Shown one piece after another: positions 1 through 64,000 of a stretch of 64,000 bases of DNA (within the stretch, counting starts at the first letter, position 1; every line of letters begins with the position of its first letter). The translations under genes were made by a program, and so were the position numbers. The DNA is from Polyangiales bacterium (GTDB lineage: Bacteria > Myxococcota_A > Polyangia > Polyangiales > Ga0077539), in the NCBI GenBank assembly GCA_044229975.1, contig JBGARZ010000017.1:96001-160000 (forward strand). Direction: 5' to 3'. The notes beneath the pieces are model-generated. The model saw only the letters and a program-made list of their open reading frames with translations. It made no database searches and was not told the origin of the DNA.

Positions 1-164
1 CAGAGCTTCGGACGCACGTCGGCGAACTCACCGGCGGCGCCGGCTTCCCTCAGCTCATTCTCCGGATCGGCTACGGCACGGCGGGTGCGCCGACGCCGCG
101 GCGTCCCGTCACCGAGGTCCTCGATTCGGACCCGAACCAGGCCGCGAAGAGCGACGGAGGCTAA
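1..164 (+). CDS. 3' end of an Acg-family FMN-binding nitroreductase-like protein (partial, enters from the left edge)
   Basis: Frame 3 reads ELRTHVGELTGGAGFPQLILRIGYGTAGAPTPRRPVTEVL...TAA; PQLxLRxGYG...TPRRPV is the typical Acg C-terminus. Not in the ORF track. Confidence 0.7.
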   Translation, partial: ELRTHVGELTGGAGFPQLILRIGYGTAGAPTPRRPVTEVLDSDPNQAAKSDGG

Positions 165-350
165 GCCGACGACGCGGGGTTCGCCGCGAAGTCGATGCCT
201 CAGAAGAAACACCGCCGTAGATCCGCGTGGAGGCGACTGTCTTCGTGCCGACTCGCTCGCAGCCGGGGAACGTGACGGCGATCTCCTCAAGAAGCGATGG
301 GGTCGAGCTCCGCCAGTGGAGGCGGATGCAGGTCGCTGGCATCGCCCTCG

Positions 351-1247
351 TCACGGTTCATCGCGCCCGACACGGATGCGGCCGTGAACCGATTCGCCTG
401 GTGCGCAGGCGGCGCGCTCGATCGCGTACAGGTACCGCGCGGTCAGCGCGAGGCCCACCGTCCCGAGGATCACAAAGGCGACGGTCTGCACGGGGTCGCC
501 CGGCACGCCCCGGCGTGCGGCTAGGGCCGTGGTGACCACCAGCGTGAAGCCGATGAGCGTCGCCTTCGGGAGGAGCACGCCGGCGAGCACGAAGCCCCAT
601 GGGCGACGTCGCCAGAGCAGCACGCCGCCCCAGAACATCGCCGGGAGGGCGACCACCAGGTCCAGCGACCAGACAAGGTGGGGTACCGGCCCCGGAGCGC
701 GACCCGAGGCGATCGCGGAGGCGATGCCCCCGCCCCAGAGCGAGACGAAGAGCAGGGCCATGGCCACCAGAAAGCCGCCCACCGGCCGCGCCGGAGTGCG
801 TGGCCCGAAGGCGGCCTTCACTGCGTTGGGATCGACCTCGACCAGGAGGCCGAGCAATGCGTACGTGCTCATGGAAACGACGGCGACGTGGGCGGGGAAC
901 AGCAGCGAGAAGCGACACCCCAGCACGTAGAACGCGTACGAGTACGCGACGTAGAAGAGCGTCCCCATCCAGAGCAGACGGCCCGCGAGCGCGCCGCGCC
1001 GGGCCAGCCACACCGAGGCCGCGAGTAGCGGGAGGCCGACAACGAGGCTGACCGCGTCCTGCCCGATGAACGCGGCGAGCGTCGCCGGGTCAGGATCGTA
1101 GAGGCGCTCGGCGCCCCACCGCAGGCCCACCACCGAGGTGGCCGTCATGAGTGCGCCAACGGCGATCGAGAGGGCGACCGAAAGCCGAAGGAGGCCCGGT
1201 TCGCGTCGAGCTGGTGCGGCGAGGGGAGCTGCGAGTGGGAGGGTCAT
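351..1247 (-). CDS. Conserved hypothetical multi-pass membrane protein
   Basis: About 8 hydrophobic segments, GQDAVSLVVGLPLL and LDLVVALP motifs; ORF could extend to 1307, ATG at 1247 chosen. Confidence 0.7.
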   Translation of the reverse strand: MTLPLAAPLAAPARREPGLLRLSVALSIAVGALMTATSVVGLRWGAERLYDPDPATLAAFIGQDAVSLVVGLPLLAASVWLARRGALAGRLLWMGTLFYVAYSYAFYVLGCRFSLLFPAHVAVVSMSTYALLGLLVEVDPNAVKAAFGPRTPARPVGGFLVAMALLFVSLWGGGIASAIASGRAPGPVPHLVWSLDLVVALPAMFWGGVLLWRRRPWGFVLAGVLLPKATLIGFTLVVTTALAARRGVPGDPVQTVAFVILGTVGLALTARYLYAIERAACAPGESVHGRIRVGRDEP

Positions 1248-1628
1248 GGCGAGGGTTGTCAGGGCCAGTCCGCAAGTCCCGAGCCGGATGGCTGTGGGCG
1301 ACGCCAACGGTTCGCTGGAGCGGCCACTGACCTCACGAACGGACTGCGATCAGCGGGGCGCAGGGGCGGCGTCGCGGAGTCGGTGCTCCAGGTCGGTACG
1401 CTCCGCGCTCACGCGGGTCGTGGTGGCGCCCACGAGCCGACCCTCACGGCCCGCATCAAGGCCTCCGAGTAGTCGCAGGCGGGGAGGCTAGGGACGAGGG
1501 CCGTCGCCATGAGGATTCGAAGAGTTCGGGAGGAGAGGGTTGGCTTCATGCGGGGCGCATCGAGCACGCCGCGTACCGCCTCGCGGTTCCGCGCCTGGCG
1601 GCGGCACGTCGCTTGAGTCAGGGAGCGC

Positions 1629-2030
1629 ATGTCACCCACGCTCGCTCCGACCCGACGAGTCCTGCTCATGGAGGACGACGCCTCCGCGGGGGGCAGGCTC
1701 GCGCAGATGCTGCGCGAGGACGGCTACGAGGTGGAGTTCGTGCCCGACGGGGAGACGGCGATCTCGCGGCTCCGACGCTCCCCGCCCCCGGACGTGCTGG
1801 TGGCCGACTACCGGCTCCCGGGGATCGATGGGCTCGGCGTCGCGGCCTTCGTGCGGGATCGATGGCCGGGCATGCCGGTGATCATGGTCACCAGCTACCC
1901 CGAGGTGATCGAGCGCGTCACCCGTCGCGACGGCACGCCGATGGTCATCCTCGGCAAGCCCCTCACGTATGCGGACCTCGTCCGCGAGCTGGAGCGGGGA
2001 CGCCGCGTCGACCCGACCCCGGGGTCGTGA
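1629..2030 (+). CDS. Single-domain response regulator (REC)
   Basis: VLLMEDD...DYRLPGIDG...MVTS...GKP receiver motifs; GGAG RBS upstream. Confidence 0.85.
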   Translation: MSPTLAPTRRVLLMEDDASAGGRLAQMLREDGYEVEFVPDGETAISRLRRSPPPDVLVADYRLPGIDGLGVAAFVRDRWPGMPVIMVTSYPEVIERVTRRDGTPMVILGKPLTYADLVRELERGRRVDPTPGS

Positions 2031-2677
2031 CAACGCTCAAGAGTCCGGGCGTCGCCGTGCGCGTCGTGGGGGTGAGGGAGACGCTCTCCGGCGACGGCGC
2101 GGTCCGACGTCACCTGACCGTGTACTGCGAAGACGCGGGCCGGTCGGTCGATGCGATCGCCTGCGCCGACTGCGCCCACTGTGTAGGGAACGAGGGACCG
2201 ACGGTGAACCGCCCGGGCGCCGTGCATTGCCTGCGACTCGACGTCGAGCGCGCGTCCGCCCCACGGGGGTCGGGGCCGAGCCTCCCCGTGTGGTCGGTGA
2301 TGCAGCGCGACGTGGTGTGCGTGACGGCGGACGTCGCCCCCGCGACCGTCACCGCGCTGCTCCGCGCGTGGGGCGCCGACGGCGTCCCCGTCGTGGACGA
2401 GAGCGGTCGTCCGGTTGGGATGGTCTCCCGAACGGACCTCCTGGGCCGACCTCTCCACCGCGGCGAGCTCGCGAATCCGGCAGCGCACCCGCCGGTCCCG
2501 CGGACCGTGGCCGAGGTGATGACTCCCCGGGCGCTCTCGGTCATCGAGACGACCGCGCTGGCCGCCGCCGTCGCGTCCATGTCGGCCGCCGGGTTTCATC
2601 AGCTACCGGTCGTCCTGGCGGACGGCACCATCGTGGGTGTCCTCTCGACGCGCGCGGTGGTCCGTCGGGTGAGATGA
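2027..2677 (+). CDS. CBS-pair protein with Cys-rich N-terminal domain
   Basis: GTG start overlaps the REC stop (GTGA); VYC...CADCAHC...VHC, then two CBS motifs (VMQRDVVCV...VPVVD...VGMVS; VAEVMTP...LPVV...VGVLS). Confidence 0.8.
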   Translation: MTTLKSPGVAVRVVGVRETLSGDGAVRRHLTVYCEDAGRSVDAIACADCAHCVGNEGPTVNRPGAVHCLRLDVERASAPRGSGPSLPVWSVMQRDVVCVTADVAPATVTALLRAWGADGVPVVDESGRPVGMVSRTDLLGRPLHRGELANPAAHPPVPRTVAEVMTPRALSVIETTALAAAVASMSAAGFHQLPVVLADGTIVGVLSTRAVVRRVR

Positions 2678-2700
2678 GGGGACCGCGCACGGGTTGCGAC

Positions 2701-3828
2701 TCAGTCGCGATGGTGTCCCCACAGCGCGGGGCGGTTGATCTCGACGTCGAGGATCTCCCATCGGTAGTAGTCGAAGTCGCCCGCGGGAAGCCGCCAGATG
2801 GCGCCGCCGCGTACGGGCACCTCGACGCCCCGGATCACCCTCCAGGTGGTCGCGGGAATCACCCACGTCTCCAGGGTCGCGCCGTTGTAGTACCGCCGCG
2901 CCGTGAGGCGGGTGAAGCGCCCGCGTGCGTCGAACTCGAAGACCGCGGACGCCTCGACCCCGTCGACCCGGAGCGTGGCCCGGGCGCTCGCGTCGTCGAT
3001 GGCCTCCCAGGAGATCGACCGGGATAGCGCGGCGGACGGGAACCAGATGATCTCCCCCAGGTAGCGGAGCGCGGTGCCCTGGTCGAAGCGCGGGCCGGTG
3101 CCGTCGGCCACCGCGAAGAGGCCCGCGAGGGTGATGTACATCCGCCCCCTACCGCCGACGAAGGTGTCGCGACCCGCGAGCGGCAGCACACCCGCCATCG
3201 TCACGTCGACGTTCCACACGAAGCCGGGCTCGTCGGCGGTGAAGTACTGCGTCGCCTCGGCGTGCATGAACGCGCGCCCCGGCCCGGTGCGCATCTCGCC
3301 GCGCTGCCGCAGGCGCACCGTCCGCGCCCGCGGCCGACCGACGGCCCCGCAGCCTTCGAGCCAGCGGCGCACCGGCGACGGCAGCGACGCGAGCTCCTCC
3401 GCGCGTACCACGGGGGCGTCACCGACCGTGCTTCGCGCGAAGAGCGCCCGGGCGTGGCGGTCGTTCACCGAGTGAAACCCGTGAACGCCCGCGGCCATGA
3501 CCACGGCGAGGCCCAGGAGCGCGTTGGCCGCCGTCCCGGCCCGCGCCTCGCCCCACTGGAGGATGATCAGCGTCTGCGACAGGGCCAGGTTCGGGGCGGC
3601 CACCATCCACCACGCGTCGCGATCGAGGAGGCGCAGCGTGGCGGCGGCGAGGAGGCCGACCGCCGTCAGGAGCCACAGGGCGCCGACCGCACGAAGCGCG
3701 CCCTCCGGCAAAGGTACGATCGTGCGGCCGCTCAGCCGTGGGAGCTCGGCCAGCTTCCACGCCTTGAGGAAGCCCGGGAGGTGGATCAGCCCGTGGAGGA
3801 CGAGGAGTGCGGCGGTCGCGATGCGCAT
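2701..3828 (-). CDS. DUF6544/DUF6920-like membrane-anchored protein
   Basis: N-terminal TMs (HGLIH), then LPxPVRRWL, VRLRQRGEMR, ATQYFT, LRYLGEIIWFPSAAL, G.A.W.L..GDF.YY. Confidence 0.7.
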   Translation of the reverse strand: MRIATAALLVLHGLIHLPGFLKAWKLAELPRLSGRTIVPLPEGALRAVGALWLLTAVGLLAAATLRLLDRDAWWMVAAPNLALSQTLIILQWGEARAGTAANALLGLAVVMAAGVHGFHSVNDRHARALFARSTVGDAPVVRAEELASLPSPVRRWLEGCGAVGRPRARTVRLRQRGEMRTGPGRAFMHAEATQYFTADEPGFVWNVDVTMAGVLPLAGRDTFVGGRGRMYITLAGLFAVADGTGPRFDQGTALRYLGEIIWFPSAALSRSISWEAIDDASARATLRVDGVEASAVFEFDARGRFTRLTARRYYNGATLETWVIPATTWRVIRGVEVPVRGGAIWRLPAGDFDYYRWEILDVEINRPALWGHHRD

Positions 3829-3834
3829 CGACCG

Positions 3835-5064
3835 TCACGCCCCGACGTGGCCGCCGGGCAACGGCGGAGGGGCGTGACTGGAGCCGTCATCGCCGGTCGC
3901 GGGGAGCAGGTCGCCGTCGCCCATCTCGATCACGTCGAGGTCCATCGACACCTCGCCGACGGCAGCCTGGATATACTGGAGGTCGCGTCGTCGCCGGTCT
4001 TCGCGGGGCTCGGCTCCGCCACCGGTCATTGGCGATGCCCCGGCACGGCCACGCCCCCGCGCCAGCACTGCGACGAGTCGCCGGTCGGCCTCGCGCAGCT
4101 GCCGGACGCTCACCGTGGCGAGGTGATGCTGGAGGCTCACCGCCGCGGGACCTCCAGCGCCAACGAGGCGCTCGTATCCATCGCGCCCCATCTCCAGCGC
4201 CGTGACGGTGCGACGGGCGCGGAGGGTGGCCGATCGCCGGGTGCCGTCGAGCAGCGCCGCCTGCCCCACGGTGGAGCCCGCGCGCAGCGTCGTGAGCACC
4301 CGCTCTCCGGCCATCAGCGCCTTGACCACCTCGACCTCGCCCGCGAGGACGAAGTAGCAGCAACGCGCCTCGGACCCCTGCGACGAGAGCACCTCGCCTC
4401 CGGCGAAGTGTCGCTCCTCGCACGCCGAGAGCAGCGCCCTGAGGTCGTCGTCACCGCAGTCGAGCGTCACCCCACAGGCGCGTAGCGCGAAGGGCTCCAC
4501 CGTGGGTCGGCGCGGCGGCGGCGGGGCGGAGCGTGGCCACCGCGAGCGGATCCTTCCGGGCTCCGCGGCAGGCGGCGACGAGAGAGGGGCGAACGCGCTC
4601 ACCTCGCCGAGCTCGATGGCGATCCGCCGGTCGACCGCGTGCAGCTTCCGCGCGACGCCGTGGAGGATCGCCGTGAGCAGTCGCGCCGCGACGCGGGGCC
4701 ACTCCCGGCGCAGGGCCTCGAATCCGCGCCGGTCGAGCTCCAGCACGACGGAGGGCGCCGTCGCGACGACCGTGGACGATCGGGGCTCCGGGTCGATGAA
4801 GGCCCCCTCGCCGATGAGCGCGCCGGCGCCGAGCACGGCGACCTCGGCCCCCGGGATCGGGACGTCGCGCAGGCTGACGGCGACCTCGCCCCGGACCACG
4901 ATCGCGAGCGCGTCTCCGGGGTCGCCCTCGCGGAACAGGACGTCGCCGGGTTCGAGCCATCGATCCCGCGCGTGCGAGAGGAACGCGTCGAGCTCGGCGA
5001 CCTCGAGGGGGTGGAAGAGTTCGAGGCGACGCAGGTCGAGGTGATGGGCGGATGCGGGTAGCAT
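3835..5064 (-). CDS. Tandem cyclic-nucleotide-binding domain protein
   Basis: Two cNMP domains (LFREGDPGD...GEGAFIDPEPRSSTV; GQAALLDGTRRSATLRA); no HTH. Confidence 0.85.
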   Translation of the reverse strand: MLPASAHHLDLRRLELFHPLEVAELDAFLSHARDRWLEPGDVLFREGDPGDALAIVVRGEVAVSLRDVPIPGAEVAVLGAGALIGEGAFIDPEPRSSTVVATAPSVVLELDRRGFEALRREWPRVAARLLTAILHGVARKLHAVDRRIAIELGEVSAFAPLSSPPAAEPGRIRSRWPRSAPPPPRRPTVEPFALRACGVTLDCGDDDLRALLSACEERHFAGGEVLSSQGSEARCCYFVLAGEVEVVKALMAGERVLTTLRAGSTVGQAALLDGTRRSATLRARRTVTALEMGRDGYERLVGAGGPAAVSLQHHLATVSVRQLREADRRLVAVLARGRGRAGASPMTGGGAEPREDRRRRDLQYIQAAVGEVSMDLDVIEMGDGDLLPATGDDGSSHAPPPLPGGHVGA

Positions 5065-5112
5065 GGTCGTCCTCCGGGGGTGGCGCCGGGTTGCGGTTGA
5101 GGCGATCCATCG

Positions 5113-5128
5113 AGCACGGGTCGTGCCG
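5113..5128 (-). promoter_or_regulatory. Candidate sigma54 -24/-12 promoter for the cNMP/DUF6544 operon
   Basis: CGGCAC-GACCC-GTGCT (GG-N10-GC), about 50 bp upstream of the ATG. Confidence 0.6.
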
Positions 5129-5171
5129 CCGCCCGACGTCCATGCGGAAGTGTCGGTGTGGTGGCGTAGCG

Positions 5172-5414
5172 TCAGCGGGTCGAGTTCGCCCCATCGAGGA
5201 ACTCACGGACGATCGGGTCGACGCTCGCCTCGATGGTCGCGACGGGGCCGATGGCGACGACCCTCCCTTCGTGAAGGAGCGCGATCCGATCGGCGACGCG
5301 GGAGGCCAGCGCGAGGTCGTGGGTGACGACGACGGAGGTGACCTTCAACTGCTCTCGCAGGGACGCGATCAGGTCGCCCAGAGGGATCGAGTGACTCCGT
5401 CGATCTGCGTGCAT
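5172..5414 (-). pseudogene. Remnant of an MlaF/Ttg2A-like ABC ATPase (C-terminal part only)
   Basis: TSVVVTHDLALASRVADRIALLHEGRVVAIG...DPIVREFLDG; Walker A, signature and Walker B are absent. Confidence 0.75.
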
Positions 5415-5503
5415 GGTTCAACCTTTCCTTCGGATGAGGGAAGAGCCGCGCGTGCCACTTCCACTTCCGGCAACCACTGCTCGAACAACCCGTCAGGTCG
5501 TCT

Positions 5504-5720
5504 GACGACGCGGCGCTGCTCCCGACGCTCGCGCCCTCGATCGGCGCGATGGCGGTGGCTGGCGTCGTCGCCGCGGCGCAGGCCTACCGACGGTCCTCCT
5601 CGCCTCCAGGTATCGTGAGCGGTTCGTCGGAGGACGCGAGCGTGCGCAACCCTTCGAGCTGCGCTCCGCGATCACCTTCGGGGTGCTCTACGGGGTGACC
5701 CTGGCGATGAAAACGAAGCC
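5504..5720 (+). pseudogene. Internal remnant of an MgtC/SapB-DUF4010 membrane protein
   Basis: ALLPTLAPSIGAMAVAGVVAAAQAYRR...VRNP(frameshift)FELRSAITFGVLYG; NPFEL..A..FG is characteristic of DUF4010. Confidence 0.6.
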
Positions 5721-5724
5721 ACCC

Positions 5725-6798
5725 TCACGCCGTGCGCTGCCGGAGCCGCGGACCGAGCGTCAGTGCCAGGATCGCCCCGGTGACGAGTGCCGCGCCCGCG
5801 ACCTCGTGCCCGTCGGGAGCGCGCTGCGACGGGAACAGAGCCGCCAGCGCGAGCGCAGCGGCGACGCCCGCGAGCACGCTCGATGCGCGGTTGACCGGCA
5901 CGGCGAAGGAGTTCTCTCGCTTGTCGAGCAGGATCAATCCGCCGAACACGCCCGTGAGCTGGGAGAGCAGCCCGACGGCTACCACCACGAGCGCCGCGGG
6001 GCCGGTTGGCACCTCCGTGAACCCGCGCTGCACGGCCTCCCCGAGAGCGCCGCGCCCAGCGATCGCGACCGCGACGAGCGCGACGAGGGCCGCCGGGCTC
6101 GCGACCATCTGCTCCTCGACGAAGAACCGCCGGTTGTCCTCGTCGGACCCCTTCGCGAGGCGGCTCATGGCGCGCAGCCGTACGAAGTAGGCTGCGAGGT
6201 ACACGGCGACGTCCACCACGGCGACGAGGGGGAGCGGCGCGCGCGCGCCCGGGGCCACCGTCGCACCGAGCGCCCCGAGGCTAAGGCCGAGCGCCACCCA
6301 CGAGAACCACCGCACCCGCCGACCGCTGACGGCGTCGACGATCGGCGCGAGGACCAGCACGCCGCCGCGCATCAGCAGCATCATGAACACGATGCTCGCC
6401 CCGCGGAACGTGTACGCCAGCGTCGTCGTGAGCATCACGGCCGCGGTGCACAGCCCCGAGAGGAGGGTCCAGCGACCCGGCCGCGGCAGGCGCACGCCCG
6501 CCACCGTCGCCTGGCCCGCCGCGCGCCACCAGCCGAGCACCGTGATCAGCGCGAACATCCCGACCGTCGACGCCGCGACGCTGATGGGCAGCAGCGAGGG
6601 GCCGTCGATCGGCCCTCCCAGTGACGGCACGAGTCCCGACGACAGCACCTTGGTCAGGGCGCTGTAGGGCACGTAGGCTGAGAAGTACCCGAAGGCGCAG
6701 AGCCAGATCGACTGCCCGCCCAGCCACTCCCGCAGGACTCCCCGATGGGAGGTCCGATGCCCTCCCGTCGTCGACGGCTCGCTAGCGGTGCGTCTCAA
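5725..6798 (-). CDS. Conserved hypothetical multi-pass membrane protein
   Basis: About 10 TM segments; YVPYSALTK, LLMRGGVL, RENSFAVPVNRASS motifs; directly downstream of ppsA; exact start uncertain. Confidence 0.7.
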   Translation of the reverse strand: MRRTASEPSTTGGHRTSHRGVLREWLGGQSIWLCAFGYFSAYVPYSALTKVLSSGLVPSLGGPIDGPSLLPISVAASTVGMFALITVLGWWRAAGQATVAGVRLPRPGRWTLLSGLCTAAVMLTTTLAYTFRGASIVFMMLLMRGGVLVLAPIVDAVSGRRVRWFSWVALGLSLGALGATVAPGARAPLPLVAVVDVAVYLAAYFVRLRAMSRLAKGSDEDNRRFFVEEQMVASPAALVALVAVAIAGRGALGEAVQRGFTEVPTGPAALVVVAVGLLSQLTGVFGGLILLDKRENSFAVPVNRASSVLAGVAAALALAALFPSQRAPDGHEVAGAALVTGAILALTLGPRLRQRTA

Positions 6799-9187
6799 CC
6801 TGGGTCTTCTCCAGTTCGAGCACGGCGAGCGTGGTCTTCACGACGCTGTCGGGGTTGAGCGAGAGCGCGTCGATGCCGAGGCGCACCAGGAGGGCCGCGA
6901 CCTCCGGGTGGTCGGACGGCGCCTGGCCGCAGATGGCCGCCGGGCGCCCGTTGCGGTGGGCGCCCGCCACCGCCTGGCGCAGCAGCTCCAGCACGCCCGG
7001 GTCGCGCTCGTCGAACTCGAAGGCCACCAGCGCCGAGTCGCGGTCGACGCCCAGGGTGAGCTGCGTGAGGTCGTTGGAGCCGATGGAGATGCCGTCGAAG
7101 AGCCGACAGAAGGCGTCGATCTGGAGGACGTTGTTGGGGATCTCGCACATCACCAGCACCTTCAGCCCGCGCTCGCCGCGCACGAGCCCGTGCTTCGCCA
7201 TCTCGGCCAGCACCCGCTCGCCCTCGGCCACGCGGCGGCAGAAGGGGACCATCAGCTCCACGTTGCTCAGGCCCATGTCCTCGCGGACCCGGCGCATCGC
7301 GCGGCACTCCAGCGCGAACGCCTCGGCGTAGCTCGGGTGCGTGTAGCGCGACGCGCCCCGCAGGCCGATCATGGGGTTCTCTTCAACGGGCTCGAAGTCG
7401 CGGCCGCCCACGAGGCTCGCGTACTCGTTGGACTTGAAGTCCGACAGGCGCACCACCACGGGCTTCGGGTAGAACGCCGCCGCGAGGGTCCCGACGCCCT
7501 GCGCGAGCTGGTCGACGAAGTACTCCGCGCGGTCGGCGTAGCCCGCCGTGAGCCGGTCGAGCTCGGCACGCGCGGCCGGGTCGGTCACCCGCTCCGGGTG
7601 CAGCAGCGCCATCGGGTGCGCCGCGATGGTGTGGCTGATGATGAACTCCAGGCGCGCCAGCCCGACGCCGTCGTTGGGCAGCGCCGCGAGCGAGAACGCG
7701 CGGCCCGGGTCGCCGACGTTCATCAGGATGCGGGTGCGCGGCCGGGGCATCGATCCGATCTCGGTGCGCTCGACGTGGTGTGCGAGGCGCCCCTTGTAGA
7801 CCCTGCCCGCGTCACCGCCGGCGCAGGAGACCGTGACGTCCGTGCCGGTGGCGAGGCGGCGCGTGGCGTCGGCCGCGCCCACCACGGCGGGGATCCCGAG
7901 CTCCCGCGCGACGATGGCCGCGTGGCAGGTGCGGCCGCCGCGCTCGGTGACGATGGCCGCGGCGCGCTTCATCACCGGCTCCCAGTCGGGCGTCGTCGTG
8001 TCGGCCACAAGCACCTCGCCGTCGCGGAAGTCCGCGAGCTGCGAGGGGTCGCGCAGCACACGCACCGGCCCCGCGCCGATGCGGTCGCCCACGCTCACAC
8101 CGCTCGCCAGCACCGGCCCGGTGCCGTCGAGGACGTACCGTTCGACGACGTCGACCCGCCCGGAAGCGCGCACCGTCTCGGGCCGGGCCTGCACCACGAA
8201 GAGCTCGCCGGTGACTCCGTCGCGAGCCCACTCGATGTCCATGGGGGTGTCGCGGCCCGCGCGCCCGGTGTAGTGGCGCTCGATCGCCACGGCGGTGCGG
8301 GCGAGGGCGAGCACCTCGTCGTCGGTGAGGCAGAAGCGGGCGCGCTCCTCGGCGGGCACGGCGAGGTTGCGCGTGGCGGGACCCGCCGGGTCGTCGCCGT
8401 ACACCATGCGCAGATGCTTGCCCCCGAGTCGCCGCCGCAGGATGGGGCGCGGCGCGGAGTCGAGGGTGGGCTTGAAGACGTAGAACTCGTCGGGATCGAC
8501 GGCGCCCTGCACGACGTTCTCGCCGAGGCCGAAGGCGGCGTTGAGGAGCACCACGTCGCGGAAGCCGGTCTCGGTGTCGAGGGTGAACATCACGCCGCTC
8601 GACCCGAGGTCGGAGCGCACCATGCGCTGCACGCCGATGGAGAGCGCGACCCGCAGGTGGTCGAAGCCCTGGTCGATGCGGTAGGCGATGGCGCGCTCGG
8701 TGAAGAGACTCGCGAAGCAGCGGCGGCAGGCCGCGCGCAGCGCATCGAGTCCGCTGACGTGGAGGAAGCTCTCCTGCTGGCCCGCGAAGGAGGCGCCGGG
8801 GAGGTCCTCCGCCGTGGCCGAGGAGCGCACCGCCACCGAGTCGGCGCCCTCGCGCGTGAGGCGCTCGTACGCGTCAACGATCTCCGCCCAGAGGTCCGCG
8901 GGGAGCTCGGCCGACTCGATGAGCGCGCGGGCGGCCGTGGCGCGGCGCGCGAGGTCGGCGGTGTTGTTCTTGTCGACGCCGGCCATCAGGTCGGACAGCG
9001 GGGCGCGCAGCTTCGCATCGTCGAGTACGCGCCAGTAGGCCTCGGCCGTGACCGCGAAGCCGGGTGGAACCTTCACGCCGAGCGGACGGAGCGAGCGCCA
9101 CAGCTCGCCGAGCGACGCGTTCTTGCCGCCGACGAGCGGAAGGTCGGCGAGGGTGAGCTCTTCGAAGCGGCGGATGTAGCGGTCCAT
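6782..9187 (-). CDS. ppsA: Phosphoenolpyruvate synthase
   Basis: VGGKNASLGE, AVRSSATAEDLP.ASFAGQQ, DIEWA, GGRTCHAAI (phospho-His), SIGSNDLTQ, ICGQAPSD. Confidence 0.95.
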   Translation of the reverse strand: MDRYIRRFEELTLADLPLVGGKNASLGELWRSLRPLGVKVPPGFAVTAEAYWRVLDDAKLRAPLSDLMAGVDKNNTADLARRATAARALIESAELPADLWAEIVDAYERLTREGADSVAVRSSATAEDLPGASFAGQQESFLHVSGLDALRAACRRCFASLFTERAIAYRIDQGFDHLRVALSIGVQRMVRSDLGSSGVMFTLDTETGFRDVVLLNAAFGLGENVVQGAVDPDEFYVFKPTLDSAPRPILRRRLGGKHLRMVYGDDPAGPATRNLAVPAEERARFCLTDDEVLALARTAVAIERHYTGRAGRDTPMDIEWARDGVTGELFVVQARPETVRASGRVDVVERYVLDGTGPVLASGVSVGDRIGAGPVRVLRDPSQLADFRDGEVLVADTTTPDWEPVMKRAAAIVTERGGRTCHAAIVARELGIPAVVGAADATRRLATGTDVTVSCAGGDAGRVYKGRLAHHVERTEIGSMPRPRTRILMNVGDPGRAFSLAALPNDGVGLARLEFIISHTIAAHPMALLHPERVTDPAARAELDRLTAGYADRAEYFVDQLAQGVGTLAAAFYPKPVVVRLSDFKSNEYASLVGGRDFEPVEENPMIGLRGASRYTHPSYAEAFALECRAMRRVREDMGLSNVELMVPFCRRVAEGERVLAEMAKHGLVRGERGLKVLVMCEIPNNVLQIDAFCRLFDGISIGSNDLTQLTLGVDRDSALVAFEFDERDPGVLELLRQAVAGAHRNGRPAAICGQAPSDHPEVAALLVRLGIDALSLNPDSVVKTTLAVLELEKTQVETHR

Positions 9188-9200
9188 GACCCACCCCGAC

Positions 9201-9216
9201 TGCACCGCACGCGCCA
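9201..9216 (-). promoter_or_regulatory. Candidate sigma54 promoter for ppsA
   Basis: TGGCGC-GTGCG-GTGCA (GG-N10-GC). Confidence 0.5.
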
Positions 9217-9259
9217 CCGCTCACGCGGACCGTGAGCGCGGTGATGGACCCGAATGTCG

Positions 9260-9274
9260 GCGCAGCTTCTGCGC
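9260..9274. promoter_or_regulatory. Palindromic candidate enhancer (UAS) GCGCA-N5-TGCGC
   Basis: GGCGCAGCTTCTGCGCC between divergent sigma54-like promoters; the motif recurs at 23230, 26016, 27339, 32129, 32150 and 37603. Confidence 0.5.
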
Positions 9275-9348
9275 CTCCCGGGCAAACCGTTCGCCGACCG
9301 TACGATCGACGATGGGTAGTCGACGGCGGCGACGGGGCCGCCTCGTGG

Positions 9349-9364
9349 CGGCACATGCCGTGCT
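9349..9364 (+). promoter_or_regulatory. Candidate sigma54 promoter for the BON-USP operon
   Basis: CGGCAC-ATGCC-GTGCT. Confidence 0.6.
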
Positions 9365-9404
9365 CATGCACCCACGTACGAGGACGATGATGGAGACCCA
9401 CGGG

Positions 9405-10061
9405 ATGAGGACGGACGGCCAGATCCAGGCAGACGTGATGAGTGAGCTCGCGGCCGACACGAGGGTCCGCGCGACGGACATCGGGGTGACGGTGGAGGGC
9501 GGCGTGGTGACGCTGATCGGCGCGGTCGACTACTGGGCGCGGCGGCACGCGGCGCAGCAGGCGGCGCACCGGGTCGCGGGGGTGAGGGACGTCGCCAACG
9601 ACATCCAGGTGCGGGTGCCGGGCTCCCTCCAGCGCACCGACGCGGACATCGCCAGGGCGGTGCGCCGCGCGTTGGAGTGGGACGCCCGGGTGCCCGACGA
9701 GCGTATCCGCTGCACGGTGTCCAACGGCGACGTCTGTCTGGAGGGGGCCGTGGAGTACTGGAGCCAGCGCGAGGACACCGAGGACGCCGTGCGCAACCTC
9801 GCGGGCGTGAGGAGCGTGAACAACGCACTCGCGATCGACCCCCCGAGCGTTACGCCGGAGGAGGTCCGCCGCGCCATCGCCGACGCCCTGGAGCGTCGCG
9901 TGAGCCGCGAAGGCGAGGGCGTCGAGATCACCCTCGAGAACGGTCGCGTCACGCTCGCCGGGGTCGTTCGCACCTGGGACGAGCGCGCGGCGGTCCTGGG
10001 CGCGGCGGGCGCGCTGCCGGGCGTCCGCGGCGTCACCGATCGCCTTCGCCTCGCACGCTGA
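9405..10061 (+). CDS. Triple BON-domain protein (OsmY-like, no signal peptide)
   Basis: Three repeats of D..I...V...L / V.V..G.VTL.G.V / GVR.V.N.I.V; GGAG RBS before ATG 9405. Confidence 0.9.
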   Translation: MRTDGQIQADVMSELAADTRVRATDIGVTVEGGVVTLIGAVDYWARRHAAQQAAHRVAGVRDVANDIQVRVPGSLQRTDADIARAVRRALEWDARVPDERIRCTVSNGDVCLEGAVEYWSQREDTEDAVRNLAGVRSVNNALAIDPPSVTPEEVRRAIADALERRVSREGEGVEITLENGRVTLAGVVRTWDERAAVLGAAGALPGVRGVTDRLRLAR

Positions 10062-10076
10062 ACCAAAGGAGACACC

Positions 10077-10508
10077 ATGATCGAACCATTCAAGAAGGTC
10101 CTCGTCGGGACCGATTTCAGCGAGGCGGCGGGTCGGGCCGTGGAGCGCGCGGTGGACGTCGCCGCCCGCTACGGCGCAAAGCTTCACCTTGTTCACGCGT
10201 GGGACTACCCCGCCGTCGCCTACGCCGCGATGGGCACCACGATGATCGACATCCTGCCCTTCGAGCAGGCGGCGCGGGAGAAGCTCGACGCGCTCGTGGC
10301 CTCCCTCGCGGACCGCGGCGTCACCGTTGAAGCAAGCCTCTGCCGCGGCGTCGCGTGGGACCAGATCGTCTCACTCGTCGATCAGGTCGCGGCCGACCTT
10401 CTGGTGGTCGGCACGCACGGCCGCACCGGCCTCAAGCGCGCGATGCTCGGCAGCGTGGCCGAGCGGGTGGTGCGTCACGCGACGGTGCCTGTGCTCACGG
10501 TGCACTGA
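10077..10508 (+). CDS. Universal stress protein
   Basis: KKVLVGTDFS...DLLVVGTHGRTG...LGSVAERVVRHA.VPVL. Confidence 0.95.
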   Translation: MIEPFKKVLVGTDFSEAAGRAVERAVDVAARYGAKLHLVHAWDYPAVAYAAMGTTMIDILPFEQAAREKLDALVASLADRGVTVEASLCRGVAWDQIVSLVDQVAADLLVVGTHGRTGLKRAMLGSVAERVVRHATVPVLTVH

Positions 10509-10568
10509 AACGGAGGGACCCAGGTCAAGCGGTGTTCCGACGAGCGGCCCGCGTGCGATGGAGGATCC

Positions 10569-11222
10569 TCACGCCTCGACGTCTGCACCCACGGTAGTCC
10601 CCGCACGGGCGACGGCGGCGAGGATCGCCGCGGCCGCGGCCGCCAACCACAGACCACCCAGCCCGACGAAGCGGTGGGCGAGTGCGCCCGCTGCGGCTCC
10701 CGTCACGAGGCCGCCCCAGAGCAGGAGGTAGGGTAGCCAGGCCGTGCGGCTACCGCCCATGAGCGCGGCGGCGAGGCGCTGGCCGAGCTTCACCAGCGAG
10801 CCCGTCATGTACGTCACGCCGATGCTCACCTCTCCCTCGCGCTGGAAGACGGTGTTCTCTGCGCCCATGGCGAGCGCCATCGCGGCGGCCGCCGGGCGCG
10901 CCGACCCGCGCGCACCCAGCGCCGCCGCGGCCGCCAGCAACCCTGCGACGAGCAGGAGCACCGCCGCGCGCTGCCGTCGTCCCGCGGCGCGTCCGACGAG
11001 GGAGCCAGCCACCACACCGAGCACGAAGGTGCCGATCAACGCGGTGGCCTCCACCCCTGCTCGGCTACCCTGGGTGAAGCCCACGCCGGCGCGGGTGGAG
11101 TTTCCGCTCATGAAGCTCACGAAGAAGCCGCCGAGCGACAGGAAGCCCAGGGAGTCGACGTAACCCGCCAGCGTCGAGAGGCAGGCGGCGAGCAAGCGGT
11201 CGCGTCGGTCGGTGCGAGTCAT
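10569..11222 (-). CDS. YoaK/DUF1275 family membrane protein
   Basis: AGYVDSLGFL..GGFFVSFMSGNST; AMGAENT; TYMTG. Confidence 0.9.
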   Translation of the reverse strand: MTRTDRRDRLLAACLSTLAGYVDSLGFLSLGGFFVSFMSGNSTRAGVGFTQGSRAGVEATALIGTFVLGVVAGSLVGRAAGRRQRAAVLLLVAGLLAAAAALGARGSARPAAAAMALAMGAENTVFQREGEVSIGVTYMTGSLVKLGQRLAAALMGGSRTAWLPYLLLWGGLVTGAAAGALAHRFVGLGGLWLAAAAAAILAAVARAGTTVGADVEA

Positions 11223-11247
11223 GCGGGAGGAATACCGCCGTCCACGG

Positions 11248-12721
11248 TCAAGGGTGGTCGCCGAGGCGCGATCCCGTCGCGCGACCCGGATGCGTGCGGA
11301 GTCGGGCCGCAGCCTCCGCCCGCTCCTTCACGCCGAGCAGCATCCGGCGATCCATCGCGAACCCCACTGGCTCCATGAAGGTCGGACCCATCGCGACGAG
11401 CGTCGCCAGGTCGTCCGAGCAGTCGCATCGGTAGCGGCTCACGAAGCGGCAGCGCGCGTCCCCGAGCGGCTCCAGCTGGAACAACCACGACACGCGAACC
11501 CACGGCCGACCGTCCGCCATCGCCGCTTCATCGGGCCGCGCGACGGCCAGCAGGTGGTGCTCGGGCCGCAGGGACTCGACCCGCATCGGCGGCATCTTCG
11601 GGTGCAGCACGAGGCCGTCGCCGAGCCGGTGCGCCTCCGAGAGGTGGATCGACTCGGCGTTGTGGACCCCGCAGCCCGCGAGATTCTCCAGCGCCTGGTA
11701 GCTGTAGAACCCACCCCGGTCGGCGCCCACCTGGACCACCCAGGGCCACACCTCGCTCGCGCTCGCATCGATCTCGACGCCGTGGGTCCACGACCAGCGC
11801 GGTACGGGCACGACGTCGTCGCCCGGCCGCGGCGCGTCGGCGTCCTCCGCGTCGAGCCCCCAGTGACTGCGCGGCCCCCGCAGGAAGGGCGTCAGCAGCG
11901 CGAAGAGCATGGTCGCCGCGCCCTCGACGGCCTCGACCGCGTCGCCCCAGTTGCTCGAGCCCAGGCGCCCCTCAGCGCGGGCGGCGAGGTGGCGGAGCTG
12001 CACGGCCTGCATGAGGTGGTGCACCGGTCGGATCCACGCGGCGTGGAGAGCTTCCTCCGGCGGCCACCACGCGCGTGCCCGCGCCAGCAGTCGAGTGCTG
12101 TTCGCGTCGAGGGGCTCCAGGACGAAGCTCCAGGTGACGTGCCAGCTCCGAAGCGGCCGTGCGGACGCGAAGGGCAGCTGCCCTCCTGCCTCCAGGTCGT
12201 AGAGCCCGCCCAGCACCAGCGCGCGCGACGGCACAAGGCGGAGGACCTCGAAGCCGTCGTCGCCGTTGGGCGTCGCGGGGAGCACGTCGCCGACCGCGAG
12301 GTCCTGGAGTTCGGCGTGGACCTCCCGGGCGCTCGGGGGCGCGCCGTTGTCGAGCAGGTCCACGCTGTAGAAGCCGCCGCGGCGGCAGCCCATCTGCACC
12401 AGCCAGGGCCAGATGGCGTCCGGGGTGGCCGCGACGGTGATCCCCTTGGTGATCTGCGCGAGCGCCCCCGGGAGGAACTGGTCCCCTTCGAGGGCGCGGT
12501 CGTTCTCGTGGGCGTCCGGTGCGCCGAGGTCGCGCTCGATCCCCGCGAGCACGGCGTGACGGATGAAGTGGGACCCCGGGCCGATGAGCCGGTAGTAGCG
12601 GCGCACCTGCTCCCAGGCGTCGTCGGTCGTGGCGTCGACGCGGACCTCGAACTCGACGCGGGCGCCCCGTTCGCCGCGCGGCAGGACGCGCACCGCCCAC
12701 GCCACGCGCGCGTAGCCCGGC
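11248..12721 (-). pseudogene. 5'-truncated protein with two SRPBCC-like repeats
   Basis: Two IWPWLVQMG.R.GFYS / VWPWVVQVG.DRGGFYSY repeats; the reading frame begins mid-domain (EPGYARVAWAVRV) directly at the upstream gene's TGA, with no RBS. Confidence 0.6.
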
Positions 12722-13909
12722 TCACCGCGAGCCCCCGGTCACGAACACCGTGAGCGCCCCGGCGCCAATGAACGTGAGCGTCGCCGCGAGCGAGCGGGTC
12801 GAGAAGCGCGAGAGGCCGCACACGCCGTGGCCCGAGGTGCAGCCGCTACCCAGCCGCGTGCCGACGCCGACGAGCAGGCCCGCCGCGATCGCCGTGCCCG
12901 CGCCGACGCCTGCACTCGTGAAGGCGCCCGGGAGCGCGACGAGGGCTACGACGCCTCCACCGAGCAGTTCGGCGACGAACAGGGCGCGCCACCCGACGTC
13001 GCCCCGGGTCGGATGCACGACGCCGCCGACGATGCCCGACACGCCCAGGATGCGCCCGTTGAACCCGAGCAGGAGCGAGGCGCTGAGGCCGGTGAGCGCC
13101 CCTCCGGCGAGCGCGCGAACCCAGTCTGGATGAAGCAGCGACAAGAGGTCCCTCCCGAGAGGCGTTGAAGTGATCTGGCGACCGAGCGTGAAGAGCGCGA
13201 CGAGCAGCACGAAGGCGCCGAAACCCGCGCGCAGGGATGCCAGGGACACCCGCCGCGAGAGGCGCGTGCCGACGAGGCTCCCCCCGATGGCGGCGGCGGT
13301 GACGGCGGCGATGAGCGCCCAGGGGAGACCGCCCTCACCGGCGTGGCCCGCGAACCCTGCGAACGACTGCAACGCGATGACGAAGAGCGACGTGGCGACG
13401 GCCGTCTCCATGGTGAGGCCTCCGAGCAGCGCCAGCGCCGGGACGATCACGAAGCCGCCGCCGGCGCCCACGAGCCCCGAGATGAGCCCCACCGCCGCGC
13501 CCAGCGCGAGCATGCGGCCCGTGCGCGCCGGAGCATCGGAGGGGCCGACCGGGGCGTCGCGCCGCGGCCTCATCATCGACACCGCCGTGATCAGCATGAG
13601 CGCGGTGAACCCCACCAGCAGGACAGGGCCGGGGATGAGCCGCGCGAGGCACCCCCCGAGGAACGCGCCGACCATGCCCGCGCCGCCGAACACGGCGCCC
13701 ACGCGCCAGCGCACGAGGCCCGCCCGTGCCCTCGGGATGAGCGCCGCGACGCTGGTCGCCCCGACGACGAGCAGCGACGACGCGATCGCCCGGCGCGGGT
13801 CGAGGCCAGCGGCATAGACGAGCACCGGCACCGCGAGGATCGACCCCCCGCCGCCGAGCAGGCCCAGCGAGACGCCGATGAGCACCGCGAGGGCGACCGC
13901 GAGCGCCAC
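12722..13909 (-). CDS. TauE/SafE (TSUP) sulfite exporter fused to a YeeE/YedE thiosulfate-transporter domain
   Basis: GLLGGGGSIL and GLVGAGGGF (TauE), then ALAGGAL.G...NGRILGVSGI and GTRLGSGCTSGHGVCGLSRFS.RS (YeeE). Confidence 0.85.
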   Translation of the reverse strand: MALAVALAVLIGVSLGLLGGGGSILAVPVLVYAAGLDPRRAIASSLLVVGATSVAALIPRARAGLVRWRVGAVFGGAGMVGAFLGGCLARLIPGPVLLVGFTALMLITAVSMMRPRRDAPVGPSDAPARTGRMLALGAAVGLISGLVGAGGGFVIVPALALLGGLTMETAVATSLFVIALQSFAGFAGHAGEGGLPWALIAAVTAAAIGGSLVGTRLSRRVSLASLRAGFGAFVLLVALFTLGRQITSTPLGRDLLSLLHPDWVRALAGGALTGLSASLLLGFNGRILGVSGIVGGVVHPTRGDVGWRALFVAELLGGGVVALVALPGAFTSAGVGAGTAIAAGLLVGVGTRLGSGCTSGHGVCGLSRFSTRSLAATLTFIGAGALTVFVTGGSR

Positions 13910-13913
13910 GGCC

Positions 13914-14276
13914 CTACCGCCCCGCCCGCGCGCCCGGGAGGCCGGCAGCGTTGTAGGCGACCATGCCGCCTTCCAGGTTGATCACGCGCTGGAAGCCCTG
14001 GCGCACGAGCGCGAGCGCGGCGCGGCCCGATCGTGCGCCGGAGCGGCACACCATCATCAGGAGGGCGCCGCGATCCCAGGCCGACGCGGCGCCTTCGAGG
14101 GTGGCAAGCGGGACCAGCTCGGCGCCCGGGATGTGCCCGAGCTCGGCGTCGAACTCGCCCGGCTCTCGCACGTCGACGAGGCGCGCCCCGGCAGGCACGG
14201 CGCCGAGGTCGGCGGGGGCGAGAACGCGGTAGCCGTCCGGGTGCAGACGTGCGCGAGCGAAACGGTCCGTGTCCAT
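13914..14276 (-). CDS. Rhodanese-domain sulfurtransferase
   Basis: LVDVREP.EF...GHIPGA, active loop CRSGARS, NLEGGM; GGAG RBS. Confidence 0.9.
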   Translation of the reverse strand: MDTDRFARARLHPDGYRVLAPADLGAVPAGARLVDVREPGEFDAELGHIPGAELVPLATLEGAASAWDRGALLMMVCRSGARSGRAALALVRQGFQRVINLEGGMVAYNAAGLPGARAGR

Positions 14277-14329
14277 GGTCGGGTCTCTCCTTCGGGGTGA
14301 TGGGTCGGGTCCTGCGAGAGGGAGCGAGC

Positions 14330-15055
14330 TCAGCTCGACACGCCCTGGACGGGCGCCAGAGACCTTTGGGTGTTGCGCGGCTCGCCGCACGCCTGGTTCG
14401 CGGGCACGGCCTCCTGGATCCTCCGGGGCGCGGGCACCTTGAGCGCCTGCATGGTGCGGATGAACTCGGCGCGGCTCTTCCCCGCGAGGCGCGGGTTGAA
14501 GCGCCGCTCCTCACCGATGGTCGTCATGCCGTGGCCCTTGTAGTCGTGGGCGGGGTAAACGAGCGTCTCGTCGGGGAGCGCGAAGAGCACCCGGGTGATG
14601 GAGTCGTAGAGGGCGCCCGCGTCGCCGTTCTGGAAGTCGGTGCGACCGTTGCCGCGCACGAGCATCGCGTCGCCCGTGAAGACGCGGTCGCCCACGAGGT
14701 AGCTCACGCTCTCGTCGGTGTGCCCCGGCGTCGCCAGGACTCGCACCACGAGCGAGCCGAGGCGGATCTCGTCGTCATGCTGGACGTGGAGGTCGGCGCA
14801 CGGCGCGGCGGCGCCCCCAACAACGGTCTTCGCCTGCGTTCGCTCGCGCAGCTCCCCCGCGCCCGTGACGTGGTCGGCGTGGACGTGGGTGTCGAGCACG
14901 TAGACGAGGCGCAGACCGAGCTCCTCGATCAGCTTGAGATCGCGATCCACCTGCTCGCGCACGGCGTCGATGAGCAGCGCCTCGCGGGTCACCGGGTCGG
15001 CGACGAGATAGGTGTAGGTCGAGCTGTCGGCGTCGAAGAGCTGACGGAAGATCAT
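14330..15055 (-). CDS. Persulfide dioxygenase, ETHE1-like MBL-fold
   Basis: MIFRQLFDADSSTYTYL, THVHADHVTG, TPGHT, FTGD, GRTDFQ, YPAHDYKG, NPRL. Confidence 0.85.
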   Translation of the reverse strand: MIFRQLFDADSSTYTYLVADPVTREALLIDAVREQVDRDLKLIEELGLRLVYVLDTHVHADHVTGAGELRERTQAKTVVGGAAAPCADLHVQHDDEIRLGSLVVRVLATPGHTDESVSYLVGDRVFTGDAMLVRGNGRTDFQNGDAGALYDSITRVLFALPDETLVYPAHDYKGHGMTTIGEERRFNPRLAGKSRAEFIRTMQALKVPAPRRIQEAVPANQACGEPRNTQRSLAPVQGVSS

Positions 15056-15085
15056 GGCGGCGTTCCTCTGTGCCTCGGAGGGCAT

Positions 15086-15101
15086 AGCGAGGCGCATGCC
15101 G
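15086..15101 (-). promoter_or_regulatory. Candidate sigma54 promoter for the pdo-rhodanese-tauE/yeeE operon
   Basis: CGGCAT-GCGCC-TCGCT. Confidence 0.6.
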
Positions 15102-15282
15102 GAGCCTGGAGCCGCGCCGACGCGTCGCGGATTCCTGCGCCCGACGCGATAGGAGTGGTCCCGGACGGGGGGCGGTCACGGCGGCGCGACGAAACGCTTC
15201 GCAACGCGCCGTGAAACACGTTCGCGACCTTGCAACAGCGTCGCCGCGACTCATCCGGCGCGGCACGGCCCGGGGCGGGTGG

Positions 15283-15298
15283 CGGCACGGCGCCCGCG
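15283..15298 (+). promoter_or_regulatory. Weak candidate sigma54 promoter for DUF302-lgt-dps
   Basis: CGGCAC-GGCGC-CCGCG (GG-N10-GC). Confidence 0.35.
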
Positions 15299-15351
15299 TT
15301 GGTGACAGGCACGGCCGCGCAAGGCGGTCGGACAACAGGACGAGGCGGATC

Positions 15352-15756
15352 ATGATGGATTGGAACGTGCCCTACGGCATCGCGCGTCGGCTCGCGGGTG
15401 TCTCCCTGGACGAGGCGCGGGCCCGTGTCACCGAGGCGCTGAAGCGGGAGGGCTTCGGCGTGCTCACCGAGATCGACCTGCGGGCGACGCTCAAGAAGAA
15501 GCTCGACGTCGACACCGCGCCCTACCTCATCCTCGGCGCCTGCAACCCGCAGCTCGCGCACCGCGCGATCGGGATGGAGCCCGCCATCGGGCTGCTGCTT
15601 CCGTGCAACGTCATCGTCGCGCAGGACGGCGGCGACACCGTCATCGCGGCGGCCTCGCCCACGGCGATGTTCTCCGTCGTCGAGCGGAAGGACGTCCTGT
15701 CGACCGTCGCGGTCGACGCCGAGGCGCGCCTGCGCAGGGCCATCGAGACCGCCTGA
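15352..15756 (+). CDS. DUF302 domain protein
   Basis: EGFGVLTEID...YLILGACNP...IGLLLPCNVIV. Confidence 0.9.
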   Translation: MMDWNVPYGIARRLAGVSLDEARARVTEALKREGFGVLTEIDLRATLKKKLDVDTAPYLILGACNPQLAHRAIGMEPAIGLLLPCNVIVAQDGGDTVIAAASPTAMFSVVERKDVLSTVAVDAEARLRRAIETA

Positions 15757-15801
15757 AAGCCCACGACGGCTTCGCCAGCACCCAGCAAGGAGACCGCATC
15801 G

Positions 15802-16599
15802 ATGCCGCCGTCACCCTTCGCCCTCCTCGCGGTCCTGCCGTACATCACGGTGCCCGATCGCCTGGGGCCGATTCACCCCTTCGGCATCCTCGTCGCGATC
15901 GGGGTCGCGGTCGGCTTCCGGCTCGCCTCGCAGCGAGCGCGCACGCTCGGCCACGACATGGCGCGCTTCGACAGCCACGTCACGTGGACGGTCGCGACGG
16001 GCTTCGTCCTGAGCCACGTCCTCGACACCGTCTTCTACCACCCCGATCTCCTGCTGCGGCAGCCGTGGGAGATCGTCATGCTCCACCACGGGCTGTCGTC
16101 CTTCGGGGGCTTCGTCGGGGGCGTGCTGGGCTTCGTCGCCTACGGCCGCCGCCACCGCCTGGACCTCTGGCGGAGCGCGGACGCGATCGCGTTCGGCCTG
16201 CCCACGGGCTGGCTCTTCGGCCGGATGGGTTGCGCGACGGTCCACGACCACCCCGGCGCGCGCTCCTGGAGCCCGCTCGCGGTGGACTGGCCCGGCGGCC
16301 CGCGCTTCGACCTCGGGCTGCTCGAGCTCCTGCTGGTGCCGGTCCTCATCGCGGGCGTGGCCCTCGTCGCGCGCCGCACGACGCGGCCGGGCTCCCTCAT
16401 CACCGCCCTCGCGCTCCTGTACCCGCCGATCCGCTTCCCGCTCGACTTCCTCCGTGCGTCGGCGGCGGAGGGCGGCGACGTCCGGTACCTGGGTCTCACG
16501 TCCGGCCAGTACGCTTCCATGGGGCTCTTCGCCATCGGAGTCGGGCTCCTGCTTCGGCGTCCGGCGCCGACGGAGGGCGCTCGTGGGCACGCCCCATGA
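15802..16599 (+). CDS. lgt: Prolipoprotein diacylglyceryl transferase-family protein
   Basis: GLSSFGGFVGG, GWLFGRMGC, RFPLDFLR, RYLGLT.GQ; about 7 TMs. Confidence 0.8.
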   Translation: MPPSPFALLAVLPYITVPDRLGPIHPFGILVAIGVAVGFRLASQRARTLGHDMARFDSHVTWTVATGFVLSHVLDTVFYHPDLLLRQPWEIVMLHHGLSSFGGFVGGVLGFVAYGRRHRLDLWRSADAIAFGLPTGWLFGRMGCATVHDHPGARSWSPLAVDWPGGPRFDLGLLELLLVPVLIAGVALVARRTTRPGSLITALALLYPPIRFPLDFLRASAAEGGDVRYLGLTSGQYASMGLFAIGVGLLLRRPAPTEGARGHAP

Positions 16600-16694
16600 A
16601 TAGAACACGGGGTTGAGCAATCCGGGACCGTCGGTCCGCCGTCCGGCGGGCCGATCGGCGTCGCAGAACACCGCCTCAGCACGGAGACACGCCC

Positions 16695-17156
16695 ATGAAC
16701 ATCGGCATCAACGACAACGACCGCGCCGCCATCGTCGAGCACCTGAGCCGGGTGCTCGCGGACACGTACACGCTCTACCTGAAGACCCACAACTTCCACT
16801 GGAACGTGACGGGTCCACGCTTCAACGACCTGCACGCCATGTTCATGGGGCAGTACACGATGATGTGGAACGCCGTGGACCTCGTGGCCGAGCGCATCCG
16901 ATCGCTCGCGGCGCCGGCCCCGGGCAGCTACCGCGACTTCGCTAGGCTCACGGTCATCGCCGAGGCCGAAGGCGTGCCGAAGGCCCACGACATGGTGCGG
17001 CAGCTCGTGGACGGCCACGAGGCGGTCTGCCGAACCGCGCGCGCGGCCTTCCCCGTTGCCGAGACCGCCGGCGATCAGGTGACGATGGACCTGCTCACCC
17101 AGCGCCTTGAGTTTCACGAGAAGACGGCGTGGATGCTCCGCAGCCTGCTCGAGTAG
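16695..17156 (+). CDS. dps: Dps DNA-protection ferritin-like protein
   Basis: [34 protein letters not shown]. Confidence 0.95.
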
Positions 17157-17190
17157 GGCCGAGCCGGCCTGCTCACCTTCGCCGGGGCAC

Positions 17191-18540
<1,350 letters not shown>

Positions 18541-18643
18541 CGGGTTGTCTCGGGGTGCGTTGCGGAGGCGGTCTGAAACGGTTCACTCCCTATACCGCAG
18601 CGGCCTTCGACGCATTGCCTCTTCCGCCGGGGAGGGGAGGAGC

Positions 18644-19534
18644 TCAAATCGGCTTCGGGTTGCCGCCCTCGTCGGTCGGGTGAAACAGGTTGAGGGGCAG
18701 GCGCAGGTACCGTACGCCGTTGGCGGCGACGCGAGGGAGGGCGCCCGCGTCGATGTTGACCCCTACGCTCGGCAGCAGCAGCCGGGGCGCTGCCAGCGTC
18801 GCGTCGCGCGTCCGGCGCATCGCGACGAAGTCGGCCCGAGAGGTCTCCGACAGGAGCTGCACGTTGGAACGCTTGGAGGCGCCGATGGTGGTCTCGAAGC
18901 GCATCGCGCGTCCGCCCGGCTGGTAGTCATGGCCGACGAAGACCCGCGTCGCGTCGGGCAGCGCGTAGAGGCGCTGGATGGAGTCGTAGAGGTCCTCCGC
19001 CGAGCCTCGGGGGAAGTCGCAGCGGCCGGTGCCGAAGTCCTCGATGAACAGCGCGTCGCCGGTGAAGAGCGCGTCGCCGATCAGGTAGCTCACGCAGGCC
19101 GGCGTGTGCCCCCGCGTCGCGATGACCTTCATCGCGAGCGACCCGGCCCGCAGCGTCTCGCCGTCGGCGAGCAGCCGGTCGAACTGCGACCCGTCGACAC
19201 GGAGGTCGTCCCCAAGGTCGAAGATGCCCCGGAAGTTCTGCTGCACCTCGGTGATGCGCGCCCCGATCGCGACCGCGGCCCCGTGCCGCTGCTTGAGGAG
19301 TTGCGAGCCCGACAGGTGGTCGGCGTGCGCGTGCGTCTCCAGTACGTAGCGCAGCGAGAGAGACTCGTGCTCGACGAATCGCGAGACGGTGTCGACCGAG
19401 GCGGTGCTCGTCTGCGAGGCGCCCGGCTCATAGTCGAGCACCGGGTCGATCACGACGGCGTCGCGCGTGGCCTCGTCGAACACCACGTAGGTCAGCGTGA
19501 AGGTATCCGGGTCGAAGAACTCTCGGATCTGCAT
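18644..19534 (-). CDS. Persulfide dioxygenase, Blh-like MBL-fold
   Basis: [59 protein letters not shown]...NI.AG.LP. Confidence 0.85.
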
Positions 19535-19575
19535 GGCGGTCCCTTTCGGTACGTCGGTCACGTCGACGTACAAGC

Positions 19576-19591
19576 CGCAATGGTCGTGCCG
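19576..19591 (-). promoter_or_regulatory. Sigma54 promoter candidate for the Blh-like pdo
   Basis: CGGCAC-GACCA-TTGCG, close to consensus. Confidence 0.7.
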
Positions 19592-19652
19592 GTCGTCCGA
19601 TCGCATTCTCCCAGGAGGGCCGATGCTTCCGATGTAACAGGCGGTGGTGAGC

Positions 19653-19684
19653 CGTTTCATCGGGACGTTTCATCTCGTTTCATC
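19653..19684. promoter_or_regulatory. Triple direct repeat CGTTTCATC (candidate activator site)
   Basis: Exact 9-mers at 19653, 19666 and 19676, between divergent -24/-12 elements. Confidence 0.55.
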
Positions 19685-19724
19685 GGATTGAGCCCGGTCG
19701 CCCCGACGTCGCGCCGTCCCCGTG

Positions 19725-19740
19725 TGGCATGTCGCTCGCT
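19725..19740 (+). promoter_or_regulatory. Sigma54 promoter candidate for the small Cys-rich gene
   Basis: TGGCAT-GTCGC-TCGCT. Confidence 0.6.
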
Positions 19741-19818
19741 TCGGGATCCGCGACAGCAGACGGACCGATCGGCGGACCAGGCGCCGATGCGACCGAGCGA
19801 GGAAGGACGAGAGACTCC

Positions 19819-19998
19819 ATGTGCCAACGGGTGACCTGTCCGAAGTGCAATAAGGCGACGTTTGCGGGCTGCGGGAGGCACGTCGAGCAGGTGCTTCAGG
19901 GCGTCCCGCCGGAGCAGCGGTGCGTGTGCGACCAGCAGAAGTCCGCGCCGTCGAGCGACCCTGCGCCGAAGCGCAAGGGGTGGTGGCCCTTCATCTGA
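19819..19998 (+). CDS. Small Cys-rich protein (59 aa)
   Basis: MCQRVTCPKCNKATFAGCGRHVEQVLQGVPPEQRCVC; purine-rich RBS and its own promoter candidate. Confidence 0.7.
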   Translation: MCQRVTCPKCNKATFAGCGRHVEQVLQGVPPEQRCVCDQQKSAPSSDPAPKRKGWWPFI

Positions 19999-20016
19999 AG
20001 GCGCGAGGTAACGCGG

Positions 20017-20628
20017 TCACGCCGCCGCCGCGCCCGGTTCGCCATCGCGTCGACTCTGATCGAGCGGGCGGAGGCGGAGGGCGAAGGCGACCATCGTGGC
20101 GCCGAAGCCCAGGGCGTAGACCCCCACGCACCACGTCAGGACGGTGAGCGCGACGCCGGGCCGGGCCACGATCAGGGCGCCGAGAGCGATCGACGCGACG
20201 CCGGCCAGGGTGAGCGCGATGCCGCCGAAGAGGCGACGCCACCAGAGGCCCGCCGCGACCTCGATGAGACCGGAGAGGACCGCGCAGCCCGCCACGATGT
20301 GGAGCAGCGCGTAGGTCGGGAGCGATGGCCAGAAGAAGGTCACGAGACCGCCTGTGATACCGAGCGCGGCCTCGACGACGAGCGCGCCGCGGCGGTGTGC
20401 TCCGTCGGCGGGTCGAGGCCCGAGCGCGGCGAGTGCGGCCATGCCGTCGGCCAGCATGTAGGCCGCGAGGAGCACGACGAGCGTGCGCACCGTGGCCGCG
20501 GGCCAGATGAGTGCGGACGCGCCGAACGCTACGCCGAGCGCGCCGCGAAACGCGAGCGCGCGCCAGCTGCGGAAGTGGATGAGGATCATGGCGGGACCGA
20601 CGGACCTTTCTTGCGCCGGAGCTGGCAT
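20017..20628 (-). CDS. HdeD/DUF308 family membrane protein
   Basis: WRALAFRGALGVAFG...WP..T...L...AAYMLADG; G.YAL.FG; start uncertain (20628 or 20589). Confidence 0.8.
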   Translation of the reverse strand: MPAPAQERSVGPAMILIHFRSWRALAFRGALGVAFGASALIWPAATVRTLVVLLAAYMLADGMAALAALGPRPADGAHRRGALVVEAALGITGGLVTFFWPSLPTYALLHIVAGCAVLSGLIEVAAGLWWRRLFGGIALTLAGVASIALGALIVARPGVALTVLTWCVGVYALGFGATMVAFALRLRPLDQSRRDGEPGAAAA

Positions 20629-20850
20629 GAGGCTCCGCCGGAGCAGCAACCGGACCACGGGCCGGGACCGGCTACAGCGAGCCGTGCACGTGCAGCAGGA
20701 GCGTGACCGTGACCGTGACGGTCAGCTGCGCCGCGGGGAGCGCCCCGACGCCGACGTCGAGCGGTCCCTCCAGGCGGAGCCGAAGGTGGGTGGGGCCCGA
20801 GAGGATGTGGGAGACGAGAGAGCGCACCCCCTCGGGGTCGACGGTCACCG

Positions 20851-21054
20851 GCCGGGTTGCACCGGCACGGGCTGGCGGCGAGCACCGCGGCGACCGCGGT
20901 CACCCTGGCGATGATGACGAACACGGTCGCCAAGGCGGTCATCGCGCTGTGGGCGGGCGGCGCCACGCTCGGCCGCCGGGTCGCCCTGTCGCTGGGCGGG
21001 GCGCTCCTCGCCGGGATCGCAGCGCTGGTGATCGCCGCCGCTACGCGCGGCTGA
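20851..21054 (+). pseudogene. C-terminal remnant of an MgtC/SapB-DUF4010 protein
   Basis: AGLHRHGLAASTAATAVTLAMMTNTVAKAVIALWAGG...; N..K and GG pattern of the DUF4010 C-terminus; no 5' part. Confidence 0.6.
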
Positions 21055-21068
21055 CGGGCGCCCCGGCG

Positions 21069-21545
21069 TCAGATGAAGATGATCTGCGAGCCGGCGGCCT
21101 TGTCGTAGAAGTCGACCGCGCTGATGACGTCCTTCACCTGCGGCGCGAGGTCTTCGCGCTTCAAGCGGAACATGTCCATCGCGAGCTGGCAGGCGTAGAG
21201 CTCGGCGCCCGCGTCGCTCAGGATCTGTAGGAACTCGGGCACCGGCGGGATGTCGAGCTTCTCCATCTCCTTGCGCATCGCGACGCTCGCGAGCGCCTCG
21301 ACGCCGGGCAGCCCGGCGAGCATCGCCGGGACGGGCACGGAGGTGTTGCCGACGAGGGACAGGTGCAGGTGGTCGGCCTTCCCCTTGGTGACGATGTCGA
21401 GGCCCCAGAAGGTGAAGAAGAGCACCGCCTCGATGCCGGACATGCGCGCGGCGTTGGCGAGAATGAGGCCGGGGTAGGCCATGTCGAGGCTGCCCTTCGA
21501 ACAGATGATGCTGACCTTGCGGATCGGTTCGTGGTTGTCGCTCAT
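21069..21545 (-). CDS. DsrE2/DrsH-like sulfurtransferase (peroxiredoxin-like family)
   Basis: KVSIICSKGSLDMAYP.LILA, LFFTFWGL, LYACQLAMDMF, ends IIFI. Confidence 0.85.
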   Translation of the reverse strand: MSDNHEPIRKVSIICSKGSLDMAYPGLILANAARMSGIEAVLFFTFWGLDIVTKGKADHLHLSLVGNTSVPVPAMLAGLPGVEALASVAMRKEMEKLDIPPVPEFLQILSDAGAELYACQLAMDMFRLKREDLAPQVKDVISAVDFYDKAAGSQIIFI

Positions 21546-21561
21546 GAAGTCCTCGCTCGGG

Positions 21562-21876
21562 TTACAGACACGATTTCGGCTTCGGGGTGCCGGCGATGCG
21601 CGCGATGAGCTTCACCGGGCCCTTCGGGAAGAGCCCGTAGAGGTCCTTGGTGCCCACCCCGGTGCGCGCGGTGATGCGGCGCATGCCTGGGGTCTGCCCC
21701 TGCTCCTGGAAGTCGGCGCGGACGAAGTCGATCACCCGCCAGCTCGCGGGCGCGAGCGCGACGCCGAGCTCGGCGGCGACGGCCTCGCCGACCTCCCTCG
21801 TCCACTCACCGGCGCGTGTCAGGTAGCCCTCCGCGTCTACTTCCACGGTCCTGCCCGCGTAGTTCTTGTTCGTCAT
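21562..21876 (-). CDS. TusE/DsrC-family sulfur relay protein
   Basis: VDAEGYL...W, LYGLFPKGP, IAGTPKPKSCL (single C-terminal Cys). Confidence 0.88.
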   Translation of the reverse strand: MTNKNYAGRTVEVDAEGYLTRAGEWTREVGEAVAAELGVALAPASWRVIDFVRADFQEQGQTPGMRRITARTGVGTKDLYGLFPKGPVKLIARIAGTPKPKSCL

Positions 21877-21919
21877 CGATTGTTCTCCTTCACTCGTGCG
21901 GCACGCGTCGCGCGCCGGG

Positions 21920-23146
21920 TCAGGTCTCCGGGGGCCTCTCCTTGCCCACCATCGAGAGGCGCGTCGGAACGGGGATGGGCCGCGCCGGGAGCAGCCCGTT
22001 CCAGTACATCCACTGGAAGGCCACCTTGCCCCAGTGGTTGGCGCGGCTCTCCGCCAGCAGCGTGAACGGCCCCGCGAGGGGTAGCGGGTAGCGGCCGGGC
22101 AGCGGTTCCACGTCGTAGTTGAAGTCGATTAGCATCGCCTTGCCGCCGCCCGTCTCGACGAAGCAGTTGGCGTGGCCGTCGAAGCCGCCTTCGGTGGGGC
22201 GACCCTCGGCGATGCGCACCAGGTCGTGCACGAGGGTCTCGGCCTGGAAGTGCGCGACGCTGCCGGCCTTCGAGGTGGGGAGGTCGGTCGCGTCGCCCAG
22301 CACGAAGACGTCGTCCATTCCCTTCGCCCGCAGCGTCCCCGGGTCGGTGGGAATGAACGCGAGCTCGTTGCCGAGCTTCTGGCGCTCGACCCACGCGGCG
22401 CCCGAGTGGGTGGGCACGCTCACTAGGAGATCGAAGGGCTCCTCGCGGTCGTCGAAGGAGCGCAGGACGCGCCGCGCGCCGTCGACGGAGCCCGTGTTGA
22501 ACTCGGTCACCACCTTGATGCCCTTGTCCTGGATGAGGTGCGCGAGCCGCTTCGCCGCGAGTGGCTTGGTGAACACCGCGTCGAGCGGCGTGACGAACAC
22601 CACCTCCGTCCTCTCGCGCAGCCCCCGCCGCTTCAAGAACTCGTCGGCGAGGAACAGGAACTCAAGCGGCGCCACCGGGCACTTGATGGGCATCTCGACC
22701 ACATTGACGACCAGCCGCCCTCCCGCGAACTGGTCGAGCGCCGCGCCCAGCCGACGCGCCCCGTCCAGCGTGTAGAACTCGTGTGCGCTCGCCTCGGCGT
22801 CGGCCAGGCCCTCCAGGAGGTCTGGGCGGATGCGGCACCCCGAGGCGATCACCAGCACGTCGTACGGGACCGTGTCGCCGTCGGACAGCGTCACCTCGCG
22901 GCGCACGGGGTCCACCGCCTCGACGCCCTGGCGCACCCACTCGACGCCGTGCGCGAAGGTGTCCTCCCGCGGCCGCGACAGCTCCGTCGATCCGCCGAAC
23001 GGCACGAACAGCAGGCCGGGCTGGTAGAGGTGCTCCGTCGCGGGGTCCACGACCGTCACCACCCAGTCGGCGGGAAGTCGATGCTGGCTCGCGTTGGCGA
23101 CGATGGTCCCGGCGGTGCCCGCCCCAAGGATGACGAGGTGCTTCAT
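21920..23146 (-). CDS. sqr: Sulfide:quinone oxidoreductase (type III-like FAD oxidoreductase)
   Basis: GAGTAG, HLYQPGLLFVPFG, IKCPVAPLEF, LGDAT.LPTSKAGSVAHF, GHANCFVETG, NHWGK.AF.WMYWN. Confidence 0.85.
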   Translation of the reverse strand: MKHLVILGAGTAGTIVANASQHRLPADWVVTVVDPATEHLYQPGLLFVPFGGSTELSRPREDTFAHGVEWVRQGVEAVDPVRREVTLSDGDTVPYDVLVIASGCRIRPDLLEGLADAEASAHEFYTLDGARRLGAALDQFAGGRLVVNVVEMPIKCPVAPLEFLFLADEFLKRRGLRERTEVVFVTPLDAVFTKPLAAKRLAHLIQDKGIKVVTEFNTGSVDGARRVLRSFDDREEPFDLLVSVPTHSGAAWVERQKLGNELAFIPTDPGTLRAKGMDDVFVLGDATDLPTSKAGSVAHFQAETLVHDLVRIAEGRPTEGGFDGHANCFVETGGGKAMLIDFNYDVEPLPGRYPLPLAGPFTLLAESRANHWGKVAFQWMYWNGLLPARPIPVPTRLSMVGKERPPET

Positions 23147-23161
23147 GCCGGTCGATCACGG

Positions 23162-23177
23162 AGCAGCGTCCGTGCCG
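23162..23177 (-). promoter_or_regulatory. Candidate sigma54 promoter for sqr-tusE-dsrE
   Basis: CGGCAC-GGACG-CTGCT; UAS-like GTGCA-GGTCC-TGCGC at 23230-23244. Confidence 0.5.
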
Positions 23178-23444
23178 ACCACCGCGAGCCGCGCCTTGCG
23201 CCACCCAGCGAGGCGGCTCGGCCTGCGCGGTGCAGGTCCTGCGCCTCCGAGCGCAAGGCGTGCTCGATGCGCCCGACCGCGACAATGTCGACGGCTTCGC
23301 GGGCGGGAACGAGGGGGCGGGTGGTGAACATCGATCCCGGGCCAGGGCGGGCGGCGTGCCGAGATCGGCGGTGGCGCGGTGCCGACCGCTCGGCCTCCTG
23401 GACGTCACGGAGCGACGCGACCGACCCACGGCATCGCGATCGGT

Positions 23445-25946
23445 TCAGCGGGTGCGGCGGAGCGACGCGCGTCGATCGGAGGGGGCGCCGGGATCGCGCC
23501 CCGCGTGGAGCGCGGAGAGCCGCCGGGAGTAGCGCCGGAGCCTCGCGACCGCCCGGCCGTGGACGCTTGCCGGGGGAAACTCGCCGTCGCGCCCGGCGGT
23601 GCCGACCTCGGCGCCCGAGAGGAGCGCAAGTGCCTCGTCGGCCGTGCGCACGGCCCACACGTGAAAGAGCCCCTCGCGGACCGCCTCGACGACCTCGTCG
23701 TCGAGCACGAGGTGCACCGCGTTGGCGAGGGGGATCAGTACGCCCTGGTCGCCCGTGAGGCCCGCGTCGCGGCAGGTCTGGAAGAAGCCCTCGATCTTCG
23801 CGTTGACCTCCCCGACGGGCTGGAGCTGGCCGCGCTGGTCCAGGGACCCGGTGACCGCGACGCCCTGGTCGAGGGGCGCGTCGGCGAGCGCGGAGATGAG
23901 CGCGAGCAACTCGGCGAGGGACGCCGAGTCGCCCTCGATCGGTCCGTAGGATTGCTCGAAGGTGAGCGTCGCGGCGAGGGACAGCGGCTCGCTGCCGCCG
24001 TACAAGCGCACGAGATAGCCGCGGAGGGTCAGGACCCCTTTGGCGTGGATCGCGCCCGAGAGGTCCACCTCCCGCTCGACGCTGCACACCTCGCCGTCGC
24101 CGGGCCCGACCGTCGCCGTCACGCGCGCCGGGACGCCGAAGCAGGCGTCGCCGGACTCGACCACGGTGAGGGCGTTCACCTAGCCGACCTGTTGGCCGGC
24201 GGTCTCCACCAGGAGGACACGCCGGGCGATCTCCGACCGGATCGACCGCTCCAGCAGGCCGGAGCGCGCGCGGCGGGATCGGATGGCGCGGTCGACGTCC
24301 TCGGCCACGATCCGATCGCGCCCCGCCTTGCCCGCCCAGAAGCTGGACTCGCTCACGGTGTCGGCGAGGTCGCCCAGTCGCGTCGACAGGCGACCCTGCC
24401 GTCCGCACAGCCGCGCGCCGTGCTCGATGGCGCGGGCGATCGCGTCCGCGCCCAAGGGGCGGAGTTCGCGCTCGATCACGCAGCGGCTCAGGAACCCCGC
24501 GTAGAGGCTCATCGCGTCGTCCGACCACGGGAGGTCGGGGGCGAACTCAACCTTGACCTTGAAGAGCTCACGGAAGTCCGGGTCGAGGGCGAAGAGCATC
24601 TGGTAGCGCTCCTCGGTGCCGATGAGCACGACCTTCACGTCGAGCGGAATCGCCGCGGGCCGCAGCGCGACGGTCGGCAGCGGCGAGCCGTCACCGCCGC
24701 CCTCCAGCCGGACCTCCCTCCCGACCAGGGCGCGCTTGAGCACCGACCAGGCGTCCTCGGTCTCCAGGAGGTCGTCGGCGCGCACGACGAGGAACCCGCC
24801 GTTCGCGCGGTGCAGCGCGCCGGGCCGCACCTGGAGGAAGTCCGTCACCAGGCCGTTCGCGGTCGCGCGGTAGTCCGTCCGTCCGGTGAGGTTCTCCGCG
24901 GTCGGGTGCGCCTCCACGACGACCGGGGCCCCCGCCGCGGCCGTGTGGTCGATGAACACGTTGACCTCGTAGCGCGTGAACGGCGTCGGCCGGCTCCGAC
25001 CGGCTCCGACGGCGGTGCCGTCTACCTCGACGTCTGCGTCGCGCTCCGATCCGTCCTCGTCGAGGTCGGTCGGCCCCGGCGGGGTGAGGTCCTGCGCGCG
25101 GTCGACGACGTCGGCGCCCACCCGCGTCAGGTGGTCGAGCACCGGGGCGACGTCGGCGTAGCGGGACTTCAGGTCCGCGAGTAGTGGCTCAACGGCAGCC
25201 TGCACGGCGTCGCGCTCGAAGGCATGCCGCTTCTCCTCCTCCTCGCGCTCCACCAGACGGAGCTGGCGGACAACGGCTTCGATCTCCTGCCCGAAGCGCT
25301 CGGTGCGCTGCGCGAGGGAGTCGCGCTCCTCGGGGGCCAGCGCCGCAAACTGCTCCTCGGTGATCGACTCTCCATCAACGAGCGGCGTCGAGGTGAGGCG
25401 CCCGAGCGAGTAGTCCACCCGAAAGCCCTGGGCGACGCCGACGGCGCCTGCCTGGACCACGACCTCCTTCCTTCGCCGCGCGACGTCGGCGAGCGAAGCG
25501 CGGAGACGCCGGTCGTGGTCCTCGCTCTCGAACGCGCGACGGATCGCCCGCTCGGCGTCGCGGGCGAAGGAGGCCATCTCGCGCGCCAGGCCCGCCGCGC
25601 GTCCGCTGGGGAGCGACAGCGCGAGCGGCCGGTCGGGGGACGAGAAGTTGTGGACGAAGACCCAGTCGGGCGGCGCGGGCCGGGCGCCGGCCGCGGCGCG
25701 AAGATGGGCCAGGACCGCGGTCGTGCGGCCCGAGCCGCTGTCGCCCGCGACGTAGAGGTTGAAGCCCGGCCCGCGCGCCTCGACCCCGAACGCGAGCGCG
25801 TCGAGCGCGTCCTGCTGACCCAGCAGGCTGTCGCACGGGGGGACTTCGGCGGTGGAGTTGAAGGGCAGCGTGGAAGGGTCGAGGTGCGCGCGCAGCTGGT
25901 CGGCGTGCAGCGCCGCGTGCTCACGAATCGGGCGGTACGTCGTCAT
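23445..25946 (-). pseudogene. Lon-like (LonB/LonC) AAA protease interrupted by an in-frame TAG at 24180-24182
   Basis: GDSGSGRTT, PGALHRANGGFL, FKVKVEF, then VG*VNAL, EGDSAS (catalytic Ser) and VNAKIEGF (catalytic Lys); both ORFs are in the same frame. Confidence 0.85.
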
Positions 25947-25958
25947 CGACCGCCGGTG

Positions 25959-26088
25959 AGCAAGGACAGGGCCGTGGCCTGCACCCCACCGCGCGTCCGC
26001 GAACTCAGGAGCAACGCGCAGGTGTTGCGCCGGATGCGCAACCCCGGCGTCGGGGCACGGGTCTCACCGTGACGGCACGCCCGGTGCT
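25959..26088. promoter_or_regulatory. Divergent sigma54 promoter pair with central palindromic UAS
   Basis: Minus strand CGGCCC-TGTCC-TTGCT (25959-25974); GCGCA-GGTGT-TGCGC-CGGAT-GCGCA (26016-26040); plus strand CGGCAC-GCCCG-GTGCT (26073-26088). Confidence 0.6.
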
Positions 26089-26106
26089 CAACGAAGACGC
26101 GCTGCC

Positions 26107-26507
26107 ATGAAGCCCAAGATCCTCGTTCCGGTGGACGCGACCTCCCATTCGGCTCTGCTTCCGGTCGCCACCAACGAGGCGCGGTGGCGCGGCGCGGAGC
26201 TGGTCCTCTTGCGGGTGGTGTCGTCGTCGACGCAGCTGCCCCCCGACGTCCCTGCGCGGCCGACGGAGAGCGGCGCGACGCTGCTCGCCCGCAGCGCCCG
26301 CGCCTCTCGGCCGACGTCGACGTGAGCGTGCGGGTGGAGTTCGGGTCGCCCTGGCGGGTCATCGTCGAAGCCGCGGAGGACGAGCGTGCGGCGCTCATCG
26401 TGATGGGCGCGCACGACCAGAGGCTGCTCGACAGTTGGCTCGGCACGACGACCACCCGCGTGCTCGAACACGCCGGGTGTAGCGTGCTGGTGGTGCGGGA
26501 CGCTTGA
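26107..26507 (+). pseudogene. Frameshifted universal stress protein
   Basis: MKPKILVPVD... in one frame; GSPWRVIVEAAE...LIVMGAH...LGTTTTRVLEHAGCSVLVV in another. Confidence 0.8.
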
Positions 26508-26548
26508 AGCGCCCGGACACGCCAGGCCGACGTGCCTGGCGGGGCCCG

Positions 26549-27220
26549 TCAGTGCCAGGGCTCGACGCGGAGCCGGTCGACGACGGCGCGCACCCCCTGC
26601 GTCGCACCGGCGGCGTTCAGGGCCGCCTGACGCTCGGCCCAGGAGCGTACGGATCCGGTGAGGGTGACGCGTCCGTCCTCGTCGGTGATGTCGAAGGAGA
26701 GTGCCTCGTCCCGGGCCTGCCGGGTGAGCGCCTCCCTGACCGCCGTGCGGACGTCCGCCGGTGCAACCACCGGGGCGACGGTGAGGCGGTTGTCGATGCC
26801 GTGCACGCCCGCGAGGTGGCGCACGGCCTCCTCGGCGTCGTCGCGCTGGCTCAGGCACTCGACGACACCTTCGAGGGTGATGACCCCCTGGGCGACGGTC
26901 GTCTGGATGGCCTCGTCGGGCACGCGGACGTCCCACTCCAACGCCCGCCTCGTCGCCTTCGCGATGTCCGCATCGGTGCGCCGCAAGTCGCCGGGGACGT
27001 GCGTCACGAGGTCGTTGGCGACGTCGCGGACGCCCGCGACGCGGTGGGCCGACTGCTGGGCGGCATGTCGCTGGGCCCACGAGTCGACCGTGCCGGAGAG
27101 GGTGACCACGCCGTCCCGCACGCTCACGCCGACGGCGGCGGCGATCCGGGTGTCGAAGCACAGCTGGTTCTGCACGTCGGTCTGGAGCTGGAGGTCGGAC
27201 TTCTTCGGCGTGACTTGCAT
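26549..27220 (-). CDS. Triple BON-domain protein (paralog of 9405..10061)
   Basis: Shares AHRVAGVRDVAND and RTDADIA..RRALEWD.RVPDE with the first copy. Confidence 0.9.
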   Translation of the reverse strand: MQVTPKKSDLQLQTDVQNQLCFDTRIAAAVGVSVRDGVVTLSGTVDSWAQRHAAQQSAHRVAGVRDVANDLVTHVPGDLRRTDADIAKATRRALEWDVRVPDEAIQTTVAQGVITLEGVVECLSQRDDAEEAVRHLAGVHGIDNRLTVAPVVAPADVRTAVREALTRQARDEALSFDITDEDGRVTLTGSVRSWAERQAALNAAGATQGVRAVVDRLRVEPWH

Positions 27221-27272
27221 GGCGTTCCTCGATGATCCGCCTGCGACGGGAGGGGCGGGCGGTGATGCTCTC

Positions 27273-27520
27273 AGCACCCGCTGTGCCGCGCGCCGAGGAT
27301 GCGAAGTTCGGGGCGCGAGCGAGCTTCGTGCGCAGGTCGCGCAGCGATTGCGCCGACCCGTGCGCTTGATGCGCCCGCGTGTCGGCGACCACTGTCCTGG
27401 GGCCGAAGCAACGTGTGCTCACGAGGGCATGGCTTGTGTCGCGCGCAAGGCTGCGTGCACCCGGCGACATCCAGTTTGGGAGGAGACGGTCGGTCCTGCC
27501 CGCGCGGCACACCCTCTGCT
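27273..27520. promoter_or_regulatory. Divergent sigma54 promoter pair with tandem UAS
   Basis: Minus strand CGGCAC-AGCGG-GTGCT (27273-27288); TGCGC-AGGTC-GCGCA-GCGAT-TGCGC (27329-27353); plus strand CGGCAC-ACCCT-CTGCT (27505-27520). Confidence 0.6.
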
Positions 27521-27531
27521 GTGACGCTCGC

Positions 27532-28573
27532 ATGAAGAGAGTGCGCGATGTCGGGACGGTGGCCCAGTGGATGACATCCCAGGAGGAGACGGTCGGACGC
27601 CGCACGTCGCTGGCCGTCGCGCGCATCGCGATGGCACGCACACGGCTCGAACACCTGCCGGTGATGCACGAGGGCTCCCTCGTCGGCGTGCGCACCGCGA
27701 GCGACCTCGCGCGCCTGGAGACGCTCGGCGTGGCGCCCGATCGGTCTGCGGCGGAGGCGATGCGCACCGACGTCTTCGCCGTGGGGGCCGAAGAGCCCGT
27801 CGCGCGCGCCGTCGCGCCCATGGCCGCGGGTGGGGGCGGCCTCGCGGTGGTGATGCGCGACGGTCACGTCGTCGGAGTGTTCTCCGCGGCCAACGCGCTG
27901 CGCTCCGCTGGGGGCGATCTGCGGGCCGCTGACGAACCCACGGTGCCGGAGCTCGCGGCGCGGGCCCGGGCGGCCCGGGGGCTATGCGCTCGCCGTCATC
28001 GCCGGCTCCGCGGGGGCCATCCGTCCGCTGGTGCGGACCCTGGGCGCGCTGCCGCGGACCTTTCCGTTGGCGGTCGTCGTGGTGCAACACCGGGCGTCGC
28101 GCCCGCACGACCTGCTCGCGCAGCTGCTGCGCCGGACGGGATCGCTGCCGATCGTCGAGGTCGTCGACGGGGCACAGCTCACGCCGGGTACCGTGCACCT
28201 GGCCCCGCCGGACCTCCACGTCGAGACCGGCCCCGGCGGAGTCCTCGAACTCCACGACGGGCATCGCATCGCGGGCGTGCTCTCGTCGGCGGACCCGCTG
28301 CTCGAGAGCGCGGCCCGCGAACTCGGTCCGCGGGTGATCGCGGTGATCCTCTCGGGGAGGGGATCCGACGGCGCCTTCGGCGTGCGCGCCGTCGGCAAGG
28401 CCGGCGGCACCGTACTCACTCAATCGACCGGCAGCGCGGACTTCGACGGGATGCCCGCGTCGGCGCTCGCCACTGGCTGCGTGGACCTGTCGCTCGGCGT
28501 AGACGCGATCGGGCCGGCGCTCGTGCGACTCGCGCGCGAGGCTCGTCCCGTCGACGCTCTCGCGGATAAGTGA
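27532..28573 (+). pseudogene. CBS-pair + CheB methylesterase fusion, frameshifted at a G run (27977-27981)
   Basis: CBS motifs (WMT...HLPVM..G.LVGV); after a 1-nt shift, YALAVIAGSAGAI...VVQHR...ILSGRGSDGA...MP.SA (S-H-D triad). Confidence 0.75.
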
Positions 28574-28581
28574 CCGCGCGG

Positions 28582-30627
28582 TCACTCGTGCCGGAGGGCG
28601 TCGATCGGGTTGAGCCGCGCCGCGTCGCGCGCGGGGACGAAGCCGAAGACCACACCGACGCCGCACGAGACGAGCATCGCGAGGAGTGCCGTGTCGGTCT
28701 GGAACTGGAGGCTGAAGTCCGTCACCCGCGAGAGCACGAAGCTCGCCCCCACGCCCAGGAGCAGACCCGCGAGGCCTCCGACGCCGGACAGCACCACGGC
28801 CTCGACGAGGAACTGCGCCAGGATGTCCCGCGGGCGCGCCCCGATCGCGAGGCGGATGCCGATCTCGCGCGTCCGCTCGGTGACCGAGACCAGCATGATG
28901 TTCATGACGCCGATGCCGCCCACCAGGAGCGAGATGGAGGCGACGGTGAGCAGCAGCACGCTGATGATCGACTGCTGCGCCTGGAACGAGTTCATGATCT
29001 CGGTGAGGTTGCGCACCGAGAAGTCGTCCTCCTGGCCGGCGTCGATCCGGTGCCGCTGCCGGAGAAGCGCCGTCACCCCGTCCTGGGCGCGGAACACCAG
29101 GTCGGGCCCGCGCGCCGTCACCATGACGGCGTTCACCTGCCCGTTGGGGAGGCGGAAGATCCCGGCGCGGAAGGCGCTGATGGGGACGACCACGGTGTCG
29201 TCCTGGTCCTGGCCGAAGCCGGTCTGGCCGCGCGGGGCGAGCACCGCCACGACGGTGCACGGCATTCGCCCGACGCGCACCTCGCGCCCGGTGGGGTCGT
29301 CCGCGCCGAAGAGCTGGCGGCGCACCGTCTCCCCCAGGACGCACGACCGGGCCGACAGCCGGACCTCGTCGTCGCCCCAGAGCGCACCGAGCGCGGCGTC
29401 CCAGGTCCGCACCGCGAAGTACCCGGGCGTCGTGCCCGTCACCCGCGTCGACCAGTTGAGCTCCCCCGCGACGACCTGCGCGCTCGCGCCGAGGACGGGC
29501 GCGACCGCCGCGACGGACGGCACCTCCCGGCCGATGGCGACGGCGTCCTCGTCGGTGAGGGTGGCAGCGGCGCCCCGCGCTCCGCGCGCGCCGCCGCTGA
29601 CGGTGGGGTTCGGCACGACGACCAGGAGGTTGACCCCGAGCGACGCGAGCTGCGCCGCCATCCGCTGGCGCGCCCCCGCGCCGAGGGCGCTGGTGGTCAC
29701 CACCGCCGCGATGCCGATGAGGATCCCGAGCGCCGTGAGCGAGGTGCGCAGCTTCGCCCGCGAGAGCGCCCGCAACGCGAGCCAGAGCGCGGTCAGCCCC
29801 CGCCACGCGGCGCCCGCCGCGCGTCGCATCGCGCCCCGCGGGGACGTCCCGGCGCCGGCCCCGCGGAGGTCCTCCCGCTGCCACGGCATCACGGCGTCGG
29901 CGGGGGTCGCGATCCGCGGCCGGGTCGCGCGCTCGTCGGACACCACGCGACCGTCGCGCATGCTGATCACCCGCGAGGCGCAGGCCGCGACGTCCGCCTC
30001 GTGGGTGACCATCACGATGGTGAGGCCGTGCTCGCGGTTGAGCCACTGGAGCAGCGCCAGGATCTCCTCGGAGGTCTTCGAGTCGAGGTTGCCGGTGGGC
30101 TCGTCGGCCAGCAGCAGGGCGCGCACCGTCACGAGCGCGCGGGCCGTGGCGACGCGCTGCTGCTGGCCCCCCGAGAGCTGCGCCGCCGTGTGCTTCATGT
30201 GCGCGCCGAGCCCCACCAGCGCGAGGGCGTACCTGCACCGCCGCGCGCGCTCGGCCGCGGGCGTGCCCTGGTGGACCAGCGGCATCTCGACGTTCTCGAG
30301 GGCGCTGGTGCGGGGCAGGAGGTTGAAGCCCTGGAAGATGAACCCCAGGAGCCGGTTGCGCGCCCGCGCGAGCTCGTCGGTCCCGAGGGCCGAGACGTCG
30401 CGCCCGTCGAGGACGAATCGCCCGCTCGTGGGCCGGTCGAGGCACCCGATGACGTTCATGAGGGTGCTCTTGCCCGAGCCCGACGGGCCGACGATCGCCA
30501 CGAACTCGCCGCGCTCGACCCGCAGCGTGGCCCCCTCCAGTGCGACGAAGGTCACCCCGCCGGTGCCGTAGACCTTCCGCACGTTCTCCAGCGAGAGCAT
30601 CGGGGTGGCGGCGAGCGCGCCCTCCAT
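28582..30627 (-). CDS. MacB-type ABC transporter (ATPase-permease fusion)
   Basis: GPSGSGKST, LSGGQQQRV, ADEPTGNLD; RTSLTALGILIG; GGIGVMNIMLVSVTERTREIGIR.AIGA; ends LNPIDALRHE; TGATG coupling to the upstream adaptor. Confidence 0.92.
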   Translation of the reverse strand: MEGALAATPMLSLENVRKVYGTGGVTFVALEGATLRVERGEFVAIVGPSGSGKSTLMNVIGCLDRPTSGRFVLDGRDVSALGTDELARARNRLLGFIFQGFNLLPRTSALENVEMPLVHQGTPAAERARRCRYALALVGLGAHMKHTAAQLSGGQQQRVATARALVTVRALLLADEPTGNLDSKTSEEILALLQWLNREHGLTIVMVTHEADVAACASRVISMRDGRVVSDERATRPRIATPADAVMPWQREDLRGAGAGTSPRGAMRRAAGAAWRGLTALWLALRALSRAKLRTSLTALGILIGIAAVVTTSALGAGARQRMAAQLASLGVNLLVVVPNPTVSGGARGARGAAATLTDEDAVAIGREVPSVAAVAPVLGASAQVVAGELNWSTRVTGTTPGYFAVRTWDAALGALWGDDEVRLSARSCVLGETVRRQLFGADDPTGREVRVGRMPCTVVAVLAPRGQTGFGQDQDDTVVVPISAFRAGIFRLPNGQVNAVMVTARGPDLVFRAQDGVTALLRQRHRIDAGQEDDFSVRNLTEIMNSFQAQQSIISVLLLTVASISLLVGGIGVMNIMLVSVTERTREIGIRLAIGARPRDILAQFLVEAVVLSGVGGLAGLLLGVGASFVLSRVTDFSLQFQTDTALLAMLVSCGVGVVFGFVPARDAARLNPIDALRHE

Positions 30628-31901
30628 CAGAACATCCTCATGCGCGCGCCGCCGGTGCTCCTCGCGCCCGCGGCGTCGGTGTCGTCGAGCACCACCTCCT
30701 CGCCGACCCGCAGGCCCGCGCCAGAGACCTCCGTGGCGACGCCGTTGGTGACGCCCACCGCTACCGGCACGGCGACCGCGCGCCCGCCGCGCAGGACGTA
30801 GACCACGCCCGCGCCCGGCGGCGGCTCGACGGACGGTCGCCGGGCCTCGGCGGCGGGCGGCCAGTACCGGAGGGCCGCGTTGGGGACGCAGAGCGCACCG
30901 GGCCGGCGCTGCGTGACGATGGTGATGGTGGCCGTCATCCCCGGGCGCAGCTTGAGCTCCGGGTTGGCGAGCGCGATCACCGTCGCGTATGTCACCACGC
31001 CGCTCGTGGACGTCGGGGTGATGCGGAGCTGCGAGACCTCGCCGCGGAACGTCTCGCGCGGGAACGCGTCGACCCGCGCGACGGCGCCCATGCCCTCGCG
31101 CGGGCGGCCGATGTTGGCCTCGTCGACGTCGGCCATCACCCGCATCTGCGCGAGGTCGTTGGCGATGACGAAGAGCGTGGGCGTCTGGAAGCTCGCGGCG
31201 ACCGTCTGTCCGGGGTCGACCGCGCGCGTCGCGACGACACCGTCGATGGGCGCCTCGATGCGCGTGAACGCGAGGCTGGTCCGCGCCGAACGGAGCGACG
31301 CCCGGGCCTGGGCGACCTGCGCGGTCGCGAGGTTCACCGAGGCCTCGGCCATCTCGCGCTGGGCGGCGGCCTGGTCGACGTCGGCCTGCGCGTTGAGCCC
31401 GCCGGACCGCAGCGCGACGGCGCGCGCGAGCACCCGCTCGGTCAGGCGGTGGTTGGCGCGGTTCTGCGCGAGCGTCGCCTACGCGGCCTGGAGCGAGGCG
31501 GCCGCCTGCTCGACCTGCGCGCGGTAGGTGGTCGCGTCGATCTCCGCCAGCAGGTCGCCGCGGCGGACGCGGCTGTTGAAGTCCACCGCCACGCGCAGGA
31601 TGCGGCCGCTCACCTGGGCGCCGACCTGCACCTCGACGAGCGGCTGCACGGTGCCCGTCGCGCGGATGACCTCCTCGAGGTCGGTACGGGCGACGCGCGC
31701 GGTCAGGTGTCGTGAGGTCACGGGTCGGGGGCGGGCGCGCCACCACGCGAAGGCCCCGGCGGCGAGGGCGAGGAGCGCGAGCGCGAGCGCCAGCCACCGA
31801 AGCCAGCGGCGGTTGGAACGTCCCGCCGGGTCGGTCGCGTCCGAGGGCCCGACGACGACGGCCGGAGGGTCGGCGGCGCCGACGCTTGTTGACGGGGTCA
31901 T
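30627..31901 (-). pseudogene. MacA-like periplasmic adaptor with an in-frame TAG at 31479-31481
   Basis: TM, ATGTVQP...VGAQVSG.I....VDFN, LQAA*ATLAQ, APIDGVV...GQTVAASFQTPTLF, LRPGMTA. Confidence 0.85.
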
Positions 31902-32018
31902 CGCGGGTCACCGGCGGCGGTCGCCGCGGTGCGGTGTCTCGGTGGGGTGGAACCCGGGCGTGGATCACGACGTGTCATGGTGGCCTCGCGGCGCTTCGCC
32001 GCCGGAGACCGCCTCGTT

Positions 32019-32237
32019 CGCACGTGCCGTGCCCGGTGCCGCGGGCTCGCGTCGGTGCGCCGCGCGACGAACCTCCGCCGCCCCGACGGGCGCAGGCGCC
32101 GCGCGACGAACCTCCGCCGCCCCGACGGGCGCAGGCGGTTCGCCGCCTCGTGCAGATGCTGCGCGAGCGGTCACGGACGGGGGTAGGGAGCCGTGCGAGT
32201 CCGATCGTCCGCGCGCCCGATCGGTACATGCCGTGCA
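32019..32237. promoter_or_regulatory. Divergent sigma54 promoter candidates with UAS-like sites
   Basis: Minus strand GGGCAC-GGCAC-GTGCG (32019-32034); GCGCA-GGCGG-TTCGC (32129) and GTGCA-GATGC-TGCGC (32150); plus strand CGGTAC-ATGCC-GTGCA (32222-32237). Confidence 0.5.
32057..32137. repeat. Perfect 39-bp tandem duplication
   Basis: GCGCCGCGCGACGAACCTCCGCCGCCCCGACGGGCGCAG x2 (32057-32095, 32096-32134) plus GCG. Confidence 0.9.
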
Positions 32238-32324
32238 GCCCGGCTGGCGCATGACACCTCCCGCGCTGCTCGGACGTCTCGCTCGCCTCTTCGCGCCCAC
32301 CGCCTTCGCGCTCCTGGTCGCGCT

Positions 32325-33113
32325 GTGAGGGGCCGCGTCCCGCTCGATCACTTCGACGCCGCGCGGAAGGACGCCGTCGGCGTCGGCGATCCGGGGAGGT
32401 CCGAGCGATTCTGGTCGCTCGCCGGTCGCGCGACGGACCTCGTCGGAGCGACCCTCCGCGGGGTCGAGCACCTCCCCGCGGGCCGCGGACTGCTCGTGGC
32501 CAACCACGCCTTCGGATGGGACGCCGCGCTCGCCATCGCCCTGTTGCGGCGCGCGACGGGTCGGCGCGTCTGGGTCCTCGGCGAGCACCTGTGGTGGCGC
32601 GTGCCGTTCCTGCGCGGCCTCGCCGCCGACGCGGGCGTGGTCGACGGGACGCCCGCGAACGTCGACCGTCTCCTCGGCCGCGACGAGCTCGTGCTGGTCA
32701 TGCCGGGTGGATTGCGCGAGGCGTTGAAGCCGCGCGAGCTCCGCTACCGCCTGCTGTGGTCGGGGCGCTACGGCTTCGTGCGCGCGGCCGTCCGCAACCG
32801 GGCGCCGCTGATCCCGCTCGCGACGTTCGGCGCGGACGAGTGGTTCGACTGGGTCGGTGACCCCTACGATCGGGGTCGGCGCTGGCTCGGACCGCTCGGC
32901 CTCCACCTGCCGCTCCCGCGCCCGTGGGCCGGCCTCCCGTGGCTCCACCGGGTGCGACCCGAGTACATCCTCGGCGAGCCGGTGGTGCCGCCCGAGGCGG
33001 CGAGCGAGCACGACCTCACGGCGCTGCGCCGCCTGCGCCGGGAGATCGAGGGCGCGCTGCACGAGCTCATCGAGGAGGAGCTCGCCCGGCGCGCCGGCTT
33101 CGCCACGAAGTGA
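32325..33113 (+). CDS. Lysophospholipid/PlsC-DAGAT family acyltransferase
   Basis: GVEHLP...LLVANHAFGWD (HX4D), LVMPGGLRE, GFVRAA...PLIP; the true start may be ATG 32251 with a frameshift. Confidence 0.8.
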   Translation: MRGRVPLDHFDAARKDAVGVGDPGRSERFWSLAGRATDLVGATLRGVEHLPAGRGLLVANHAFGWDAALAIALLRRATGRRVWVLGEHLWWRVPFLRGLAADAGVVDGTPANVDRLLGRDELVLVMPGGLREALKPRELRYRLLWSGRYGFVRAAVRNRAPLIPLATFGADEWFDWVGDPYDRGRRWLGPLGLHLPLPRPWAGLPWLHRVRPEYILGEPVVPPEAASEHDLTALRRLRREIEGALHELIEEELARRAGFATK

Positions 33114-33116
33114 CGC

Positions 33117-33554
33117 TCAGTGGATCGTCAGCACGGCGACGGGCGACATCCGCACGACCCGCTCGGCGACGCTCCCCATCATCACCCGGCGGATGCCCGT
33201 CCGGCCGTGGGTTCCGACCACGATGAGGTCGGCGCCCTGCGCCTCGGCGTCGGCGAGGATGCGCTCCCATGGCGATCCAGTGGTCAGCGTCGAGGTGACG
33301 GACAGCTTGCTCGTGCGCAGGCCGGACACCAGTTCGTCGAGCTCCGCCCGCGCGGACGCCTCGATGAGCGTGCTCCAGTCCACGGACGGCTCCATGCTCG
33401 CGCCGCGCGCGAGGAGCGGCATGTCCCAGACGTGCACCACGTGCAGCGACGCCTCGTACCGCTGCGCGAGGTCGATGGCGCGCTCCAACGCGCGGTGCGC
33501 GTGGTCGCTGAAGTCCGTGGCAACGAGCACCTTCTCGAACGGCTTGATCATCAT
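33117..33554 (-). CDS. Universal stress protein (paralog of 10077..10508)
   Basis: KVLVATDFS...DLIVVGTHGRTG...GSVAERVVR. Confidence 0.93.
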   Translation of the reverse strand: MMIKPFEKVLVATDFSDHAHRALERAIDLAQRYEASLHVVHVWDMPLLARGASMEPSVDWSTLIEASARAELDELVSGLRTSKLSVTSTLTTGSPWERILADAEAQGADLIVVGTHGRTGIRRVMMGSVAERVVRMSPVAVLTIH

Positions 33555-33651
33555 TTCTTCCTGCGTCTCTGGCGTCTCGACTCCGCGCGCACGGGTGCCG
33601 GCCTTCCCCGTCCGCGAACCTCCATCCCTGGCGACGTCCCGGCGGTGGCCG

Positions 33652-34401
33652 TCAGAAGCGGAGGCCGAGCTGGAGGTGGGGATGGAACATGAACGCGATC
33701 GCGTCGCCGTCCTCGCGAAGCTCCATGCAGTGAGGGTCGTCGGAGGCGCAGTCGGGGTACTCAACGGCCGCCCGGTGCACCGCAGCGACCGCGAAGTCGG
33801 CGTCGAGGCCGACGAACCACCCGCGGTAGATCGGCACGTCGACGCCGAGGCCCCCGTGGGCGGCCCATCCGTGGGCGGTCACACGCGGCGAGCTCGTCGT
33901 CGCGCCGCCCGCGAAGCCGGTCAGGTAGAGGTGCCCGGCCCCCACGCGCAGCGCGAGCTCGACCCGTCCCAGGGGCAATCGAAACGCACCTTCGAGCGTC
34001 GTCCCCACCGTCTGGAAGGTCACGGCGGCGGTGTTGCCGGGGGAGGGAGCGAGCGCCACCCCGTCGCCGCCGAAGAACGAGGCGTGGACCTGCAAGGCGA
34101 GGCTGAAGCGCAGGTCGTGCACGCCCGCGGTCAGGCCGAAGCCCGGTCCCCAGCCCGTGAAGGTCGCGACGTTGGGAAACACGGTCGCAGAGCCCTGCAC
34201 GGAGACCAGCGCGAGGTACGAGGCGCCCCCTTCGACCTCGACGAAAAACGGGCGCCTGGGGCGCGGGGAGGCAGTGTCCGAGACGGCGGCCGTGTGGTCT
34301 CCGAGGATGGGCTGCGACGCGGCGGTGGACGGCGCAACGAGCCCCACCAGCAGGAAGAGGCCCGTCGCGAGTCCCCGTCGCCGAACGGCGTCGATCATCA
34401 T
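33652..34401 (-). CDS. Putative outer-membrane beta-barrel protein
   Basis: Signal-peptide-like N-terminus, alternating beta strands, C-terminal LQLGLRF; sigma54-like GGGAAC-GAGCG-TTGCA at 34414-34429. Confidence 0.55.
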   Translation of the reverse strand: MMIDAVRRRGLATGLFLLVGLVAPSTAASQPILGDHTAAVSDTASPRPRRPFFVEVEGGASYLALVSVQGSATVFPNVATFTGWGPGFGLTAGVHDLRFSLALQVHASFFGGDGVALAPSPGNTAAVTFQTVGTTLEGAFRLPLGRVELALRVGAGHLYLTGFAGGATTSSPRVTAHGWAAHGGLGVDVPIYRGWFVGLDADFAVAAVHRAAVEYPDCASDDPHCMELREDGDAIAFMFHPHLQLGLRF

Positions 34402-34436
34402 GGGAGGAGCATGTGCAACGCTCGTTCCCAGTGTGG

Positions 34437-34871
34437 TCAACGCGAGGAGGTCGCGCCGGTCGCGTCGCCGCGGGCCAGGTCGTCGGGCACGAGTGCCACC
34501 GTAATCTCGGGCGAGGACGCGACCGTGCGCTTGACCTTGCAGTTGCCGACCGCGCGCAGCATCGCCGCCCTGTGGCTCTCCGGGAACCCCTGCGGCAAGC
34601 GCAGGTCGAGCACGATCCGCGTGGGGATCCCGGCGCCGTCGGCGTCGTAGCGCAGCGAGAGCCCGAGGTCCTCGGTGGGCAGGTTTCGGCCCTGGCAGAA
34701 GGCGAGTGCGTAGTAGCCCGCGCACGTTGCGACGGACGCGAGGAAGAGCTCGAAGGGGCCCGGCGCGCTGCCGGCGCCGCCGACCTCGGCGGGCTGATCG
34801 GTGCGCACCGTGAAGCCGCCCACCGAGGCGTCGACTCGCTTGCCGCCGGGAAACGAAACGTCGATCTGCAT
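34437..34871 (-). CDS. OsmC family protein
   Basis: VSFPGGKRVDA...TDQP...GSAPGPFELFLAS.ATCAG...C.VKR; sigma54-like CGGCCC-GCGGG-TTGCT at 34942-34957. Confidence 0.85.
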   Translation of the reverse strand: MQIDVSFPGGKRVDASVGGFTVRTDQPAEVGGAGSAPGPFELFLASVATCAGYYALAFCQGRNLPTEDLGLSLRYDADGAGIPTRIVLDLRLPQGFPESHRAAMLRAVGNCKVKRTVASSPEITVALVPDDLARGDATGATSSR

Positions 34872-35143
34872 GGCCTTGTCACCTTTCCATCGGGGCACGC
34901 GCGCAACGCGCGAGGTCGCCACTGCGACGCTTCCGAGATCGAGCAACCCGCGGGCCGCGGCGACGCTCGACGCGATCGAGGAGGAAGGGTCGCGCCGACT
35001 TGACCACCGCGTTGCTCGGGTAGGTCGAGGGGCACCCCGACCCGGCGAAGCGTGGCCGTTGCCGCCTCCACACGAGGGGCGCAGCGCGTGCACGCACCGC
35101 GAACGCCCTGCGCGGCGCGGTCGTTGCTGAAGCGGTCGCCCCG

Positions 35144-36238
35144 ATGTCCCCCAACGAGCCCGCCGGGCCTCCATCAGACGTCGTCGACCCGAGCGCTTCC
35201 ACGGCCGCCGTCGCGACCCCGGACCAGCAGAAGGCGCTCGCCGTGCTGACCGCCACCCTGGCCCTGCTCGCGCTCGCGGCGGTGCACCCGCTGGTCGCGC
35301 CGCTCGTCGTGGGTGCGTGGTTCGCCGGGCTCGCGTCCCCCTGGATCACACGGCTGTCCCAGCGCTTCGGGCACCGCCGCCGCCTCGCGGGCCTTGCGAC
35401 ACTGGTGCTCGTCGTGGCCCTGCTCGCGCCAATCTTCCTCCTGGTGGCGCCGCTCACGTCGCTCGCGGGCGACGCCGTGGCCACCCTCAAGCGCGCGGCC
35501 TCGACCGGCACGCTCGGCCATTGGATCGGCGCCGGCCCGGGCCCGGTCGGGGCGCACGACCTCTCGCATCGCTTCTGGGGAGCAGCGCGCGACCTCGCGC
35601 CGGGCGCCACGGGCCTCGCGTCGCGGGCCCTCACGGTCGTCTCCACCGGCGTGGTCCAGGCGCTGGCGCTGGTCGCCTCGGCGTACGTGTTCTCCGCGGA
35701 GGGCGCCGAGATCCTCACGGTGGCGCGCCACGGCTCGCCCCTGGCGCCGCAGCACTTCGACCGGCTGCTGGCCGAGTCCCTGCGCGTCGCCCGCGCCCTC
35801 CTCGTGGGCGGCCTGCTTACTGCCCTCGCGCAGGGCGTCGTAGCCTTCGCGGTCTACCTCGCGCTCGGCATCGCGAACGCGGCCGGGCTCGCAGCGCTCA
35901 CGGCGCTCGCGTCCGTCGTTCCCGCCGTCGGCAGCTCGCTGGTGTGGCTGCCACTCTGCGCGCTGCTGGTGGGCGTCGGCCGACACCGCGAGGCGCTCGT
36001 CCTCGCGGCGTGCGGCGTGGTCCTCATCGGTACCGTCGACAACGTGCTGCGGCCGATGCTCGCGCGCCTCGGAGCCCACGACGTCCATCCGTTGCTCCTG
36101 TTCGTCGGCGTGGTCGGTGGCATCGGCTCGCTTGGCCCCTGGGGCCTCGTGCTCGGCCCCCTCGCGCTCTCGCTCTTCGTCGGCGCCTACCGCATCCGGG
36201 CCGAGTCGGTCGCCGGACCCGGGGCGCCCACCACGTAG
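35144..36238 (+). CDS. AI-2E family transporter
   Basis: TALAQG, VPAVGSSLVWLP, VDNVLRP, HPLLLFVGVVGG...G.WGLVLGP; sigma54-like CGGCGC-GGTCG-TTGCT at 35113-35128. Confidence 0.85.
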   Translation: MSPNEPAGPPSDVVDPSASTAAVATPDQQKALAVLTATLALLALAAVHPLVAPLVVGAWFAGLASPWITRLSQRFGHRRRLAGLATLVLVVALLAPIFLLVAPLTSLAGDAVATLKRAASTGTLGHWIGAGPGPVGAHDLSHRFWGAARDLAPGATGLASRALTVVSTGVVQALALVASAYVFSAEGAEILTVARHGSPLAPQHFDRLLAESLRVARALLVGGLLTALAQGVVAFAVYLALGIANAAGLAALTALASVVPAVGSSLVWLPLCALLVGVGRHREALVLAACGVVLIGTVDNVLRPMLARLGAHDVHPLLLFVGVVGGIGSLGPWGLVLGPLALSLFVGAYRIRAESVAGPGAPTT

Positions 36239-37524
36239 TGCCGCGTGGCGCAAACCTCCCGGGCGAGCTCGGCGCGGAAGTCGGGGTGCGCGATCGAGAC
36301 CAGCGCCTCAGCCCGCTCCCGGAGCGTCCGGCCGTGGAGGTTCACCGCACCGTACTCGGTGACGATCCAGTGGACGTGCCCGCGCGTCGTCACCACCCCG
36401 GCGCCGGGGCGGAGCGCCGAGACGATGCGCGAGACGGTCCCGTGCGCGGCCGTGGAGGGCAGCGCGAGGATCGGCTTGCCGCCGCGGGAGAGCGCGGCGC
36501 CGCGGATGAAGTCCATCTGGCCGCCGATGCCCGAGTAGATGCGGTGGCCGATAGAGTCGGCGCAGACCTGCCCCGTGAGGTCGACCTCCAGGGCGGAGTT
36601 GATGGCCACGACGCGGTCGTTGCGCCCGATGAGCGAGGCGTCGTTGGTGCGGTCGCAGGGGTGAAACTCCACCAGCGGGTTGTCGTCCACGAAGTCGTAG
36701 AGCGCGCGGGACCCGTGGACGAAGCTGGTGACCGTGCGGCCCGGGTGGACGGCCTTGCGCCGGTTGGTCACCACGCCGCCCTCAATCAGAGGGATCAGCC
36801 CGTCGGAGAACATCTCCGTGTGCACGCCGAGGTCGCGCTTGTCGCCCAGCCGCGCGAGCACCGCGTCGGGGATCGCGCCGATGCCCATCTGCAGCGTGGA
36901 GCCGTCCTCCACGAGCCCCGCGATGAGCTCGCCGATGCGCCGTTCGGCCTCGGTCTCGGCGGCCGGAGCGCGCTCGGGGAGGGGGCGCGAGGTCGACACC
37001 CAAGCGTCGAAGCGCGCAAGGGGCACCGCGGTATTGCCGTGCGTGCGGGGCATGCGCTCGTTGACCTCGGCGATGACGAGGCGGGCCGAGTCGACCGCCG
37101 CGCGGGCCGCGTCGACCGAGGTCCCGAGCGAGCAGAGCCCGTGGGCGTCGGGGGCGGACACCTGCACCAGCGCGACGTCGAGCGGGACCACGCCCGACGT
37201 GAAGAGCCCGGGGACGTCGGCGAGGAACACCGGGATGTAGTCCGCCTCTCCCTCCGCGACCGCGTCGCGCAGCCCGTCCCCGACGAACAGCGACACCGAG
37301 CGGAAGCGACCGGCGAGCGCCGGCTCCGTGAAGGGGAAGCGCCCCGTGGTGTGCAGGTGGTAGAGCCGCACGCCGTCGAGGTCGTCGCGCGCGGCCAGCG
37401 CTTCGAGGAGGCCAGTGGGCGTGGCCGCGGCGCCGTGCACGAAGACGCGGGCGCCCGAGGGGATCCGTCGCACCGCGTCGGCGGCCGATCGGCACAGGGA
37501 GCGAAAGGGAGGTTGCATGGGCAT
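36187..37524 (-). CDS. Acetyl-CoA hydrolase/4-hydroxybutyrate CoA-transferase family
   Basis: DGSTLQMGIGAIPDAV, LGVHTEMFSDG (catalytic Glu), SGIGGQMDF, VTEYG, IAHPDFR; sigma54-like CGGCAC-GGCGA-TGGCT at 37533-37548. Confidence 0.92.
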   Translation of the reverse strand: MPMQPPFRSLCRSAADAVRRIPSGARVFVHGAAATPTGLLEALAARDDLDGVRLYHLHTTGRFPFTEPALAGRFRSVSLFVGDGLRDAVAEGEADYIPVFLADVPGLFTSGVVPLDVALVQVSAPDAHGLCSLGTSVDAARAAVDSARLVIAEVNERMPRTHGNTAVPLARFDAWVSTSRPLPERAPAAETEAERRIGELIAGLVEDGSTLQMGIGAIPDAVLARLGDKRDLGVHTEMFSDGLIPLIEGGVVTNRRKAVHPGRTVTSFVHGSRALYDFVDDNPLVEFHPCDRTNDASLIGRNDRVVAINSALEVDLTGQVCADSIGHRIYSGIGGQMDFIRGAALSRGGKPILALPSTAAHGTVSRIVSALRPGAGVVTTRGHVHWIVTEYGAVNLHGRTLRERAEALVSIAHPDFRAELAREVCATRHYVVGAPGPATDSARMR

Positions 37525-37725
37525 CGGGAGGTAGCCATCGCCGTGCCGATCCCATCGACGCCTGCGAATAGCGGACCCGCGAGCGCAGAAGGTGCACCCG
37601 CTGCGCAGGTGATTCGCGCGGGACGGAACGGCGAGGGCGCAACCGCACCGTCACCGTCGGCAGGAACTTGACGCGTCGGCGCGTTCTCGTTTGCGGAACG
37701 GATCGTGAATTCCGTCGGCCTCACC

Positions 37726-38430
37726 ATGACGGACGACTCCAACGTGCCTGATGCCGCTTCGCCTCGTGCCCGGGTGTTGATGGTCGAGGACGAACCCTCC
37801 GCTCGTCGTGCGCTCGCCATGCTGTTGGCCGAGGAGGGCTACGAGGTCGAGACCGCCTCCTCCGGGGAGGAGGCCCTGGAGATGATCGGAGCTTCGCACC
37901 CCGACGTGCTGCTGACCGACGTGCGGATGCCGGGGATGACGGGCATCGAGCTGCTCTCCCGGGCGCGCGCAGCGGACCCTTCGCTGCCGGTGGTGGTGAT
38001 GACGGCCTTCGGCACGGTGCACGACGCGGTGCACGCGATGCGGGCCGGTGCGGACTACTACCTGACCAAGCCGATCGACTTCGACGAGCTCCGCCTGGTG
38101 CTCGGTCGGGTGCTGGAGCAGCGCGCCCTGCGCCGGGAGGCGAGCCAGCTCCGCGAACGGGTTCGCGTCGAGCATCCAGGTGCGCCTGGGCACCGACAGG
38201 CAGCGAGCGCTCTGCAGGTCACGGCGGCGCACCGTTCACGCCCTTCCAATCACCGACGCGTGTTTGATGCCGGAGACGTCACCGACCAAGTTGCTGCCGA
38301 AGCAGTGCCCGCAAGAGACCCTGCGCGACATCGGCAAGGCCAGCGTCGAGAGCGCCCAGGATCTGCGCGGTCCTCGCGGCGTCGAGTCCCCGAGCGTGTC
38401 CCAAATGCGTCCCATCGCCGTCCAAGATGA
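37726..38430 (+). pseudogene. NtrC/ZraR-type response regulator truncated after the receiver and linker
   Basis: TDVRMPGMTG, VVMTAFGTV.DAV.AMRAGA.YYLTKP.DFDEL, EQRALRRE...LRER; no AAA+ motifs follow and the sequence is non-homologous after about 38175. Confidence 0.7.
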
Positions 38431-38462
38431 TTGAAATGGTCGAGTGTTCCGCGGTCTCGACC

Positions 38463-38511
38463 GGGATTGAAAATCCCCGTGTCGGCAGTTCGACTCTGTC
38501 TCTGGGCACCA
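38463..38511 (+). repeat. 3' half of tRNA-Phe(GAA); att-site-like duplication, not a full tRNA
   Basis: GGGATTGAAAATCCCCGTGTCGGCAGTTCGACTCTGTCTCTGGGCACCA = anticodon arm, T arm, 3' acceptor strand and CCA; the 5' acceptor strand and D arm are missing. Confidence 0.85.
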
Positions 38512-38609
38512 ATAAACAAGCTGTTTTGAGCGATCGACGCCGGGGGGCGGATCGTCCATATGGTCCGTGGGAATCCACTCTGTCTGACACGCCGGTGACA
38601 CAGCGAGAT

Positions 38610-38745
38610 CGTCCGCGGAGGCCATTGATTCTCCAGCGAAGATCACTCGGAGAGAGGCGTCCGTAGACGCGCTCGACCATGCGGGTGTCGGCGTGACCCA
38701 TCACCGGAACGATGAGGTCGGTCGGAGCGGCGCCGCGCTCGCAGG
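38610..38745 (-). pseudogene. Tyrosine integrase C-terminal remnant
   Basis: DLIVPVMGHADTRMVERVYGRL (box II GH...Y), pointing toward the tRNA fragment; boundaries approximate. Confidence 0.7.
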
Positions 38746-38771
38746 CAGCACAGTCACGATCGGAGCGAGGG

Positions 38772-38990
38772 CTACCACCCGCGTGGGCCCCGCGCGATGA
38801 CCCGCTTGAGCGCCGCCACGATCTGGCTTCTCTCCCGCTCGCCAACGTCGTCGGCACGAATCCTCGCGAAGACCCTTTCGCCCGCGGCCATGAATCGTTC
38901 GACTGCTTCAGGGGGGGCACGGCCTTCGGGCGGCACGAGGCGCAGGACATCGAAGGCCTCCCGCAACTCCTTGAGTTCAGGCGTCGGCAT
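38772..38990 (-). CDS. Small hypothetical protein
   Basis: 72-aa ATG ORF with helical, coding-like composition; no recognised motif. Confidence 0.4.
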   Translation of the reverse strand: MPTPELKELREAFDVLRLVPPEGRAPPEAVERFMAAGERVFARIRADDVGERERSQIVAALKRVIARGPRGW

Positions 38991-39092
38991 GGCGCGCGAT
39001 TGTAGCGCCGCCTGGAAAGCCTCCGTGCGATCTCCGGGCAGTGGAGCGGCTCTTCCGGCCGCGGGCCAACCCCAACGACCGCCCCGCGTCGG

Positions 39093-39686
39093 TCAGTGGG
39101 TGAGTCCGAGGCGAAACGCCTGAGCGGAGCCGCTGTCCGAACGGACCACCACGCAGAGGTCGCCGACGCCCTCGTTGGACGAGAAGCGGGTGGAGGTGAT
39201 GCCGGCGGTGAACACTGCACACCGACGCGCGCCACCCGGACCGACCGTCGACACACCGAGATCGAAGGTCGCGTCGCCGTCGCCCACCAGCCTCATCGCG
39301 TAGTCGACGTCGTGCTCCGGGCTGAACACGAAGTATTGCCCGACGTCGTCGGCGACGAGCGCGCCCCGCACGCACGAGCCCAGAGACCGGGCCGTCGCCA
39401 TCGTGCTGGACGAGGCGTCCGCCACGGCGCAGACCTGGGTCGGCGCCGACGCCAGGCGCGTCCCGTCGACGACATCGCCCGTCGCCAGCACGCCCGTCCC
39501 GGCGGACGCCGCGAGAGGGACGTTGACCGACGATGAGGCGATCACGTTTTCGCCCAGGGGGGACAGCGTGATGCCGACCGGCACCTCCATCGTCGCACCG
39601 TCTGCTCCGCCCGCGCACCCGTTGGCCGCGACGGTCACGATCGCCACGAAAGCCGAAATCCATGACTTCTTCATGAGCTTTTCCAT
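39093..39686 (-). CDS. Putative lipoprotein downstream of the riboswitch
   Basis: MKKSWISAFVAIVTVAANGC lipobox-like signal; beta-rich with four further Cys; the start may be ATG 39674. Confidence 0.7.
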   Translation of the reverse strand: MEKLMKKSWISAFVAIVTVAANGCAGGADGATMEVPVGITLSPLGENVIASSSVNVPLAASAGTGVLATGDVVDGTRLASAPTQVCAVADASSSTMATARSLGSCVRGALVADDVGQYFVFSPEHDVDYAMRLVGDGDATFDLGVSTVGPGGARRCAVFTAGITSTRFSSNEGVGDLCVVVRSDSGSAQAFRLGLTH

Positions 39687-39764
39687 TCAGCAACCCAGCC
39701 AACTCTTTCGAGTCCCGTAGGCTTTGCGTCCCCCGCTCGCGCGAGGTTTGCCGTTATTGTGGAG
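39683..39764 (-). ncRNA. Cyclic di-GMP-I (GEMM-I) riboswitch
   Basis: Minus strand CCACAATAACGGCAAACCTCGC-GCGA-GCGGGGGACGCAAAGCCTACGGGACTCGAAAGAGTTGGCTGGGTTGCTGAATGG: GCAAACC, GNRA loop, GGGACGCAAAGCC and GGTTGC match the GEMM consensus. Confidence 0.88.
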
Positions 39765-40086
39765 TGAGCTCCGCCGACGGTGAGGTCGGTGCGGTGGCCC
39801 GCCTGACGAGCCCGCTGTCACCTGCGTGGGTGACGAGGGGGCGTCGTTCACTAGACTGATATCGGCAGGTCTGCGGAGACCTTGAGCGGGAAAATGGATC
39901 CCCGTCACTTCTTCGTTGATCCGATGGAGGCATGCCCGGGCGGTTGCCGTCGCGGAGGATGGCCCTATGCAGTGCCGCGGTTTTGATCCCGGCTGACCAT
40001 CTCGCGGCGGTAGAGTGCGCCCCAGTGGGTGGCCTGTTGCACCGCCTTCAACCGTGAACGCAGCGACACCATCGGATGGGTTGGCC

Positions 40087-42030
40087 ATGACGACCGTGCT
40101 CGTGATCGATGACAACGATGTCGACCGCGAGCAGATCCGCCGCCTGCTGTCCGGGCGGCACGATTTGATGGAGGCCGCGACGGCGCGGGAAGGTCTGTCC
40201 CTGATCGCGTCCGCGTCGGTGGATTGTGTGCTCCTGGACTACCGCCTGCCGGACGAGGACGGCGTGCGGGTGCTCGACCTGTTGGCGGGTCGCCTCCTCC
40301 CGATCGTGATGCTGACCTCGCAGGGGAGCGAGCAGGTCGCGGTCGAGGCGCTGAAGCACGGCGCGGTGGACTACCTCCTCAAGAGCGAGCTCACCCGCGA
40401 CCGCTTGCAGAAGGTGGTGGAGGTCGCCATCGAGCAGGGTCGCCTCCGGCAGGAGCTCGACCGCAACCAGCGCGCGCTGGAGCTCGCCGTCGGCCAACTG
40501 CGCGAGCAGCGCAACGAGCTCGCGGCCGCCAACCGGGCCCTCCAGCTACGTGAGGAGCACCTGCGCTTCGTGCTCGCGCAGCTTCCGGTGCTGCACTGGA
40601 CCACCGACACCACGCTCTCGATCACCCATGTGGGCGGCGCCGTCCTCGACACGATCGGAGGGAGCGCGACGGAGTATGTCGGGCAGACCGCGCGGGTCCT
40701 GCTCGGGGAGACCGAGGCGGAGGAGATGGACGCGCTCCATGCGCGAGCCCTCGCGGGCGAGGCGGGCGCGCACATCGCCGCCCGCAGCGGTCGCACGTAC
40801 CAGTGTCATGTCGGGGCGTTGCGTGACGAGGGCAGCGCCATCGTCGGGACGGTGGGGCTGGCGCTCGACGTGACCGCGGCGCGCGAGACCGAGCAACAGC
40901 TCCGTCACGCGGTGAAGATGGACGCGCTCGGCCAGCTCGCGGGCGGCGTCGCGCACGACTTCAACAACCTGCTGTCGGTGATCCTGGGCTTCGCGGGGTT
41001 CATGAAGGACGCGCTGCCCGCGGAGAGCGAGCTGCGTGACGACCTCGAACAGGTCCTCGGTGCGGCGCAGCGAGCCGCGGTGCTGGTGCGGCAGCTCCTG
41101 ACCTTCTCGCGGGTGTCGACCTCGGCGCCGCGCGTGGTGGTGGCCGCCGAGGTGGTCGGCGCCACCCTCCCGATGCTGCGACGCCTCGTGGGCGAGGACG
41201 TCGTGCTCACGCTCGCGGCCGCTCCGATGCCCTGGCGCGTCCGTATCGACCCGCACGCCCTGGAGCAGGTGGTGGTCAACCTCACGGTCAACGCGCGCGA
41301 CGCGATGACCCGCGGCGGCCGCATCGAGATCGAGGTCCAGCACGTGAGCCTCTCGGAAGAGCTCGCCCACTCGCGCAACCACCATCTCCCGGCTGGCGAC
41401 TACCTGGTGCTGTGCGTGACGGACGAGGGGGATGGCATCCCCCGTGACGTCCTGGAGCGCGTGTTCGACCCCTTCTTCACCACGAAGGAGGTGGGCCGTG
41501 GCACCGGCCTCGGACTCAGCACCGTCTACGGCATCGCGCGGCAGAGCGGCGGAACCGTCACGGTGTATTCGGAGCTCGGGCACGGCAGCTCGTTTCGCGT
41601 GTATCTCCCGCGCGCCCTCGACGCGGAGGACGCCGTCGGCAACGCCCTGACGCCCGTCCCTTCGGGCAGCGAGACGGTGCTGCTGGTCGAGGACGAGGAG
41701 CCGGTGCGGGCGGTCGCTGCACGCGCCCTGCGTAGGCTGGGCTACACGGTGATCGAGGCGTCGGATGGGGCCTCCGCGATCGCCCTCTGCCGCGAGACGT
41801 CGACGGCGATCGACCTGGTGCTGACGGACGTCGTGATGCCGGGGCTCGCCGGCCCGGAGGTGGCCTGCGCGCTGCTGGAGCTTCGCCCGACGCTGCGGGT
41901 GCTCTACATGTCGGGCTACACCGACCGCGCCGCGCGCGAGCGAGGAAGGCTCCCTCCCGACGCGCGGCTTATCGAGAAGCCGTTGACGCTCGACCGACTC
42001 GGACGAGCGGTGCGCGCGGCGCTCGGCTGA
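40087..42030 (+). CDS. Hybrid histidine kinase (REC-PAS-HisKA-HATPase-REC)
   Basis: LLDYRLPDEDG; LAGGVAHDFNNLL; NARDAM; FDPFFTTK..GRGTGLGL; C-terminal TDVVMPG. Confidence 0.93.
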   Translation: MTTVLVIDDNDVDREQIRRLLSGRHDLMEAATAREGLSLIASASVDCVLLDYRLPDEDGVRVLDLLAGRLLPIVMLTSQGSEQVAVEALKHGAVDYLLKSELTRDRLQKVVEVAIEQGRLRQELDRNQRALELAVGQLREQRNELAAANRALQLREEHLRFVLAQLPVLHWTTDTTLSITHVGGAVLDTIGGSATEYVGQTARVLLGETEAEEMDALHARALAGEAGAHIAARSGRTYQCHVGALRDEGSAIVGTVGLALDVTAARETEQQLRHAVKMDALGQLAGGVAHDFNNLLSVILGFAGFMKDALPAESELRDDLEQVLGAAQRAAVLVRQLLTFSRVSTSAPRVVVAAEVVGATLPMLRRLVGEDVVLTLAAAPMPWRVRIDPHALEQVVVNLTVNARDAMTRGGRIEIEVQHVSLSEELAHSRNHHLPAGDYLVLCVTDEGDGIPRDVLERVFDPFFTTKEVGRGTGLGLSTVYGIARQSGGTVTVYSELGHGSSFRVYLPRALDAEDAVGNALTPVPSGSETVLLVEDEEPVRAVAARALRRLGYTVIEASDGASAIALCRETSTAIDLVLTDVVMPGLAGPEVACALLELRPTLRVLYMSGYTDRAARERGRLPPDARLIEKPLTLDRLGRAVRAALG

Positions 42031-42039
42031 GGGCGCCTC

Positions 42040-42465
42040 TCAGGGAAACTCCACGATGCGCCAGTAGTGATCGAGGAGCCCGATGAGCCGCATGAAGCCG
42101 GTGCCGACGTCGCTCTTCACGATGTAGCCCGCGACGTTGAAGTCGTACGAGGCCACACGATCCTCGTCGCTGCGAGACGTGGTCAGCACGAAGACCACGC
42201 TGTCCTTCAGCTCAGGGTCGGCGCGGAGCTCGGCGAGAAACTCCAGGCCGTTCATGCGGGGCATGTTGAGGTCGAGGAGGATGAGGTACGGCCGCGCGAT
42301 CGCCTCCGCTCCATCGCCTCGCAGGAGGGCCAGCGCCTCGATGCCGTCGATGGCCGTGGTGATGGGGTTGCTGATGCGCTCGCGCTTGAAGGCGCGGCGG
42401 ACGGCCTCGTGCTCGATGACGTTGTCCTCCACCAGCAGGACGCTCACGGTTCGACCTGGCATCAC
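42040..42465 (-). CDS. Rcp1-like single-domain response regulator
   Basis: LLVEDN, ILLDLNMPRMNG, FVLTTS...D...Y...VAGYIVK, YW.IVEFP. Confidence 0.9.
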   Translation of the reverse strand: MMPGRTVSVLLVEDNVIEHEAVRRAFKRERISNPITTAIDGIEALALLRGDGAEAIARPYLILLDLNMPRMNGLEFLAELRADPELKDSVVFVLTTSRSDEDRVASYDFNVAGYIVKSDVGTGFMRLIGLLDHYWRIVEFP

Positions 42466-44006
42466 CCTACCCTCACGACGCCGTCACAGCGCATGGGCCA
42501 CGTGAACACGACGGCCGTGCCACGCCCCTCGGACTCCACCCGGGCCTTCCCCCCGAAGACCTCGACGGTCTTCTTCACGATCGCGAGCCCCACGCCGCTG
42601 CCCTCCACCTGATCGCGCGGCCGCAGCGTCTGGAACATCCGGAACACCCGCTCGTGGAACTCCGGCTTGATGCCCGGGCCATCGTCCTGCACACGCACCT
42701 CGATGCGACCGTCCGTCGGCACGGCGCTCACGACGATGGTCCCCTCCGGGCGATCGTGGTGCTTGAGGGCGTTGCTGATGAGGTTGCGCAGCACCTTCTC
42801 GAAGGGCGTCCGCGGCGTGCGAAGGCTGACGTCCTCTCCGTCCAGCCGCACCGCGAAGCCCGGGGGCGGGGCGTGGAGCGCGAGGATGTTGCCGAAGACC
42901 TCGCGCAGCGTGAAGGGGTGCGCGTCGTCCACCATCCGCCCGACGCGCGAGTACTCCAGGAGGTCGTCGAGGAGCTGCTCCATCCGCTGCACGCGGTCGT
43001 TGACGAGGCGGAGGTGCTGGGCCGACGCGGGCGGGAGGGCGTCGCCGACGTCCTCGACGATCCAGCTCACCAGGTTGCGGACGTCGCGCAGCGGTGACTT
43101 GAGGTCGTGCGACGTGACGTAGGCGAAGTCGTCGAGTTCGCGGTTGGAGCGCTCGAGCTCGCGCACGTGGTGGTCGATGCGCGCGGCCATCCGGACCTTC
43201 TCGCTGACGTCGTCGAAGATGACCCCGAGGTAGTCCTCGCGGAGCGCGAAGCACTGCGCCTCGAAGGTGCGCCGGGTCTCCGGGTCGCTGCCGCGCACAT
43301 TGGTCCACGATCGCGGGACGCGGTCGCCGAGCGTCGCGGTCCAGAGGTCGACGTACTGGGGGCGGACCTCCTGGTTGAGGTCCCGCACCTGTCGCCCGAT
43401 GGCCCCGCGGAGGTCCCAGTCGCTGGAGCGCACGGCCGCGGGGTTGACCGTCACCAGTCGAAACGTCGTCGGGTCGGCCGGGTCGTCGAGGTGCCAGATC
43501 ACCATGCCGACGGAGGCGTTCTGGAAGAGGTCGACGAAGCGGGCGACCTCGGCCTCGGCCCGGCGGACCAGGTCTTCCTTCCCGGCGATGTACGCAGAGC
43601 CGAGCTCCGCCATCGCGACGTCCGTGAAGCGTTCCATCCCCCAGAGGATCCCCTCGCTCCGAGGGTCGAGGTCGTGCAGCACGCGACCACGAATCACGCC
43701 ACGGTAGGCGCCCAGCAGCCCGACCCAGTCGCGAAACTCGATGCCCATCCGCGCGTACGCGTTGCCTTGCGCCCGCAGGTGGGCGAGGTACCCGTCCCAC
43801 TCACCGTCGACCAGCGCCCGGCGCTGCTGCGCCGCGCCCATGGTGCGCTGCGCGTCGCGCATCGCCGGGGTCATCGCCGCGAAGGTCGCGGCCATCGATG
43901 GGATCTTCTCCGCCGCCGCCGCCACCGCCGCCTCGACCTCCGTGCGGGTGGCCTCCAGCGTCGCCCACAAGTCCCGCAGCGCCTCCCGTTCGTCCATCGC
44001 GGCCAT
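42462..44006 (-). CDS. Sensor histidine kinase with N-terminal globin-like domain and PAS
   Basis: Helical N-domain (YLAHLRAQGNAYARMGI.F.DW), PAS, ELERSNRELDDFAYVTSHDLKSPLR, NLISNA.KH, DDGPGI, GSGVGL. Confidence 0.9.
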   Translation of the reverse strand: MAAMDEREALRDLWATLEATRTEVEAAVAAAAEKIPSMAATFAAMTPAMRDAQRTMGAAQQRRALVDGEWDGYLAHLRAQGNAYARMGIEFRDWVGLLGAYRGVIRGRVLHDLDPRSEGILWGMERFTDVAMAELGSAYIAGKEDLVRRAEAEVARFVDLFQNASVGMVIWHLDDPADPTTFRLVTVNPAAVRSSDWDLRGAIGRQVRDLNQEVRPQYVDLWTATLGDRVPRSWTNVRGSDPETRRTFEAQCFALREDYLGVIFDDVSEKVRMAARIDHHVRELERSNRELDDFAYVTSHDLKSPLRDVRNLVSWIVEDVGDALPPASAQHLRLVNDRVQRMEQLLDDLLEYSRVGRMVDDAHPFTLREVFGNILALHAPPPGFAVRLDGEDVSLRTPRTPFEKVLRNLISNALKHHDRPEGTIVVSAVPTDGRIEVRVQDDGPGIKPEFHERVFRMFQTLRPRDQVEGSGVGLAIVKKTVEVFGGKARVESEGRGTAVVFTWPMRCDGVVRVG

Positions 44007-44062
44007 AGGTGACTTTCGAGGTTACACGACGACTCTGGCGCTTCCCGCTTTCGGGCAGCGCG

Positions 44063-45631
44063 TTACGCCCTCGCGACGTTGTCTTCGGCGAAGGAGACGT
44101 CAAGCCCGCGCGCTCGCAGGGCAGCAACGAGCGGCGCCTTGTCCAGCGCGCGGAGGTACGACTCCGACGGGGTGATGAGCCCGGCGTCGACGAGGTCGAG
44201 CAGGGCGTCGTGGAGGGTCACCATCCCGAGGCGACGCGAGGTCTGCATCACCGTCGGGAGCTGGAAGGTCTTCCCCTCGCGGATGAGGTTGGCCACCGCG
44301 GGGATCGACAGCAGCACCTCGCGCGCCGCCACGCGCCCGCCGCCGACCTTCCTGCACAGCGTCTGCGAGATGACGCCGCGGAGCGAGCCCGCGAGCATCA
44401 CGCGGATCTGCGCCTGCTCGTCGGCGGGAAACTGGTCGATGATCCGGTCGATGGTGCTGGCCGCCGTCGAGGTGTGGAGCGTTCCGAAGACGAGGTGCCC
44501 GGTCTCCGCGGTCTCCAGCGCGATGCCCACGGTCTCCAGGTCGCGCAGCTCGCCCACCAGGATGACGTCGGGGTCTTCGCGCAGCGCGGCGCGCAGGGCG
44601 GTCTTGAAGGAGCCGGTGTGCACGCCCACCTGCCGCTGGGTGATCACGCAGCGCTTGCCCGCGTGCACGAACTCGATCGGGTCTTCGATGGTGATAACGT
44701 GGTCGTGGCGCGAGCGGTTGACCAGGTCGACGAGCGCGCAGAGCGTCGTGGACTTGCCCGACCCGGTGGGCCCGGTCACCAGCACCAGGCCCCGGCTGAG
44801 CTGACAGAGCCGCTGCACCTCCGGCGAGATGCCCATCTGCTCGACCGTCACCACGGCCGCCGGGATGTGACGAAACACCGCCGCGGGCCCGAGCCGCTCG
44901 CGCAGCGCGTTGGCGCGGAATCTCCCCGCCCCGGCGATCTCGTACGCGTAGTCGGTGTCGTTGGTCTGCGCGAACTGCCGCCGGTTTCGCTCGGGCATCA
45001 CCGAGCGGAGCATCGCCTCCAGCGCAGCGCGCTCCAGCGGCGGAGCGTCCACCCGCACCATCTCGCCGTGCAGCCGGATGATGGGGCACTGCCCGCAGCG
45101 CAGGTGGAGGTCGGAGGCGCCGCGGCGCACGAGGTCGACCAGCAGGGCGTCGAGCGCGGCCCGCGCGTGGTCGCTCCCCGCGAAGGAGTGGATGGCGTCG
45201 TCGTCGTCCGGGTCTGCCGGGAGCACGGTGTCGAGCACCTCGGGCGGCGGGACGACGGGCGCGGGCTCGATGTTGGGGTCGGGGCCGCGGAAGGCGCGGT
45301 GCTGACCGGTGAGGCGTTCGCGCTCCTTCTCCTCGTCGAGGGTGACGTGAGCGCGCCAGAGCCCGTCGTCGCGCGCGGCCAGCACGGTGAAGGCGCCGTC
45401 TTCGGAGACGTACGCGAAGTGCGCGGGCTGCCCCTCGTTGATGAGCATCGCCGCATCCGGAGGCGCGATCTCGCAAAGGAGCAAAACCACCTGCGGTCCC
45501 GTGAGGGCGGTGCGGGTGACCGGGCGGAGCGCGCCGTCGATCTCGAACTCGGCGAAGGCCCCTTCGGTCAGCCGGAGCCCGCTGGCGCGGTGGCCCTTCA
45601 TGCCCGCGAGGAGCCGGTCGAGTTGGGCCAT
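44063..45631 (-). CDS. pilT: PilT-family retraction ATPase with an extra degenerate N-domain
   Basis: GASDLHL, GPTGSGKST, TIEDPIE, ALREDPDVILVGELRD, GHLVFGTLHT, AVANLIREGK. Confidence 0.88.
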   Translation of the reverse strand: MAQLDRLLAGMKGHRASGLRLTEGAFAEFEIDGALRPVTRTALTGPQVVLLLCEIAPPDAAMLINEGQPAHFAYVSEDGAFTVLAARDDGLWRAHVTLDEEKERERLTGQHRAFRGPDPNIEPAPVVPPPEVLDTVLPADPDDDDAIHSFAGSDHARAALDALLVDLVRRGASDLHLRCGQCPIIRLHGEMVRVDAPPLERAALEAMLRSVMPERNRRQFAQTNDTDYAYEIAGAGRFRANALRERLGPAAVFRHIPAAVVTVEQMGISPEVQRLCQLSRGLVLVTGPTGSGKSTTLCALVDLVNRSRHDHVITIEDPIEFVHAGKRCVITQRQVGVHTGSFKTALRAALREDPDVILVGELRDLETVGIALETAETGHLVFGTLHTSTAASTIDRIIDQFPADEQAQIRVMLAGSLRGVISQTLCRKVGGGRVAAREVLLSIPAVANLIREGKTFQLPTVMQTSRRLGMVTLHDALLDLVDAGLITPSESYLRALDKAPLVAALRARGLDVSFAEDNVARA

Positions 45632-45638
45632 CGTCTTC

Positions 45639-46100
45639 CTACCTCCTCGGGCGGGCGAAGGAGAGGTGCTCGCGGTTGATGACCACCACCCGGTCGCGGG
45701 TGAAGAGGGCGACGAAGCGCCGCGTCGTGTCGTTGAGGAAGTCCACGAGGCGCGGCCGGTCGGCGGGCTGCTCGGGGAAGATCGAACCGCTCCACACGCT
45801 CCCGTCGGAGAGCGTGAACTCGACGTGCATCCCGAGCACGCCGCGCTCGACGGTGTCGTCCCGCTCGGGGAGCATCGTGACGAGCGTGAAGATGTGCGAC
45901 TTCTGCACGATCACGACGTCGCCCGAGTCGAGCTCCAGCGGCAGGAACGGGGCCTCGGCGTTGAGCGCGTCGACGGGCTCCTCGGGGCCGACACGATGGC
46001 GCGTCGCGGCCTGGAGGAAGATGTCGCCCGCGAGGGAGACGCGGTGGATGAGCGTGAGGTCGACGCGGTGCCGAACCTTCTCGACCCGGTAGTCGCTCAT
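45639..46100 (-). CDS. Two-repeat small beta-barrel protein (DUF6812-like)
   Basis: ATG overlaps the upstream stop; repeats V.LTL....L.G.IF...D.LN...FLPL...VIVQKSHI and VEFTLSDGSVWSG.IF...RL.DFLN...FV.L...VVINREHL. Confidence 0.7.
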   Translation of the reverse strand: MSDYRVEKVRHRVDLTLIHRVSLAGDIFLQAATRHRVGPEEPVDALNAEAPFLPLELDSGDVVIVQKSHIFTLVTMLPERDDTVERGVLGMHVEFTLSDGSVWSGSIFPEQPADRPRLVDFLNDTTRRFVALFTRDRVVVINREHLSFARPRR

Positions 46101-47248
46101 GCGGGAGTCCTGCTGGCGCCACCCTGAGAAACGTCGGGGACGACGGTGTCCTTGAAGGCGTTGGGCAGACGCAGGAGGAAGGACGTCGGCCAGTTGGTGG
46201 TCTCCACGAGGCGGATGGTGCCGCCGTGGGCCTCCAGCGCGCGTCGGCAGAAGTAGAGGCCGAGCCCCGAGTGGCCCTCGTGCATCGGCTCTTCGCAACC
46301 GCGCGTGAACTTCTCGAAGATGCGCGCGCGGTCCTCGGGACGGATCGGCGCTCCGTCGTTGGAGACCGTGATCTCGATGCCGTCGCGCACCGCGAGGTCG
46401 ACGCCGATGCGGCCCTTGCTGGGCGTGTATCGCAGCGCGTTGTCGAGGAGGTTCTCCAGCACGCGTCGCAGCAGCGCCTTGTCGGCCTTCATCGCGACGG
46501 ACGCCGTCGGCGGTCGCAGCAGCGTGACGTTGCGGGCCTCCGCCCGGCTCTCGTACGAGGCCAGCACTTCGCGCAGGATCTTCGCCACGACCAGCACCTC
46601 GCGCCGGAGGTTCAGGCCAGGGCTCTCCAGGCGCGAGAGCGTGAGGAGGTCGCGCACCAGGTTCTGCATCCGGGCCGTGGCCGCGCGCGCGTCGCTGATG
46701 GGTCCGACCAGGTTGAACTGCGTCGGCAGCAGACCCCCGCGCACCGCCTCGATGGCGCCGGACACGACCCCGAGCGGCGCCGTGAGGTCGCGCACCAGCA
46801 GCGCCGACAGCTCGCGGTTCTCCCGCTGGGCCTCGTGCAGCGCGGCGTTGCGTCGCTTGAGCGTGTCGAGCGCCTCCTTGAGGCCGAGGAGGGCGCGCAC
46901 CCGCGCGAGCAGCACGGGCGCGTCGATGGGCTTCTCCAGGAAGTCGTCCGCGCCGGCCCGCAGCGCGCGCAGGCGGTGCTCCCGATCGGCGTGCGCCGTG
47001 ACGAGCACGACGGGGACGTGCGCCCCCGCCTCGGTCGCACGAAGGAGCTGGAGCACCTCGACGCCATCGAGGTCGGGCATCATCAGGTCGAGCAGGACGA
47101 GGTCGACGCCGCCGCGCGCCAGGACGTCCAGCGCCACGCGACCGTGGGCAGCCTGCAACAGCTCGTACCCTTCGGGCTCCAGCAGGGCCGCGAGGGCGAG
47201 GAGGTTCCTCGGCTGGTCGTCCACGAGCAGGATCCGTTTCGTCATCAC
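46097..47248 (-). CDS. REC-histidine kinase-like protein with the H-box His replaced by Arg
   Basis: LLDLMMPDLDG; LLVRDLTAPL (expected VHDL..PL); NLLDNA.RY, NDG, GLGLYFC. Confidence 0.85.
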   Translation of the reverse strand: MMTKRILLVDDQPRNLLALAALLEPEGYELLQAAHGRVALDVLARGGVDLVLLDLMMPDLDGVEVLQLLRATEAGAHVPVVLVTAHADREHRLRALRAGADDFLEKPIDAPVLLARVRALLGLKEALDTLKRRNAALHEAQRENRELSALLVRDLTAPLGVVSGAIEAVRGGLLPTQFNLVGPISDARAATARMQNLVRDLLTLSRLESPGLNLRREVLVVAKILREVLASYESRAEARNVTLLRPPTASVAMKADKALLRRVLENLLDNALRYTPSKGRIGVDLAVRDGIEITVSNDGAPIRPEDRARIFEKFTRGCEEPMHEGHSGLGLYFCRRALEAHGGTIRLVETTNWPTSFLLRLPNAFKDTVVPDVSQGGASRTPA

Positions 47249-47255
47249 CCACCTC

Positions 47256-49541
47256 TCACGCGCTGCACACCGCGAGCACCTGTCGCAGGTCGGTGAGACC
47301 CGCGAGGCACTTCTCGACGCCGTCCTGCAACAGCGTCGTCATGCCCGACGCCATCGCCACCTCGCGGAGCTCGTCCACCGGCGCCGATCGCGCGATGAGC
47401 CGCTTCAACCCAGGGTCGGTCACCATCAGCTCGTGCAGCGCGATGCGGCCCTTGTAGCCGGTGTTGGCGCACGCCGCGCACCCCGGCGCCCGCCACAGCG
47501 TAAGGGGTTCGCCGTTGAGCCTCGCCGCGAGGGCCTCCTCTCCCAGCGCCAGGGCGACCTCGGCGCGCGCGTCGGGCGGGGCGGCGTAGCTCTGTCGGCA
47601 CACCTTGCAGAGCCCGCGGGCGAGGCGCTGCGCGAGCACGCCGACGAGCGCATCGGCGAAGCTGAAGGGGTCGAGCCCCATGTCGATGAGCCGCACCACG
47701 GTCTCCGGCGCGCTGTTGGTGTGGAGCGTCGAGAGCACGAGGTGGCCCGTGAGCGACGCCTCCACCGCGGTGCCGGCGGTCTCCTCGTCGCGCATCTCAC
47801 CGACCATGATGACGTCCGGGTCGCCGCGCAGAAACGCCCGCATCGCCGCCGCGAAGGTCAGCCCCGCGCGGACGTTGACCTGCATCTGCCGCAGGCCCGC
47901 CTGGGTGATCTCCACCGGGTCCTCGGCGGTCCAGATCTTCATGTCGGGCGTGTTGATGGCGCCGAGCATGGAGTGCAGCGTCGTGGTCTTGCCCGACCCG
48001 GTGGGCCCGACGCACAGGATGAGCCCGTAGGGCCGCGCCAGGATGCGCGCGACCTCGCGGTGGTTGCGCGGCGAGAGCCCCATCTGCGCCAGGGGCAGCG
48101 GCTTCGACGAGGCGAGGATGCGCAGCACGGCGTCCTCGTCGCCGCGCGACGTCGGGAAGGTCGCGACGCGCAGCTCGACGGGCTGCCCCGAGAGCCGCAG
48201 CCGGATCTTCCCGTCCTGCGGCTTGCGCCGCTCGGCGATGTCGAGCCCGGCGAGGATCTTCATGCGGGCCACCAGCGCGCGCCGGCTCGCGGGCGGCAGC
48301 TCCCGGTACACGACGCAGTCGCCGTCGACGCGGAAGCGCACGATGGTGTTGTCCTCCGCGCCGTTGGGCTCGATGTGGATGTCCGACGCGCCGCGGCGAT
48401 AGGCGTCGCTGAAGATGCGGTGCACCAGGCGCACGATGACGTTGTCGGCCACCTCCGGCGTCTCGGCCCCGCTCGCGGATTCATCCTCCTCGGGCGGGAG
48501 CGCGCCGAGCTCGCGCAGGATCTGCTCGAAGTCCTCCTGCGGCGGTGGTGGCGTGGGTGGCGTCGAGGCTTCGGCCTTCGGCGGAGGGGCGGGCCTCGCG
48601 ATGTGGGCGTCGACGTAGCGGGCGAGCTGCGAGGGCGCGACGATCACCTCGCGCACCCGACGCCCGATGCGAAACTCCAACAGGTTGCGGTTTTCGGGCG
48701 CCATGGGCTCGCGGCTGGCGAGCGTGAGGCTGCGCGCGTCGAAGTCCGTCGGCAGCACGCCGTAGCGCTGGATGAGCTCCTGCGGCACGGCGGTGGCCGC
48801 CGCGGGGTCGAGGGTGATGGCGTCGAGGTCGACGAAGGGCAGACGGAACTTCGCCGCCAGCGCCTGCGCGAGCTGCACCTCGGTGATGAGGTCCATCCCA
48901 CGCATGACTTCTCCGAGTCGCAGTCCCTCCTCGGGCGGCGGCGCGGGCGTCGCCGGTGGGGCCGTGCTCACCGTCGTGCGCCGCACGAGCGAGCGGTGCC
49001 GCAGCTCCGTCTGCTGGGCGAGCGCGCGGTCGATGTTCTCGCGGCTGACGACACCCATGGAGAGCAGGATGGCGCCGAGCTGCTCCAGGCGTTCGAAGCC
49101 GAGGACGTTGTCGCGCAGGAAGAACAGCTCGCGAAGATCGCTGTCGGCCTCCAGCGGATACGCCACCATCCTCCGCGCGTTGGCGTCGGCGCCCGTCGGC
49201 ACGCGCACGTCGAGGTGGCGCTCGCGCGAGACGTGGACGCGCAGCGGTTCGAGCGGCGTGTCGATGGGGGCCGGGACGCTCTCGCCGGGTCGTCGACTGA
49301 AGCCCACGTAGACGACGCGCTCGGCGGGCACGAGCATCCGCCGCGCGAAGGCGTCGACCTCGCCCTCGGTGGAGCCCAGCCACATCACGAACTCCGTCGC
49401 GTCGGCGCGGAAGCCCGTGAGCATGCCGTGGAGGGTGCGCCCGTCGGTGAGCCCCAACACGGCGGGTACGCCGAGCCCCTGCGGACCCGGGCTGATGCCC
49501 CAGGCACCGGGTGTCGTGCCGACGGCCCGCGGGTTCTTCAC
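47256..49541 (-). CDS. PilB/GspE-family ATPase 1 (N-terminal beta-barrel repeats + MshEN)
   Basis: GASDIHIEP, LDIAERRKPQDGKI, GPTGSGKTTTL, EDPVEI, DPDVIMVGEMRD, CKVC...CAAC; GTG start at 49541 inferred. Confidence 0.88.
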   Translation of the reverse strand: MKNPRAVGTTPGAWGISPGPQGLGVPAVLGLTDGRTLHGMLTGFRADATEFVMWLGSTEGEVDAFARRMLVPAERVVYVGFSRRPGESVPAPIDTPLEPLRVHVSRERHLDVRVPTGADANARRMVAYPLEADSDLRELFFLRDNVLGFERLEQLGAILLSMGVVSRENIDRALAQQTELRHRSLVRRTTVSTAPPATPAPPPEEGLRLGEVMRGMDLITEVQLAQALAAKFRLPFVDLDAITLDPAAATAVPQELIQRYGVLPTDFDARSLTLASREPMAPENRNLLEFRIGRRVREVIVAPSQLARYVDAHIARPAPPPKAEASTPPTPPPPQEDFEQILRELGALPPEEDESASGAETPEVADNVIVRLVHRIFSDAYRRGASDIHIEPNGAEDNTIVRFRVDGDCVVYRELPPASRRALVARMKILAGLDIAERRKPQDGKIRLRLSGQPVELRVATFPTSRGDEDAVLRILASSKPLPLAQMGLSPRNHREVARILARPYGLILCVGPTGSGKTTTLHSMLGAINTPDMKIWTAEDPVEITQAGLRQMQVNVRAGLTFAAAMRAFLRGDPDVIMVGEMRDEETAGTAVEASLTGHLVLSTLHTNSAPETVVRLIDMGLDPFSFADALVGVLAQRLARGLCKVCRQSYAAPPDARAEVALALGEEALAARLNGEPLTLWRAPGCAACANTGYKGRIALHELMVTDPGLKRLIARSAPVDELREVAMASGMTTLLQDGVEKCLAGLTDLRQVLAVCSA

Positions 49542-49560
49542 CGTGGGCTTCGGGGAGTCG

Positions 49561-51096
49561 TCAGCGTGAGGGCGGGGCGAGCTCACCGGGGAGATCCTCT
49601 CCGTCCGTCTGTGGCCCGACGGGGGGTGCCGAAAGCGGCGACGACGCCGCGGTGTCACGCGCCCACAACGCCGCGAGGGGCGCGCCGCCGACCATCGTCC
49701 AGTGCCGGACGCGCCGCCAGCCCACGAGCGCCCAGCGACCGTTGGTGACGCGGTACACACGCCTTCCCTCGGGGATGGTTTCCTCCATCGAGCCGCCCAG
49801 GACGCACCCGTCGCGCGAGGCCGCGAACACGAAGCGCAGCGGCTCGAAGACGGGGTCGCTCCACACGACCACCGGGCGCGTGCAGCCCGCGTCGGCGAGG
49901 ATCGCGTCACGGACCAATGACGGCACCGCCATCCGTTCGCGCGGCACCTGCGGCCCCAGGAAGCGGCCACCCGGTGCGTCCTCGCGCAGCGCAACGGCGC
50001 CGGTGCTCCCTTGCAGGAAGTGCGAGGCGAGCGCCGCGGTGACCGCCAACGCCAGCGCCGCGGAGCCCACCAGCGCCCGCTCGGGGCGCGTCTTCGCCCA
50101 GGCCGCGCACCACATCGCCCACGGCGCGACGAGCACGAAGCCCCAACGGTCGGCGCCCGGCGCGGCGAGCAGCGGCAGCGCCACCGTCGCCACCGCGAGC
50201 TGGAGCCCGGCGAAGCGACCCATCTCGTCGTGCAGCACGCGACGCGCGCTCAACGCCACGAGGAGGAGCAGCACGCAGCTCGCGAGGGCCTCGACCCACG
50301 AGCGAACGCCCGCGAAGTGCGCCAGCGTCGAGACCCCGCTCAGCGAGTCCATGACTCGATGGAGCCCCCCACCGACGCCCGCTCTCGATGCGTGCGTCGA
50401 CGCGGGCAGGAGCCTCACCGCCAGCGCGCCATGCAACACCCCCAGACCGACGGCCACCCAGGTCGAGGGCCACTGGAAGAGCGGACGCCTCGACGGCAGC
50501 AGCACCCACAGCACGCACGCCACCGCCGGGATCGCCGCGAGCGGCGAGAAGTGCAGGCCCAGCGCGACGCACTGCGCGGCGAGCACGAGCGCAGGCGGTG
50601 ACCGACGCCGCACGGCGTACCACCACGCGACCGGCCCGAGCGCCGCGAGCCCCAGCGAGATCGCGGAGTGATGGTCCCCCGTGCGCGACCACGCGACGCT
50701 CCACGGGTGCAGGAGCAGCACGGCCACGAAGATGAGCGCGGGGCGCCGACGTAGGAGCAGCGTGGCGGACGCGGTCAGCGCGAGGAGCGCCAGCACCATC
50801 ACCAGCCGCGCCGACATGAACGAGGGCCCGAACATCGCGAAAGCTACCGTCGTGAGTGCCCGCGCCGCTGCGATGCCGGGGCCATGGGACGTCGGGCCGT
50901 GGGCGCCGGCGATCACCCGCAACGGCAGGTCGCCCTCCGCGCCCCAGGGGTTGGGAATCGCGCCCAGCCAGGGAAGGCGCAGCGCGAGACCCGCGGCGAG
51001 GAGGGCCGCGAGCGCGAGCGAGGGCGAAGGGCGATCGGGCCCGACGTAGGTGTCCTCCGGGCCGGACGTGAGTCGGCGGATCAGGACGGCGAGCAC
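49561..51096 (-). CDS. Multi-pass membrane protein, ArnT/PMT-like glycosyltransferase fold
   Basis: LALRL.WL....W..EG, FGPSFMSARL, HPWSVAWSR pattern of GT-C enzymes; start uncertain. Confidence 0.55.
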   Translation of the reverse strand: MLAVLIRRLTSGPEDTYVGPDRPSPSLALAALLAAGLALRLPWLGAIPNPWGAEGDLPLRVIAGAHGPTSHGPGIAAARALTTVAFAMFGPSFMSARLVMVLALLALTASATLLLRRRPALIFVAVLLLHPWSVAWSRTGDHHSAISLGLAALGPVAWWYAVRRRSPPALVLAAQCVALGLHFSPLAAIPAVACVLWVLLPSRRPLFQWPSTWVAVGLGVLHGALAVRLLPASTHASRAGVGGGLHRVMDSLSGVSTLAHFAGVRSWVEALASCVLLLLVALSARRVLHDEMGRFAGLQLAVATVALPLLAAPGADRWGFVLVAPWAMWCAAWAKTRPERALVGSAALALAVTAALASHFLQGSTGAVALREDAPGGRFLGPQVPRERMAVPSLVRDAILADAGCTRPVVVWSDPVFEPLRFVFAASRDGCVLGGSMEETIPEGRRVYRVTNGRWALVGWRRVRHWTMVGGAPLAALWARDTAASSPLSAPPVGPQTDGEDLPGELAPPSR

Positions 51097-51131
51097 CCCG
51101 GAGCCGGGTCGCTCGGGAACCGCCTGCGGAC

Positions 51132-52541
51132 TCACTTCAACACCATCGCGACGACGGCCGCGCCGACCACGACGAGGGTCAGGACGAACCCAACCCACGG
51201 ACCGCGCGCCCAGGCGAACGCGGGCGGTTCGGTGGGGGCCGGGATGAAGTCCAAGCGCTGCCGACGATGCGGGACATGGACGTTCGGAGGCGGAGCCACG
51301 GACGGAGGTCGCTGCCTGGGTACGAGCTCGGTGCCGATCTCGGGATCGCTGACGGGCGCAGCGACCTGCGACTTCGCGGGGAGCGGTCGCGTCGGGACAC
51401 GATCGTCGTCGTCCGTCACCTCGACTGCGGGTGCGGCTGCGGGCGCAGCCTCCACGGGTTGTGGCAACGCATCCGGCGCCGGAGCGCTGGGGACGATGGC
51501 GTGCAGCTCGAAGGGCTCGGCCGTGACACCACGACGCGACGCCTGACGCTCGCGACGGGCGCCCAGCTTCTCCTCGACGTCGTGGAGAAACTCGTCCGGC
51601 AGGATGTCGTTGATGCCCTCGAAGGCGCTGGGCCGCGGCATGAATCCGAGGGCGAGCTCGGGCGTGACGTTCTTCCAGATCGCGCACCCGGCGAGCGCCG
51701 CGCGAAACTCCGCCATGGTGCGGTAGCGCTTGTTGAGCTCGCGCTCGAGCGCGCGATGCACCACCGCTTCGAGGTCGGCGGCGACGTCGGGGAGGTGATC
51801 TCGGAGCGGCGTCGGGCGACCGTAGATGATCTGCGCCATCACGGCGTTGGGGTTGCTCGCGCCGAAGGGGAGCGTGCCGCAGAGCATCTCGTAGAGCATC
51901 GTGCCGACGCTCCAGATGTCGGTGCGCGCGTCGATGGAGCTGTCACCCAGCGCCTGCTCGGGGGACATGTACCAGGGCGTCCCGAAGACCATGCCCGTCG
52001 CCGTGCGCTCGTTGCGGTCGAGCGCGTCGATGACCTTGGCGATGCCGAAATCGATCGCCTTCGGCACCACGACCCCGTCGTCGGTCTCGTGCAGGAAGAC
52101 GTTCTCCGGCTTGATGTCACGATGCACGATGCCGACGGCGTGCGCGGCGACGAGCGCGTCCATCACCGGGAGCGCCACCGCGATGGTCGACAGCGACGAG
52201 AGGCTCCCGAGCTCGTTGAGGCAGCCCGAGATGTCGGCGCCCCGCAGCAGCTCCTGCACGATGAAGCGCGTGCGCAGCCGCTCGTCGTTGCCGAAGCCGT
52301 GAACGCCCACGATGTTGGGGTGCCCGATGCGCGACGCGGCCTGCGCCTCGCGCTCGAAGCGCTTCACCAGATCCTCCCGATCGTAGAGGTCCTCGCGCAG
52401 GGTCTTGAGGGCGACCACGTCCCCGGTCTCCGCGTCCTCGACCCGGTACACCGCGCCCATGCCGCCCTGGCCCAGCACGCCGCATACGCGGTAGCGCCGG
52501 GCGACCATCGTTCCCTCTGCCAAGAGCGTCGGTTCAGCCAT
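51132..52541 (-). CDS. Ser/Thr protein kinase with C-terminal TM
   Basis: LGQGGMGAVY, VALK, HPNIV, HRDIKPEN, DFGIAK, GTPWYMSPEQ, DIWS.G. Confidence 0.95.
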   Translation of the reverse strand: MAEPTLLAEGTMVARRYRVCGVLGQGGMGAVYRVEDAETGDVVALKTLREDLYDREDLVKRFEREAQAASRIGHPNIVGVHGFGNDERLRTRFIVQELLRGADISGCLNELGSLSSLSTIAVALPVMDALVAAHAVGIVHRDIKPENVFLHETDDGVVVPKAIDFGIAKVIDALDRNERTATGMVFGTPWYMSPEQALGDSSIDARTDIWSVGTMLYEMLCGTLPFGASNPNAVMAQIIYGRPTPLRDHLPDVAADLEAVVHRALERELNKRYRTMAEFRAALAGCAIWKNVTPELALGFMPRPSAFEGINDILPDEFLHDVEEKLGARRERQASRRGVTAEPFELHAIVPSAPAPDALPQPVEAAPAAAPAVEVTDDDDRVPTRPLPAKSQVAAPVSDPEIGTELVPRQRPPSVAPPPNVHVPHRRQRLDFIPAPTEPPAFAWARGPWVGFVLTLVVVGAAVVAMVLK

Positions 52542-52550
52542 CGATGGAGC

Positions 52551-54878
52551 TCACGTCAGTGGACCTTCGCCGCGACCGCAGACCGCGGACACCTGGCGCA
52601 GGTCGGTCTTGCCATCGAGGGCCTTCTCGATGCCGTCCTGGAGGAGCGTCGTCATGCCCGAGGCCCTCGCGATCGCGCGCAGCTCGGTGATGTTGGCCCG
52701 ACGCTGGATCGCGCGCCGAAGGTCGTCGTTGACCACGAGAAACTCGTGGAGCCCCACGCGTCCCTTGTAGCCAGTCTTCCCGCACGCGTCGCACCCCGTC
52801 GCGCGGCAGAGCGTCGCCGAGCGGTCGTCGCGCAGCCGCTGGATCTTCGGGTGGGTGCCTCCGTACATCCGTTCGATCTCGTCGACCTCCGCGCGCGCGG
52901 GGCGGTAGTGGTCGACGCACTTGGGGCACATCCCGCGGGCGAGGCGCTGGGCCAGCACGCCGCAGAGCGCGTCACCAAACGTGAAGGGCTCGACGCCCAT
53001 GTCGATGAGCCGGGTGATGGTCTCCGGCGCGCTGTTGGTGTGCAGCGTCGAGAACACCAGGTGACCCGTGAGCGACGCTTCCACCGCGATGCCGGCCGTC
53101 TCCGGGTCGCGCATCTCGCCCACCATGATGACGTCCGGGTCGGCGCGCAGAAACGAGCGCAGCGCCGCCGCGAAGGTGAACCCGATGCGGGGCTGCACCT
53201 GCACCTGTCGCAGGCCCGCCTGGGTGATCTCCACCGGGTCCTCGGCGGTCCAGATCTTCATGTCGGGCGTGTTGATGGCGCCGAGCATGGAGTGCAGCGT
53301 CGTGGTCTTGCCCGACCCGGTCGGTCCCACGCACAGGATCAACCCGTGCGGCTGGGCGATGGCCCCGCGCACCTCCTTCAGGTTGCGCTCGCTGAAGCCC
53401 ACCCGGTCGATGGGCATCGGTCGGGACGACGCCAGCACGCGCATCACCACGTCCTCGTTGCCGTTGACCGTGGGGATGGAGGCCACGCGCAGCTCCACCA
53501 TCTTGTCGTGGAAGCGGAAGCGGATCTTCCCGTCCTGCGGCTTGCGGCGCTCGGCGATGTCGAGGTTCGCCATCACCTTCACGCGCGCCACCAGCGCCGA
53601 GCGCACCGACGCTGGAAACTCCTGGTACGCCTCGCACTCGCCGTCGACGCGGAAGCGCACCACCACGTCGCGCTCGTCGCCGTAGGGCTCGATGTGGATG
53701 TCCGACGCGCCCTTGCGGCACGCGTCGGCGATCACCTGGTTGACCAGCTTGATGACGGCGCTGTCCTGCGCGTCGAGGTCTTCGCCCGCGCCGACCGCCT
53801 CCACCGCGCTCCGCTGCGACTCGGCCGCGAGCTGCGCCAGGATCTTCTTGAACTCCCCTTCTCCCTTGTCGATGTTGCCGAGGGCCGCGTCGACGAAGCG
53901 CTTCAACTGCGTCGGGGTCGCGAGCACCTCGCTCACCCGGCGCTTGAGGTGCACGCGCACGAAGTCGATGCCGTCGGTGTTGAGCGGGTCCGCCACCGCG
54001 AGCGTCACCACCCGGTCGGTCAGGGCGATGGGGAGCACCAGGTGCTTCTCGATCACCTCGCGCGGAATCGAGCGCACCGCCTCGGGCTCGATGGTCACCT
54101 GGTCGAGGTCGACGAAGGGCATCGAGAACTTCTCGGCCAGCGTCAGCGCCAGGTCGGCCTCGGTGATGATCCCCATCCCCACCAGCACGTCGCCGAGCTT
54201 GCGCCCCATGCGTCGCTTCTGCTCGTCGAGCCCCGCCTGGATGTCCGCCGCGGTCGCGAGCCCCGCCTCCACCAGCACCTCGCCGATGCGCATGCGCTTG
54301 CGCGCCTGGAGCTCGACGGCCTGCGCCACCGCCTCTGCGGTGACGCGCTTCTGCTCGACGAGGATCTGCCCGAGCGGCGCCGCCCTCTGCGCCGCCTGCG
54401 CCTGGAGTCCGCGCGCCAGAGGCTCCGGCCCGATCACCCCCTTCCGCATCATCATCGCGCCGATGGGCTCGACCAGCTCCCGGGCCGTGACCCCGTGGTG
54501 ATAGAACCAGAACTCGCGGAAGGGGCTCTCCTCCTCGGTGCTCGCGGCGAAGAACCCCAGCGGGTGCTGGAGCGCCGCCACGTCGACCTTCACCGCGAGC
54601 TTTCGCCCGCCCACGGCATGGACGCGGAGCAGCCGGTTGGCCGTCGGCAGCGTGCGCGGCGGGTGGCCGTCACCGCGGTGAAACCCGACCCACGCGACCC
54701 GCTCGGCCGCGACCATCTTCACCGACCCTTCGATCGTCCGCTCGCTCAGCTCGATGCGATGGTCGCTCGCGTTGGGCACGAAGGCCGACAGCCGCCCCAC
54801 CCACTGCTCGCCCGTCACCGTCACCACGGTGACCGTCGTCCCCGCCTTCACCGCGTCCACTGCTCGATCCATCGCCAT
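52551..54878 (-). CDS. PilB/GspE-family ATPase 2 (N-terminal beta-barrel repeats + four MshEN-type motifs)
   Basis: RIGEVLVEAGL, KLGDVLVGMGII, GASDIHIEP, GPTGSGKTTTL, CPKC...CDAC. Confidence 0.9.
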   Translation of the reverse strand: MAMDRAVDAVKAGTTVTVVTVTGEQWVGRLSAFVPNASDHRIELSERTIEGSVKMVAAERVAWVGFHRGDGHPPRTLPTANRLLRVHAVGGRKLAVKVDVAALQHPLGFFAASTEEESPFREFWFYHHGVTARELVEPIGAMMMRKGVIGPEPLARGLQAQAAQRAAPLGQILVEQKRVTAEAVAQAVELQARKRMRIGEVLVEAGLATAADIQAGLDEQKRRMGRKLGDVLVGMGIITEADLALTLAEKFSMPFVDLDQVTIEPEAVRSIPREVIEKHLVLPIALTDRVVTLAVADPLNTDGIDFVRVHLKRRVSEVLATPTQLKRFVDAALGNIDKGEGEFKKILAQLAAESQRSAVEAVGAGEDLDAQDSAVIKLVNQVIADACRKGASDIHIEPYGDERDVVVRFRVDGECEAYQEFPASVRSALVARVKVMANLDIAERRKPQDGKIRFRFHDKMVELRVASIPTVNGNEDVVMRVLASSRPMPIDRVGFSERNLKEVRGAIAQPHGLILCVGPTGSGKTTTLHSMLGAINTPDMKIWTAEDPVEITQAGLRQVQVQPRIGFTFAAALRSFLRADPDVIMVGEMRDPETAGIAVEASLTGHLVFSTLHTNSAPETITRLIDMGVEPFTFGDALCGVLAQRLARGMCPKCVDHYRPARAEVDEIERMYGGTHPKIQRLRDDRSATLCRATGCDACGKTGYKGRVGLHEFLVVNDDLRRAIQRRANITELRAIARASGMTTLLQDGIEKALDGKTDLRQVSAVCGRGEGPLT

Positions 54879-54890
54879 CTCCCGTCTCCC

Positions 54891-55822
54891 TCAAGGTTGC
54901 GCCGCGAAGACCCGGTTTCGCCCGTTGTGTTTGGCCTGGTAGAGCGCCCAGTCCGCCGCGGCCACGAGGGGGTCGCCGTCGTTCTGTCCCGGCAGCATCG
55001 TCGCGACGCCGACGCTCACGGAGACCCACGGAGCGGCCGCGCCTCCACCGTGTGGCAGCCGCAGCGCCTGCACCGCCTCGCGGAAGCGCTCCGCCCGCGC
55101 GAGCGCCGCCGCCGAGCCGTGCCCCGGCAGAATCAGCGCGAACTCCTCGCCTCCGTACCGCGCCGCGACCTCGCCCGCGCCGCTCCGCTGTGCGCCCAGC
55201 AGCGACGCCACGGTGCGCAGGCACTCGTCGCCCGCCTGGTGCCCGCGGGTGTCGTTGAAGGCCTTGAAGTGGTCGACGTCGATCATCAGCAGCGACAGCG
55301 GCGCGTCGGCGAAGGTCGCGTCGCGAGCCAGGCGCCGGAGCGACTCGTCGAAGCACCGCCGGTTGGAGAGACCCGTGAGCCCGTCCTGCTGGCTCAGCCG
55401 CGCGAGCTCCTCGTTGGCGTCCGCGAGGCGCGCCGTCAGCTCGCTCATGCGCCGGCGCATGTCGTCGATGCGCTGCATCGCGCGGATCTTGGCGTGCAGC
55501 ACCACGAAGCTCACCGGCTTCACGAGGTAGTCGTCGCCGCCCGCGTCGATGCCCTTCTCCAGGTCGAGGTCGGCCTCCGCGGCGGACAGGAAGATGATGG
55601 GCGTCCAGCCGTCGGGCTCCAGCGCGCGGATGCGCCGCGCCGTCGCGTACCCGTCCATCACGGGCATGATCGCGTCCATCAGCACGAGGTCGGGCTTCTC
55701 CTGGCGCCAGAGCGCGAGGCCCTTCTCGCCGTCCTCGGCCTCCAGCACCTGGTGGCCCATCCGCGCGATCATCGCCGCGAGCTTGGCCCGCACGACCCTC
55801 TGGTCCTCCACCACCACGATCT

Positions 55823-55826
<4 letters not shown>
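54891..55826 (-). CDS. REC-GGDEF diguanylate cyclase
   Basis: GTG overlaps the upstream stop; MDAIMPVMDG; DGLTGL.NRR, DVDHFK.FND..GH.AGD, RYGGEEF. Confidence 0.92.
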
Positions 55827-58585
<2,759 letters not shown>

Positions 58586-58598
58586 CCCGATGGCTCCC

Positions 58599-58643
58599 TC
58601 AGGCCTCGCCCACGAAGGTGACCGTCATCTGTCGGGTCTTCAT
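58599..58643 (-). pseudogene. Scar of an internally deleted FIST/NosP-like gene (14 codons)
   Basis: ATG..TGA mini-ORF MKTRQ-MTVTFVGEA; resembles the first and last residues of FIST proteins (..HNQTMTVT...E); 13 bp upstream of the kinase. Confidence 0.55.
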
Positions 58644-58671
58644 GGCCATCGACCGGTCCGTGAGGTGTTGG

Positions 58672-59853
58672 TCAGACGAGGGCCGCGGGCGCGGGGGGCG
58701 CCGCCGCCTCGACGCGGTTGCGACCCGCGCGCTTGGCCCGGTAGAGGGCGCGATCGGCGGACTCGACGAGCGAGTCGACCGAGGCCGCGCCGTCCCAGCT
58801 CGCGAGGCCGAAGCTGGCGGTGACCGCGATGACGCGGCCGCCCGAGTCCACCGGGCGCGCGGCGATCGCGACACGAAGGCGCTCGGCGACGCTCGTCCCC
58901 TTGACGAGGTCGCACCCGGGCAGGACGACCACGAACTCCTCGCCTCCGTAGCGAGCGACGAGGTCGTACGGGCGCAGGGTGGTCTGGAGACGCTCGACCA
59001 CGGCGCGGAGCACCGCGTCGCCCCCGGGGTGGCCGTAGGTGTCGTTGATCTGCTTGAAGTGATCGAGGTCGAGGAGCAGCAGCGAGACGCGCGTGCCTTC
59101 GCGCCGTGAGCGCACCAGCTCGCGCTCCAGGACACGGACGCCTTCGCCCCGGTTGAGCGCGCCGGTGAGCGGGTCGTAGAGGGCGAGGCGTCGCAGCACC
59201 TCGCGGGAGCGATGGAGCTGCCGCGCACGCCGTTCGAGCCGGCACGAGTTCTTCAGGGCGTTGAGGAAGTCCCGGTGAAACTGGGCTCCCTGGAGCCACA
59301 GGAAGACGACGTAGAAGATGAGCGTGAGGGCGAGGCCGGTGGAGAACTGGTCGGGGTGATAGAGCGTGGCCGTCGCGAGGATGGGGCCGACCAGCGCGAC
59401 GGTGTACGCGCGGAGCACCGTCGGCACGGGCGCGCAGCTGTTGACGGTGGCGGAGAGGACGCCCGCCGTCACGACGAGCACGAGGGTGGTCTGGGCGCCG
59501 AGGCCGTTGACGACGAGGCACGCCGCCGCCATCAGCCCCCAGTGAAAGCCCGCGAGCACCGTCACGAGCCCGAACTGCCGGAGCCACCGGCGGGAGCGAC
59601 TCCGGGCCTCCTGGCCGACGACCCGCGCGAGGTGCCAGTTCCACCCGACGAAGAGGAGCCGCACGGCGATGGCCGCGAGCGCGAAGGCCGGGTGCGCGAC
59701 GACCGTCGACGTGACCACCAGCATGAACACCACGAGGGCCGCGCTCGACAACGACGTGAGCCGCGCGCGCCGCGCGAGCGTCGTCTCGATCTGGGAGCGT
59801 AGCGGCAACGGTGGCAACGGTGTCGGTAGCGGGGCGTACTCCTCTACGGTCAC
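58672..59853 (-). CDS. Membrane-bound diguanylate cyclase
   Basis: About 6 TMs; DPLTGALNR, DLDHFK.INDTYGH..GD, RPYD I-site, RYGGEEF. Confidence 0.92.
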   Translation of the reverse strand: MTVEEYAPLPTPLPPLPLRSQIETTLARRARLTSLSSAALVVFMLVVTSTVVAHPAFALAAIAVRLLFVGWNWHLARVVGQEARSRSRRWLRQFGLVTVLAGFHWGLMAAACLVVNGLGAQTTLVLVVTAGVLSATVNSCAPVPTVLRAYTVALVGPILATATLYHPDQFSTGLALTLIFYVVFLWLQGAQFHRDFLNALKNSCRLERRARQLHRSREVLRRLALYDPLTGALNRGEGVRVLERELVRSRREGTRVSLLLLDLDHFKQINDTYGHPGGDAVLRAVVERLQTTLRPYDLVARYGGEEFVVVLPGCDLVKGTSVAERLRVAIAARPVDSGGRVIAVTASFGLASWDGAASVDSLVESADRALYRAKRAGRNRVEAAAPPAPAALV

Positions 59854-60403
59854 GAGTCGACTCCCTCCACATGGCTGACTCCCTCCTACGGGTCACCGGC
59901 GGCCCGGATACGGTACTCGGAAAATCAAACATGGAAACACCAATTAACAACCGTCACGTATATGACAATCGAATCGGATGGGTCGCGCCGAGCCCTTGTC
60001 GCCAAAGACCACTGCTTGTGCCGACCACCTCAAGTCGCCATCCCCTCCGTCGCGCTGCTTGTCTTTTCCGAAAAACAAGTCATTCAATCGCCACTTGTCA
60101 GGAAGTCGACACGGGCGCCGCGTCCGCATCTGCGGCCTTCAGGGGCTGCGGACTGACTGCCCGATGGCTGTCCGGTGAACGCGTATTGCGTGTCATGACG
60201 AGCAGTCCCCGTCCCGTCATTGTATTGACGATTGACGTACGCTTGCGCCTGTCACTATAGGAGTGCGAATCCGCTGGCATCGGCTTCACAGTACATGGGG
60301 TCGCATCACTGATTGTCGCGATATCCCACTCCATGACGCGCCCGTACGACGGTCGGTGGGTTCGTAACAGGTAGCCCGTGACGTGCAGCAACCAAGAGGT
60401 GTG

Positions 60404-61558
60404 ATGAGCGCAGTAGTGCCAGAGGGACAGGATGCGATCGACGCCAATCGTCGGGTGCTCGTCGTCGACGACGACGCCTCGGTGCGGAGCCTGTTGCGGA
60501 GGGTGGTGCGCCACGAGGGATACACCTGCGTCGACGCCGCGTCGGTGGAGGAGGCGCTCGAACAATTGGACGCCGTCGACGTGGTCGTCGCCGACCTTCA
60601 ACTGGGCGACCTGACAGGGATCGATCTATTGCAGGCCATGCGGAAGCGGCACCTCGATCAGCCGTTCATCCTACTGACAGGCAGACCCAGCCTCGAATCA
60701 GCCACGGCAGCCGTTGAACACGGTGCGTATCGCTATCTGCTCAAGCCCTTCGTTCCGGCCGACCTCGGGCGCCTCCTGCGAGACGCCGTCCAGTCGCGCG
60801 CCCCGCACCAGACCCTCGCGCCGCCGGAGGGTCGCGGGAAGCTGGAGCGCAGCCTTCAGTCGGCCCTCGACCAGGCGTGGATCGCATTGCAGCCCGTGGT
60901 CGCGACGAGCACCCATGCCTCCATCGGCTACGAGTGCCTCCTGCGGTCGCGCAGCGCGGAGCTGCCCCACCCTGGCGTGATCCTGGAGGCCGCCGAGCGC
61001 CTGGGCTCCCTGCAAGACCTCGGTCGACGCATTCGCGCGATGGCCACGGACGTGATCGAGGGCTCCCCGGATGCCTGCACGTTCTACGTCAACCTGCACC
61101 CCGCCGACCTCGCCGACCCGGAGCTTTGCGATCGCATGTCCCCGCTGTCGCGCGTGGCGTCGCGCGTCATCCTGGAGCTCACCGAGCGGAGCCCGCTGGA
61201 GGGGGGCACCCGCTTGAACGCGACCCTCGCCTCGCTCCGTTCGCTGGGCTTCCGCATCGCCGTCGACGACCTCGGCGCGGGCTACGCGGGGCTCAGCTAC
61301 TTCACCGAGGTTCACCCGGAGGTGGTCAAGCTCGACATGTCGCTCGTCCGCGGCATCGACAAGGATGAGGTGAAGCGGCGGGTGGTGCAGTCGATGACCG
61401 AGCTCGCCCTCTCCCTCGGCATCGAGGTCGTGGGCGAGGGGGTGGAGACCGTCGGGGAGCGCGACACGCTCGCCAGCATCGGGTGCACGCACCTCCAGGG
61501 CTACCTCTTCGCGAGGCCCTCTCCGCCCTACCCCACCGCGCGGTGGGACCACGTGTGA
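60404..61558 (+). CDS. REC-EAL phosphodiesterase
   Basis: REC, then QPVV, ECLLR (EAL variant), VN, ELTE, DDLGAGY, KLD, EGVE, QGY. Confidence 0.9.
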   Translation: MSAVVPEGQDAIDANRRVLVVDDDASVRSLLRRVVRHEGYTCVDAASVEEALEQLDAVDVVVADLQLGDLTGIDLLQAMRKRHLDQPFILLTGRPSLESATAAVEHGAYRYLLKPFVPADLGRLLRDAVQSRAPHQTLAPPEGRGKLERSLQSALDQAWIALQPVVATSTHASIGYECLLRSRSAELPHPGVILEAAERLGSLQDLGRRIRAMATDVIEGSPDACTFYVNLHPADLADPELCDRMSPLSRVASRVILELTERSPLEGGTRLNATLASLRSLGFRIAVDDLGAGYAGLSYFTEVHPEVVKLDMSLVRGIDKDEVKRRVVQSMTELALSLGIEVVGEGVETVGERDTLASIGCTHLQGYLFARPSPPYPTARWDHV

Positions 61559-61595
61559 CGCTCCTCCTTCCCGCAGACGCGATCGAGGCACTCGG

Positions 61596-62891
61596 ATGAA
61601 GATGGTCATCGTCGACGACAACTCGGCTGCCAGGGAGCGCAGCCACCCACCGTCCGGGCAGAGGAGCGCGATCATGGGCACGGACTCCGCGCCGGGCACC
61701 TTCGCCGGGCTCTCGGCGGGCTCCATCGACTGCGTGCTGCTCGACTACCCCGACTCGCTCCCGGTGCTGCACTGGGCGACCGACCGCACCTCCACCGTCA
61801 CCTACCTCGGCGGGGCGAGCCTCCAGCGGCTGGGCCTGCACGCCGTGTCGAGCGTCGGCCTGGGCGTCGGGATTCTCACCGAAGACGCCGTGGCGCGGGC
61901 CCACATGGAGCGGGCGCACCAGCGGGCGATGGACGGCGTCGAGACGACGTTTCGCGCCGACCTGGGCGGGCGCTTCTTCCGCTGCCACGTCGCCCCGCTG
62001 CGGGCGCGGGACGGCGCCGCGGTCGGAGCGAGGGGGGTGGCGCTGGACATCACCGACCAGATCAATCTGGAGCGGCAGATCCGTCACGTCGTGAAGACGG
62101 AGGCGGTGGGTCGCCTGGCGGGGAGCGTCGCGCACGACCTCAACAACTGCCTCTCGGCCATGCTCGGGTTCGTCGGCTACGCGCGGGAGACGCTCGGCGC
62201 CGAGACCTCCGCCGCGGCCGACCTCGACGAGGTGCTGCGCGTGGGAGACAGGGCCGTCGAGCTGATCCGGCAGTTCATGAGCTTCGCCCGGTCGCCGACG
62301 ACCGATGTCCGGGCGATCGACGTCGCGGCATCCCTCGAAGCGGCGCTCCCGCTGCTCCGGCGCATCGCGGGCGCCGACGTCCGGCTCTCTCTCGTCCGCG
62401 AGGACGATCTGTGGGGCAGCGACCTCGACCCGTCGCTGCTGGAGCAGGCCGTGATCAACCTCGTGCTCAACGCCTGCGACGCGATGCCCGAGGGCGGCCG
62501 GGTCGACCTCACGCTGCACAATGCCAGCGTCGGGGAGGCGATCGTCCAGGGCCCCAGGCGGCGGGTGGAGCCCGGCGAATACGTGGTGCTGTCGGTGTCC
62601 GACGAAGGGCACGGTATTCCGCGCGACATTCAAGACAGCATCTTCGATCCGTACTTCTCCACCAGGACGCGGGGCCACGGCAGCGGGCTCGGCCTCAGCA
62701 CCGTCCGCGAGATCGCGCTCCAGATGGGCGGGGCAGTCATGGTCGACTCGGAGGTCGGCAAGGGGACGACCTTCCGCGTCTACCTCCCCCGGACGCCAAC
62801 CGCCACCGGGCGCGTCGGTTCGCCATCGCTGTCGCGAGGGTACGAAGACCCCAACACCGCTCACCGCTCAGTCGTGAGGAGCCATCCATGA
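61596..62891 (+). CDS. Histidine kinase, internally deleted paralog of 40087..42030
   Basis: IDCVLLDY joined directly to LPVLHW (PAS); VAHDLNN, NACDAM, GSGLGL; no C-terminal REC. Confidence 0.8.
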   Translation: MKMVIVDDNSAARERSHPPSGQRSAIMGTDSAPGTFAGLSAGSIDCVLLDYPDSLPVLHWATDRTSTVTYLGGASLQRLGLHAVSSVGLGVGILTEDAVARAHMERAHQRAMDGVETTFRADLGGRFFRCHVAPLRARDGAAVGARGVALDITDQINLERQIRHVVKTEAVGRLAGSVAHDLNNCLSAMLGFVGYARETLGAETSAAADLDEVLRVGDRAVELIRQFMSFARSPTTDVRAIDVAASLEAALPLLRRIAGADVRLSLVREDDLWGSDLDPSLLEQAVINLVLNACDAMPEGGRVDLTLHNASVGEAIVQGPRRRVEPGEYVVLSVSDEGHGIPRDIQDSIFDPYFSTRTRGHGSGLGLSTVREIALQMGGAVMVDSEVGKGTTFRVYLPRTPTATGRVGSPSLSRGYEDPNTAHRSVVRSHP

Positions 62892-63271
62892 CCACCGCAA
62901 GAACCTCCCTGGCGACGGACGCCGCCGACAACCGTCTGTCTCCGCGCATCGACGCCGAGTTCGAGGTCACCGCGCACAGCGAGAACAACTTCTATCAGGG
63001 CCTCTCGGAGAACCTCTCGGAGGGCGGACTCTTCTTCGAGACGTACGCGACTCACCAGATCGGCGACCGCCTGGAGGTGCGCTTCACGCTGCCCGGGAGT
63101 GACACCACCATCGAGGCCGAGGTCGAGGTGCGATGGGTGCGACCGCACAACCCCCTCAGCGATACAGCGCCCGGAATCGGGGTGAGGTTTCTCCGCCTCG
63201 ACCCGGCCGCCCGAAGCCAGATCGAGCGCTTTACCCGAAAGCGAAACCCGTTGTTCTACGAAGGCGGCTGA
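62888..63271 (+). CDS. PilZ-domain protein (myxobacterial TIGR02266-like)
   Basis: RLSPR (RxxxR), SENNFY.G.SENLSEGGLF, EVRWVR, PGIGVRF, R.PLFYE; ATGA coupling to the upstream gene. Confidence 0.88.
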   Translation: MTTARTSLATDAADNRLSPRIDAEFEVTAHSENNFYQGLSENLSEGGLFFETYATHQIGDRLEVRFTLPGSDTTIEAEVEVRWVRPHNPLSDTAPGIGVRFLRLDPAARSQIERFTRKRNPLFYEGG

Positions 63272-63284
63272 TCTCTGGAGACCC

Positions 63285-64000
63285 GTGAGGCGCGACGTCA
63301 CTGACAATACCCCTGGGCTCGTGGCCGTCGTGCTGCTCGCCGCCTGTGGGGTCGAGGTGGTGGGCCCGGACGACCCGCTGCACCAGGAGTCGCGCGTCTC
63401 GACCGATGGCGGGGTGGTGGGCAACCCCCAGGCGCTGGTGACGGCGTCGGGTGAGACCCAGACCTGCGTCGCGTGGCAGGCGGTGCGCGATCGCTACACG
63501 CAGGTCGCGACCTGGGGGCCTGGCGCGGCGACCTGCGACCTCGGATCGCTCCCCGACTCGACCCGGCAGGCGTCCATCGAGTGGGTCAACTACTTCCGCG
63601 GCCTGGTCGGCCTCGCGGCGGTCAGCGAGGATCGCAACGACCGCTCCGCGGCGCAGGGCTGCGCGGTGTTGCTGGAGCGCAACGGCCAGCTCACGCACAC
63701 GCCGCCCGCGACCTGGGCGTGCGCGACCCTCGCGTCCCGCGACGCGGCCGGGCGCAGCAACCTCTCGGGCAACGTCGGCTTCCCGATGAGCCCCTGGTAC
63801 TCGGTGCGCGGCTGGATCGACGAGGGCAGGGACCTCTCCGGCACGCTCGGTCATCGCCGCTGGCTCTTCAGCCCGGAGCTGCACACCGTCACCTACGGTC
63901 AGACGGGGAGCTTCGCGTGCATGACCCTCGGGCTCGGAGCCAGTGATCCTCGGGCGCCCGCGTCCATCGCCTGGCCGCCCGCGGGCTGGGTCCCCACGGC
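63285..64000 (+). CDS. CAP/SCP-domain lipoprotein (partial, runs off the right edge)
   Basis: GGAG+GTG start, LLAAC lipobox, WVNYFRGLVGL, LTHTPP, SNL, LGHRRWL; not in the ORF track. Confidence 0.8.
   Translation, partial: MRRDVTDNTPGLVAVVLLAACGVEVVGPDDPLHQESRVSTDGGVVGNPQALVTASGETQTCVAWQAVRDRYTQVATWGPGAATCDLGSLPDSTRQASIEWVNYFRGLVGLAAVSEDRNDRSAAQGCAVLLERNGQLTHTPPATWACATLASRDAAGRSNLSGNVGFPMSPWYSVRGWIDEGRDLSGTLGHRRWLFSPELHTVTYGQTGSFACMTLGLGASDPRAPASIAWPPAGWVPT

Follow-up and report, generated by a model that had tools for sequence, protein, structure and literature searches.

The analysed window, a stretch of 64,000 nucleotides on contig C17 of a Polyangiales genome (G000), contains the right half of a cluster of about 85 kb with cbb3 oxidase, Acg, Usp, CBS, and BON genes. 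The window encodes a tandem cNMP-domain protein (3835-5064), a PEP synthase (ppsA; 6782..9187, -), a BON-domain protein and a Usp (9390..10508, +), a type III SQR-DsrC/TusE-DsrE2 operon (21069..23146, -), and a LonC-like protease (23445..25946, -) with an in-frame stop at 24180. These are followed by an apparently frameshifted Usp, a BON (-), and a CBS (+) gene (26107..27981), and by macB/macA-like, acyltransferase, Usp, osmC, AI-2E transporter, and acetyl-CoA hydrolase/transferase genes (28582..37524). All of these genes, apart from the cNMP-domain gene, are predicted targets of the regulon described below. The macA-like gene also has an in-frame stop. The Acg protein (Acg-family by NF047509, above cut-off) is mostly encoded upstream of the window, and the 3' end of its gene lies at window position 164. 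The hemN gene, a target in Myxococcus xanthus, was not seen among the annotated cluster genes. Towards the right end of the cluster, a second activator of the NmpR clade is represented by a 5' remnant that has the receiver only (37705..38175, +); the gene is full length in the congeners G001 and G004.

Sigma54 elements of the cluster

The sequence-only reading had proposed 17 correctly oriented GG-N10-GC elements ahead of the transcription units. All 17 were found, each directed into a co-oriented ORF, and the genome has one rpoN copy. Scored against a sigma54 matrix whose training set came from other contigs, six elements reached p<1e-5 and five 1e-5 to 1e-4; the other six (15086, 19725, 25959, 32019, 32222, and 34414) were weaker.

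Twelve of the 17 elements have a pair of palindromic boxes nearby. They precede ppsA (9201..9216, -), BON-Usp (9349..9364, +), sqr-dsrC-dsrE2 (23162..23177, -), the lonC-like gene (25959..25974, -, weak), Usp (26073..26088, +), BON (27273..27288, -), the macA-like gene (32019..32034, -, weak, its GG..GC on the minus strand read by eye), the acyltransferase gene (32222..32237, +, weak), and the acetyl-CoA hydrolase/transferase gene (37533..37548, -). The element for CBS (27505..27520, +; gene start 27532) and that for osmC (34942..34957, -) lie about 140 and 130 bp from their pairs, respectively. The sigma54-like element for the AI-2E transporter (35113..35128, +) abuts the proximal box, so that activation from that box is doubtful. 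The remaining five elements have no box pair within 260 bp: a strong one for the tandem cNMP-binding protein (5113..5128, -), a weak one for a persulfide-dioxygenase-like/rhodanese/TauE operon (15086..15101, -), one for a second sulfur-dioxygenase-like gene (19576..19591, -), a weak one for a small Cys-rich ORF at about 19818-19998 (19725..19740, +), and a weak sigma54-like one between osmC and a 249-aa ORF (34414..34429, -).

Paired palindromes and the NmpR box

The palindromes reported earlier at 9260, 23230, 26016, 27339, 32129, 32150, and 37603 are all present (7/7). Each of them is half of a tandem pair with a spacing of 20-21 bp, a feature that the earlier reading had missed. The pairs lie between the divergent ppsA and BON-Usp (9260-9274 and 9280-9294, 20 bp apart, score 26.6), upstream of sqr-dsrC-dsrE2 (23230 and 23251, 23230..23265, 21 bp, score 28.2), between the divergent lonC-like and Usp genes (26016 and 26036, 26016..26050, 20 bp, score 22.4), between the divergent BON and CBS (27339 and 27360, 27339..27374, 21 bp, score 22.2; a weaker third box is at 27319), between the divergent macAB-like and acyltransferase genes (32129 and 32150, 32129..32164, 21 bp, score 29.7), between the divergent osmC and AI-2E transporter (35079 and 35099, 35079..35113, 20 bp, score 28.8), and upstream of the acetyl-CoA hydrolase/transferase gene (37583 and 37603, 37583..37617, 20 bp, score 23.7). 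The pair at 35079/35099 was absent from the earlier list. Five of the seven pairs thus lie between divergent promoters, and they are mostly 30-70 bp upstream of the -24/-12 elements.

Motifs were counted in the intergenic DNA of window 1-38460 (26 segments, 4,937 bp) and the counts compared with 1,000 dinucleotide shuffles. The palindrome occurred 11 times (0.12 in shuffles), the published strict consensus 3 times (0.04), sigma54 matrix matches 11 times (0.94; 10 of the 11 aimed at the adjacent gene), and paired boxes 7 times (0.0). The observed value of each class was reached by none of the 1,000 shuffles. Per 10 kb of intergenic DNA, window 1-38000 has 19 palindromes, 38001-64000 has 0, and the remaining genome 0.29; the coding DNA of window 1-38000 has 1.2 per 10 kb. 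The 46 kb before the window held 6 intergenic matches, against 0.2 expected. The motifs might be chance products of DNA with 72% GC: one-mismatch single boxes are frequent in coding DNA across the genome (2,272 anchors), and two perfect boxes sit inside window genes (1701 and 28118). However, the shuffles, the densities, the confinement of intergenic pairing to 20-21 bp, and the repetition of the pattern beyond the window refute this origin, and its probability is negligible.

The NmpR box of M. xanthus is GCGCA-N5-TGCGC, as demonstrated by EMSA (PMC11841059). The window palindrome is identical to this consensus; matches with at most 2 deviations are enriched upstream of genes. The palindrome is not new and corresponds to the known NmpR box. 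Tandem boxes of the NmpR regulon are two boxes with a gap of 5-50 bp, and all seven window loci have such a pair, with gaps of 5-6 nt. When pairs were scored with a box matrix trained outside the window only, all seven ranked within the top 26 of the genome. Genome-wide, 29 pairs scored at least 21, of which 24 are intergenic; all 24 fall in clusters on C17, C1/C3, and C15 that hold nmpR or a globin kinase. A co-oriented sigma54 -24/-12 element lies within 500 bp of all seven window pairs and of 25 of the 27 pairs examined genome-wide. The spacing from box to GG follows a period of about 10.3 bp (32 of 36 distances; Rayleigh p 6e-4, uncorrected).

The pair spacing is different from that in M. 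xanthus, where NmpR prefers a gap of 14-15 nt (29-30 bp start to start), with a 5-nt gap at the pilR promoter (PMC11841059); the preferred spacing was not found among the window pairs, which are 20-21 bp apart. Across three Myxococcales genomes, 16 of 30 distinct matches were spaced at 29-31 bp. In five genomes of this order, 12 of 23 matches were spaced at 19-21 bp and 1 of 23 at 29-31 bp. In the nmpR-positive relatives G006, G007, G016, G017, G022, G024, and G034, the count of 20-21-bp pairs was not above that of a reversed-pattern control.

The cluster shares further features with the NmpRSTU/NmpR system (PMC11841059, PMC6211767). Both have tandem boxes upstream of sigma54 promoters, an orthologous REC-AAA-HTH activator, a CBS gene divergent from or near nmpR, a globin sensor, and ccoI-cbb3, Usp, and hemerythrin targets; here, box pairs are carried by the CBS gene divergent from nmpR and by the ccoI-cbb3, Usp, and hemerythrin genes. 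The regulon is larger here (about 25 box pairs vs 7 published M. xanthus promoters), its targets are physically clustered and duplicated, unlike those of M. xanthus, and they additionally include Acg, BON, PEP synthase, SQR-DsrC-DsrE2, Lon, OsmC, and MacAB. The claim of a sigma54 enhancer regulon of low-oxygen/dormancy-type genes is thus supported as to regulon type by the published box and the shared targets. It is very probable, judging from these motifs and genes, that the box is an NmpR site and the cluster a low-oxygen regulon.

The other part of the claim, a single activator for all of about 15 units, is not supported as worded. It is too strong because 5 of the 17 promoters are box-less, and three of these (15086, 19576, and 19725) border a TauE/persulfide-dioxygenase module that has a PAS-sigma54 activator of its own (17191..18540, -). 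Moreover, the genome has two near-identical nmpR copies, which are co-orthologues, and a third member of the clade. The sub-module at 12722-19998, which has no NmpR boxes, presumably resembles the FisR-type sigma54 modules of sulfide oxidation; the likeness in gene context is a sigma54 activator adjoining persulfide-dioxygenase-like, rhodanese, and TauE genes. The PAS-sigma54 activator likely regulates this adjoining module rather than the palindrome. Since this activator and the tandem cNMP-domain protein are both encoded in the window amid the motif-bearing promoters, one of them might be thought to bind the palindrome instead of NmpR. However, the activator differs from NmpR in recognition helix and clade, its paralogues on C31 and C32 accompany the sulfur module with no pair scoring at least 21, and the promoters beside it carry TGAAAC/GTTTCA repeats instead of boxes. 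The cNMP protein has no DNA-binding domain by Pfam. Binding by either protein is very improbable.

NmpR orthologue and candidate oxygen sensor

An nmpR orthologue is located at C17:66357-67709, about 29 kb upstream of the window, and its near-identical copy is on C3. These loci (C17:66357 and C3:14737) are the best matches to M. xanthus NmpR in G000 (55%), and the reverse search ranked NmpR first in all three Myxococcales genomes. The recognition helices of orthologue and M. xanthus NmpR (SIRTIQYRL vs SVRKIQYRL) are near-identical, unlike those of the other activators compared, and the clade has an SH-aLRT support of 98. The orthology is many-to-one: C32:1014196 scores nearly as high (53%) and was the top match for 3 of 5 queries. 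The nmpR tree broadly tracks taxonomy, with the two G000 copies as sisters.

The candidate sensor is a globin-PAS kinase. Its globin domain matches AfGcHK of Anaeromyxobacter sp. Fw109-5 (PDB 5OHE, E 8e-42; PMC8697598), with equivalents of the proximal His99 and distal Tyr45; Tyr46/His99 are invariant in 29/29 homologues. AfGcHK is active when O2-bound and feeds receivers of the NmpT/NmpS type (PMC8697598). The kinase here additionally has a PAS domain, its transmitter is of the NmpS type, and the opposite sign is predicted. Its core shares 41-43% identity with NmpS and 29-34% with NmpU, and grouped with NmpS (SH-aLRT 93) in a quick tree with long branches; a clade with NmpU was rejected (p-AU 0.034, the AU group being named after the tree was seen). 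Of 14 close relatives, 13 have the globin kinase beside nmpR, and so have 19 of 20 loci picked by hand from across the order, which includes Sorangium and Polyangium homologues; in G000 itself the kinase is not directly upstream of nmpR.

M. xanthus has an nmpU-nmpT-nmpS relay (globin-HK, double receiver, and REC-HK inverter), and NmpR is phosphorylated by NmpS, not NmpU (PMC6211767). This trio is absent at both nmpR loci of G000. The best NmpT matches in G000 span one receiver only, and a globin-less NmpU-like kinase lies apart on C34, as does an NmpS-like REC-PAS kinase (C34:191545). Because the globin-PAS kinase has an NmpS-type transmitter and is usually encoded beside nmpR, it is predicted to act in the absence of O2 and to transfer phosphate straight to NmpR. 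Such a direct, deoxy-ON kinase is slightly favoured by these comparisons.

Alternatively, NmpR may bind the boxes while the canonical logic is kept, with the globin-PAS kinase ON in oxygen and acting via an inverter or sink, not directly on NmpR. Candidates for this role are the NmpS-like C34 kinase, the stand-alone receivers (single-receiver genes often follow nmpR), and a globin-STAS stressosome with a GAF kinase, which flank nmpR in G000 (twice), G040, and G259; the retained haem residues of AfGcHK point in the same direction. This logic is nevertheless rather unlikely, as the transmitter resembles NmpS, not NmpU, and the kinase gene as a rule adjoins nmpR throughout the order; G008, which has neither globin kinase nor nmpR, also has a PAS-kinase match (38-44% to the globin kinase).

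The sigma54 regulon, whose right half is in the window, is clustered and is likely switched on by the NmpR orthologue at low oxygen. Overall, an NmpR-driven regulon of this kind with a globin-PAS sensor has a probability of roughly 80% on the sequence comparisons. We regard it as a known system in variant form, with binding, oxygen response, and mobility inferred. In the proposed mechanism, the deoxy haem-globin-PAS kinase would phosphorylate NmpR directly through its NmpS-type transmitter, and would probably dephosphorylate it in O2. Two adjacent NmpR dimers would bind a box pair from the same face of the helix and, once phosphorylated, would form oligomers and open the sigma54 complex at the cbb3 oxidase, hemerythrin, Acg, Usp, CBS, BON, PEP synthase, SQR, Lon, and OsmC genes. 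The sign would be opposite to that of AfGcHK/NmpU, which need NmpS as an inverter. If true, oxygen would keep this globin-coupled kinase OFF and hypoxia would turn it ON, the other way round from AfGcHK.

The predicted output resembles the DosR (DevR) dormancy regulon of mycobacteria in haem-based O2-sensor control and in Acg-family, Usp, and CBS targets. DosR is a LuxR-type regulator that has a different box and works with a sigma70-type factor; the regulator here is a sigma54 enhancer-binding protein, and the motif and linked regulator are of the sigma54/NtrC type. The relationship is a likeness in output, not membership. A link between Usp and DosR was also raised in the discussion of PMC11841059. 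More tentatively, the three-protein Nmp relay may have collapsed to one protein in this order, an OFF-in-oxygen kinase of the NmpS type to which a PAS domain joins the O2-binding NmpU globin, and which drives a DosR-like dormancy regulon via boxes spaced by two turns, with a second input from the globin stressosome, and movable as a self-contained tRNA-Phe cassette.

The tRNA-Phe border

The right end of the cluster is marked by an attachment-site-like copy of the 3' half of tRNA-Phe(GAA) (38463..38513, +), which matches the tRNA-Phe on C8 at 48 of 51 bases. A C-terminal remnant of a tyrosine integrase follows (38636..38720, -), of a family also found after the tRNA-Phe on C8 and C18. Integrative elements in tandem at a tRNA 3' end use a tyrosine integrase. 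The likeness here is that tRNA-Phe 3' copies start from the anticodon loop and that an integrase, or what remains of one, comes after each (C8, C18, and the window); the difference is that the assembly lacks the left end of the segment with the regulon. The integrase frames after the tRNA on C8 and the att copy on C18 are intact, and C17 shares no end overlap with either contig. The annotated genes included none for conjugation.

The regulon had also been called mobile, which stands in part: the tRNA-Phe copy closes the cluster and the genes lie elsewhere in congeners, but the contig ends before the left boundary, the composition is host-like, and the nmpR tree is broadly taxonomic. There is a little more than an even chance that the C17 copy lies inside an element integrated at tRNA-Phe. 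With a somewhat lower probability, the cluster is not element cargo but a native, clustered, and internally duplicated regulon, brought beside an old attachment site by rearrangement. A native cluster would be consistent with the tetranucleotide percentiles of C17 50-134 kb (0.33-0.89), the sister position of the G000 nmpR copies, the missing left att on C17, and the lack of regulon genes in four stretches around tRNA-Phe att sites of congeners. Against it, the tRNA-Phe 3' copy (46-51 bp) lies about 290 bp past the truncated activator gene, and the neighbours of the core locus differ between G001, G002/G003/G004, and G000. The left 50 kb of C17 also argues against a native origin, as it contains IS21, a serine recombinase-ParB-RepB module, and defence genes, and homologues of two genes from this region lie left of a tRNA-Phe att in G002. 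The left 40 kb of the contig is atypical in composition, with tetranucleotide percentiles of 0.87-0.93.

Palindrome pairs and sigma54 elements

The sequence-only reading had claimed seven palindromes and 17 GG-N10-GC elements in the first 38 kb of the window. All seven palindromes and all 17 elements were found, and each element faces a co-oriented ORF. This Polyangiales genome (G000; 10.0 Mb, 71% GC, 39 contigs) includes the window as C17:96001-160000. By a sigma54 matrix built from 54 intergenic sites on its other contigs, six of the 17 elements scored at p<1e-5, five were intermediate, and six were weak. The proposed enrichment check covered the 26 intergenic segments between window positions 1 and 38460. 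The palindrome occurred 11 times against 0.12 expected from 1,000 dinucleotide shuffles, the published strict consensus 3 times against 0.04, and the sigma54 matrix 11 times against 0.94. For every pattern, the observed count was reached by 0 of the 1,000 shuffles. A sigma54 pattern mis-spaced by one base, an unplanned negative control, gave no intergenic match in the cluster. The shuffles and a genome density comparison rule out the motifs as a chance product of GC-rich DNA. The signal ends about 38 kb into the window, and extends upstream of it on the same contig (C17:50-96 kb, 6 intergenic occurrences against 0.2 expected).

Every box (GCGCA-N5-TGCGC type) in the cluster is half of a pair. 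The partner distances of 25 intergenic anchors (C17:50-134 kb) gave 20 counts at 20 or 21 bp, start to start, and none at 29-30 bp. When 10 pairs from beyond the window were used to train a pair matrix, all seven window pairs ranked within the genome-wide top 26. Across the genome, 29 pairs reach a score of 21 or more; 24 of them are intergenic, and these 24 all lie in the clusters on C17, C1/C3, and C15. The proximal box and the -24 GG are separated by distances that cluster near 31, 41, 51, and 62 bp. Their periodicity at 10.2-10.4 bp had a Rayleigh p of 6e-4 with no correction for the period scan; this rests on 32 of 36 distances (8, 97, 130, and 139 left out), with paralogous promoters that are not independent.

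The pair spacing is lineage-specific. Among 30 distinct matches in three Myxococcales genomes, 16 have a spacing of 29-31 bp and 4 of 19-21 bp, whereas five genomes of the present order have 12 of 23 at 19-21 bp and 1 of 23 at 29-31 bp. At 20 further loci of the order, the spacing is 19-20 bp in 15 of 19 pairs. The count of 20-21-bp pairs was 19 in G000 (control 4), 5-9 in G001-G005 (control 1-4), and 0 in G008, which is without nmpR (control 4). An excess over control was unclear in G006 and G007 of the same genus; a correlation of pair count across genomes is unsupported outside the genus because the control is too noisy there. One testable feature of this variant is that its enhancer spacing differs lineage-wide by one helical turn, with the recognition helix nearly unchanged.

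The predicted activator and its proposed oxygen input

The NtrC-like sigma54 activator NmpR of the Myxococcus xanthus low-oxygen regulon binds tandem GCGCA-N5-TGCGC boxes, as shown by EMSA and reporters (PMC11841059). Its targets in that study are CBS, Usp, ccoI-cbb3 oxidase, hemN-hemerythrin, pilR, and nmp genes; hypoxia induced one of the reporters. Since motif and activator were already known from one species, the headline of the sequence-only reading is a rediscovery.

Twelve named Myxococcales loci were retrieved with a published primer sequence. The best G000 matches of M. xanthus NmpR are C17:66357-67709 and C3:14737-16104 (55%), followed by C32:1014196 (53%); all of these lie outside the window. 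These three candidates are close in score, and C32:1014196 ranks first for 3 of 5 queries. In the reverse search, NmpR was the top match in 3 of 3 Myxococcales genomes. The recognition helix of NmpR is SVRKIQYRL; those of the G000 candidates are SIRTIQYRL and SPRKIQYKL. Within the 30 best-matching entries of a set made up of 57 G000 activators and 11 references, the NmpR-type helix was limited, among the G000 proteins, to the three candidates. A quick tree, with six other G000 activators as outgroups, placed the candidates and NmpR in one clade (SH-aLRT 98), the C17 and C3 copies being sisters. There is one rpoN copy in G000. An NmpR-clade remnant, receiver only, lies at window 37705 to about 38175, and is full length in G001 and G004. 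The regulon is real; it appears to work like the NmpR regulon, with predicted control by an NmpR orthologue, outside the NmpRSTU relay as defined.

In the M. xanthus relay, NmpU is active with O2 and phosphorylates the inverter NmpS, and NmpR is phosphorylated only by NmpS (PMC6211767). For the Anaeromyxobacter globin kinase AfGcHK, the O2-bound form is the active one and the deoxy form the inactive one (PMC8697598). G000 contains three globin-PAS-kinases, whose globin is AfGcHK-like (E 8e-42). All 29 aligned homologues keep the distal Tyr and the proximal His of the globin, whereas no His is invariant in the PAS domain. The kinase core shares 41-43% identity with NmpS and 29-34% with NmpU. 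It has the first helix of NmpS and groups with NmpS (SH-aLRT 93); a clade with NmpU was rejected (p-AU 0.034, the group having been named after the tree was seen). Of the 250 other genomes searched in the order, 57 (among them the unpublished G125) encode full-length homologues; such homologues are also named from Sorangium, Polyangium, and other Myxococcota. The kinase adjoins nmpR in 13 of 14 close relatives (exception G005), and in 19 of 20 loci picked from matches, 18 on the same strand. The simplest reading is a one-step system, in which the kinase would act directly on NmpR. To serve a low-O2 regulon, such a system would need a deoxy-ON kinase or an oxy-ON phosphatase.

Two observations speak against this reading: the globin-PAS-kinase is transcribed divergently from nmpR in G000, and an NmpS-like REC-PAS kinase is encoded on C34. 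The latter lies downstream of an NmpU-like kinase core that lacks the globin (C34:189439-193113); this pair is possibly a relic of the canonical relay. Under the one-step reading, AfGcHK and the globin-PAS-kinase would be two naturally occurring, homologous globin sensors of predicted opposite sign, and would give direct access to the coupling between haem state and kinase output; the full-length homologues in cultured Sorangium and Polyangium make tests feasible. Among the open-access papers listed, judged mostly by titles and abstract openings, none dealt with an NmpR-paired globin-PAS kinase or with the short spacing, and just three open-access papers name at least two of NmpR, NmpU, and NmpS. 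Fig. S2 of PMC6211767, a homologue survey that mentions divergent domain architectures, may be relevant here.

A stressosome (globin-STAS RsbR, RsbS, RsbT, and RsbX) with a divergent GAF kinase also flanks nmpR, twice in G000 (C17:62349-66349, equal to L007:4349-8349 of an extracted locus, and C3:16116-20101) and in G040 and G259 (loci L039 and L079). No globin-PAS kinase was found in G040. The stressosome with its GAF kinase may be a second oxygen input to NmpR.

Predicted regulon content and the sulfur module

Genes were called with our own dicodon model, which missed some; their annotation drew on Pfam, NCBIfam, and PADLOC. Some contamination of G000 is possible (3% by marker genes). Upstream half and window half together (C17:50-134 kb) contain 14 pairs. 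These precede phosphoketolase and CBS genes; a CBS-SDR-globin kinase unit; an iron-sulfur repair-type hemerythrin; hemerythrin-Usp; the ccoI-cbb3 oxidase; the Acg region; PEP synthase, BON, and Usp; type III SQR-DsrC-DsrE2; and LonC, MacAB, OsmC, and acetyl-CoA hydrolase. A further testable feature is the predicted hypoxia regulon in myxobacteria, which would be much larger and would converge on the output of the mycobacterial DosR regulon. A second copy, reshuffled and with about 68-86% nucleotide identity, runs from the end of C1 into the start of C3; a contig-end overlap of 100 bases joins these two contigs.

A molybdopterin oxidoreductase with Fe-S and Rieske subunits, MobA, and a SLAC1 channel lies inside the cluster (C17:71607-78380, loci L007-L008); the nmp locus of G003 also carries this set, whereas the G002 and G004 loci do not. 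Four genes in the window appear to be damaged: lonC (in-frame stop at 24180), macA (in-frame stop at 31479), a Usp gene (apparent frameshift, 26107-26507), and the activator remnant. The lonC-like and macA-like paralogues elsewhere are intact. The four cases represent decay or assembly error. Three ORFs in the cluster have no Pfam or NCBIfam match (5725-6672, 11248-12705, and 33652-34401), the latter two having homologues at the congeners' loci. A membrane-type ORF at 351-1148 (-), also without a match in either database, resembles another at L008:13995-14858 (-); a sigma54-like element at 1562 belongs to the former.

The claim of a single activator for all units does not hold throughout. A pair lies no more than 260 bp from 12 of the 17 sigma54 elements; the other five (5113, 15086, 19576, 19725, and 34414) have none in that range. 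Three of these, 15086, 19576, and 19725, belong to a module at 12722-19998 encoding TauE, rhodanese, two sulfur-dioxygenase-like proteins, DUF302, Lgt, Dps, and its own PAS-sigma54 activator (17191-18540), with TGAAAC/GTTTCA repeats instead of boxes and paralogues on C31 and C32. This local activator was rejected as the palindrome binder, having a different recognition helix and clade, and other repeats at its promoters. The repeats lie near 15190 and 19650, and the genome has three such paralogous modules. A small Cys-rich ORF with CxxC-type motifs, at 19818-19998 (+), follows a sigma54-like element. The module presumably resembles FisR modules. No passage on a FisR operator was found in PMC7315123.

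Possible mobility and the right border

Window 38463-38513 is a copy of the 3' half of tRNA-Phe, from the anticodon loop on, identical at 48 of 51 bases to the tRNA-Phe gene on C8. It is followed by a C-terminal integrase remnant; intact members of the same integrase family follow both the C8 tRNA and a further copy on C18. No intact tRNA was detected in the window by ARAGORN, and no contig-end overlap joins C17 to C8 or C18. IS21, a serine recombinase-ParB-RepB module, PD-Lambda-1, and IetAS-like genes are present in the left 50 kb of C17. For two genes of this stretch, homologues lie left of a tRNA-Phe att in G002.

The mobility that had been proposed is supported in part. That the regulon cluster is not mobile would fit the host-like composition of its part of C17, the absence of regulon genes from four congener tRNA-Phe att stretches, an nmpR tree that broadly tracks taxonomy, and a left att that is unassembled; however, the tRNA-Phe copy and integrase remnant sit at the cluster edge, and the neighbours of the core locus differ between G001, G002-G004, and G000. 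The cluster was probably captured or relocated on an integrated element, which does not imply movement between distant taxa.

Past the att copy, three type II/IV secretion ATPase genes lie among kinase and GGDEF genes (44063-54878), a region without boxes. A c-di-GMP-I riboswitch (Rfam RF01051, 55 bits) at 39686-39762 (-) is located immediately upstream of an unannotated 197-aa ORF (39093-39686).

Follow-up and report, generated by a model that had tools for sequence, protein, structure and literature searches.

The minus strand of a 64,000-nt stretch of Polyangiales DNA (contig JBGARZ010000017.1, positions 96,001 to 160,000; hereafter the window) carries an RNA element of the c-di-GMP riboswitch type directly ahead of a gene for a predicted lipoprotein, and genes for cyclic dinucleotide signalling are found elsewhere in the same window. 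This locus raises the question of which ligand the element senses, how it would act on the gene behind it, and whether it serves the neighbouring signalling genes or the cell at large.

The aptamer and the start of the gene

In the Rfam scan of the window (Infernal), RF01051 (c-di-GMP-I) was the sole match, spanning model positions 1-87, i.e., the whole model, with a score above its gathering score of 35. The match and the gene are located as follows:

39686..39762, minus strand: c-di-GMP-I (GEMM-I) aptamer, RF01051, 55.2 bits, E 4.7e-8
39093..39674, minus strand: 193-aa predicted lipoprotein (database protein P0001)

The element is a genuine class I c-di-GMP riboswitch aptamer. The initial annotation had described a full GEMM-I aptamer with G at position 20 and C at position 92 and had named a covariance-model search as the check; this search, run here, agrees with it, and both bases are present. 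The Vc2-equivalent pocket consists of G20 (G 39752), A47 (A 39725), the stacking position of the class I c-di-GMP pocket, and C92 (C 39690), and the three bases are unchanged in 8/8 homologous leaders. As the riboswitch is a textbook member of the RF01051 family, which any Rfam scan detects, the aptamer by itself is unsurprising. A single RF01051 match was found in the source genome, a myxobacterial one of 10.0 Mb that is 93% complete (150 of 175 candidates scored).

Helices P1, P2 and P3 can be formed across the eight homologues, with 205 of 205 scored cells paired over 26 pairs, against 27-43% in slid controls, the structure having been drawn from one of the sequences. Two one-sided changes were seen in these pairs, both still pairing, and no compensatory change was found among the 8 leaders over the 26 aptamer pairs; the aptamer is therefore backed within the genus by conservation and not by covariation. 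It is nearly invariant, compared with encoded proteins down to about 38-44% identity. The c-di-GMP-I-GGC variant (RF03167) also matches, at 54.9 bits, yet below its gathering score of 59, and was rejected; the window has A47 where the consensus of that model has G, and its pair 14-93 is A-U instead of G-C. With a short query, RF03167 outranks RF01051 by E-value.

The ORF has two possible starts, at 39686 and 39674, and the 193 aa of P0001 correspond to the second. Because 3/8 homologous leaders have the first ATG out of frame, which led to its rejection, and the downstream start, 11-12 nt past the aptamer, is retained in 8/8, the start codon is likely 39674 and the ATG at 39686 is likely part of the RNA structure. 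The 3' strand of P1 had initially been placed over the first ATG and the ribosome-binding region; the overlap with both is present, but translation likely begins at the later codon. The predicted elements around this start are:

39758..39763, minus strand: P1 5' strand (UCCACA), in a register (A14-U93/C13-G94) that agrees with the P1 pairs of RF03167
39682..39689, minus strand: P1 3' strand (UGAAUGGA) with the predicted Shine-Dalgarno (SD) core GGA; UGGA in 8/8 leaders
39675..39679, minus strand: predicted P1 extension, AGCUC with GAGCU (39771-39767), from a P1-constrained fold
39761..39772, minus strand: predicted anti-P1 hairpin (GGAG/CUCC), from the minimum free energy (MFE) fold of the window leader

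Directly 3' of the Rfam match, UGGA is invariant in the eight leaders, with a spacer of 7-8 nt to the start; it pairs with UCCA, closing P1, and the same bases hold the predicted SD, which in the window lies at 39684-39682, 7 nt ahead of the start codon. The predicted SD in the window is weak, consisting of GGA only; its spacing fits the genome-wide peak of GGA at 6-9 nt ahead of ATG, and the assembly yielded no 16S 3' tail. The P1 extension would add five pairs and cover the spacer up to the AUG (outer pair probability 0.49), with incomplete conservation among the homologues. In the window leader at its MFE, the anti-P1 hairpin sequesters the P1 5' strand; over the full predicted leader the pair probability is 0.55 for P1 versus 0.43 for this hairpin, a near-equality that a switch would need. 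The hairpin stem is intact in four of the eight leaders, one of them with an altered loop. In ligand-free folds the unpaired probability of the GGA ranges from 0.05 to 0.94, depending on the leader and the length chosen, and folds with an open ribosome-binding site cost 0.8-7.4 kcal/mol above the MFE.

Transcription attenuation was rejected, as no terminator-like site was found within 38900-40200 and merely 11-12 nt separate the aptamer from the start. The translational control claimed earlier agrees with this, together with the predicted SD inside P1 and its spacer of 7-8 nt. Judged from this layout, the aptamer, whose P1 holds the predicted SD of the lipoprotein gene, is probably a translational OFF switch at high c-di-GMP. 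In the ligand-free state, the small upstream hairpin would hold the P1 5' strand and leave the ribosome-binding site partly open; binding of c-di-GMP through G20/A47/C92 would clamp UGGA and the spacer under P1 and its extension. Such an element offers a clean test case, being a minimal translational switch with the SD inside P1.

Among characterized riboswitches of the c-di-GMP-I/GEMM-I type (RF01051), the element resembles Vc2, upstream of tfoY in Vibrio cholerae, in its G20/A47/C92 pocket, in its P2 tetraloop and P3, and in the predicted OFF action on translation. In Vc2, as given in excerpts of the source, P1 closure requires the ligand and the switch is OFF, P1 ends ~100 nt ahead of the start codon, and a downstream anti-RBS element has been proposed (bioRxiv 10.1101/617340). 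Unlike in Vc2, the predicted SD of the window lies within P1 itself, 11 nt from the start, without a separate downstream platform.

Promoter motif, gene neighbourhood and signalling genes

The leaders, divergent elsewhere, have in common a motif roughly 100 nt upstream of the aptamer that suggests the following feature:

39859..39885, minus strand: predicted sigma28 (FliA)-type promoter, motif conserved across leaders

The motif consists of a -35 TCAAG (39885-39881), a 15-nt spacer to CCGATA, and a -10 box at 39866-39859. Across the 8 leaders, the -35 is TCAAG in five, TTAAG in two and divergent in one, CCGAT is present in 7/8, and the boxes are 15-16 nt apart. The TCAAG-N15-CCGATA of the window fits the sigma28 pattern of a TTAAG/TAAAG-type -35, a CCGATA -10 and 15-16 nt spacing; it is similar to the Bdellovibrio FliA consensus TTAAG-N16-CCGATA (PMC3627812) and also resembles E. 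coli FliA sites (PMC4183435), as excerpts of these papers give them. The sigma70 promoter scan returned nothing. A candidate factor is encoded on contig C20 of the same genome, a 244-aa FliA/WhiG-like sigma matching TIGR02479 over its full length (165 bits, under the cut-off of 189.6), with close homologues in 8/8 congeners; in genome G023 the sigma28-like sigma is present in five or more close copies. Genome-wide, the strict motif precedes seven genes at spacers of 14-15 nt, versus at most two at any other single spacer, and one of the seven is a Rec-EAL gene on contig C25; the relaxed motif showed no genome-wide enrichment. The sigma28-type promoter step is a lead, in which the FliA-like sigma would transcribe a leader of ~180 nt from the conserved motif. 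None of the sequencing runs with this stretch covers more than 0.21 of it, and no RNA reads of the source organism were found; one DNA run and three RNA runs from soil yielded no more than short contig pieces, mostly of related aptamers, which are uninformative on expression here.

A similar combination is known from the FliA regulon of Bdellovibrio bacteriovorus, where sigma28 drives non-flagellar surface genes in a host that has a c-di-GMP riboswitch RNA (PMC3627812, in the sections available). The Bdellovibrio merRNA is without a conserved downstream ORF and is, in the same sections, unmarked as FliA-driven (PMC3627812). Unlike Bdellovibrio, the genome studied here has no flagellin match, and its riboswitch stands ahead of a conserved ORF.

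The riboswitch and the gene travel together in the genus. The lipoprotein was found in 7 of 31 family genomes, all of the same genus (6/8 congeners, 0/22 others), and RF01051 in six of the 31 (at most 99 candidates scored per genome), with seven matches, all seven directly ahead of the lipoprotein gene. Among the 31 family genomes, riboswitch and lipoprotein gene occur together in one genus only, and the riboswitch marks an unstudied genus-level lipoprotein family as a predicted c-di-GMP output. With homologous loci obtained twice counted once, the aptamer is retained in 7/9 homologous loci scanned, and in the two loci without it the 5' end of the gene is lost as well. At locus L005, leader and coding region are joined directly and are ~230 nt shorter than at L002, possibly through a deletion or a collapse of the assembly. 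At L014 / L024 8051-10015, the lipoprotein homologue of genome G024 is frameshifted near its C-terminus, which is either real or an assembly error.

The initial annotation had taken the protein as an output of an adjacent GGDEF/EAL/PilZ/MshEN locus. These genes are indeed in the window (two GGDEF, one EAL, one PilZ and two MshEN-ATPase genes) at an uncommon density, but they are 7.6-23 kb away and were seen at none of the nine homologous loci, within flanks of at most 10 kb per side. From the start codon, the distances are 7.6 and 12.9 kb to the MshEN ATPases, 15.2 and 19 kb to the GGDEFs, 20.8 kb to the EAL and 23.2 kb to the PilZ gene. That the lipoprotein is a dedicated output of this cluster, reading local c-di-GMP, is a reading we consider unlikely. 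The cluster is real, both GGDEFs having the canonical Asp, and such proximity is uncommon, since in the same genome 6.4% of genes have a GGDEF/EAL gene no farther than 15.2 kb away, and for 0.9% a range of 25 kb takes in at least three such genes; furthermore, the sigma28-type motif precedes PilZ in two congeners as well as the Rec-EAL gene on contig C25. Against it, GGDEF/EAL/PilZ/MshEN genes were near the gene in 0/9 homologous loci, with flanks of at most 10 kb per side, so that the 15-23 kb range was partly covered. At five of the nine loci the gene stands in another neighbourhood, conserved among the five and with its orthologues on other contigs in the source genome, and the remaining four fall into three further neighbourhoods; among the matches listed (188 further ones not included), congener matches to the 44-64 kb block of the window are scattered over other contigs than those of the lipoprotein gene.

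The gene is also 370 nt from remnants of an integration junction, which suggests relocation:

38639..38719, minus strand: tyrosine-integrase C-terminus remnant (27 codons), with 74% identity (27 aa) to a contig C8 ORF
38463..38513, plus strand: 3' half of a tRNA-Phe gene, attachment-site-like, 94% to the tRNA-Phe of C8

The C8 integrase ORF matches Pfam PF00589 (E 3.4e-10) and points toward a whole tRNA-Phe, and contig C18 has, next to an integrase-like ORF, a fragment with 96% identity to the tRNA-Phe fragment of the window; no whole tRNA was found within the window. Three related integrase/tRNA-Phe junctions are present in the genome, at window 38463-38719, C8:21008-22342 and C18:37747-39174. 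Promoter, riboswitch and gene probably move as a cassette. Next to the junction, a receiver-domain gene (window 37705-38430, plus strand) loses its coding character after about 38190 and resembles a response regulator truncated at the integration junction. A short ORF with an MPTPEL start (window 38775-38995, minus strand, about 70 codons) separates the integrase remnant from the lipoprotein gene.

A dedicated link to the signalling cluster is at most weakly suggested by these observations, and the preferred reading is a switch that would read the general cellular c-di-GMP pool instead of a dedicated neighbouring enzyme. Since the same sigma28-type motif is found before PilZ in two congeners, a shared regulon is possible despite the non-conserved shared locus. 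Of three congener loci examined, two have sigma28-like genes next to the PilZ gene, and in two the PilZ gene carries the motif. The cluster is conserved in the congeners (L063 4883-10628, L064 4308-10881, L065 1089-6551) and comprises PilZ, two Ser/Thr kinase-like genes and a gene for a predicted exported protein, together with the sigma28-like sigma in L063 and L064; sigma28-type motifs stand ahead of PilZ and of a kinase. This PilZ/sigma/kinase cluster is split in the source genome (G000) between C17, at the window end, and C20. The Rec-EAL gene of the window (60455-62891 region) has an 85%-identical duplicate at G000 C15:31076-32303, and the start of the kinase following it, at 61596, resembles a decayed receiver domain.

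The predicted lipoprotein

The N-terminus of P0001 has an MKK start, a hydrophobic stretch at residues 5-17 and a predicted signal peptide (residues 1-19) followed by Cys20 (39617-39615), a low-confidence linker and a C-terminal domain. G19-C20 and Cys82, 101, 152 and 174 are invariant in 12/12 aligned homologues. Measured against the lipobox consensus, the -3/-2 residues (A, N) deviate, and the N-terminal signal looks like a lipoprotein signal with a non-canonical lipobox; the protein may accordingly be placed at the surface, as far as its sequence suggests. The homologues found amount to 15 proteins with 44-100% identity, three of them added by profile search. P0001 has no Pfam or NCBIfam family, in agreement with its first description as an unknown lipoprotein, and one other homologue has one weak unrelated match in each. 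No paralogue was found in the source genome, no solved structure was matched by sequence below E 0.1, and no longer forms or fused architectures were found, the latter being weak evidence. The C-terminal half gave the following prediction:

39096..39407, minus strand: predicted PPC/collagen-binding-domain-like beta-sandwich (residues about 90-193), from AlphaFold2 and structure search

AlphaFold2, with a 12-row alignment, gave a nine-strand domain with pLDDT 71-83 over residues 101-193 and a low-confidence N-terminal half; the single-sequence fold of the C-terminal domain had pLDDT 40. The structure search, also proposed at the outset, put PliG, collagen-binding (CBD) and PPC folds on top, but these are tied and no Foldseek match was at E 0.001 or better. 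The VIA-align Z scores were 9.3 for PliG, 9.2 and 9.1 for the ColG CBD, and 8.8 for a collagenase PPC domain, and the top seven (PliG, CBD, PPC and subtilase domains) spanned 8.2-9.3, over a background of 7-8, only just below. Foldseek ranked the same folds first (best E 2.3e-3). Among named Atlas clusters, PF04151 (PPC) scored 0.94 with a low shared count (135 features), and the unfiltered search placed unnamed phage clusters first, at 0.94-0.95, also with low shared counts. Membership in PF04151 was rejected, as 12 members gave no PF04151 match at E up to 10. A PPC/CBD-like fold is predicted for the C-terminal domain by these models. It would share with PPC (PF04151), the clostridial collagenase CBD and PliG a beta-sandwich (Z 8.6-9.3, rmsd 2.5-3.4, ~95 residues), and differs from them in having no sequence-level Pfam match, at 10-17% identity; unlike PPC and CBD appendages of proteases, the protein is a stand-alone lipoprotein with four extra conserved cysteines.

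With the riboswitch acting as proposed above, the product could instead be a periplasm-facing, PliG-like inhibitor of lysozyme or another cell-wall enzyme, in place of a module for binding or adhesion. The best VIA-align match is PliG (4dzg; rmsd 2.6 over 95 residues), E. coli PliG reaches Z 7.4, and the single-domain architecture, with no longer fused form found, agrees weakly with such a role; the top match is, however, within 1 Z unit of the collagen-binding and PPC domains at 7-10% identity, the search of solved structures by sequence gave no match below E 0.1, and the named Atlas matches are PPC clusters, which leaves an inhibitor improbable. In the preferred mechanism, the product would be an outer-membrane-anchored lipoprotein with a single PPC/CBD-like binding module, disulphide-bonded and flexibly tethered, and it would most likely bind an extracellular polymer or a partner protein in the low-c-di-GMP, motile state. 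The role of the protein is the weakest step of the mechanism, and we would put it at somewhat less than an even chance.

Mode of action, recurrence in the phylum and ligand

A c-di-GMP-binding aptamer could also act mainly through RNA stability, the ligand-locked P1 shielding the leader against 3' decay, or it could turn the gene on, with P1 freeing the SD region from inhibitory pairing with the coding sequence. The OFF action of Vc2 has been proposed to be translational, but Vc2 also stabilises an upstream small RNA in this manner (bioRxiv 10.1101/617340, in excerpts); in addition, several ligand-free folds of the leaders pair the SD or AUG with early coding sequence, and the merRNA of Bdellovibrio, lacking a conserved downstream ORF in the sections available (PMC3627812), is a precedent for a riboswitch RNA of this kind. 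Both variants are nonetheless quite unlikely here, because the SD bases are themselves P1 pairs and a bound P1 must cover the SD, the ORF is conserved with a fixed spacing of 11-12 nt in 8/8 leaders, and the same layout recurs ahead of unrelated ORFs.

This recurrence was seen across the phylum. RF01051 was found in 24/151 phylum genomes sampled (strict filters, 27 candidates scored per genome), and 30 loci were examined among 43 matches listed, with the own locus included. In 16/30 loci, a GGA lies at most 2 nt from the aptamer end and an ORF of at least 80 aa starts 6-15 nt away, and most of these ORFs have a start resembling a signal peptide, by eye. The 5' strand pairs with the SD in a helix of at least 4 bp in 14 of the 16, several of which are close kin. 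The mean SD duplex is -7.6 kcal/mol versus -4.8 (sd 2.2) for shuffled 5' strands, but own duplexes are barely better than cross-paired ones (-7.6 vs -6.8), the register being chosen as best; the inner P1 pair is present in 8/16 versus a shuffle mean of 6.4 (2278 of 10000), i.e., covariation is not above chance. The sigma28-type motif was found upstream in 5/30 loci (own included); of the six control spacer bins, five were empty and the other overlaps the test bin.

For Myxococcota, these observations tentatively suggest a compact and portable cassette of sigma28 promoter, GEMM-I aptamer with P1 as a lock on the ribosome-binding site, and exported protein, redeployed in front of numerous unrelated secreted proteins, with a c-di-GMP (G20) and a cGAMP-type (A20) version, a reading that we would sooner doubt than accept. 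In the own genus, the cassette would be a double gate, with the FliA-like sigma turning a PPC-fold surface lipoprotein on and c-di-GMP turning it off, and the regulon of this sigma, in a host with no flagellin found, might also include PilZ, EAL and kinase genes; both parts are equally tentative. The recurring combination of sigma28 motif and SD-in-P1 layout is the aspect most worth pursuing: if it holds, an RNA layer is added to the c-di-GMP/cGAMP control of surface proteins in the phylum. Outside subscription journals, almost nothing was found in the literature on myxobacterial c-di-GMP riboswitches, and none on the window element (searched for Myxococcota, Deltaproteobacteria, the lipoprotein, sigma28 and the GGC variant); survey supplements may list such loci.

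With G20, A47 and C92 canonical, c-di-GMP is likely the ligand, and a much likelier one than cGAMP. G20 and C92 contact the two ligand guanines, wild-type Vc2 (G20) binds cGAMP with a KD of 10 uM and c-di-GMP in the picomolar range, and A20 turns Vc2 bispecific (PMC6140456, in excerpts). Hypr cGAMP synthases have Ser/Thr where canonical cyclases have Asp, according to excerpts of PMC6456294 and PMC8835794. The preference for c-di-GMP expressed in the initial annotation is in accord with the G20/C92 pair and with the GGDEF census, made with a home-built profile on the 93%-complete genome: among 18 GGDEF domains found, none has the Hypr Ser/Thr and one has Ala at this signature position. This variant is an FHA-GGDEF protein (L062 1802-2842, contig C23) with an intact GGDEF motif. 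Two SMODS nucleotidyltransferase matches are also present (G000 C29:112921-113409 and C8:44056-44478) and possibly belong to CBASS-type defence loci. Identity with the GEMM-Ib cGAMP riboswitches was rejected, as these need A20, and the window and its homologues have G20 in 8/8. That 3'3'-cGAMP is the ligand, or that the aptamer is bispecific, is very unlikely: A20 in 5/30 phylum loci, the two SMODS matches, the Ala variant and the existence of natural bispecific aptamers (PMC6140456, in excerpts) are outweighed by the conserved G20, the affinities of G20 Vc2 (PMC6140456, likewise) and the 0/18 Hypr count in the 93%-complete assembly.

The element shares fold and clan with the Geobacter GEMM-Ib cGAMP riboswitches (Gs1761, Gm0970), which also lie upstream of exported proteins; these have A20 (PMC6140456), their hosts have Hypr GGDEFs, and at least the pgcA riboswitch acts via a terminator. 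Unlike them, the window has G20 and no terminator, and no Ser/Thr Hypr enzyme was found. The five A20 loci of the phylum (L038, L039, L040, L045 and L046), all with the SD-in-P1 layout, belong to other families and precede genes whose products are predicted to be exported. Further departures from the canonical pocket include U at the position counted as 92 in L049, L056 and L059, possibly a register effect, and an altered P2 base (GGCACC...TCCGC) in L050-L052; both groups may represent variant pockets.

Follow-up and report, generated by a model that had tools for sequence, protein, structure and literature searches.

The stretch of DNA analysed here (the window; 64,000 nucleotides of contig C17 of a Polyangiales genome) contains, at 44063..54878, a run of seven tightly spaced genes on the minus strand. 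All seven were recovered by ORF calls and Pfam annotation as the original prediction had described them (Table 1). The junctions are mostly overlaps or gaps of ≤12 nt, and the size of the gap between the Ser/Thr kinase and GT-C-like genes depends on an uncertain start. Co-oriented genes continue downstream of PilT to 42040 (a kinase and a REC protein), and the hybrid kinase and two cyclases predicted upstream of PilB2 were likewise found by Pfam. A promoter and terminator scan of the locus gave signal at chance level only, and RNA holders were absent from those listed. In agreement with the original prediction, the window encodes no pilin, PilC/GspF or secretin; profile and motif matches to these lie only on contigs other than C17, and PilMNOP are unrecognisable in the C17 gene list. 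Nor did this gene list and the profile search reveal partner genes just outside the window.

Table 1 Features of the gene run and its upstream neighbours (positions in the window)
Feature	Position	Strand	Evidence
PilT-family ATPase, doubled N-domain, 522 aa, catalytic motifs intact	44063..45631	-	TIGR01420, motifs, repeat, tree
Extra N-terminal PilT N-domain copy, residues 1-105	45317..45631	-	HHalign
Tandem DUF6812 protein, 153 aa, two predicted Sm/Hfq-like barrels	45639..46100	-	PF20660, HHalign repeats, AF2, VIA-align
REC-HisKA-HATPase, phospho-acceptor His replaced by Arg; local neighbour	46097..47248	-	Pfam
PilB1, orphan PilB-like ATPase, 776 aa: N-terminal tandem Sm-like domain (predicted), degenerate c-di-GMP motifs, N1D, intact ATPase	47256..49586	-	Profiles, motifs, tree
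PilB1 N-terminal domain, homologous to PilB2 counterpart	49083..49469	-	Profile match E 5e-14, alignment; this copy not folded
GT-C-like multi-pass membrane protein, start uncertain; local neighbour	49561..~51096	-	PMT_2 below cut-off, 8 hydrophobic segments
Hanks-type Ser/Thr kinase, C-terminal membrane anchor; local neighbour	51132..52541	-	Pkinase E 1e-44
PilB2, orphan PilB-like ATPase, 775 aa: N-terminal tandem Sm-like domain (predicted), c-di-GMP-binding motif pair at residues 197-250, N1D, intact ATPase	52551..54878	-	Profiles, motifs, tree
PilB2 N-terminal domain, two predicted Sm/Hfq-like barrels, without Pfam family	54462..54851	-	AF2, VIA-align, Foldseek
REC-GGDEF diguanylate cyclase, directly upstream of PilB2	54891..55826	-	Pfam
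Hybrid kinase PAS-HisKA-HATPase-REC-REC-Hpt	55823..58585	-	Pfam
Membrane-bound GGDEF protein, start uncertain	58672..59853	-	Pfam

All three ATPases retain intact Walker A, Asp box, Walker B and His box motifs. The PilT belongs to the PilT/PilU family (TIGR01420, 445 bits, cut-off 319) and its N-domain is doubled as had been noticed, residues 1-105 repeating residues 155-262 (HHalign probability 97%, E 8e-11). It lies in a clade apart from canonical PilT (FastTree support 0.99) and is distinct from the PilT of pilB-pilT-pilC, which has a single N-domain and sits in the canonical clade. The two PilBs also keep the four cysteines of the tetra-Cys Zn site and the N1D, completing the features of the secretion/pilus extension ATPase superfamily. 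Their scores (PilBs of the window, in bits) fall below the cut-offs for canonical T4aP PilB (TIGR02538; 482 and 540, cut-off 675.65), T2SS GspE (TIGR02533; 446 and 508, cut-off 630) and TfpB (NF053534; 418 and 424, cut-off 850). A PilB on contig C32 of the same genome passes TIGR02538 at 787 bits, and a gsp (T2SS) cluster lies on C35. Both PilBs of the run group in an orphan clade that contains neither canonical PilB nor GspE (FastTree support 0.98), in a tree whose clade members were picked as nearest matches, which biases the clade, and whose references left out MshE and TfpB; no pilC lies near any orthologue. For all three ATPases, placement outside the canonical clades is what the original prediction had anticipated. 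The link to c-di-GMP that it drew through MshEN domains stands, at the level of the motif, for PilB2, which carries the tandem 24-aa motif of MshEN and passes the model NF053729 (83 bits, cut-off 38, residues 197-249), but not for PilB1, which scores 33.5 bits. Of 23 homologues, 21 retain the first PilB2 motif, and PilB2 also has two degenerate motif copies. The N-terminal domains of PilB1 and PilB2 are homologous, and HHalign detected no repeat homology by sequence inside this domain.

The 'two-repeat protein' encoded in front of PilT indeed holds two repeats (HHalign 97%, E 6e-11) and is a tandem DUF6812 protein. In 57 of 58 GTDB loci, most of them from Gemmatimonadota, and in four of six metagenome loci, the gene directly after a DUF6812 gene encodes a doubled-N PilT; a second such pair is present on C32 of the same genome. 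Among 18 other Myxococcota loci, 13 have a tandem DUF6812 gene ≤1.5 kb from a PilT/PilB-type gene and five have no ATPase neighbour, as is also the case for the C13 copy in the same genome. In a tree of 19 rows, the copies of the pair from this genus nest inside Gemmatimonadota on starred branches, but monophyly of Gemmatimonadota was not rejected by an AU test on the same rows (p 0.104). These sequences suggest that the pair was likely transferred from Gemmatimonadota. Open-licence PMC and bioRxiv yielded no paper on DUF6812, and their titles and abstracts contained none describing either this pair or the orphan PilB.

Modelling predicts that DUF6812 and the N-terminal domain of the orphan PilBs each form tandem Sm/Hfq-like barrels. 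The AF2 models (pLDDT 86.6 for DUF6812 and 85.2 for the PilB2 domain) have Hfq, LSm and YaeO matches throughout their VIA-align rankings, with best Z scores of only 5.0 and 5.7, respectively, the range (5-6) that the tool calls a possibly common arrangement. The top match of DUF6812 is Hfq (6gwk, rmsd 1.9 over 51 residues); that of the PilB2 domain is YaeO/Rof (6jie), with Synechocystis Hfq also in the ranking (3hfo, Z 4.9, rmsd 2.4 over 59 residues). Foldseek alone gave no match at E ≤ 0.001 for either model; its matches for both stayed at E > 0.1, although Hfq reached a probability of ~1 for the PilB2 domain. Neither an Hfq Pfam match nor an Hfq among the PDB sequence matches to E 10 was obtained, and six of the eight weak PDB sequence matches of the DUF6812 profile are Sm-fold or small RNA-binding proteins (E 0.6-1). 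In the ESM Atlas, the DUF6812 query met only DUF6812 or hypothetical clusters and the matches of the PilB N-domain query were all below 0.9. HHalign made no case for common ancestry of the two domains (probability 16-52% over one hairpin only, and 18% in one comparison).

The remaining genes of the run are local neighbours. The REC-HisKA-HATPase protein is a pseudo-kinase, as had been proposed: the phospho-acceptor His of its HisKA domain is Arg (codon CGC at 46792-46790), while a 55% identical paralogue on C34 keeps the His, and the gene is missing from the syntenic loci of G001-G004. The GT-C-like protein matches PMT_2 below the cut-off (E 1.3e-4) and has two paralogues on C32. The Ser/Thr kinase has intact VALK/HRD/DFG motifs; the genome holds 199 Ser/Thr kinase-like genes, and a paralogue on C1 is 73% identical. 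None of the three stands beside motors in the syntenic loci examined, and all three are most likely passengers. A cyclase neighbours only two of six PilB2-type loci; in G006 a hemerythrin-GGDEF gene lies directly upstream of the PilB2 orthologue.

The claim that the seven genes form one system did not hold. Their order was not found in eight other genomes of the genus or beyond; PilB2 orthologues are solitary and in other neighbourhoods in all five loci of the same genus, and the PilB1 orthologue of G001-G004 adjoins the DUF6812-PilT pair convergently. Because the order is unconserved beyond close relatives, the run is not one conserved system, and to judge from these gene neighbourhoods it is a recent patchwork rather than a conserved machine. 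Outside this genus the DUF6812-PilT and Sm-PilB units do not co-occur: both are together in one of 400 genomes of the phylum, which is about chance, and in none of 46 Gemmatimonadota-type genomes. Counting against the patchwork, five junctions, kinase-PilB2 and GT-C-PilB1 among them, are spanned by contigs from ~90%-identical relatives (none of those listed bridges the His-less kinase gene), so selection on the cluster is allowed for. The REC-GGDEF/PilB2 junction is bridged in a close relative, and recorded contigs 39,800 bp long carry a PilB2 that is ~90% identical and a DUF6812 that is 84% identical. These observations, with the tight spacing and co-orientation, would suit a single dedicated system, regulated as a whole and confined to a young sub-lineage: the Ser/Thr kinase would phosphorylate the motors, the His-less kinase would be a scaffold or sink, and the GT-C protein would glycosylate a surface substrate. 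We give this little credence, given the missing order, the chance-level pairing of the modules, the close paralogues of the kinase, GT-C and His kinase genes elsewhere in the genome, and the accessory, paralogue-rich nature of C17.

For the motors, the original prediction had offered either service to a pilus machine encoded elsewhere or conversion into a switch. Since the DNA next to the window holds no partner genes and the genome encodes a complete pilus machine at another site, with a canonical pilB-pilT-pilC at C32:120103-124235, the former is the best reading, for the motors and not for the seven genes as a set. The genome has only two PilC/GspF genes versus seven PilB-like and eight PilT-like ATPases. 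The intact catalytic and Zn motifs, the platform-free loci and the varied N-terminal inputs of the orphan PilB clade, detailed below, also speak for accessory motors. On balance we lean towards the run being a lineage-restricted assembly of two independently conserved motor modules and common signalling genes, the motors likely being accessory and the barrels likely protein-docking modules. In the first module, the conserved gene pair, DUF6812 would bind and position or regulate its PilT, likely as an adaptor parallel to Hfq at cyanobacterial PilB. The second module is the orphan PilB, whose sequence includes a fused tandem domain with a predicted Sm-like fold. PilB2 may be switched by c-di-GMP through its motif, plausibly supplied by the adjacent REC-GGDEF protein, itself perhaps under hybrid kinase control. 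By analogy with TfpB and the Myxococcus xanthus PilT paralogues, these motors would likely drive extension and retraction on the canonical platform that the genome encodes at another locus. A high degree of machine specificity is reported for extension ATPases (PMC11656802), so the divergent PilB clade may not fit the host PilC.

In Acinetobacter baylyi, the orphan TfpB is reported to work with PilB on one pilus and, like the window PilBs, is encoded apart from pilC, is distinct from canonical PilB/GspE and shares its genome with a canonical PilB (PMC8213720). The window PilBs are however ~190 aa longer, bear the predicted tandem Sm-like domain and score far below the TfpB cut-off. The M. xanthus PilT paralogues (PilU/MXAN_1995, MXAN_0415, MXAN_6705/6706) are likewise additional PilT ATPases that are encoded away from the pil cluster and keep their motifs, and partial motility defects are reported for them; their longer termini are called disordered (PMC13584747), whereas here a second folded-type N-domain and a conserved DUF6812 gene in front are present. 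An orphan PilB/MshE-PilT neighbourhood is already known from Geobacter mshE-pilT3 (PMC5065972); the likeness to the M. xanthus and Geobacter PilTs is one of general features. Vibrio cholerae MshE and other MshEN ATPases (PMC11656802) share the motif pair of PilB2, but an MSHA gene cluster is missing, and PilB2 adds the predicted Sm-like domain and the degenerate motif copies. The cyanobacterial Hfq-PilB1-EbsA complex is a further case of an Sm/Hfq-fold protein that partners a pilus motor ATPase: Hfq there binds PilB, and pili depend on it (PMC12288463). That Hfq is single-domain and binds a C-terminal PilB extension; the barrels here are predicted to be tandem, are fused to the PilB N-terminus or paired with PilT, show no homology to Hfq that sequence comparison could detect, and are associated with motors through their genes.

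The ATPases could instead be pilus-independent signalling switches, c-di-GMP- or sensor-gated hexamers acting through their Sm-like domains on other targets such as exopolysaccharide control, a reading we regard as unlikely. They are always orphan in the loci examined, with no match to a platform, secretin or GspG/GspL in 82 loci or in 19 further Sm-PilB loci of other families, yet an orphan position is equally true of TfpB. They are embedded among kinases and cyclases, the orphan PilB clade is rich in sensory N-termini (GAF, REC and others in 60 of 149 matches scanned), and a regulatory role of M. xanthus PilB in exopolysaccharide is reviewed in PMC11656802. Against this, the ATPases retain every part of the motor, N1D and Zn site included, the sampled carriers have pilus ATPases, and pilin-like ORFs, judged by eye, flank two of the 19 loci (L227, L230). 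More doubtful still is that the barrels are true RNA binders, the motors carrying or recruiting an Hfq-like ring that couples pilus state to RNA regulation. Hfq/LSm folds among the top model matches, a weak match of the DUF6812 profile to the small RNA-binding protein 9nip (E 0.9), and the QKSHI motif of the first DUF6812 repeat with its invariant Lys67, which we take to resemble YKHAI of Hfq, would fit such a role. However, Sm folds also bind proteins, as does YaeO/Rof, the top match of the PilB2 domain, and the cyanobacterial pilus Hfq is itself described as unlikely to bind RNA (PMC12288463).

Returning to accessory motors with protein-docking barrels, a wider generalisation is possible and is offered tentatively: Sm/Hfq-fold domains may be a recurring, undescribed layer of pilus-motor adaptors outside cyanobacteria. 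Free tandem DUF6812 would be the dedicated partner both of cNMP-PilBs and of the doubled-N PilT clade, which spans Gemmatimonadota, Myxococcota and a further lineage, while the PilBs of the orphan clade would have a tandem Sm-like domain fused to them. In this genus, where both came together, they could co-assemble via the barrels, so that an extension motor gated by c-di-GMP is coupled to a retraction motor, possibly in an RNA-bound state. The locus bears on two questions that the reviews consulted leave open, namely why bacteria have so many spare PilB/PilT ATPases and which role Hfq plays at the base of the cyanobacterial pilus. DUF6812 with its doubled-N PilT provides a two-gene, small-protein test case conserved across phyla, and the orphan PilB adds a motor with the predicted Sm-like module built in; the seven-gene cluster itself makes no case for a new machine. 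DUF6812 gains a first predicted fold and a functional context. The conserved DUF6812-PilT core and the predicted Sm/Hfq-like folds were both absent from the original prediction.

The original prediction treated the seven-gene run as one undescribed, pilin-less motor system. This was not upheld: the run is a recent patchwork holding two modules, DUF6812 (PF20660) with a doubled-N PilT, and an orphan PilB with a predicted tandem Sm/Hfq-like N-domain (Sm-PilB), and our literature searches found no description of either. Gene and domain calls on the window bore out the predicted gene positions. Motif inspection found the Walker A, Asp box, Walker B and His box intact in PilB1, PilB2 and PilT, and the four Zn cysteines present in PilB1 and PilB2. 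The N-domain doubling noted in PilT was confirmed, residues 1-105 being a repeat of the normal N-domain (HHalign 97%), and the 153-aa protein is DUF6812 in two repeats. The run's His kinase is indeed a pseudo-kinase, with its phospho-acceptor His changed to Arg; the Arg codon is one base from a His codon, and the His is retained in a 55%-identical paralogue. The c-di-GMP motif pair exceeds the NCBIfam cut-off in PilB2 and is under it in PilB1, and the first motif of PilB2 is retained in 21 of 23 homologues, scored against the motif consensus.

The DUF6812-PilT pair is conserved. The GTDB scan gave 59 DUF6812 loci, or 58 after removal of one spurious 33-residue match, and a doubled-N PilT lies directly downstream in 57 (54 by a strict rule, three confirmed separately), the remaining one being a contig end; these loci are not independent events, because four come from the host genus and the others are Gemmatimonadota or unlabelled records with the same gene context. 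More distant pairs occur in 4/6 metagenome loci, and the host genome has a second, older pair, 27-29% and 47% identical to the window pair. Tandem DUF6812 was found in 17 of 400 sampled Myxococcota genomes; at 13 of 18 distinct loci it lies no more than 1.5 kb from a gene of PilT or PilB type, and at 5 no such gene is that near; DUF6812 stands directly before PilT in seven (six of these PilTs doubled-N), after PilT in one and before a PilB-like gene in five, the single one scanned being of cNMP type. Doubled-N PilTs form their own clade, separate from canonical PilT, and the host-genus DUF6812-PilT copy nests within Gemmatimonadota, a placement that is not significant (AU test p 0.104). The Gemmatimonadota context is fixed (L060-L114), the pair being flanked upstream by a divergent CorC/HlyC-like gene and downstream by typA (genes labelled by eye). 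DUF6812 directly precedes MglA-type small-GTPase-like genes in three Myxococcota loci (L119, L120, L121; by eye) and adjoins Ser/Thr kinases in L116, L117 and L133. A Thermus thermophilus control gave a PF20660 match above cut-off.

PilB1 and PilB2 fall outside canonical PilB and GspE, as befits the accessory motors originally proposed, in a 121-row FastTree with the PilB clade sampled as nearest matches and MshE and TfpB left out. Members of the clade holding both (FastTree 0.98) carry GAF, REC and other N-termini. The PilB N-domain matches no Pfam family, and was found in 16/149 representative matches and 20/400 sampled Myxococcota genomes (only 10 candidates scored per genome). A sister group in this clade (P0214, P0216, P0223, P0226, P0236, P0245, P0247, P0258, P0263, P0276, P0285, P0299) has a different N-terminus, beta-rich and without annotation, that frequently follows a WP motif and may be a second Sm-like type.

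AlphaFold2 modelled two small beta-barrels both in DUF6812 (pLDDT 86.6) and in PilB2 residues 1-139 (pLDDT 85.2). VIA-align rankings for both were mostly Hfq, LSm, Sm and YaeO, with best matches at Z 5.0 (rmsd 1.9 over 51 residues) and Z 5.7 (rmsd 2.7 over 68), respectively; PDB sequence matches of the DUF6812 profile were weak and mostly Sm-type. Because the VIA-align scores are modest, the Sm/Hfq-like fold counts as predicted for both, and comparison of the two domains did not demonstrate homology. Outside the host genus the modules are independent: both occur together in 1/400 sampled Myxococcota genomes, and the PilB N-domain was found in 0/46 Gemmatimonadota-type genomes with the DUF6812-PilT pair (incomplete genomes, searched without a positive control).

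Neighbourhood comparison showed that only close relatives share the seven-gene order. PilB2 orthologues (73-78% identity) in the same-genus genomes G001, G002, G004, G005 and G006 sit in other neighbourhoods, without the remaining six genes (in G005 on a contig of only 4.6 kb). The PilB1 orthologue of G001-G004 adjoins DUF6812-PilT in convergent orientation, and these loci lack a His kinase, a GT-C gene and a Ser/Thr kinase; a different cassette occupies the syntenic host site. In other Myxococcota families Sm-PilB is a lone gene in 19 loci (of 21 matches from the 400-genome scan, omitting one short contig and one weak match), with no platform, DUF6812 or long-PilT match and with pilin-like ORFs beside it in two. 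Contigs of ~88-92% identity from one of four runs bridge five junctions: PilT-DUF6812, PilB1-GT-C, kinase-PilB2, PilB2-REC/GGDEF and REC/GGDEF-hybrid kinase. The PilT-DUF6812 and PilB1-GT-C junctions are also bridged in a second run; records of 39,800-bp contigs include a PilB2 from the same cluster at 90% and a DUF6812 of 84% identity. Since the order is absent from wider relatives and some of its junctions are bridged in such similar contigs, the seven-gene run is common to a young sub-lineage only. Its contig, C17, looks accessory in character, because it carries recombinase-like and IS-like genes along with others for stress and low oxygen (assigned by eye) and many of its genes have 60-90% paralogues on other contigs.

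Coordinates of features on the run's contig (C17) and other contigs of the host genome (G000)
Location	Locus	Feature	Remark
window 42462-44006 and 40087-42447		co-oriented kinase and REC protein, extending the run downstream of PilT	kinase N-terminus unannotated, possibly globin-like (by eye)
window 1-38000 and upstream C17		low-oxygen/stress island: Usp-, BON-, rhodanese-, cbb3-oxidase-, STAS/Rsb-like genes (by eye)	paralogues of 60-93% identity on C1, C13, C15, C31
C32:909757-915247		site syntenic to G001-G004 loci	
C32:946204-948217	L002:9205-11218	older DUF6812-doubled-N PilT pair	
C10:130143-133460	L001	two doubled-N PilT genes in tandem	no DUF6812 neighbour
C13:112679-113137	L010	solitary DUF6812 copy, 60% identical	no ATPase neighbour; context found again in metagenome contig L143
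C38:171330-173468		odd motor	
C11:355914-360106		odd motor	
C26:121822		odd motor	
C32:570137		odd motor	
C11:334610		odd motor	

On C32 the host Myxococcota genome (10 Mb, 93% complete) encodes a canonical pilB-pilT-pilC, and a gsp cluster lies on C35. Its 7 PilB-like and 8 PilT-like ATPases stand against only two platform genes, and there are four pilin-motif genes; in agreement with the pilin-less character first noted, no platform or pilin-motif gene was found on C17 in the host genome search. By analogy, the run's motors would be accessory ones for extension and retraction that dock on the host PilC; TfpB (PMC8213720) and the M. xanthus PilT paralogues (PMC13584747) are precedents for motors of this kind. 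DUF6812 would likewise bind and regulate its PilT, for which Hfq at cyanobacterial PilB (PMC12288463) offers a parallel. PilB2 would read c-di-GMP supplied by the adjacent cyclase; the G006 orthologue is preceded by a different cyclase. The genome holds 199 Ser/Thr kinase-like genes, and a kinase beside motors is therefore expected. The odd motors tabulated comprise a PilT with a double ATPase, a pair of HEAT-repeat PilTs, two PilBs of cNMP type and a PilB of GAF type.

Follow-up and report, generated by a model that had tools for sequence, protein, structure and literature searches.

Gene organisation of the locus

The window, i.e. the whole stretch of 64,000 nucleotides that was analysed, contains the genes of two PilB/GspE-family ATPases (PilB1 and PilB2), a PilT-like ATPase and a free 153-aa protein; their positions and those of the neighbouring genes are presented in Table 1. 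The PilT-like gene begins 7 nt downstream of the free gene. The start of PilB1 is probably the GTG at 49541, and the real start of the membrane protein probably lies further downstream. PilB1 consists of a DUF6982-like tandem, a partial MshE motif, MshEN, an ATPase with its motifs intact and two CxxC, and PilB2 of a DUF6982-like tandem, MshE c-di-GMP motifs, MshEN and an intact ATPase. The genes around the PilB and free-gene locus include signalling genes. The promoter and terminator scan of the locus gave nothing beyond shuffled sequences. No pilus-machine family was found at E 1e-12 beside the fused PilBs (32 flanking genes, 16 loci) or in 32 other window genes, a scan which covered 32/63 flanking and 32/47 window called genes.

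Table 1. Features of the region, numbered from the first nucleotide of the window
Feature	Position	Strand	Basis or remark
PilT-like accessory ATPase, 522 aa	44063..45631	-	TIGR01420, motifs, tree
Additional domain at the N-terminus of the PilT-like protein, copy of the protein's N2D (first core) domain	45332..45631	-	hhalign
Free 153-aa protein, DUF6812	45639..46100	-	Pfam PF20660, model, structure search, gene order
REC-HisKA-HATPase hybrid kinase, flanked by PilB1 and the free gene	46097..47248	-	4-nt overlap with the start of the free gene
PilB1, orphan PilB/GspE-family ATPase, 761 aa (probable GTG start)	47256..49541	-	
PilB1 N-terminal tandem Sm-like (DUF6982-like) domain, predicted	49086..49481	-	Homology to the PilB2 domain
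Membrane protein, weak PMT_2 glycosyltransferase match	49561..51687	-	PF13231 E 3.6e-4, below cut-off
Ser/Thr protein kinase, immediately past PilB2	51132..52541	-	PF00069 E 1.5e-44
PilB2, orphan PilB/GspE-family ATPase, 775 aa	52551..54878	-	
PilB2 best MshE-type c-di-GMP-binding motif, residues 197-249, predicted	54132..54290	-	NF053729
PilB2 N-terminal tandem Sm-like (DUF6982-like) domain, residues 11-137, predicted	54468..54848	-	Model, structure and profile searches
REC-GGDEF diguanylate cyclase, GGEEF motif intact	54891..55826	-	Ends 12 nt ahead of PilB2, same strand

The ATPases

Both PilB1 and PilB2 contain MshEN, Walker A, the Asp box, Walker B, the His box and the tetracysteine of the PilB/GspE family. 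Based on TIGR02538 (canonical T4aP PilB), the PilB-like ATPases of the window score 540 and 482 bits, below 675.65; the canonical pilB-pilT pair is found on contig C32 and the window PilBs form part of a separate clade. As orphan paralogues, the window ATPases are encoded away from the canonical pilB-pilT locus. The PilT-like protein scores 445 bits with TIGR01420 (against 319.1), its Walker A, Asp box, Walker B and His box are intact and it has no tetracysteine; its extra N-terminal domain aligns with its own N2D domain at an hhalign probability of 96.6 (E 6.6e-10). Concerning the MshE motif (NF053729, cut-off 38), PilB2 scores 83.4 bits in two matching stretches, and PilB1 remains below the cut-off with 33.5 bits.

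Sequence families of the N-terminal domain and the free protein

The motifs quoted in a preliminary description of the locus are all present on the minus strand: AVLGLTDGRTLHGMLTGF starts at residue 27 of PilB1 and VTVVTVTGEQWVGRLSAF at residue 16 of PilB2, while the pair quoted for the 153-aa ORF falls in two different repeats: VIVQKSHIFTL closes repeat 1, whose successor, repeat 2, opens with VEFTLSDGSVWSGSIF. As judged by sequence, the N-terminal domains of PilB1 and PilB2 (~125 aa) are homologous above chance, with a local score of 103 against 29 +/- 5 for shuffled sequences (0/500 as high). The two repeats per domain proposed earlier are supported by the predicted models, at ~55-65 aa each with a 13-15-aa linker, and the repeat-versus-repeat scores are marginal at best (4% of shuffles as high for the best pair, repeats 1 and 2 of the free protein).

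The anticipated family matches were also recovered, DUF6812 for the free protein and, distantly, DUF6982 for the PilB domain. The free protein is a member of DUF6812 (PF20660: E 1.6e-8, 34.8 bits, cut-off 27.1) and matches DUF6812 clusters in the ESM Atlas at 0.94-0.95. The PilB domains of the window have no direct match to DUF6982 (PF22478), but 3/20 of their homologues do (best E 5e-7), and with the PilB-domain profile bona fide DUF6982 proteins are recovered (E 3e-8 to 3e-5; P0205 was left out of this set), as is one stand-alone DUF6982 (E 1.2e-7). The ESM Atlas matches of the PilB domain reach only 0.79-0.80 and are a lead at best. These profile matches suggest that the PilB N-terminal domain is a distant DUF6982.

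Pairwise comparison of the free protein with the PilB domains detected no similarity (33-41% of shuffles as high), and hhalign between the two families gave probabilities of 4.9 and 14.6 only. The PilB-domain HMM scores more than 5 bits with 33/46 DUF6812 sequences and more than 10 bits with 10/46, the maximum for reversed sequences being 2.6 bits. The free and the PilB-fused domains are two separate families which share one predicted fold and a weak cross-profile link. Among 7994 scored candidates, none had a DUF6812 tandem fused to an ATPase in a longer protein, which is weak evidence.

In paralogues of the same genome, GAF-like or cNMP-like N-termini (assigned by eye) occupy the slot of the tandem, and the GAF-bearing paralogue belongs to the same clade as the window PilBs (support 98/100). 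The fused tandem may by this token be a small-ligand or second-messenger sensor, interchangeable with GAF and cNMP inputs, with the free protein acting likewise for PilT; the signalling genes which surround the locus are in keeping with this, as are the altered ATPases among the full-length fusions. Of 28 such fusions, 9 do not pass a strict test of their Walker motifs, and the 5 of these that were inspected have clear alterations but retain the tandem and MshEN. However, the 64-row alignment of the PilB domain has no invariant column, its four near-invariant ones being Gly/Phe, which look structural and unlike a ligand pocket, and PilB2 already has a c-di-GMP module. We consider a sensor of this type unlikely.

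Predicted fold

Two five-strand barrels are found in the model of the free protein (pLDDT 84.5, pTM 0.80; predicted residues 8-76 and 91-151) and in that of the PilB2 domain (residues 11-137; pLDDT 92.3, pTM 0.86). Hfq, Sm/LSm-family or YaeO/Rof entries make up 41/50 and 38/50 of the structural matches listed (titles read by eye), with both repeats covered. Hfq superposes with an rmsd of 1.2-2.5 A across 46-55 residues (Z 3.9-5.2), and among the matches listed the PilB domain scores highest with YaeO/Rof of V. cholerae (Z 5.4; identity 8-10%). All Z values are at most 5.4, in a tool for which Z < 8 may mean just a common arrangement, and the C-terminal barrel of BirA and Kustd1711 tie with the Sm matches. 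In Foldseek neither model had a match at E 0.001; the Hfq/LSm/YaeO rows were found at probabilities of 0.94-1.00. A tandem Tudor fold came first by Foldseek E-value and was rejected, as its rmsd exceeds 10 A. The PilB-domain profile gave Sm/LSm in 7/7 weak matches against PDB, and in a wider set Sm/LSm/Hfq in 27/33 (best E 0.025, repeat 1 only); the DUF6812 profile had 0 matches to PDB sequences at E 10. Both tandems are predicted to have the Sm/Hfq topology of five-strand bent beta-barrels, and the Sm-like fold proposed earlier for every repeat is supported, as a prediction, by the models, the structural neighbours and the PilB-domain profile. A helix before strand 1 is absent in the full-length model of the free protein; the PilB2 model begins at residue 11.

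The low Z values, the BirA and Kustd1711 ties and the leading Tudor rows would also suit generic SH3-type barrels without Sm ancestry, with the PilB domain as a structural add-on and a free gene that is only co-regulated with pilT; so would the weak hhalign result between the two families. The poor superposition of Tudor against the high Foldseek probabilities of Hfq/LSm/YaeO argues otherwise, the sequence profiles independently pick Sm/Hfq, and the near-zero gaps between the free gene and its ATPase (see below) persist in divergent lineages of PilT and PilB. We regard this reading as improbable.

Pairing of the free gene with a PilT-type ATPase

A PilT-like gene lies directly downstream of the free gene in 76/77 loci, the 77th locus ending ~100 nt past the gene, and the gap is -1 to 6 nt in 70/76. 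In Gemmatimonadota a PilT/PilB-type ATPase follows the free gene in all 30 examined loci. Within the order of the studied genome an ATPase follows in 26/30 loci (20 PilT-like, 6 PilB-like), and the other 4 copies, one of them in this very genome, have no adjoining ATPase. As the majority of the 77 and 30 loci are related to one another, the counts exaggerate the number of independent cases. The genome itself has a second, divergent free-gene/PilT pair at C32:946204-948217, and 6 of its 8 PilT-like genes have no such neighbour. The free gene is operonic with PilT, and its genomic partner is the PilT-like gene and not PilB; the pair is tight across two phyla. The unrooted tree hints at a possible horizontal transfer of the pair from Gemmatimonadota. 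A complex prediction for the free protein and full-length PilT (46-row alignments each) reached 0.26 against a mark of 0.32, with controls not folded, and speaks neither for nor against binding.

Distribution of free and fused forms

The search of the genomes with PF20660 missed even the free gene of the window, and alignment profiles were therefore used. Among 121 Gemmatimonadota genomes, the free gene is present in 45, and no PilB fusion was found. Across 201 genomes, 7/19 fusion-bearing genomes also have a free-gene match, and beyond the genus of the studied genome just 2/13 do; the seven weakest genomes of the fusion set (E > 1e-3) were dropped as wrong-frame noise, and L193 was dropped as well. 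The MshEN region follows next in frame in 22/23 true fusion loci, and in the tree the tandem-bearing ATPases fall into at least two distinct groups. The carriers observed are mostly metagenome-assembled genomes. The recurring tie between an Sm-like barrel and a pilus-type ATPase, suspected from the outset, is borne out by these data. The free protein had also been proposed to serve the PilB-fused domain as an adaptor or to compete with it. Such a role is unsupported because the gene of the free protein is operonic with PilT and also occurs in genomes in which the search for a fusion found none; the overlap is limited to the 7/19 genomes above.

DUF6982 ends long Pro/Ala-rich proteins, or fragments of such, in 17/36 proteins scanned. 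The stand-alone DUF6982 genes had an ATPase within 1.5 kb in 0/9 loci, and none was found in 20 kb around L048; DUF6982 is accordingly not pilus-specific. These Pro/Ala-rich proteins, together with the local linkage of the two families within the genus, would allow Sm-to-Sm docking, in which the PilT-borne free protein pairs edge strands with DUF6982 on PilBs or on Pro-rich scaffolds and so couples or places the motors. The two families co-occur poorly, however, and the studied genome has no PF22478 match other than the profile-detected fusions, which makes such docking very unlikely in our view.

Features bearing on RNA binding

In the 64-row alignment of the PilB-fused domain, the position of the Sm2 Arg is mostly Pro or Ala (P31, A17, R4) and that of the Sm2 Gly is A25, T11, V10; judging from these residues, the fused domain is without the Sm2 Arg-Gly. 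The DUF6812 sequences are all net negative (46/46, -2 to -9). Their invariant basic residues (R5, K8, R34, K67, R117) could bind nucleic acid, and K67 probably falls at the Lys position of the Sm2 RNA-binding motif of Hfq (YKH).

According to the preliminary description, the PilB hexamer is capped by an Hfq-like ring of the fused barrels, which may bind RNA and into which the free protein inserts or with which it competes. Several observations agree with this: the predicted fold is Sm-like in all repeats, the free and fused families share a weak cross-profile similarity, Hfq has no match in the genome (93% complete), and a PilB1-type gene adjoins the free-PilT pair in the window and lies tail-to-tail with it in 4/77 loci, all myxobacterial. 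An RNA-binding ring cap is nevertheless unlikely, given the acidic character of the free family and the absence of the Sm2 Arg-Gly from the fused domain. Moreover, ~230 residues (MshE motifs, MshEN and linker) separate the tandem from the PilB ATPase core, and a hexamer would carry 12 barrels. The missing N-terminal helix in the free-protein model, the Gemmatimonadota genomes with the free gene and no fusion found, and the 2/13 overlap outside the genus further count against the arrangement, to which we assign a very low probability.

Comparison with known systems

In the available text of PMC12288463, cyanobacterial Hfq binds the C-terminal extension of PilB, and its action at the pilus base is described as unknown. 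The parallel drawn earlier with this system holds only as an analogy: in the Hfq-PilB(-EbsA) system, too, a Sm-fold protein which is thought unlikely to bind RNA is tied to a pilus motor ATPase (PMC12288463). It does not extend to the arrangement, as the barrels studied here are tandem, belong to two other families and are either fused N-terminally to non-canonical, orphan PilBs or paired with an accessory PilT. Rof/YaeO is a Sm-like protein which binds the N-terminal domains of hexameric Rho and controls its ring state, as stated in the available part of PMC11018626. It resembles the PilB domain in structure, as noted above, and differs from both tandems in being a single barrel with an N-terminal helix for binding and a transcription factor as target (PMC11018626); the resemblance is one of predicted structure.

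The available text of the review PMC11656802 describes PilZ, FimX and CpiA as small cofactors of PilB which act at its N-terminal domains; 'Hfq' does not occur in it. The target of these cofactors is PilB; the free protein pairs mainly with PilT. The MshEN-bearing PilB, MshE and PilF likewise have c-di-GMP motifs ahead of the ATPase (PMC11656802), but the window PilBs have an extra Sm-like tandem before the MshE motifs. M. xanthus likewise has a number of accessory PilT-like ATPases with partial roles in motility, and in some of these the N- or C-terminus is long; the available part of PMC13584747 mentions no small upstream cofactor. Neither DUF6982 nor DUF6812 is named in the text of the papers searched, and no description of tandem Sm-like modules regulating accessory pilus-type motors was found in them.

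Proposed role

The domains are likely protein-binding motor regulators because one form is fused to PilB and the free gene immediately precedes a PilT-type ATPase gene in the majority of genomes that carry it. That the doubled Sm/Hfq-type barrels, fused or free, are protein-binding regulatory modules of accessory pilus-type ATPases and not RNA chaperones is the reading we favour, with about even confidence that it is right. The free DUF6812 protein would be made together with the PilT paralogue and bound in trans as a stoichiometric cofactor, most likely at the N-terminal domains of PilT, where it might set the ring state, localisation or pilus-base access of the motor, by analogy with Rof on hexameric Rho. 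The DUF6982-like tandem could have a comparable function in cis in the PilB paralogues, or else provide their docking site for a partner. In PilB2, c-di-GMP from the adjacent cyclase may bind the MshE motifs just behind the tandem and gate the domain. The free and fused domains, two separate families, would serve different ATPase partners.

A broader proposal, which we regard as tentative and rather doubtful, is that tandem Sm-fold subunits dedicated to pilus-type motors make up a widespread class not described before: the free form would be the first small cofactor known to be dedicated to PilT paralogues (Gemmatimonadota, Myxococcota), the fused form would be found in c-di-GMP-gated PilB paralogues and pseudo-ATPases, and the barrels might possibly form Sm-type rings which also contact RNA. 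If this is true, the cyanobacterial Hfq-PilB system is one case of a general, repeatedly evolved control of motors by Sm barrels. For two domains of unknown function, a fold is now predicted and a specific partner proposed that can be tested, and the two-gene unit of the free protein and PilT offers an easy in-vitro system for Sm-barrel control of a pilus-type ATPase. The free gene is kept in about a third of the sampled Gemmatimonadota genomes (45/121) and in myxobacteria.

Organisation of the locus

The window lies on contig C17 of the genome G000 (10.0 Mb, 93% complete, ~71% GC). Based on the distances from PilB1 to the hybrid kinase, the free 153-aa gene and the PilT-like gene (7, -4 and 7 nt), these four genes probably form one transcript. 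A scan of 32 other window genes gave no match to a pilus-machine family. A dense signalling cluster surrounds the ATPases (37705-44006 and 54891-62888), with several REC proteins and histidine kinases, two GGDEF proteins and a REC-EAL protein.

Genes of the ATPase locus and their positions in the window
Gene	Position	Strand	Remarks
REC-GGDEF gene	54891-55826	minus	ends 12 nt before PilB2
PilB2	52551-54878	minus	PilB-like ATPase
Ser/Thr kinase gene		minus	between PilB2 and PMT-like gene
PMT-like membrane protein gene		minus	between Ser/Thr kinase and PilB1
PilB1	47256-49541	minus	PilB-like ATPase
Hybrid kinase	46097-47248	minus	between PilB1 and free gene
Free 153-aa gene	45639-46100	minus	DUF6812
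PilT-like gene	44063-45631	minus	directly 3' of free gene

Domain families

The sequence motifs quoted in the preliminary description are all present, and its expectation of DUF6982 and DUF6812 was right: profile comparisons place the N-terminal domain of the PilB proteins as a distant DUF6982 and the free protein in DUF6812. The Pfam family DUF6982 is matched by 3/20 homologues of the PilB domain, and a search with the PilB-domain profile brings up one DUF6982 protein that stands alone and 17 with DUF6982 at the end. The preliminary reading also presupposes that the three domains are related to one another. This stands for PilB1 and PilB2, whose N-termini are homologous by alignment (score 103, shuffles 29 +/- 5). 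Between the free protein and the PilB N-termini no pairwise similarity was found, and hhalign gives the two families a probability of 4.9 and 14.6. A weak link remains through the PilB-domain HMM, which scores above 5 bits on 33 of 46 DUF6812 sequences (reversed sequences reach at most 2.6 bits); the reverse direction gives 5/64.

Predicted fold and RNA binding

Both models, predicted with good confidence, consist of two five-strand repeats (free protein: pLDDT 84.5, pTM 0.80; PilB2 domain: pLDDT 92.3, pTM 0.86). By title, their structure neighbours are mostly Hfq, LSm/Sm and YaeO/Rof (38/50 and 41/50 of the rows listed), covering both repeats in both proteins, with the caveat that the PDB is rich in Sm entries. 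Foldseek gives no match at E 0.001 for either model, and its probability for the Hfq, LSm and YaeO rows is 0.94-1.00. Because the best Z scores (5.3 and 5.4) are tied by the BirA C-terminal barrel and Kustd1711, structure by itself indicates a small barrel of SH3 type that most resembles Sm. A generic barrel with no functional tie to the ATPases is compatible with these ties and is at odds with the gene pairing described below; we consider it improbable. Independently of the models, the PilB-domain profile, searched against the PDB, finds Sm-type entries (Sm/LSm in 7/7 and Sm/LSm/Hfq in 27/33 weak matches; best E 0.025), in matches that run through repeat 1; the free-protein profile has no PDB match at all. 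The Sm-like fold claimed in the preliminary description is likely for both proteins as a predicted fold, and the case for true Sm homology is stronger for the PilB domain than for the free protein.

Concerning RNA, the 'RG' position of Sm2 is 'PA' when the PilB domain is aligned to an Sm protein, and across 64 PilB-domain sequences the Arg position is P in 31, A in 17 and R in 4. All 46 DUF6812 sequences have a negative net charge and the PilB domains are near neutral. R5, K8, R34, K67 and R117 are invariant in the free family, which counts on the other side; K67 probably corresponds to the Lys in the YKH motif of Hfq. A search of G000 (93% complete) revealed no Hfq. RNA binding by these barrels is doubtful on these residues and charges, and the idea of an RNA-binding ring capping PilB is probably wrong; we hold such a ring very unlikely.

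The free gene and its genomic partner, PilT

The PilT-like protein of the window carries an extra N-domain that duplicates its own N2D. A PilT-like gene encoding this N-domain lies directly 3' of the free gene in 76/77 related loci, at a gap of -1 to 6 nt in 70/76; the core is visible in 68 and the sequence stops earlier in 8. The 77th locus stops ~100 nt past the free gene. Sampling was widened because the 77 loci are mostly from related Gemmatimonadaceae and not independent. Among Gemmatimonadota, 45/121 genomes contain the free gene, with PilT next in 30/30 loci examined; in the genomes checked, this PilT comes on top of a canonical pilB-pilT pair and, judged by eye, lies among housekeeping genes resembling surA, pdxA, hemolysin/CBS and typA. 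In the order of G000, the free gene is found in 23/201 genomes; the 30 loci, which include the window itself and a few repeats from the 77-locus set, continue with a PilT-like gene (20), a PilB-like gene (6) or neither (4). Two of the six PilB-like followers, read whole, have a cNMP-type N-terminus and one is seemingly truncated. In one genus (L178:5977-8539 and L180:4052-6608), the gene that follows the DUF6812 tandem encodes a PilB-like ATPase with a cNMP domain, not PilT.

The genomic partner of the free protein is therefore PilT, and its proposed role as adaptor or competitor of the PilB-fused domain is probably wrong. Docking of one Sm-like barrel onto the other is likewise a reading we hold very unlikely. 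The converse of the pairing fails: 6/8 PilT-like genes of G000 have no neighbour of the free-gene type. A second pair (G000:C32:946204-948217, plus strand) consists of a highly divergent DUF6812-type tandem gene and, after a gap of 1 nt, another PilT paralogue, which is extended at its N-terminus; further members of the genus and family share this pair. An orphan copy (L001:8680-9177, on contig C13 of G000; 60% identical) is flanked by a TetR-like and an M28 peptidase-like gene and has no ATPase in its vicinity. The nearest named relatives of the free gene carry the labels Myxococcaceae, Myxococcales or Deltaproteobacteria, which makes G000 probably a myxobacterium. In the ATPase tree, the window PilT-like protein nests among Gemmatimonadota sequences (98/93), which hints that the pair may have been transferred into the genus.

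Distribution of the fusions

The fusion is patchy, being present in 19/201 genomes of the order (after removal of 7 noise matches). Fusion-domain matches occur in 17/301 genomes of the phylum, with Walker A in the same frame in 13/15 new loci. No domain-ATPase fusion was found in 121 Gemmatimonadota genomes, using a profile of limited sensitivity on incomplete genomes; of the 7 matches, 6 are short proteins of DUF6982 type that stand alone and 1 is noise. The occurrence of the free protein does not follow that of the fusion: within the order it is matched in 7/19 fusion-bearing genomes, and in 2/13 outside the genus of G000. A PilB1-type gene lies tail-to-tail with the free gene-PilT pair in 4/77 loci, a local link that is real but narrow. 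In two related genomes (L140, L141), the fused PilB gene is found among the lipid A genes lpxK and kdtA/DUF374.

The ATPases

PilB1 and PilB2 are both below the TIGR02538 cut-off, and the canonical pilB-pilT pair and a GspE-like gene of G000 are on other contigs; the PilB-like ATPases of the window are accessory and orphan. G000 contains 15 PilB/GspE/PilT-family genes (contigs C10, C11, C26, C32, C35 and C38), among them fusions with cNMP-like and with GAF-like domains, a HEAT-repeat-like PilT and one protein in which the PilT domain occurs twice. A tree was built from 45 ATPase cores, after exclusion of 10 rows that lacked an exact Walker A match. In it, PilB1 and PilB2 fall in an 18-row clade (98/100) with the GAF-type ATPase of G000, and 7 other fusions form a separate group (99/70); the domain is therefore fused to two ATPase groups or more.

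All three ATPases of the window have intact catalytic motifs. The MshE-type c-di-GMP motifs are above the cut-off in PilB2 and partial in PilB1, and GGDEF genes directly flank 2/16 other fusion loci. The strict Walker test is failed by 9/28 full-length fusions; the 5 of these that were read have clearly altered motifs but retain both the tandem and MshEN, suggesting a role in signalling or as a scaffold. P0138, P0163, P0176, P0179 and P0200 are DUF6982-MshEN-PilB fusions in which Walker A, the Asp box or Walker B is altered and the CxxC pairs are kept; they are probably pseudo-ATPases that serve as receptors for c-di-GMP or as scaffolds. Barrels sensing a ligand would also fit a retained tandem, MshEN being kept beside it; we regard this as improbable.

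Possible function and related systems

Starting from the observed gene anatomy, families, gene pairing and orphan ATPases, we give an even chance to the following reading: the barrels would be protein-binding modules at the N-terminal side of accessory hexameric motors, the free protein acting in trans on PilT and the fused tandem in cis on PilB, with c-di-GMP gating PilB2. Such a system would work like several known ones: cyanobacterial Hfq binds a C-terminal extension of PilB and is thought an unlikely RNA binder (PMC12288463); Rof, which is Sm-like, sits between the N-terminal domains of hexameric Rho and keeps it open (PMC11018626); PMC11656802 reviews the cofactors of PilB and its regulation through MshEN; and the PilT paralogues of M. 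xanthus contribute in part to motility (PMC13584747). The system does not belong to canonical PilB and probably not to the Hfq RNA chaperones. Searches of the literature, with most subscription papers outside their scope, found no mention of DUF6812 or DUF6982, no work since 2022 joining Hfq, PilB, AlphaFold and hexamer, and, outside cyanobacteria, no paper on Sm-like domains that are fused to pilus ATPases or paired with them. The arrangement is real and apparently undescribed, a fresh variation on the way in which Sm-fold proteins are known to control ring ATPases.

Other proteins with the PilB-type domain

Among the best 150 of 215 PilB-domain profile matches, 44 contain the ATPase, a further 31 extend as far as the MshEN region, and the remaining 75 have neither; these last are mostly fragments, plus DUF6982-ending proteins. 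P0250, P0262, P0265, P0273, P0278 and their relatives are long and Pro/Ala-rich (up to 1215 aa), with a short conserved helical segment at the start and DUF6982 at the C-terminal end; they are possible scaffold or polarity proteins. P0245, P0258 and P0264 (284-358 aa) combine a DUF6982-like tandem with, seemingly, only the N2D part of a GspE-type ATPase.
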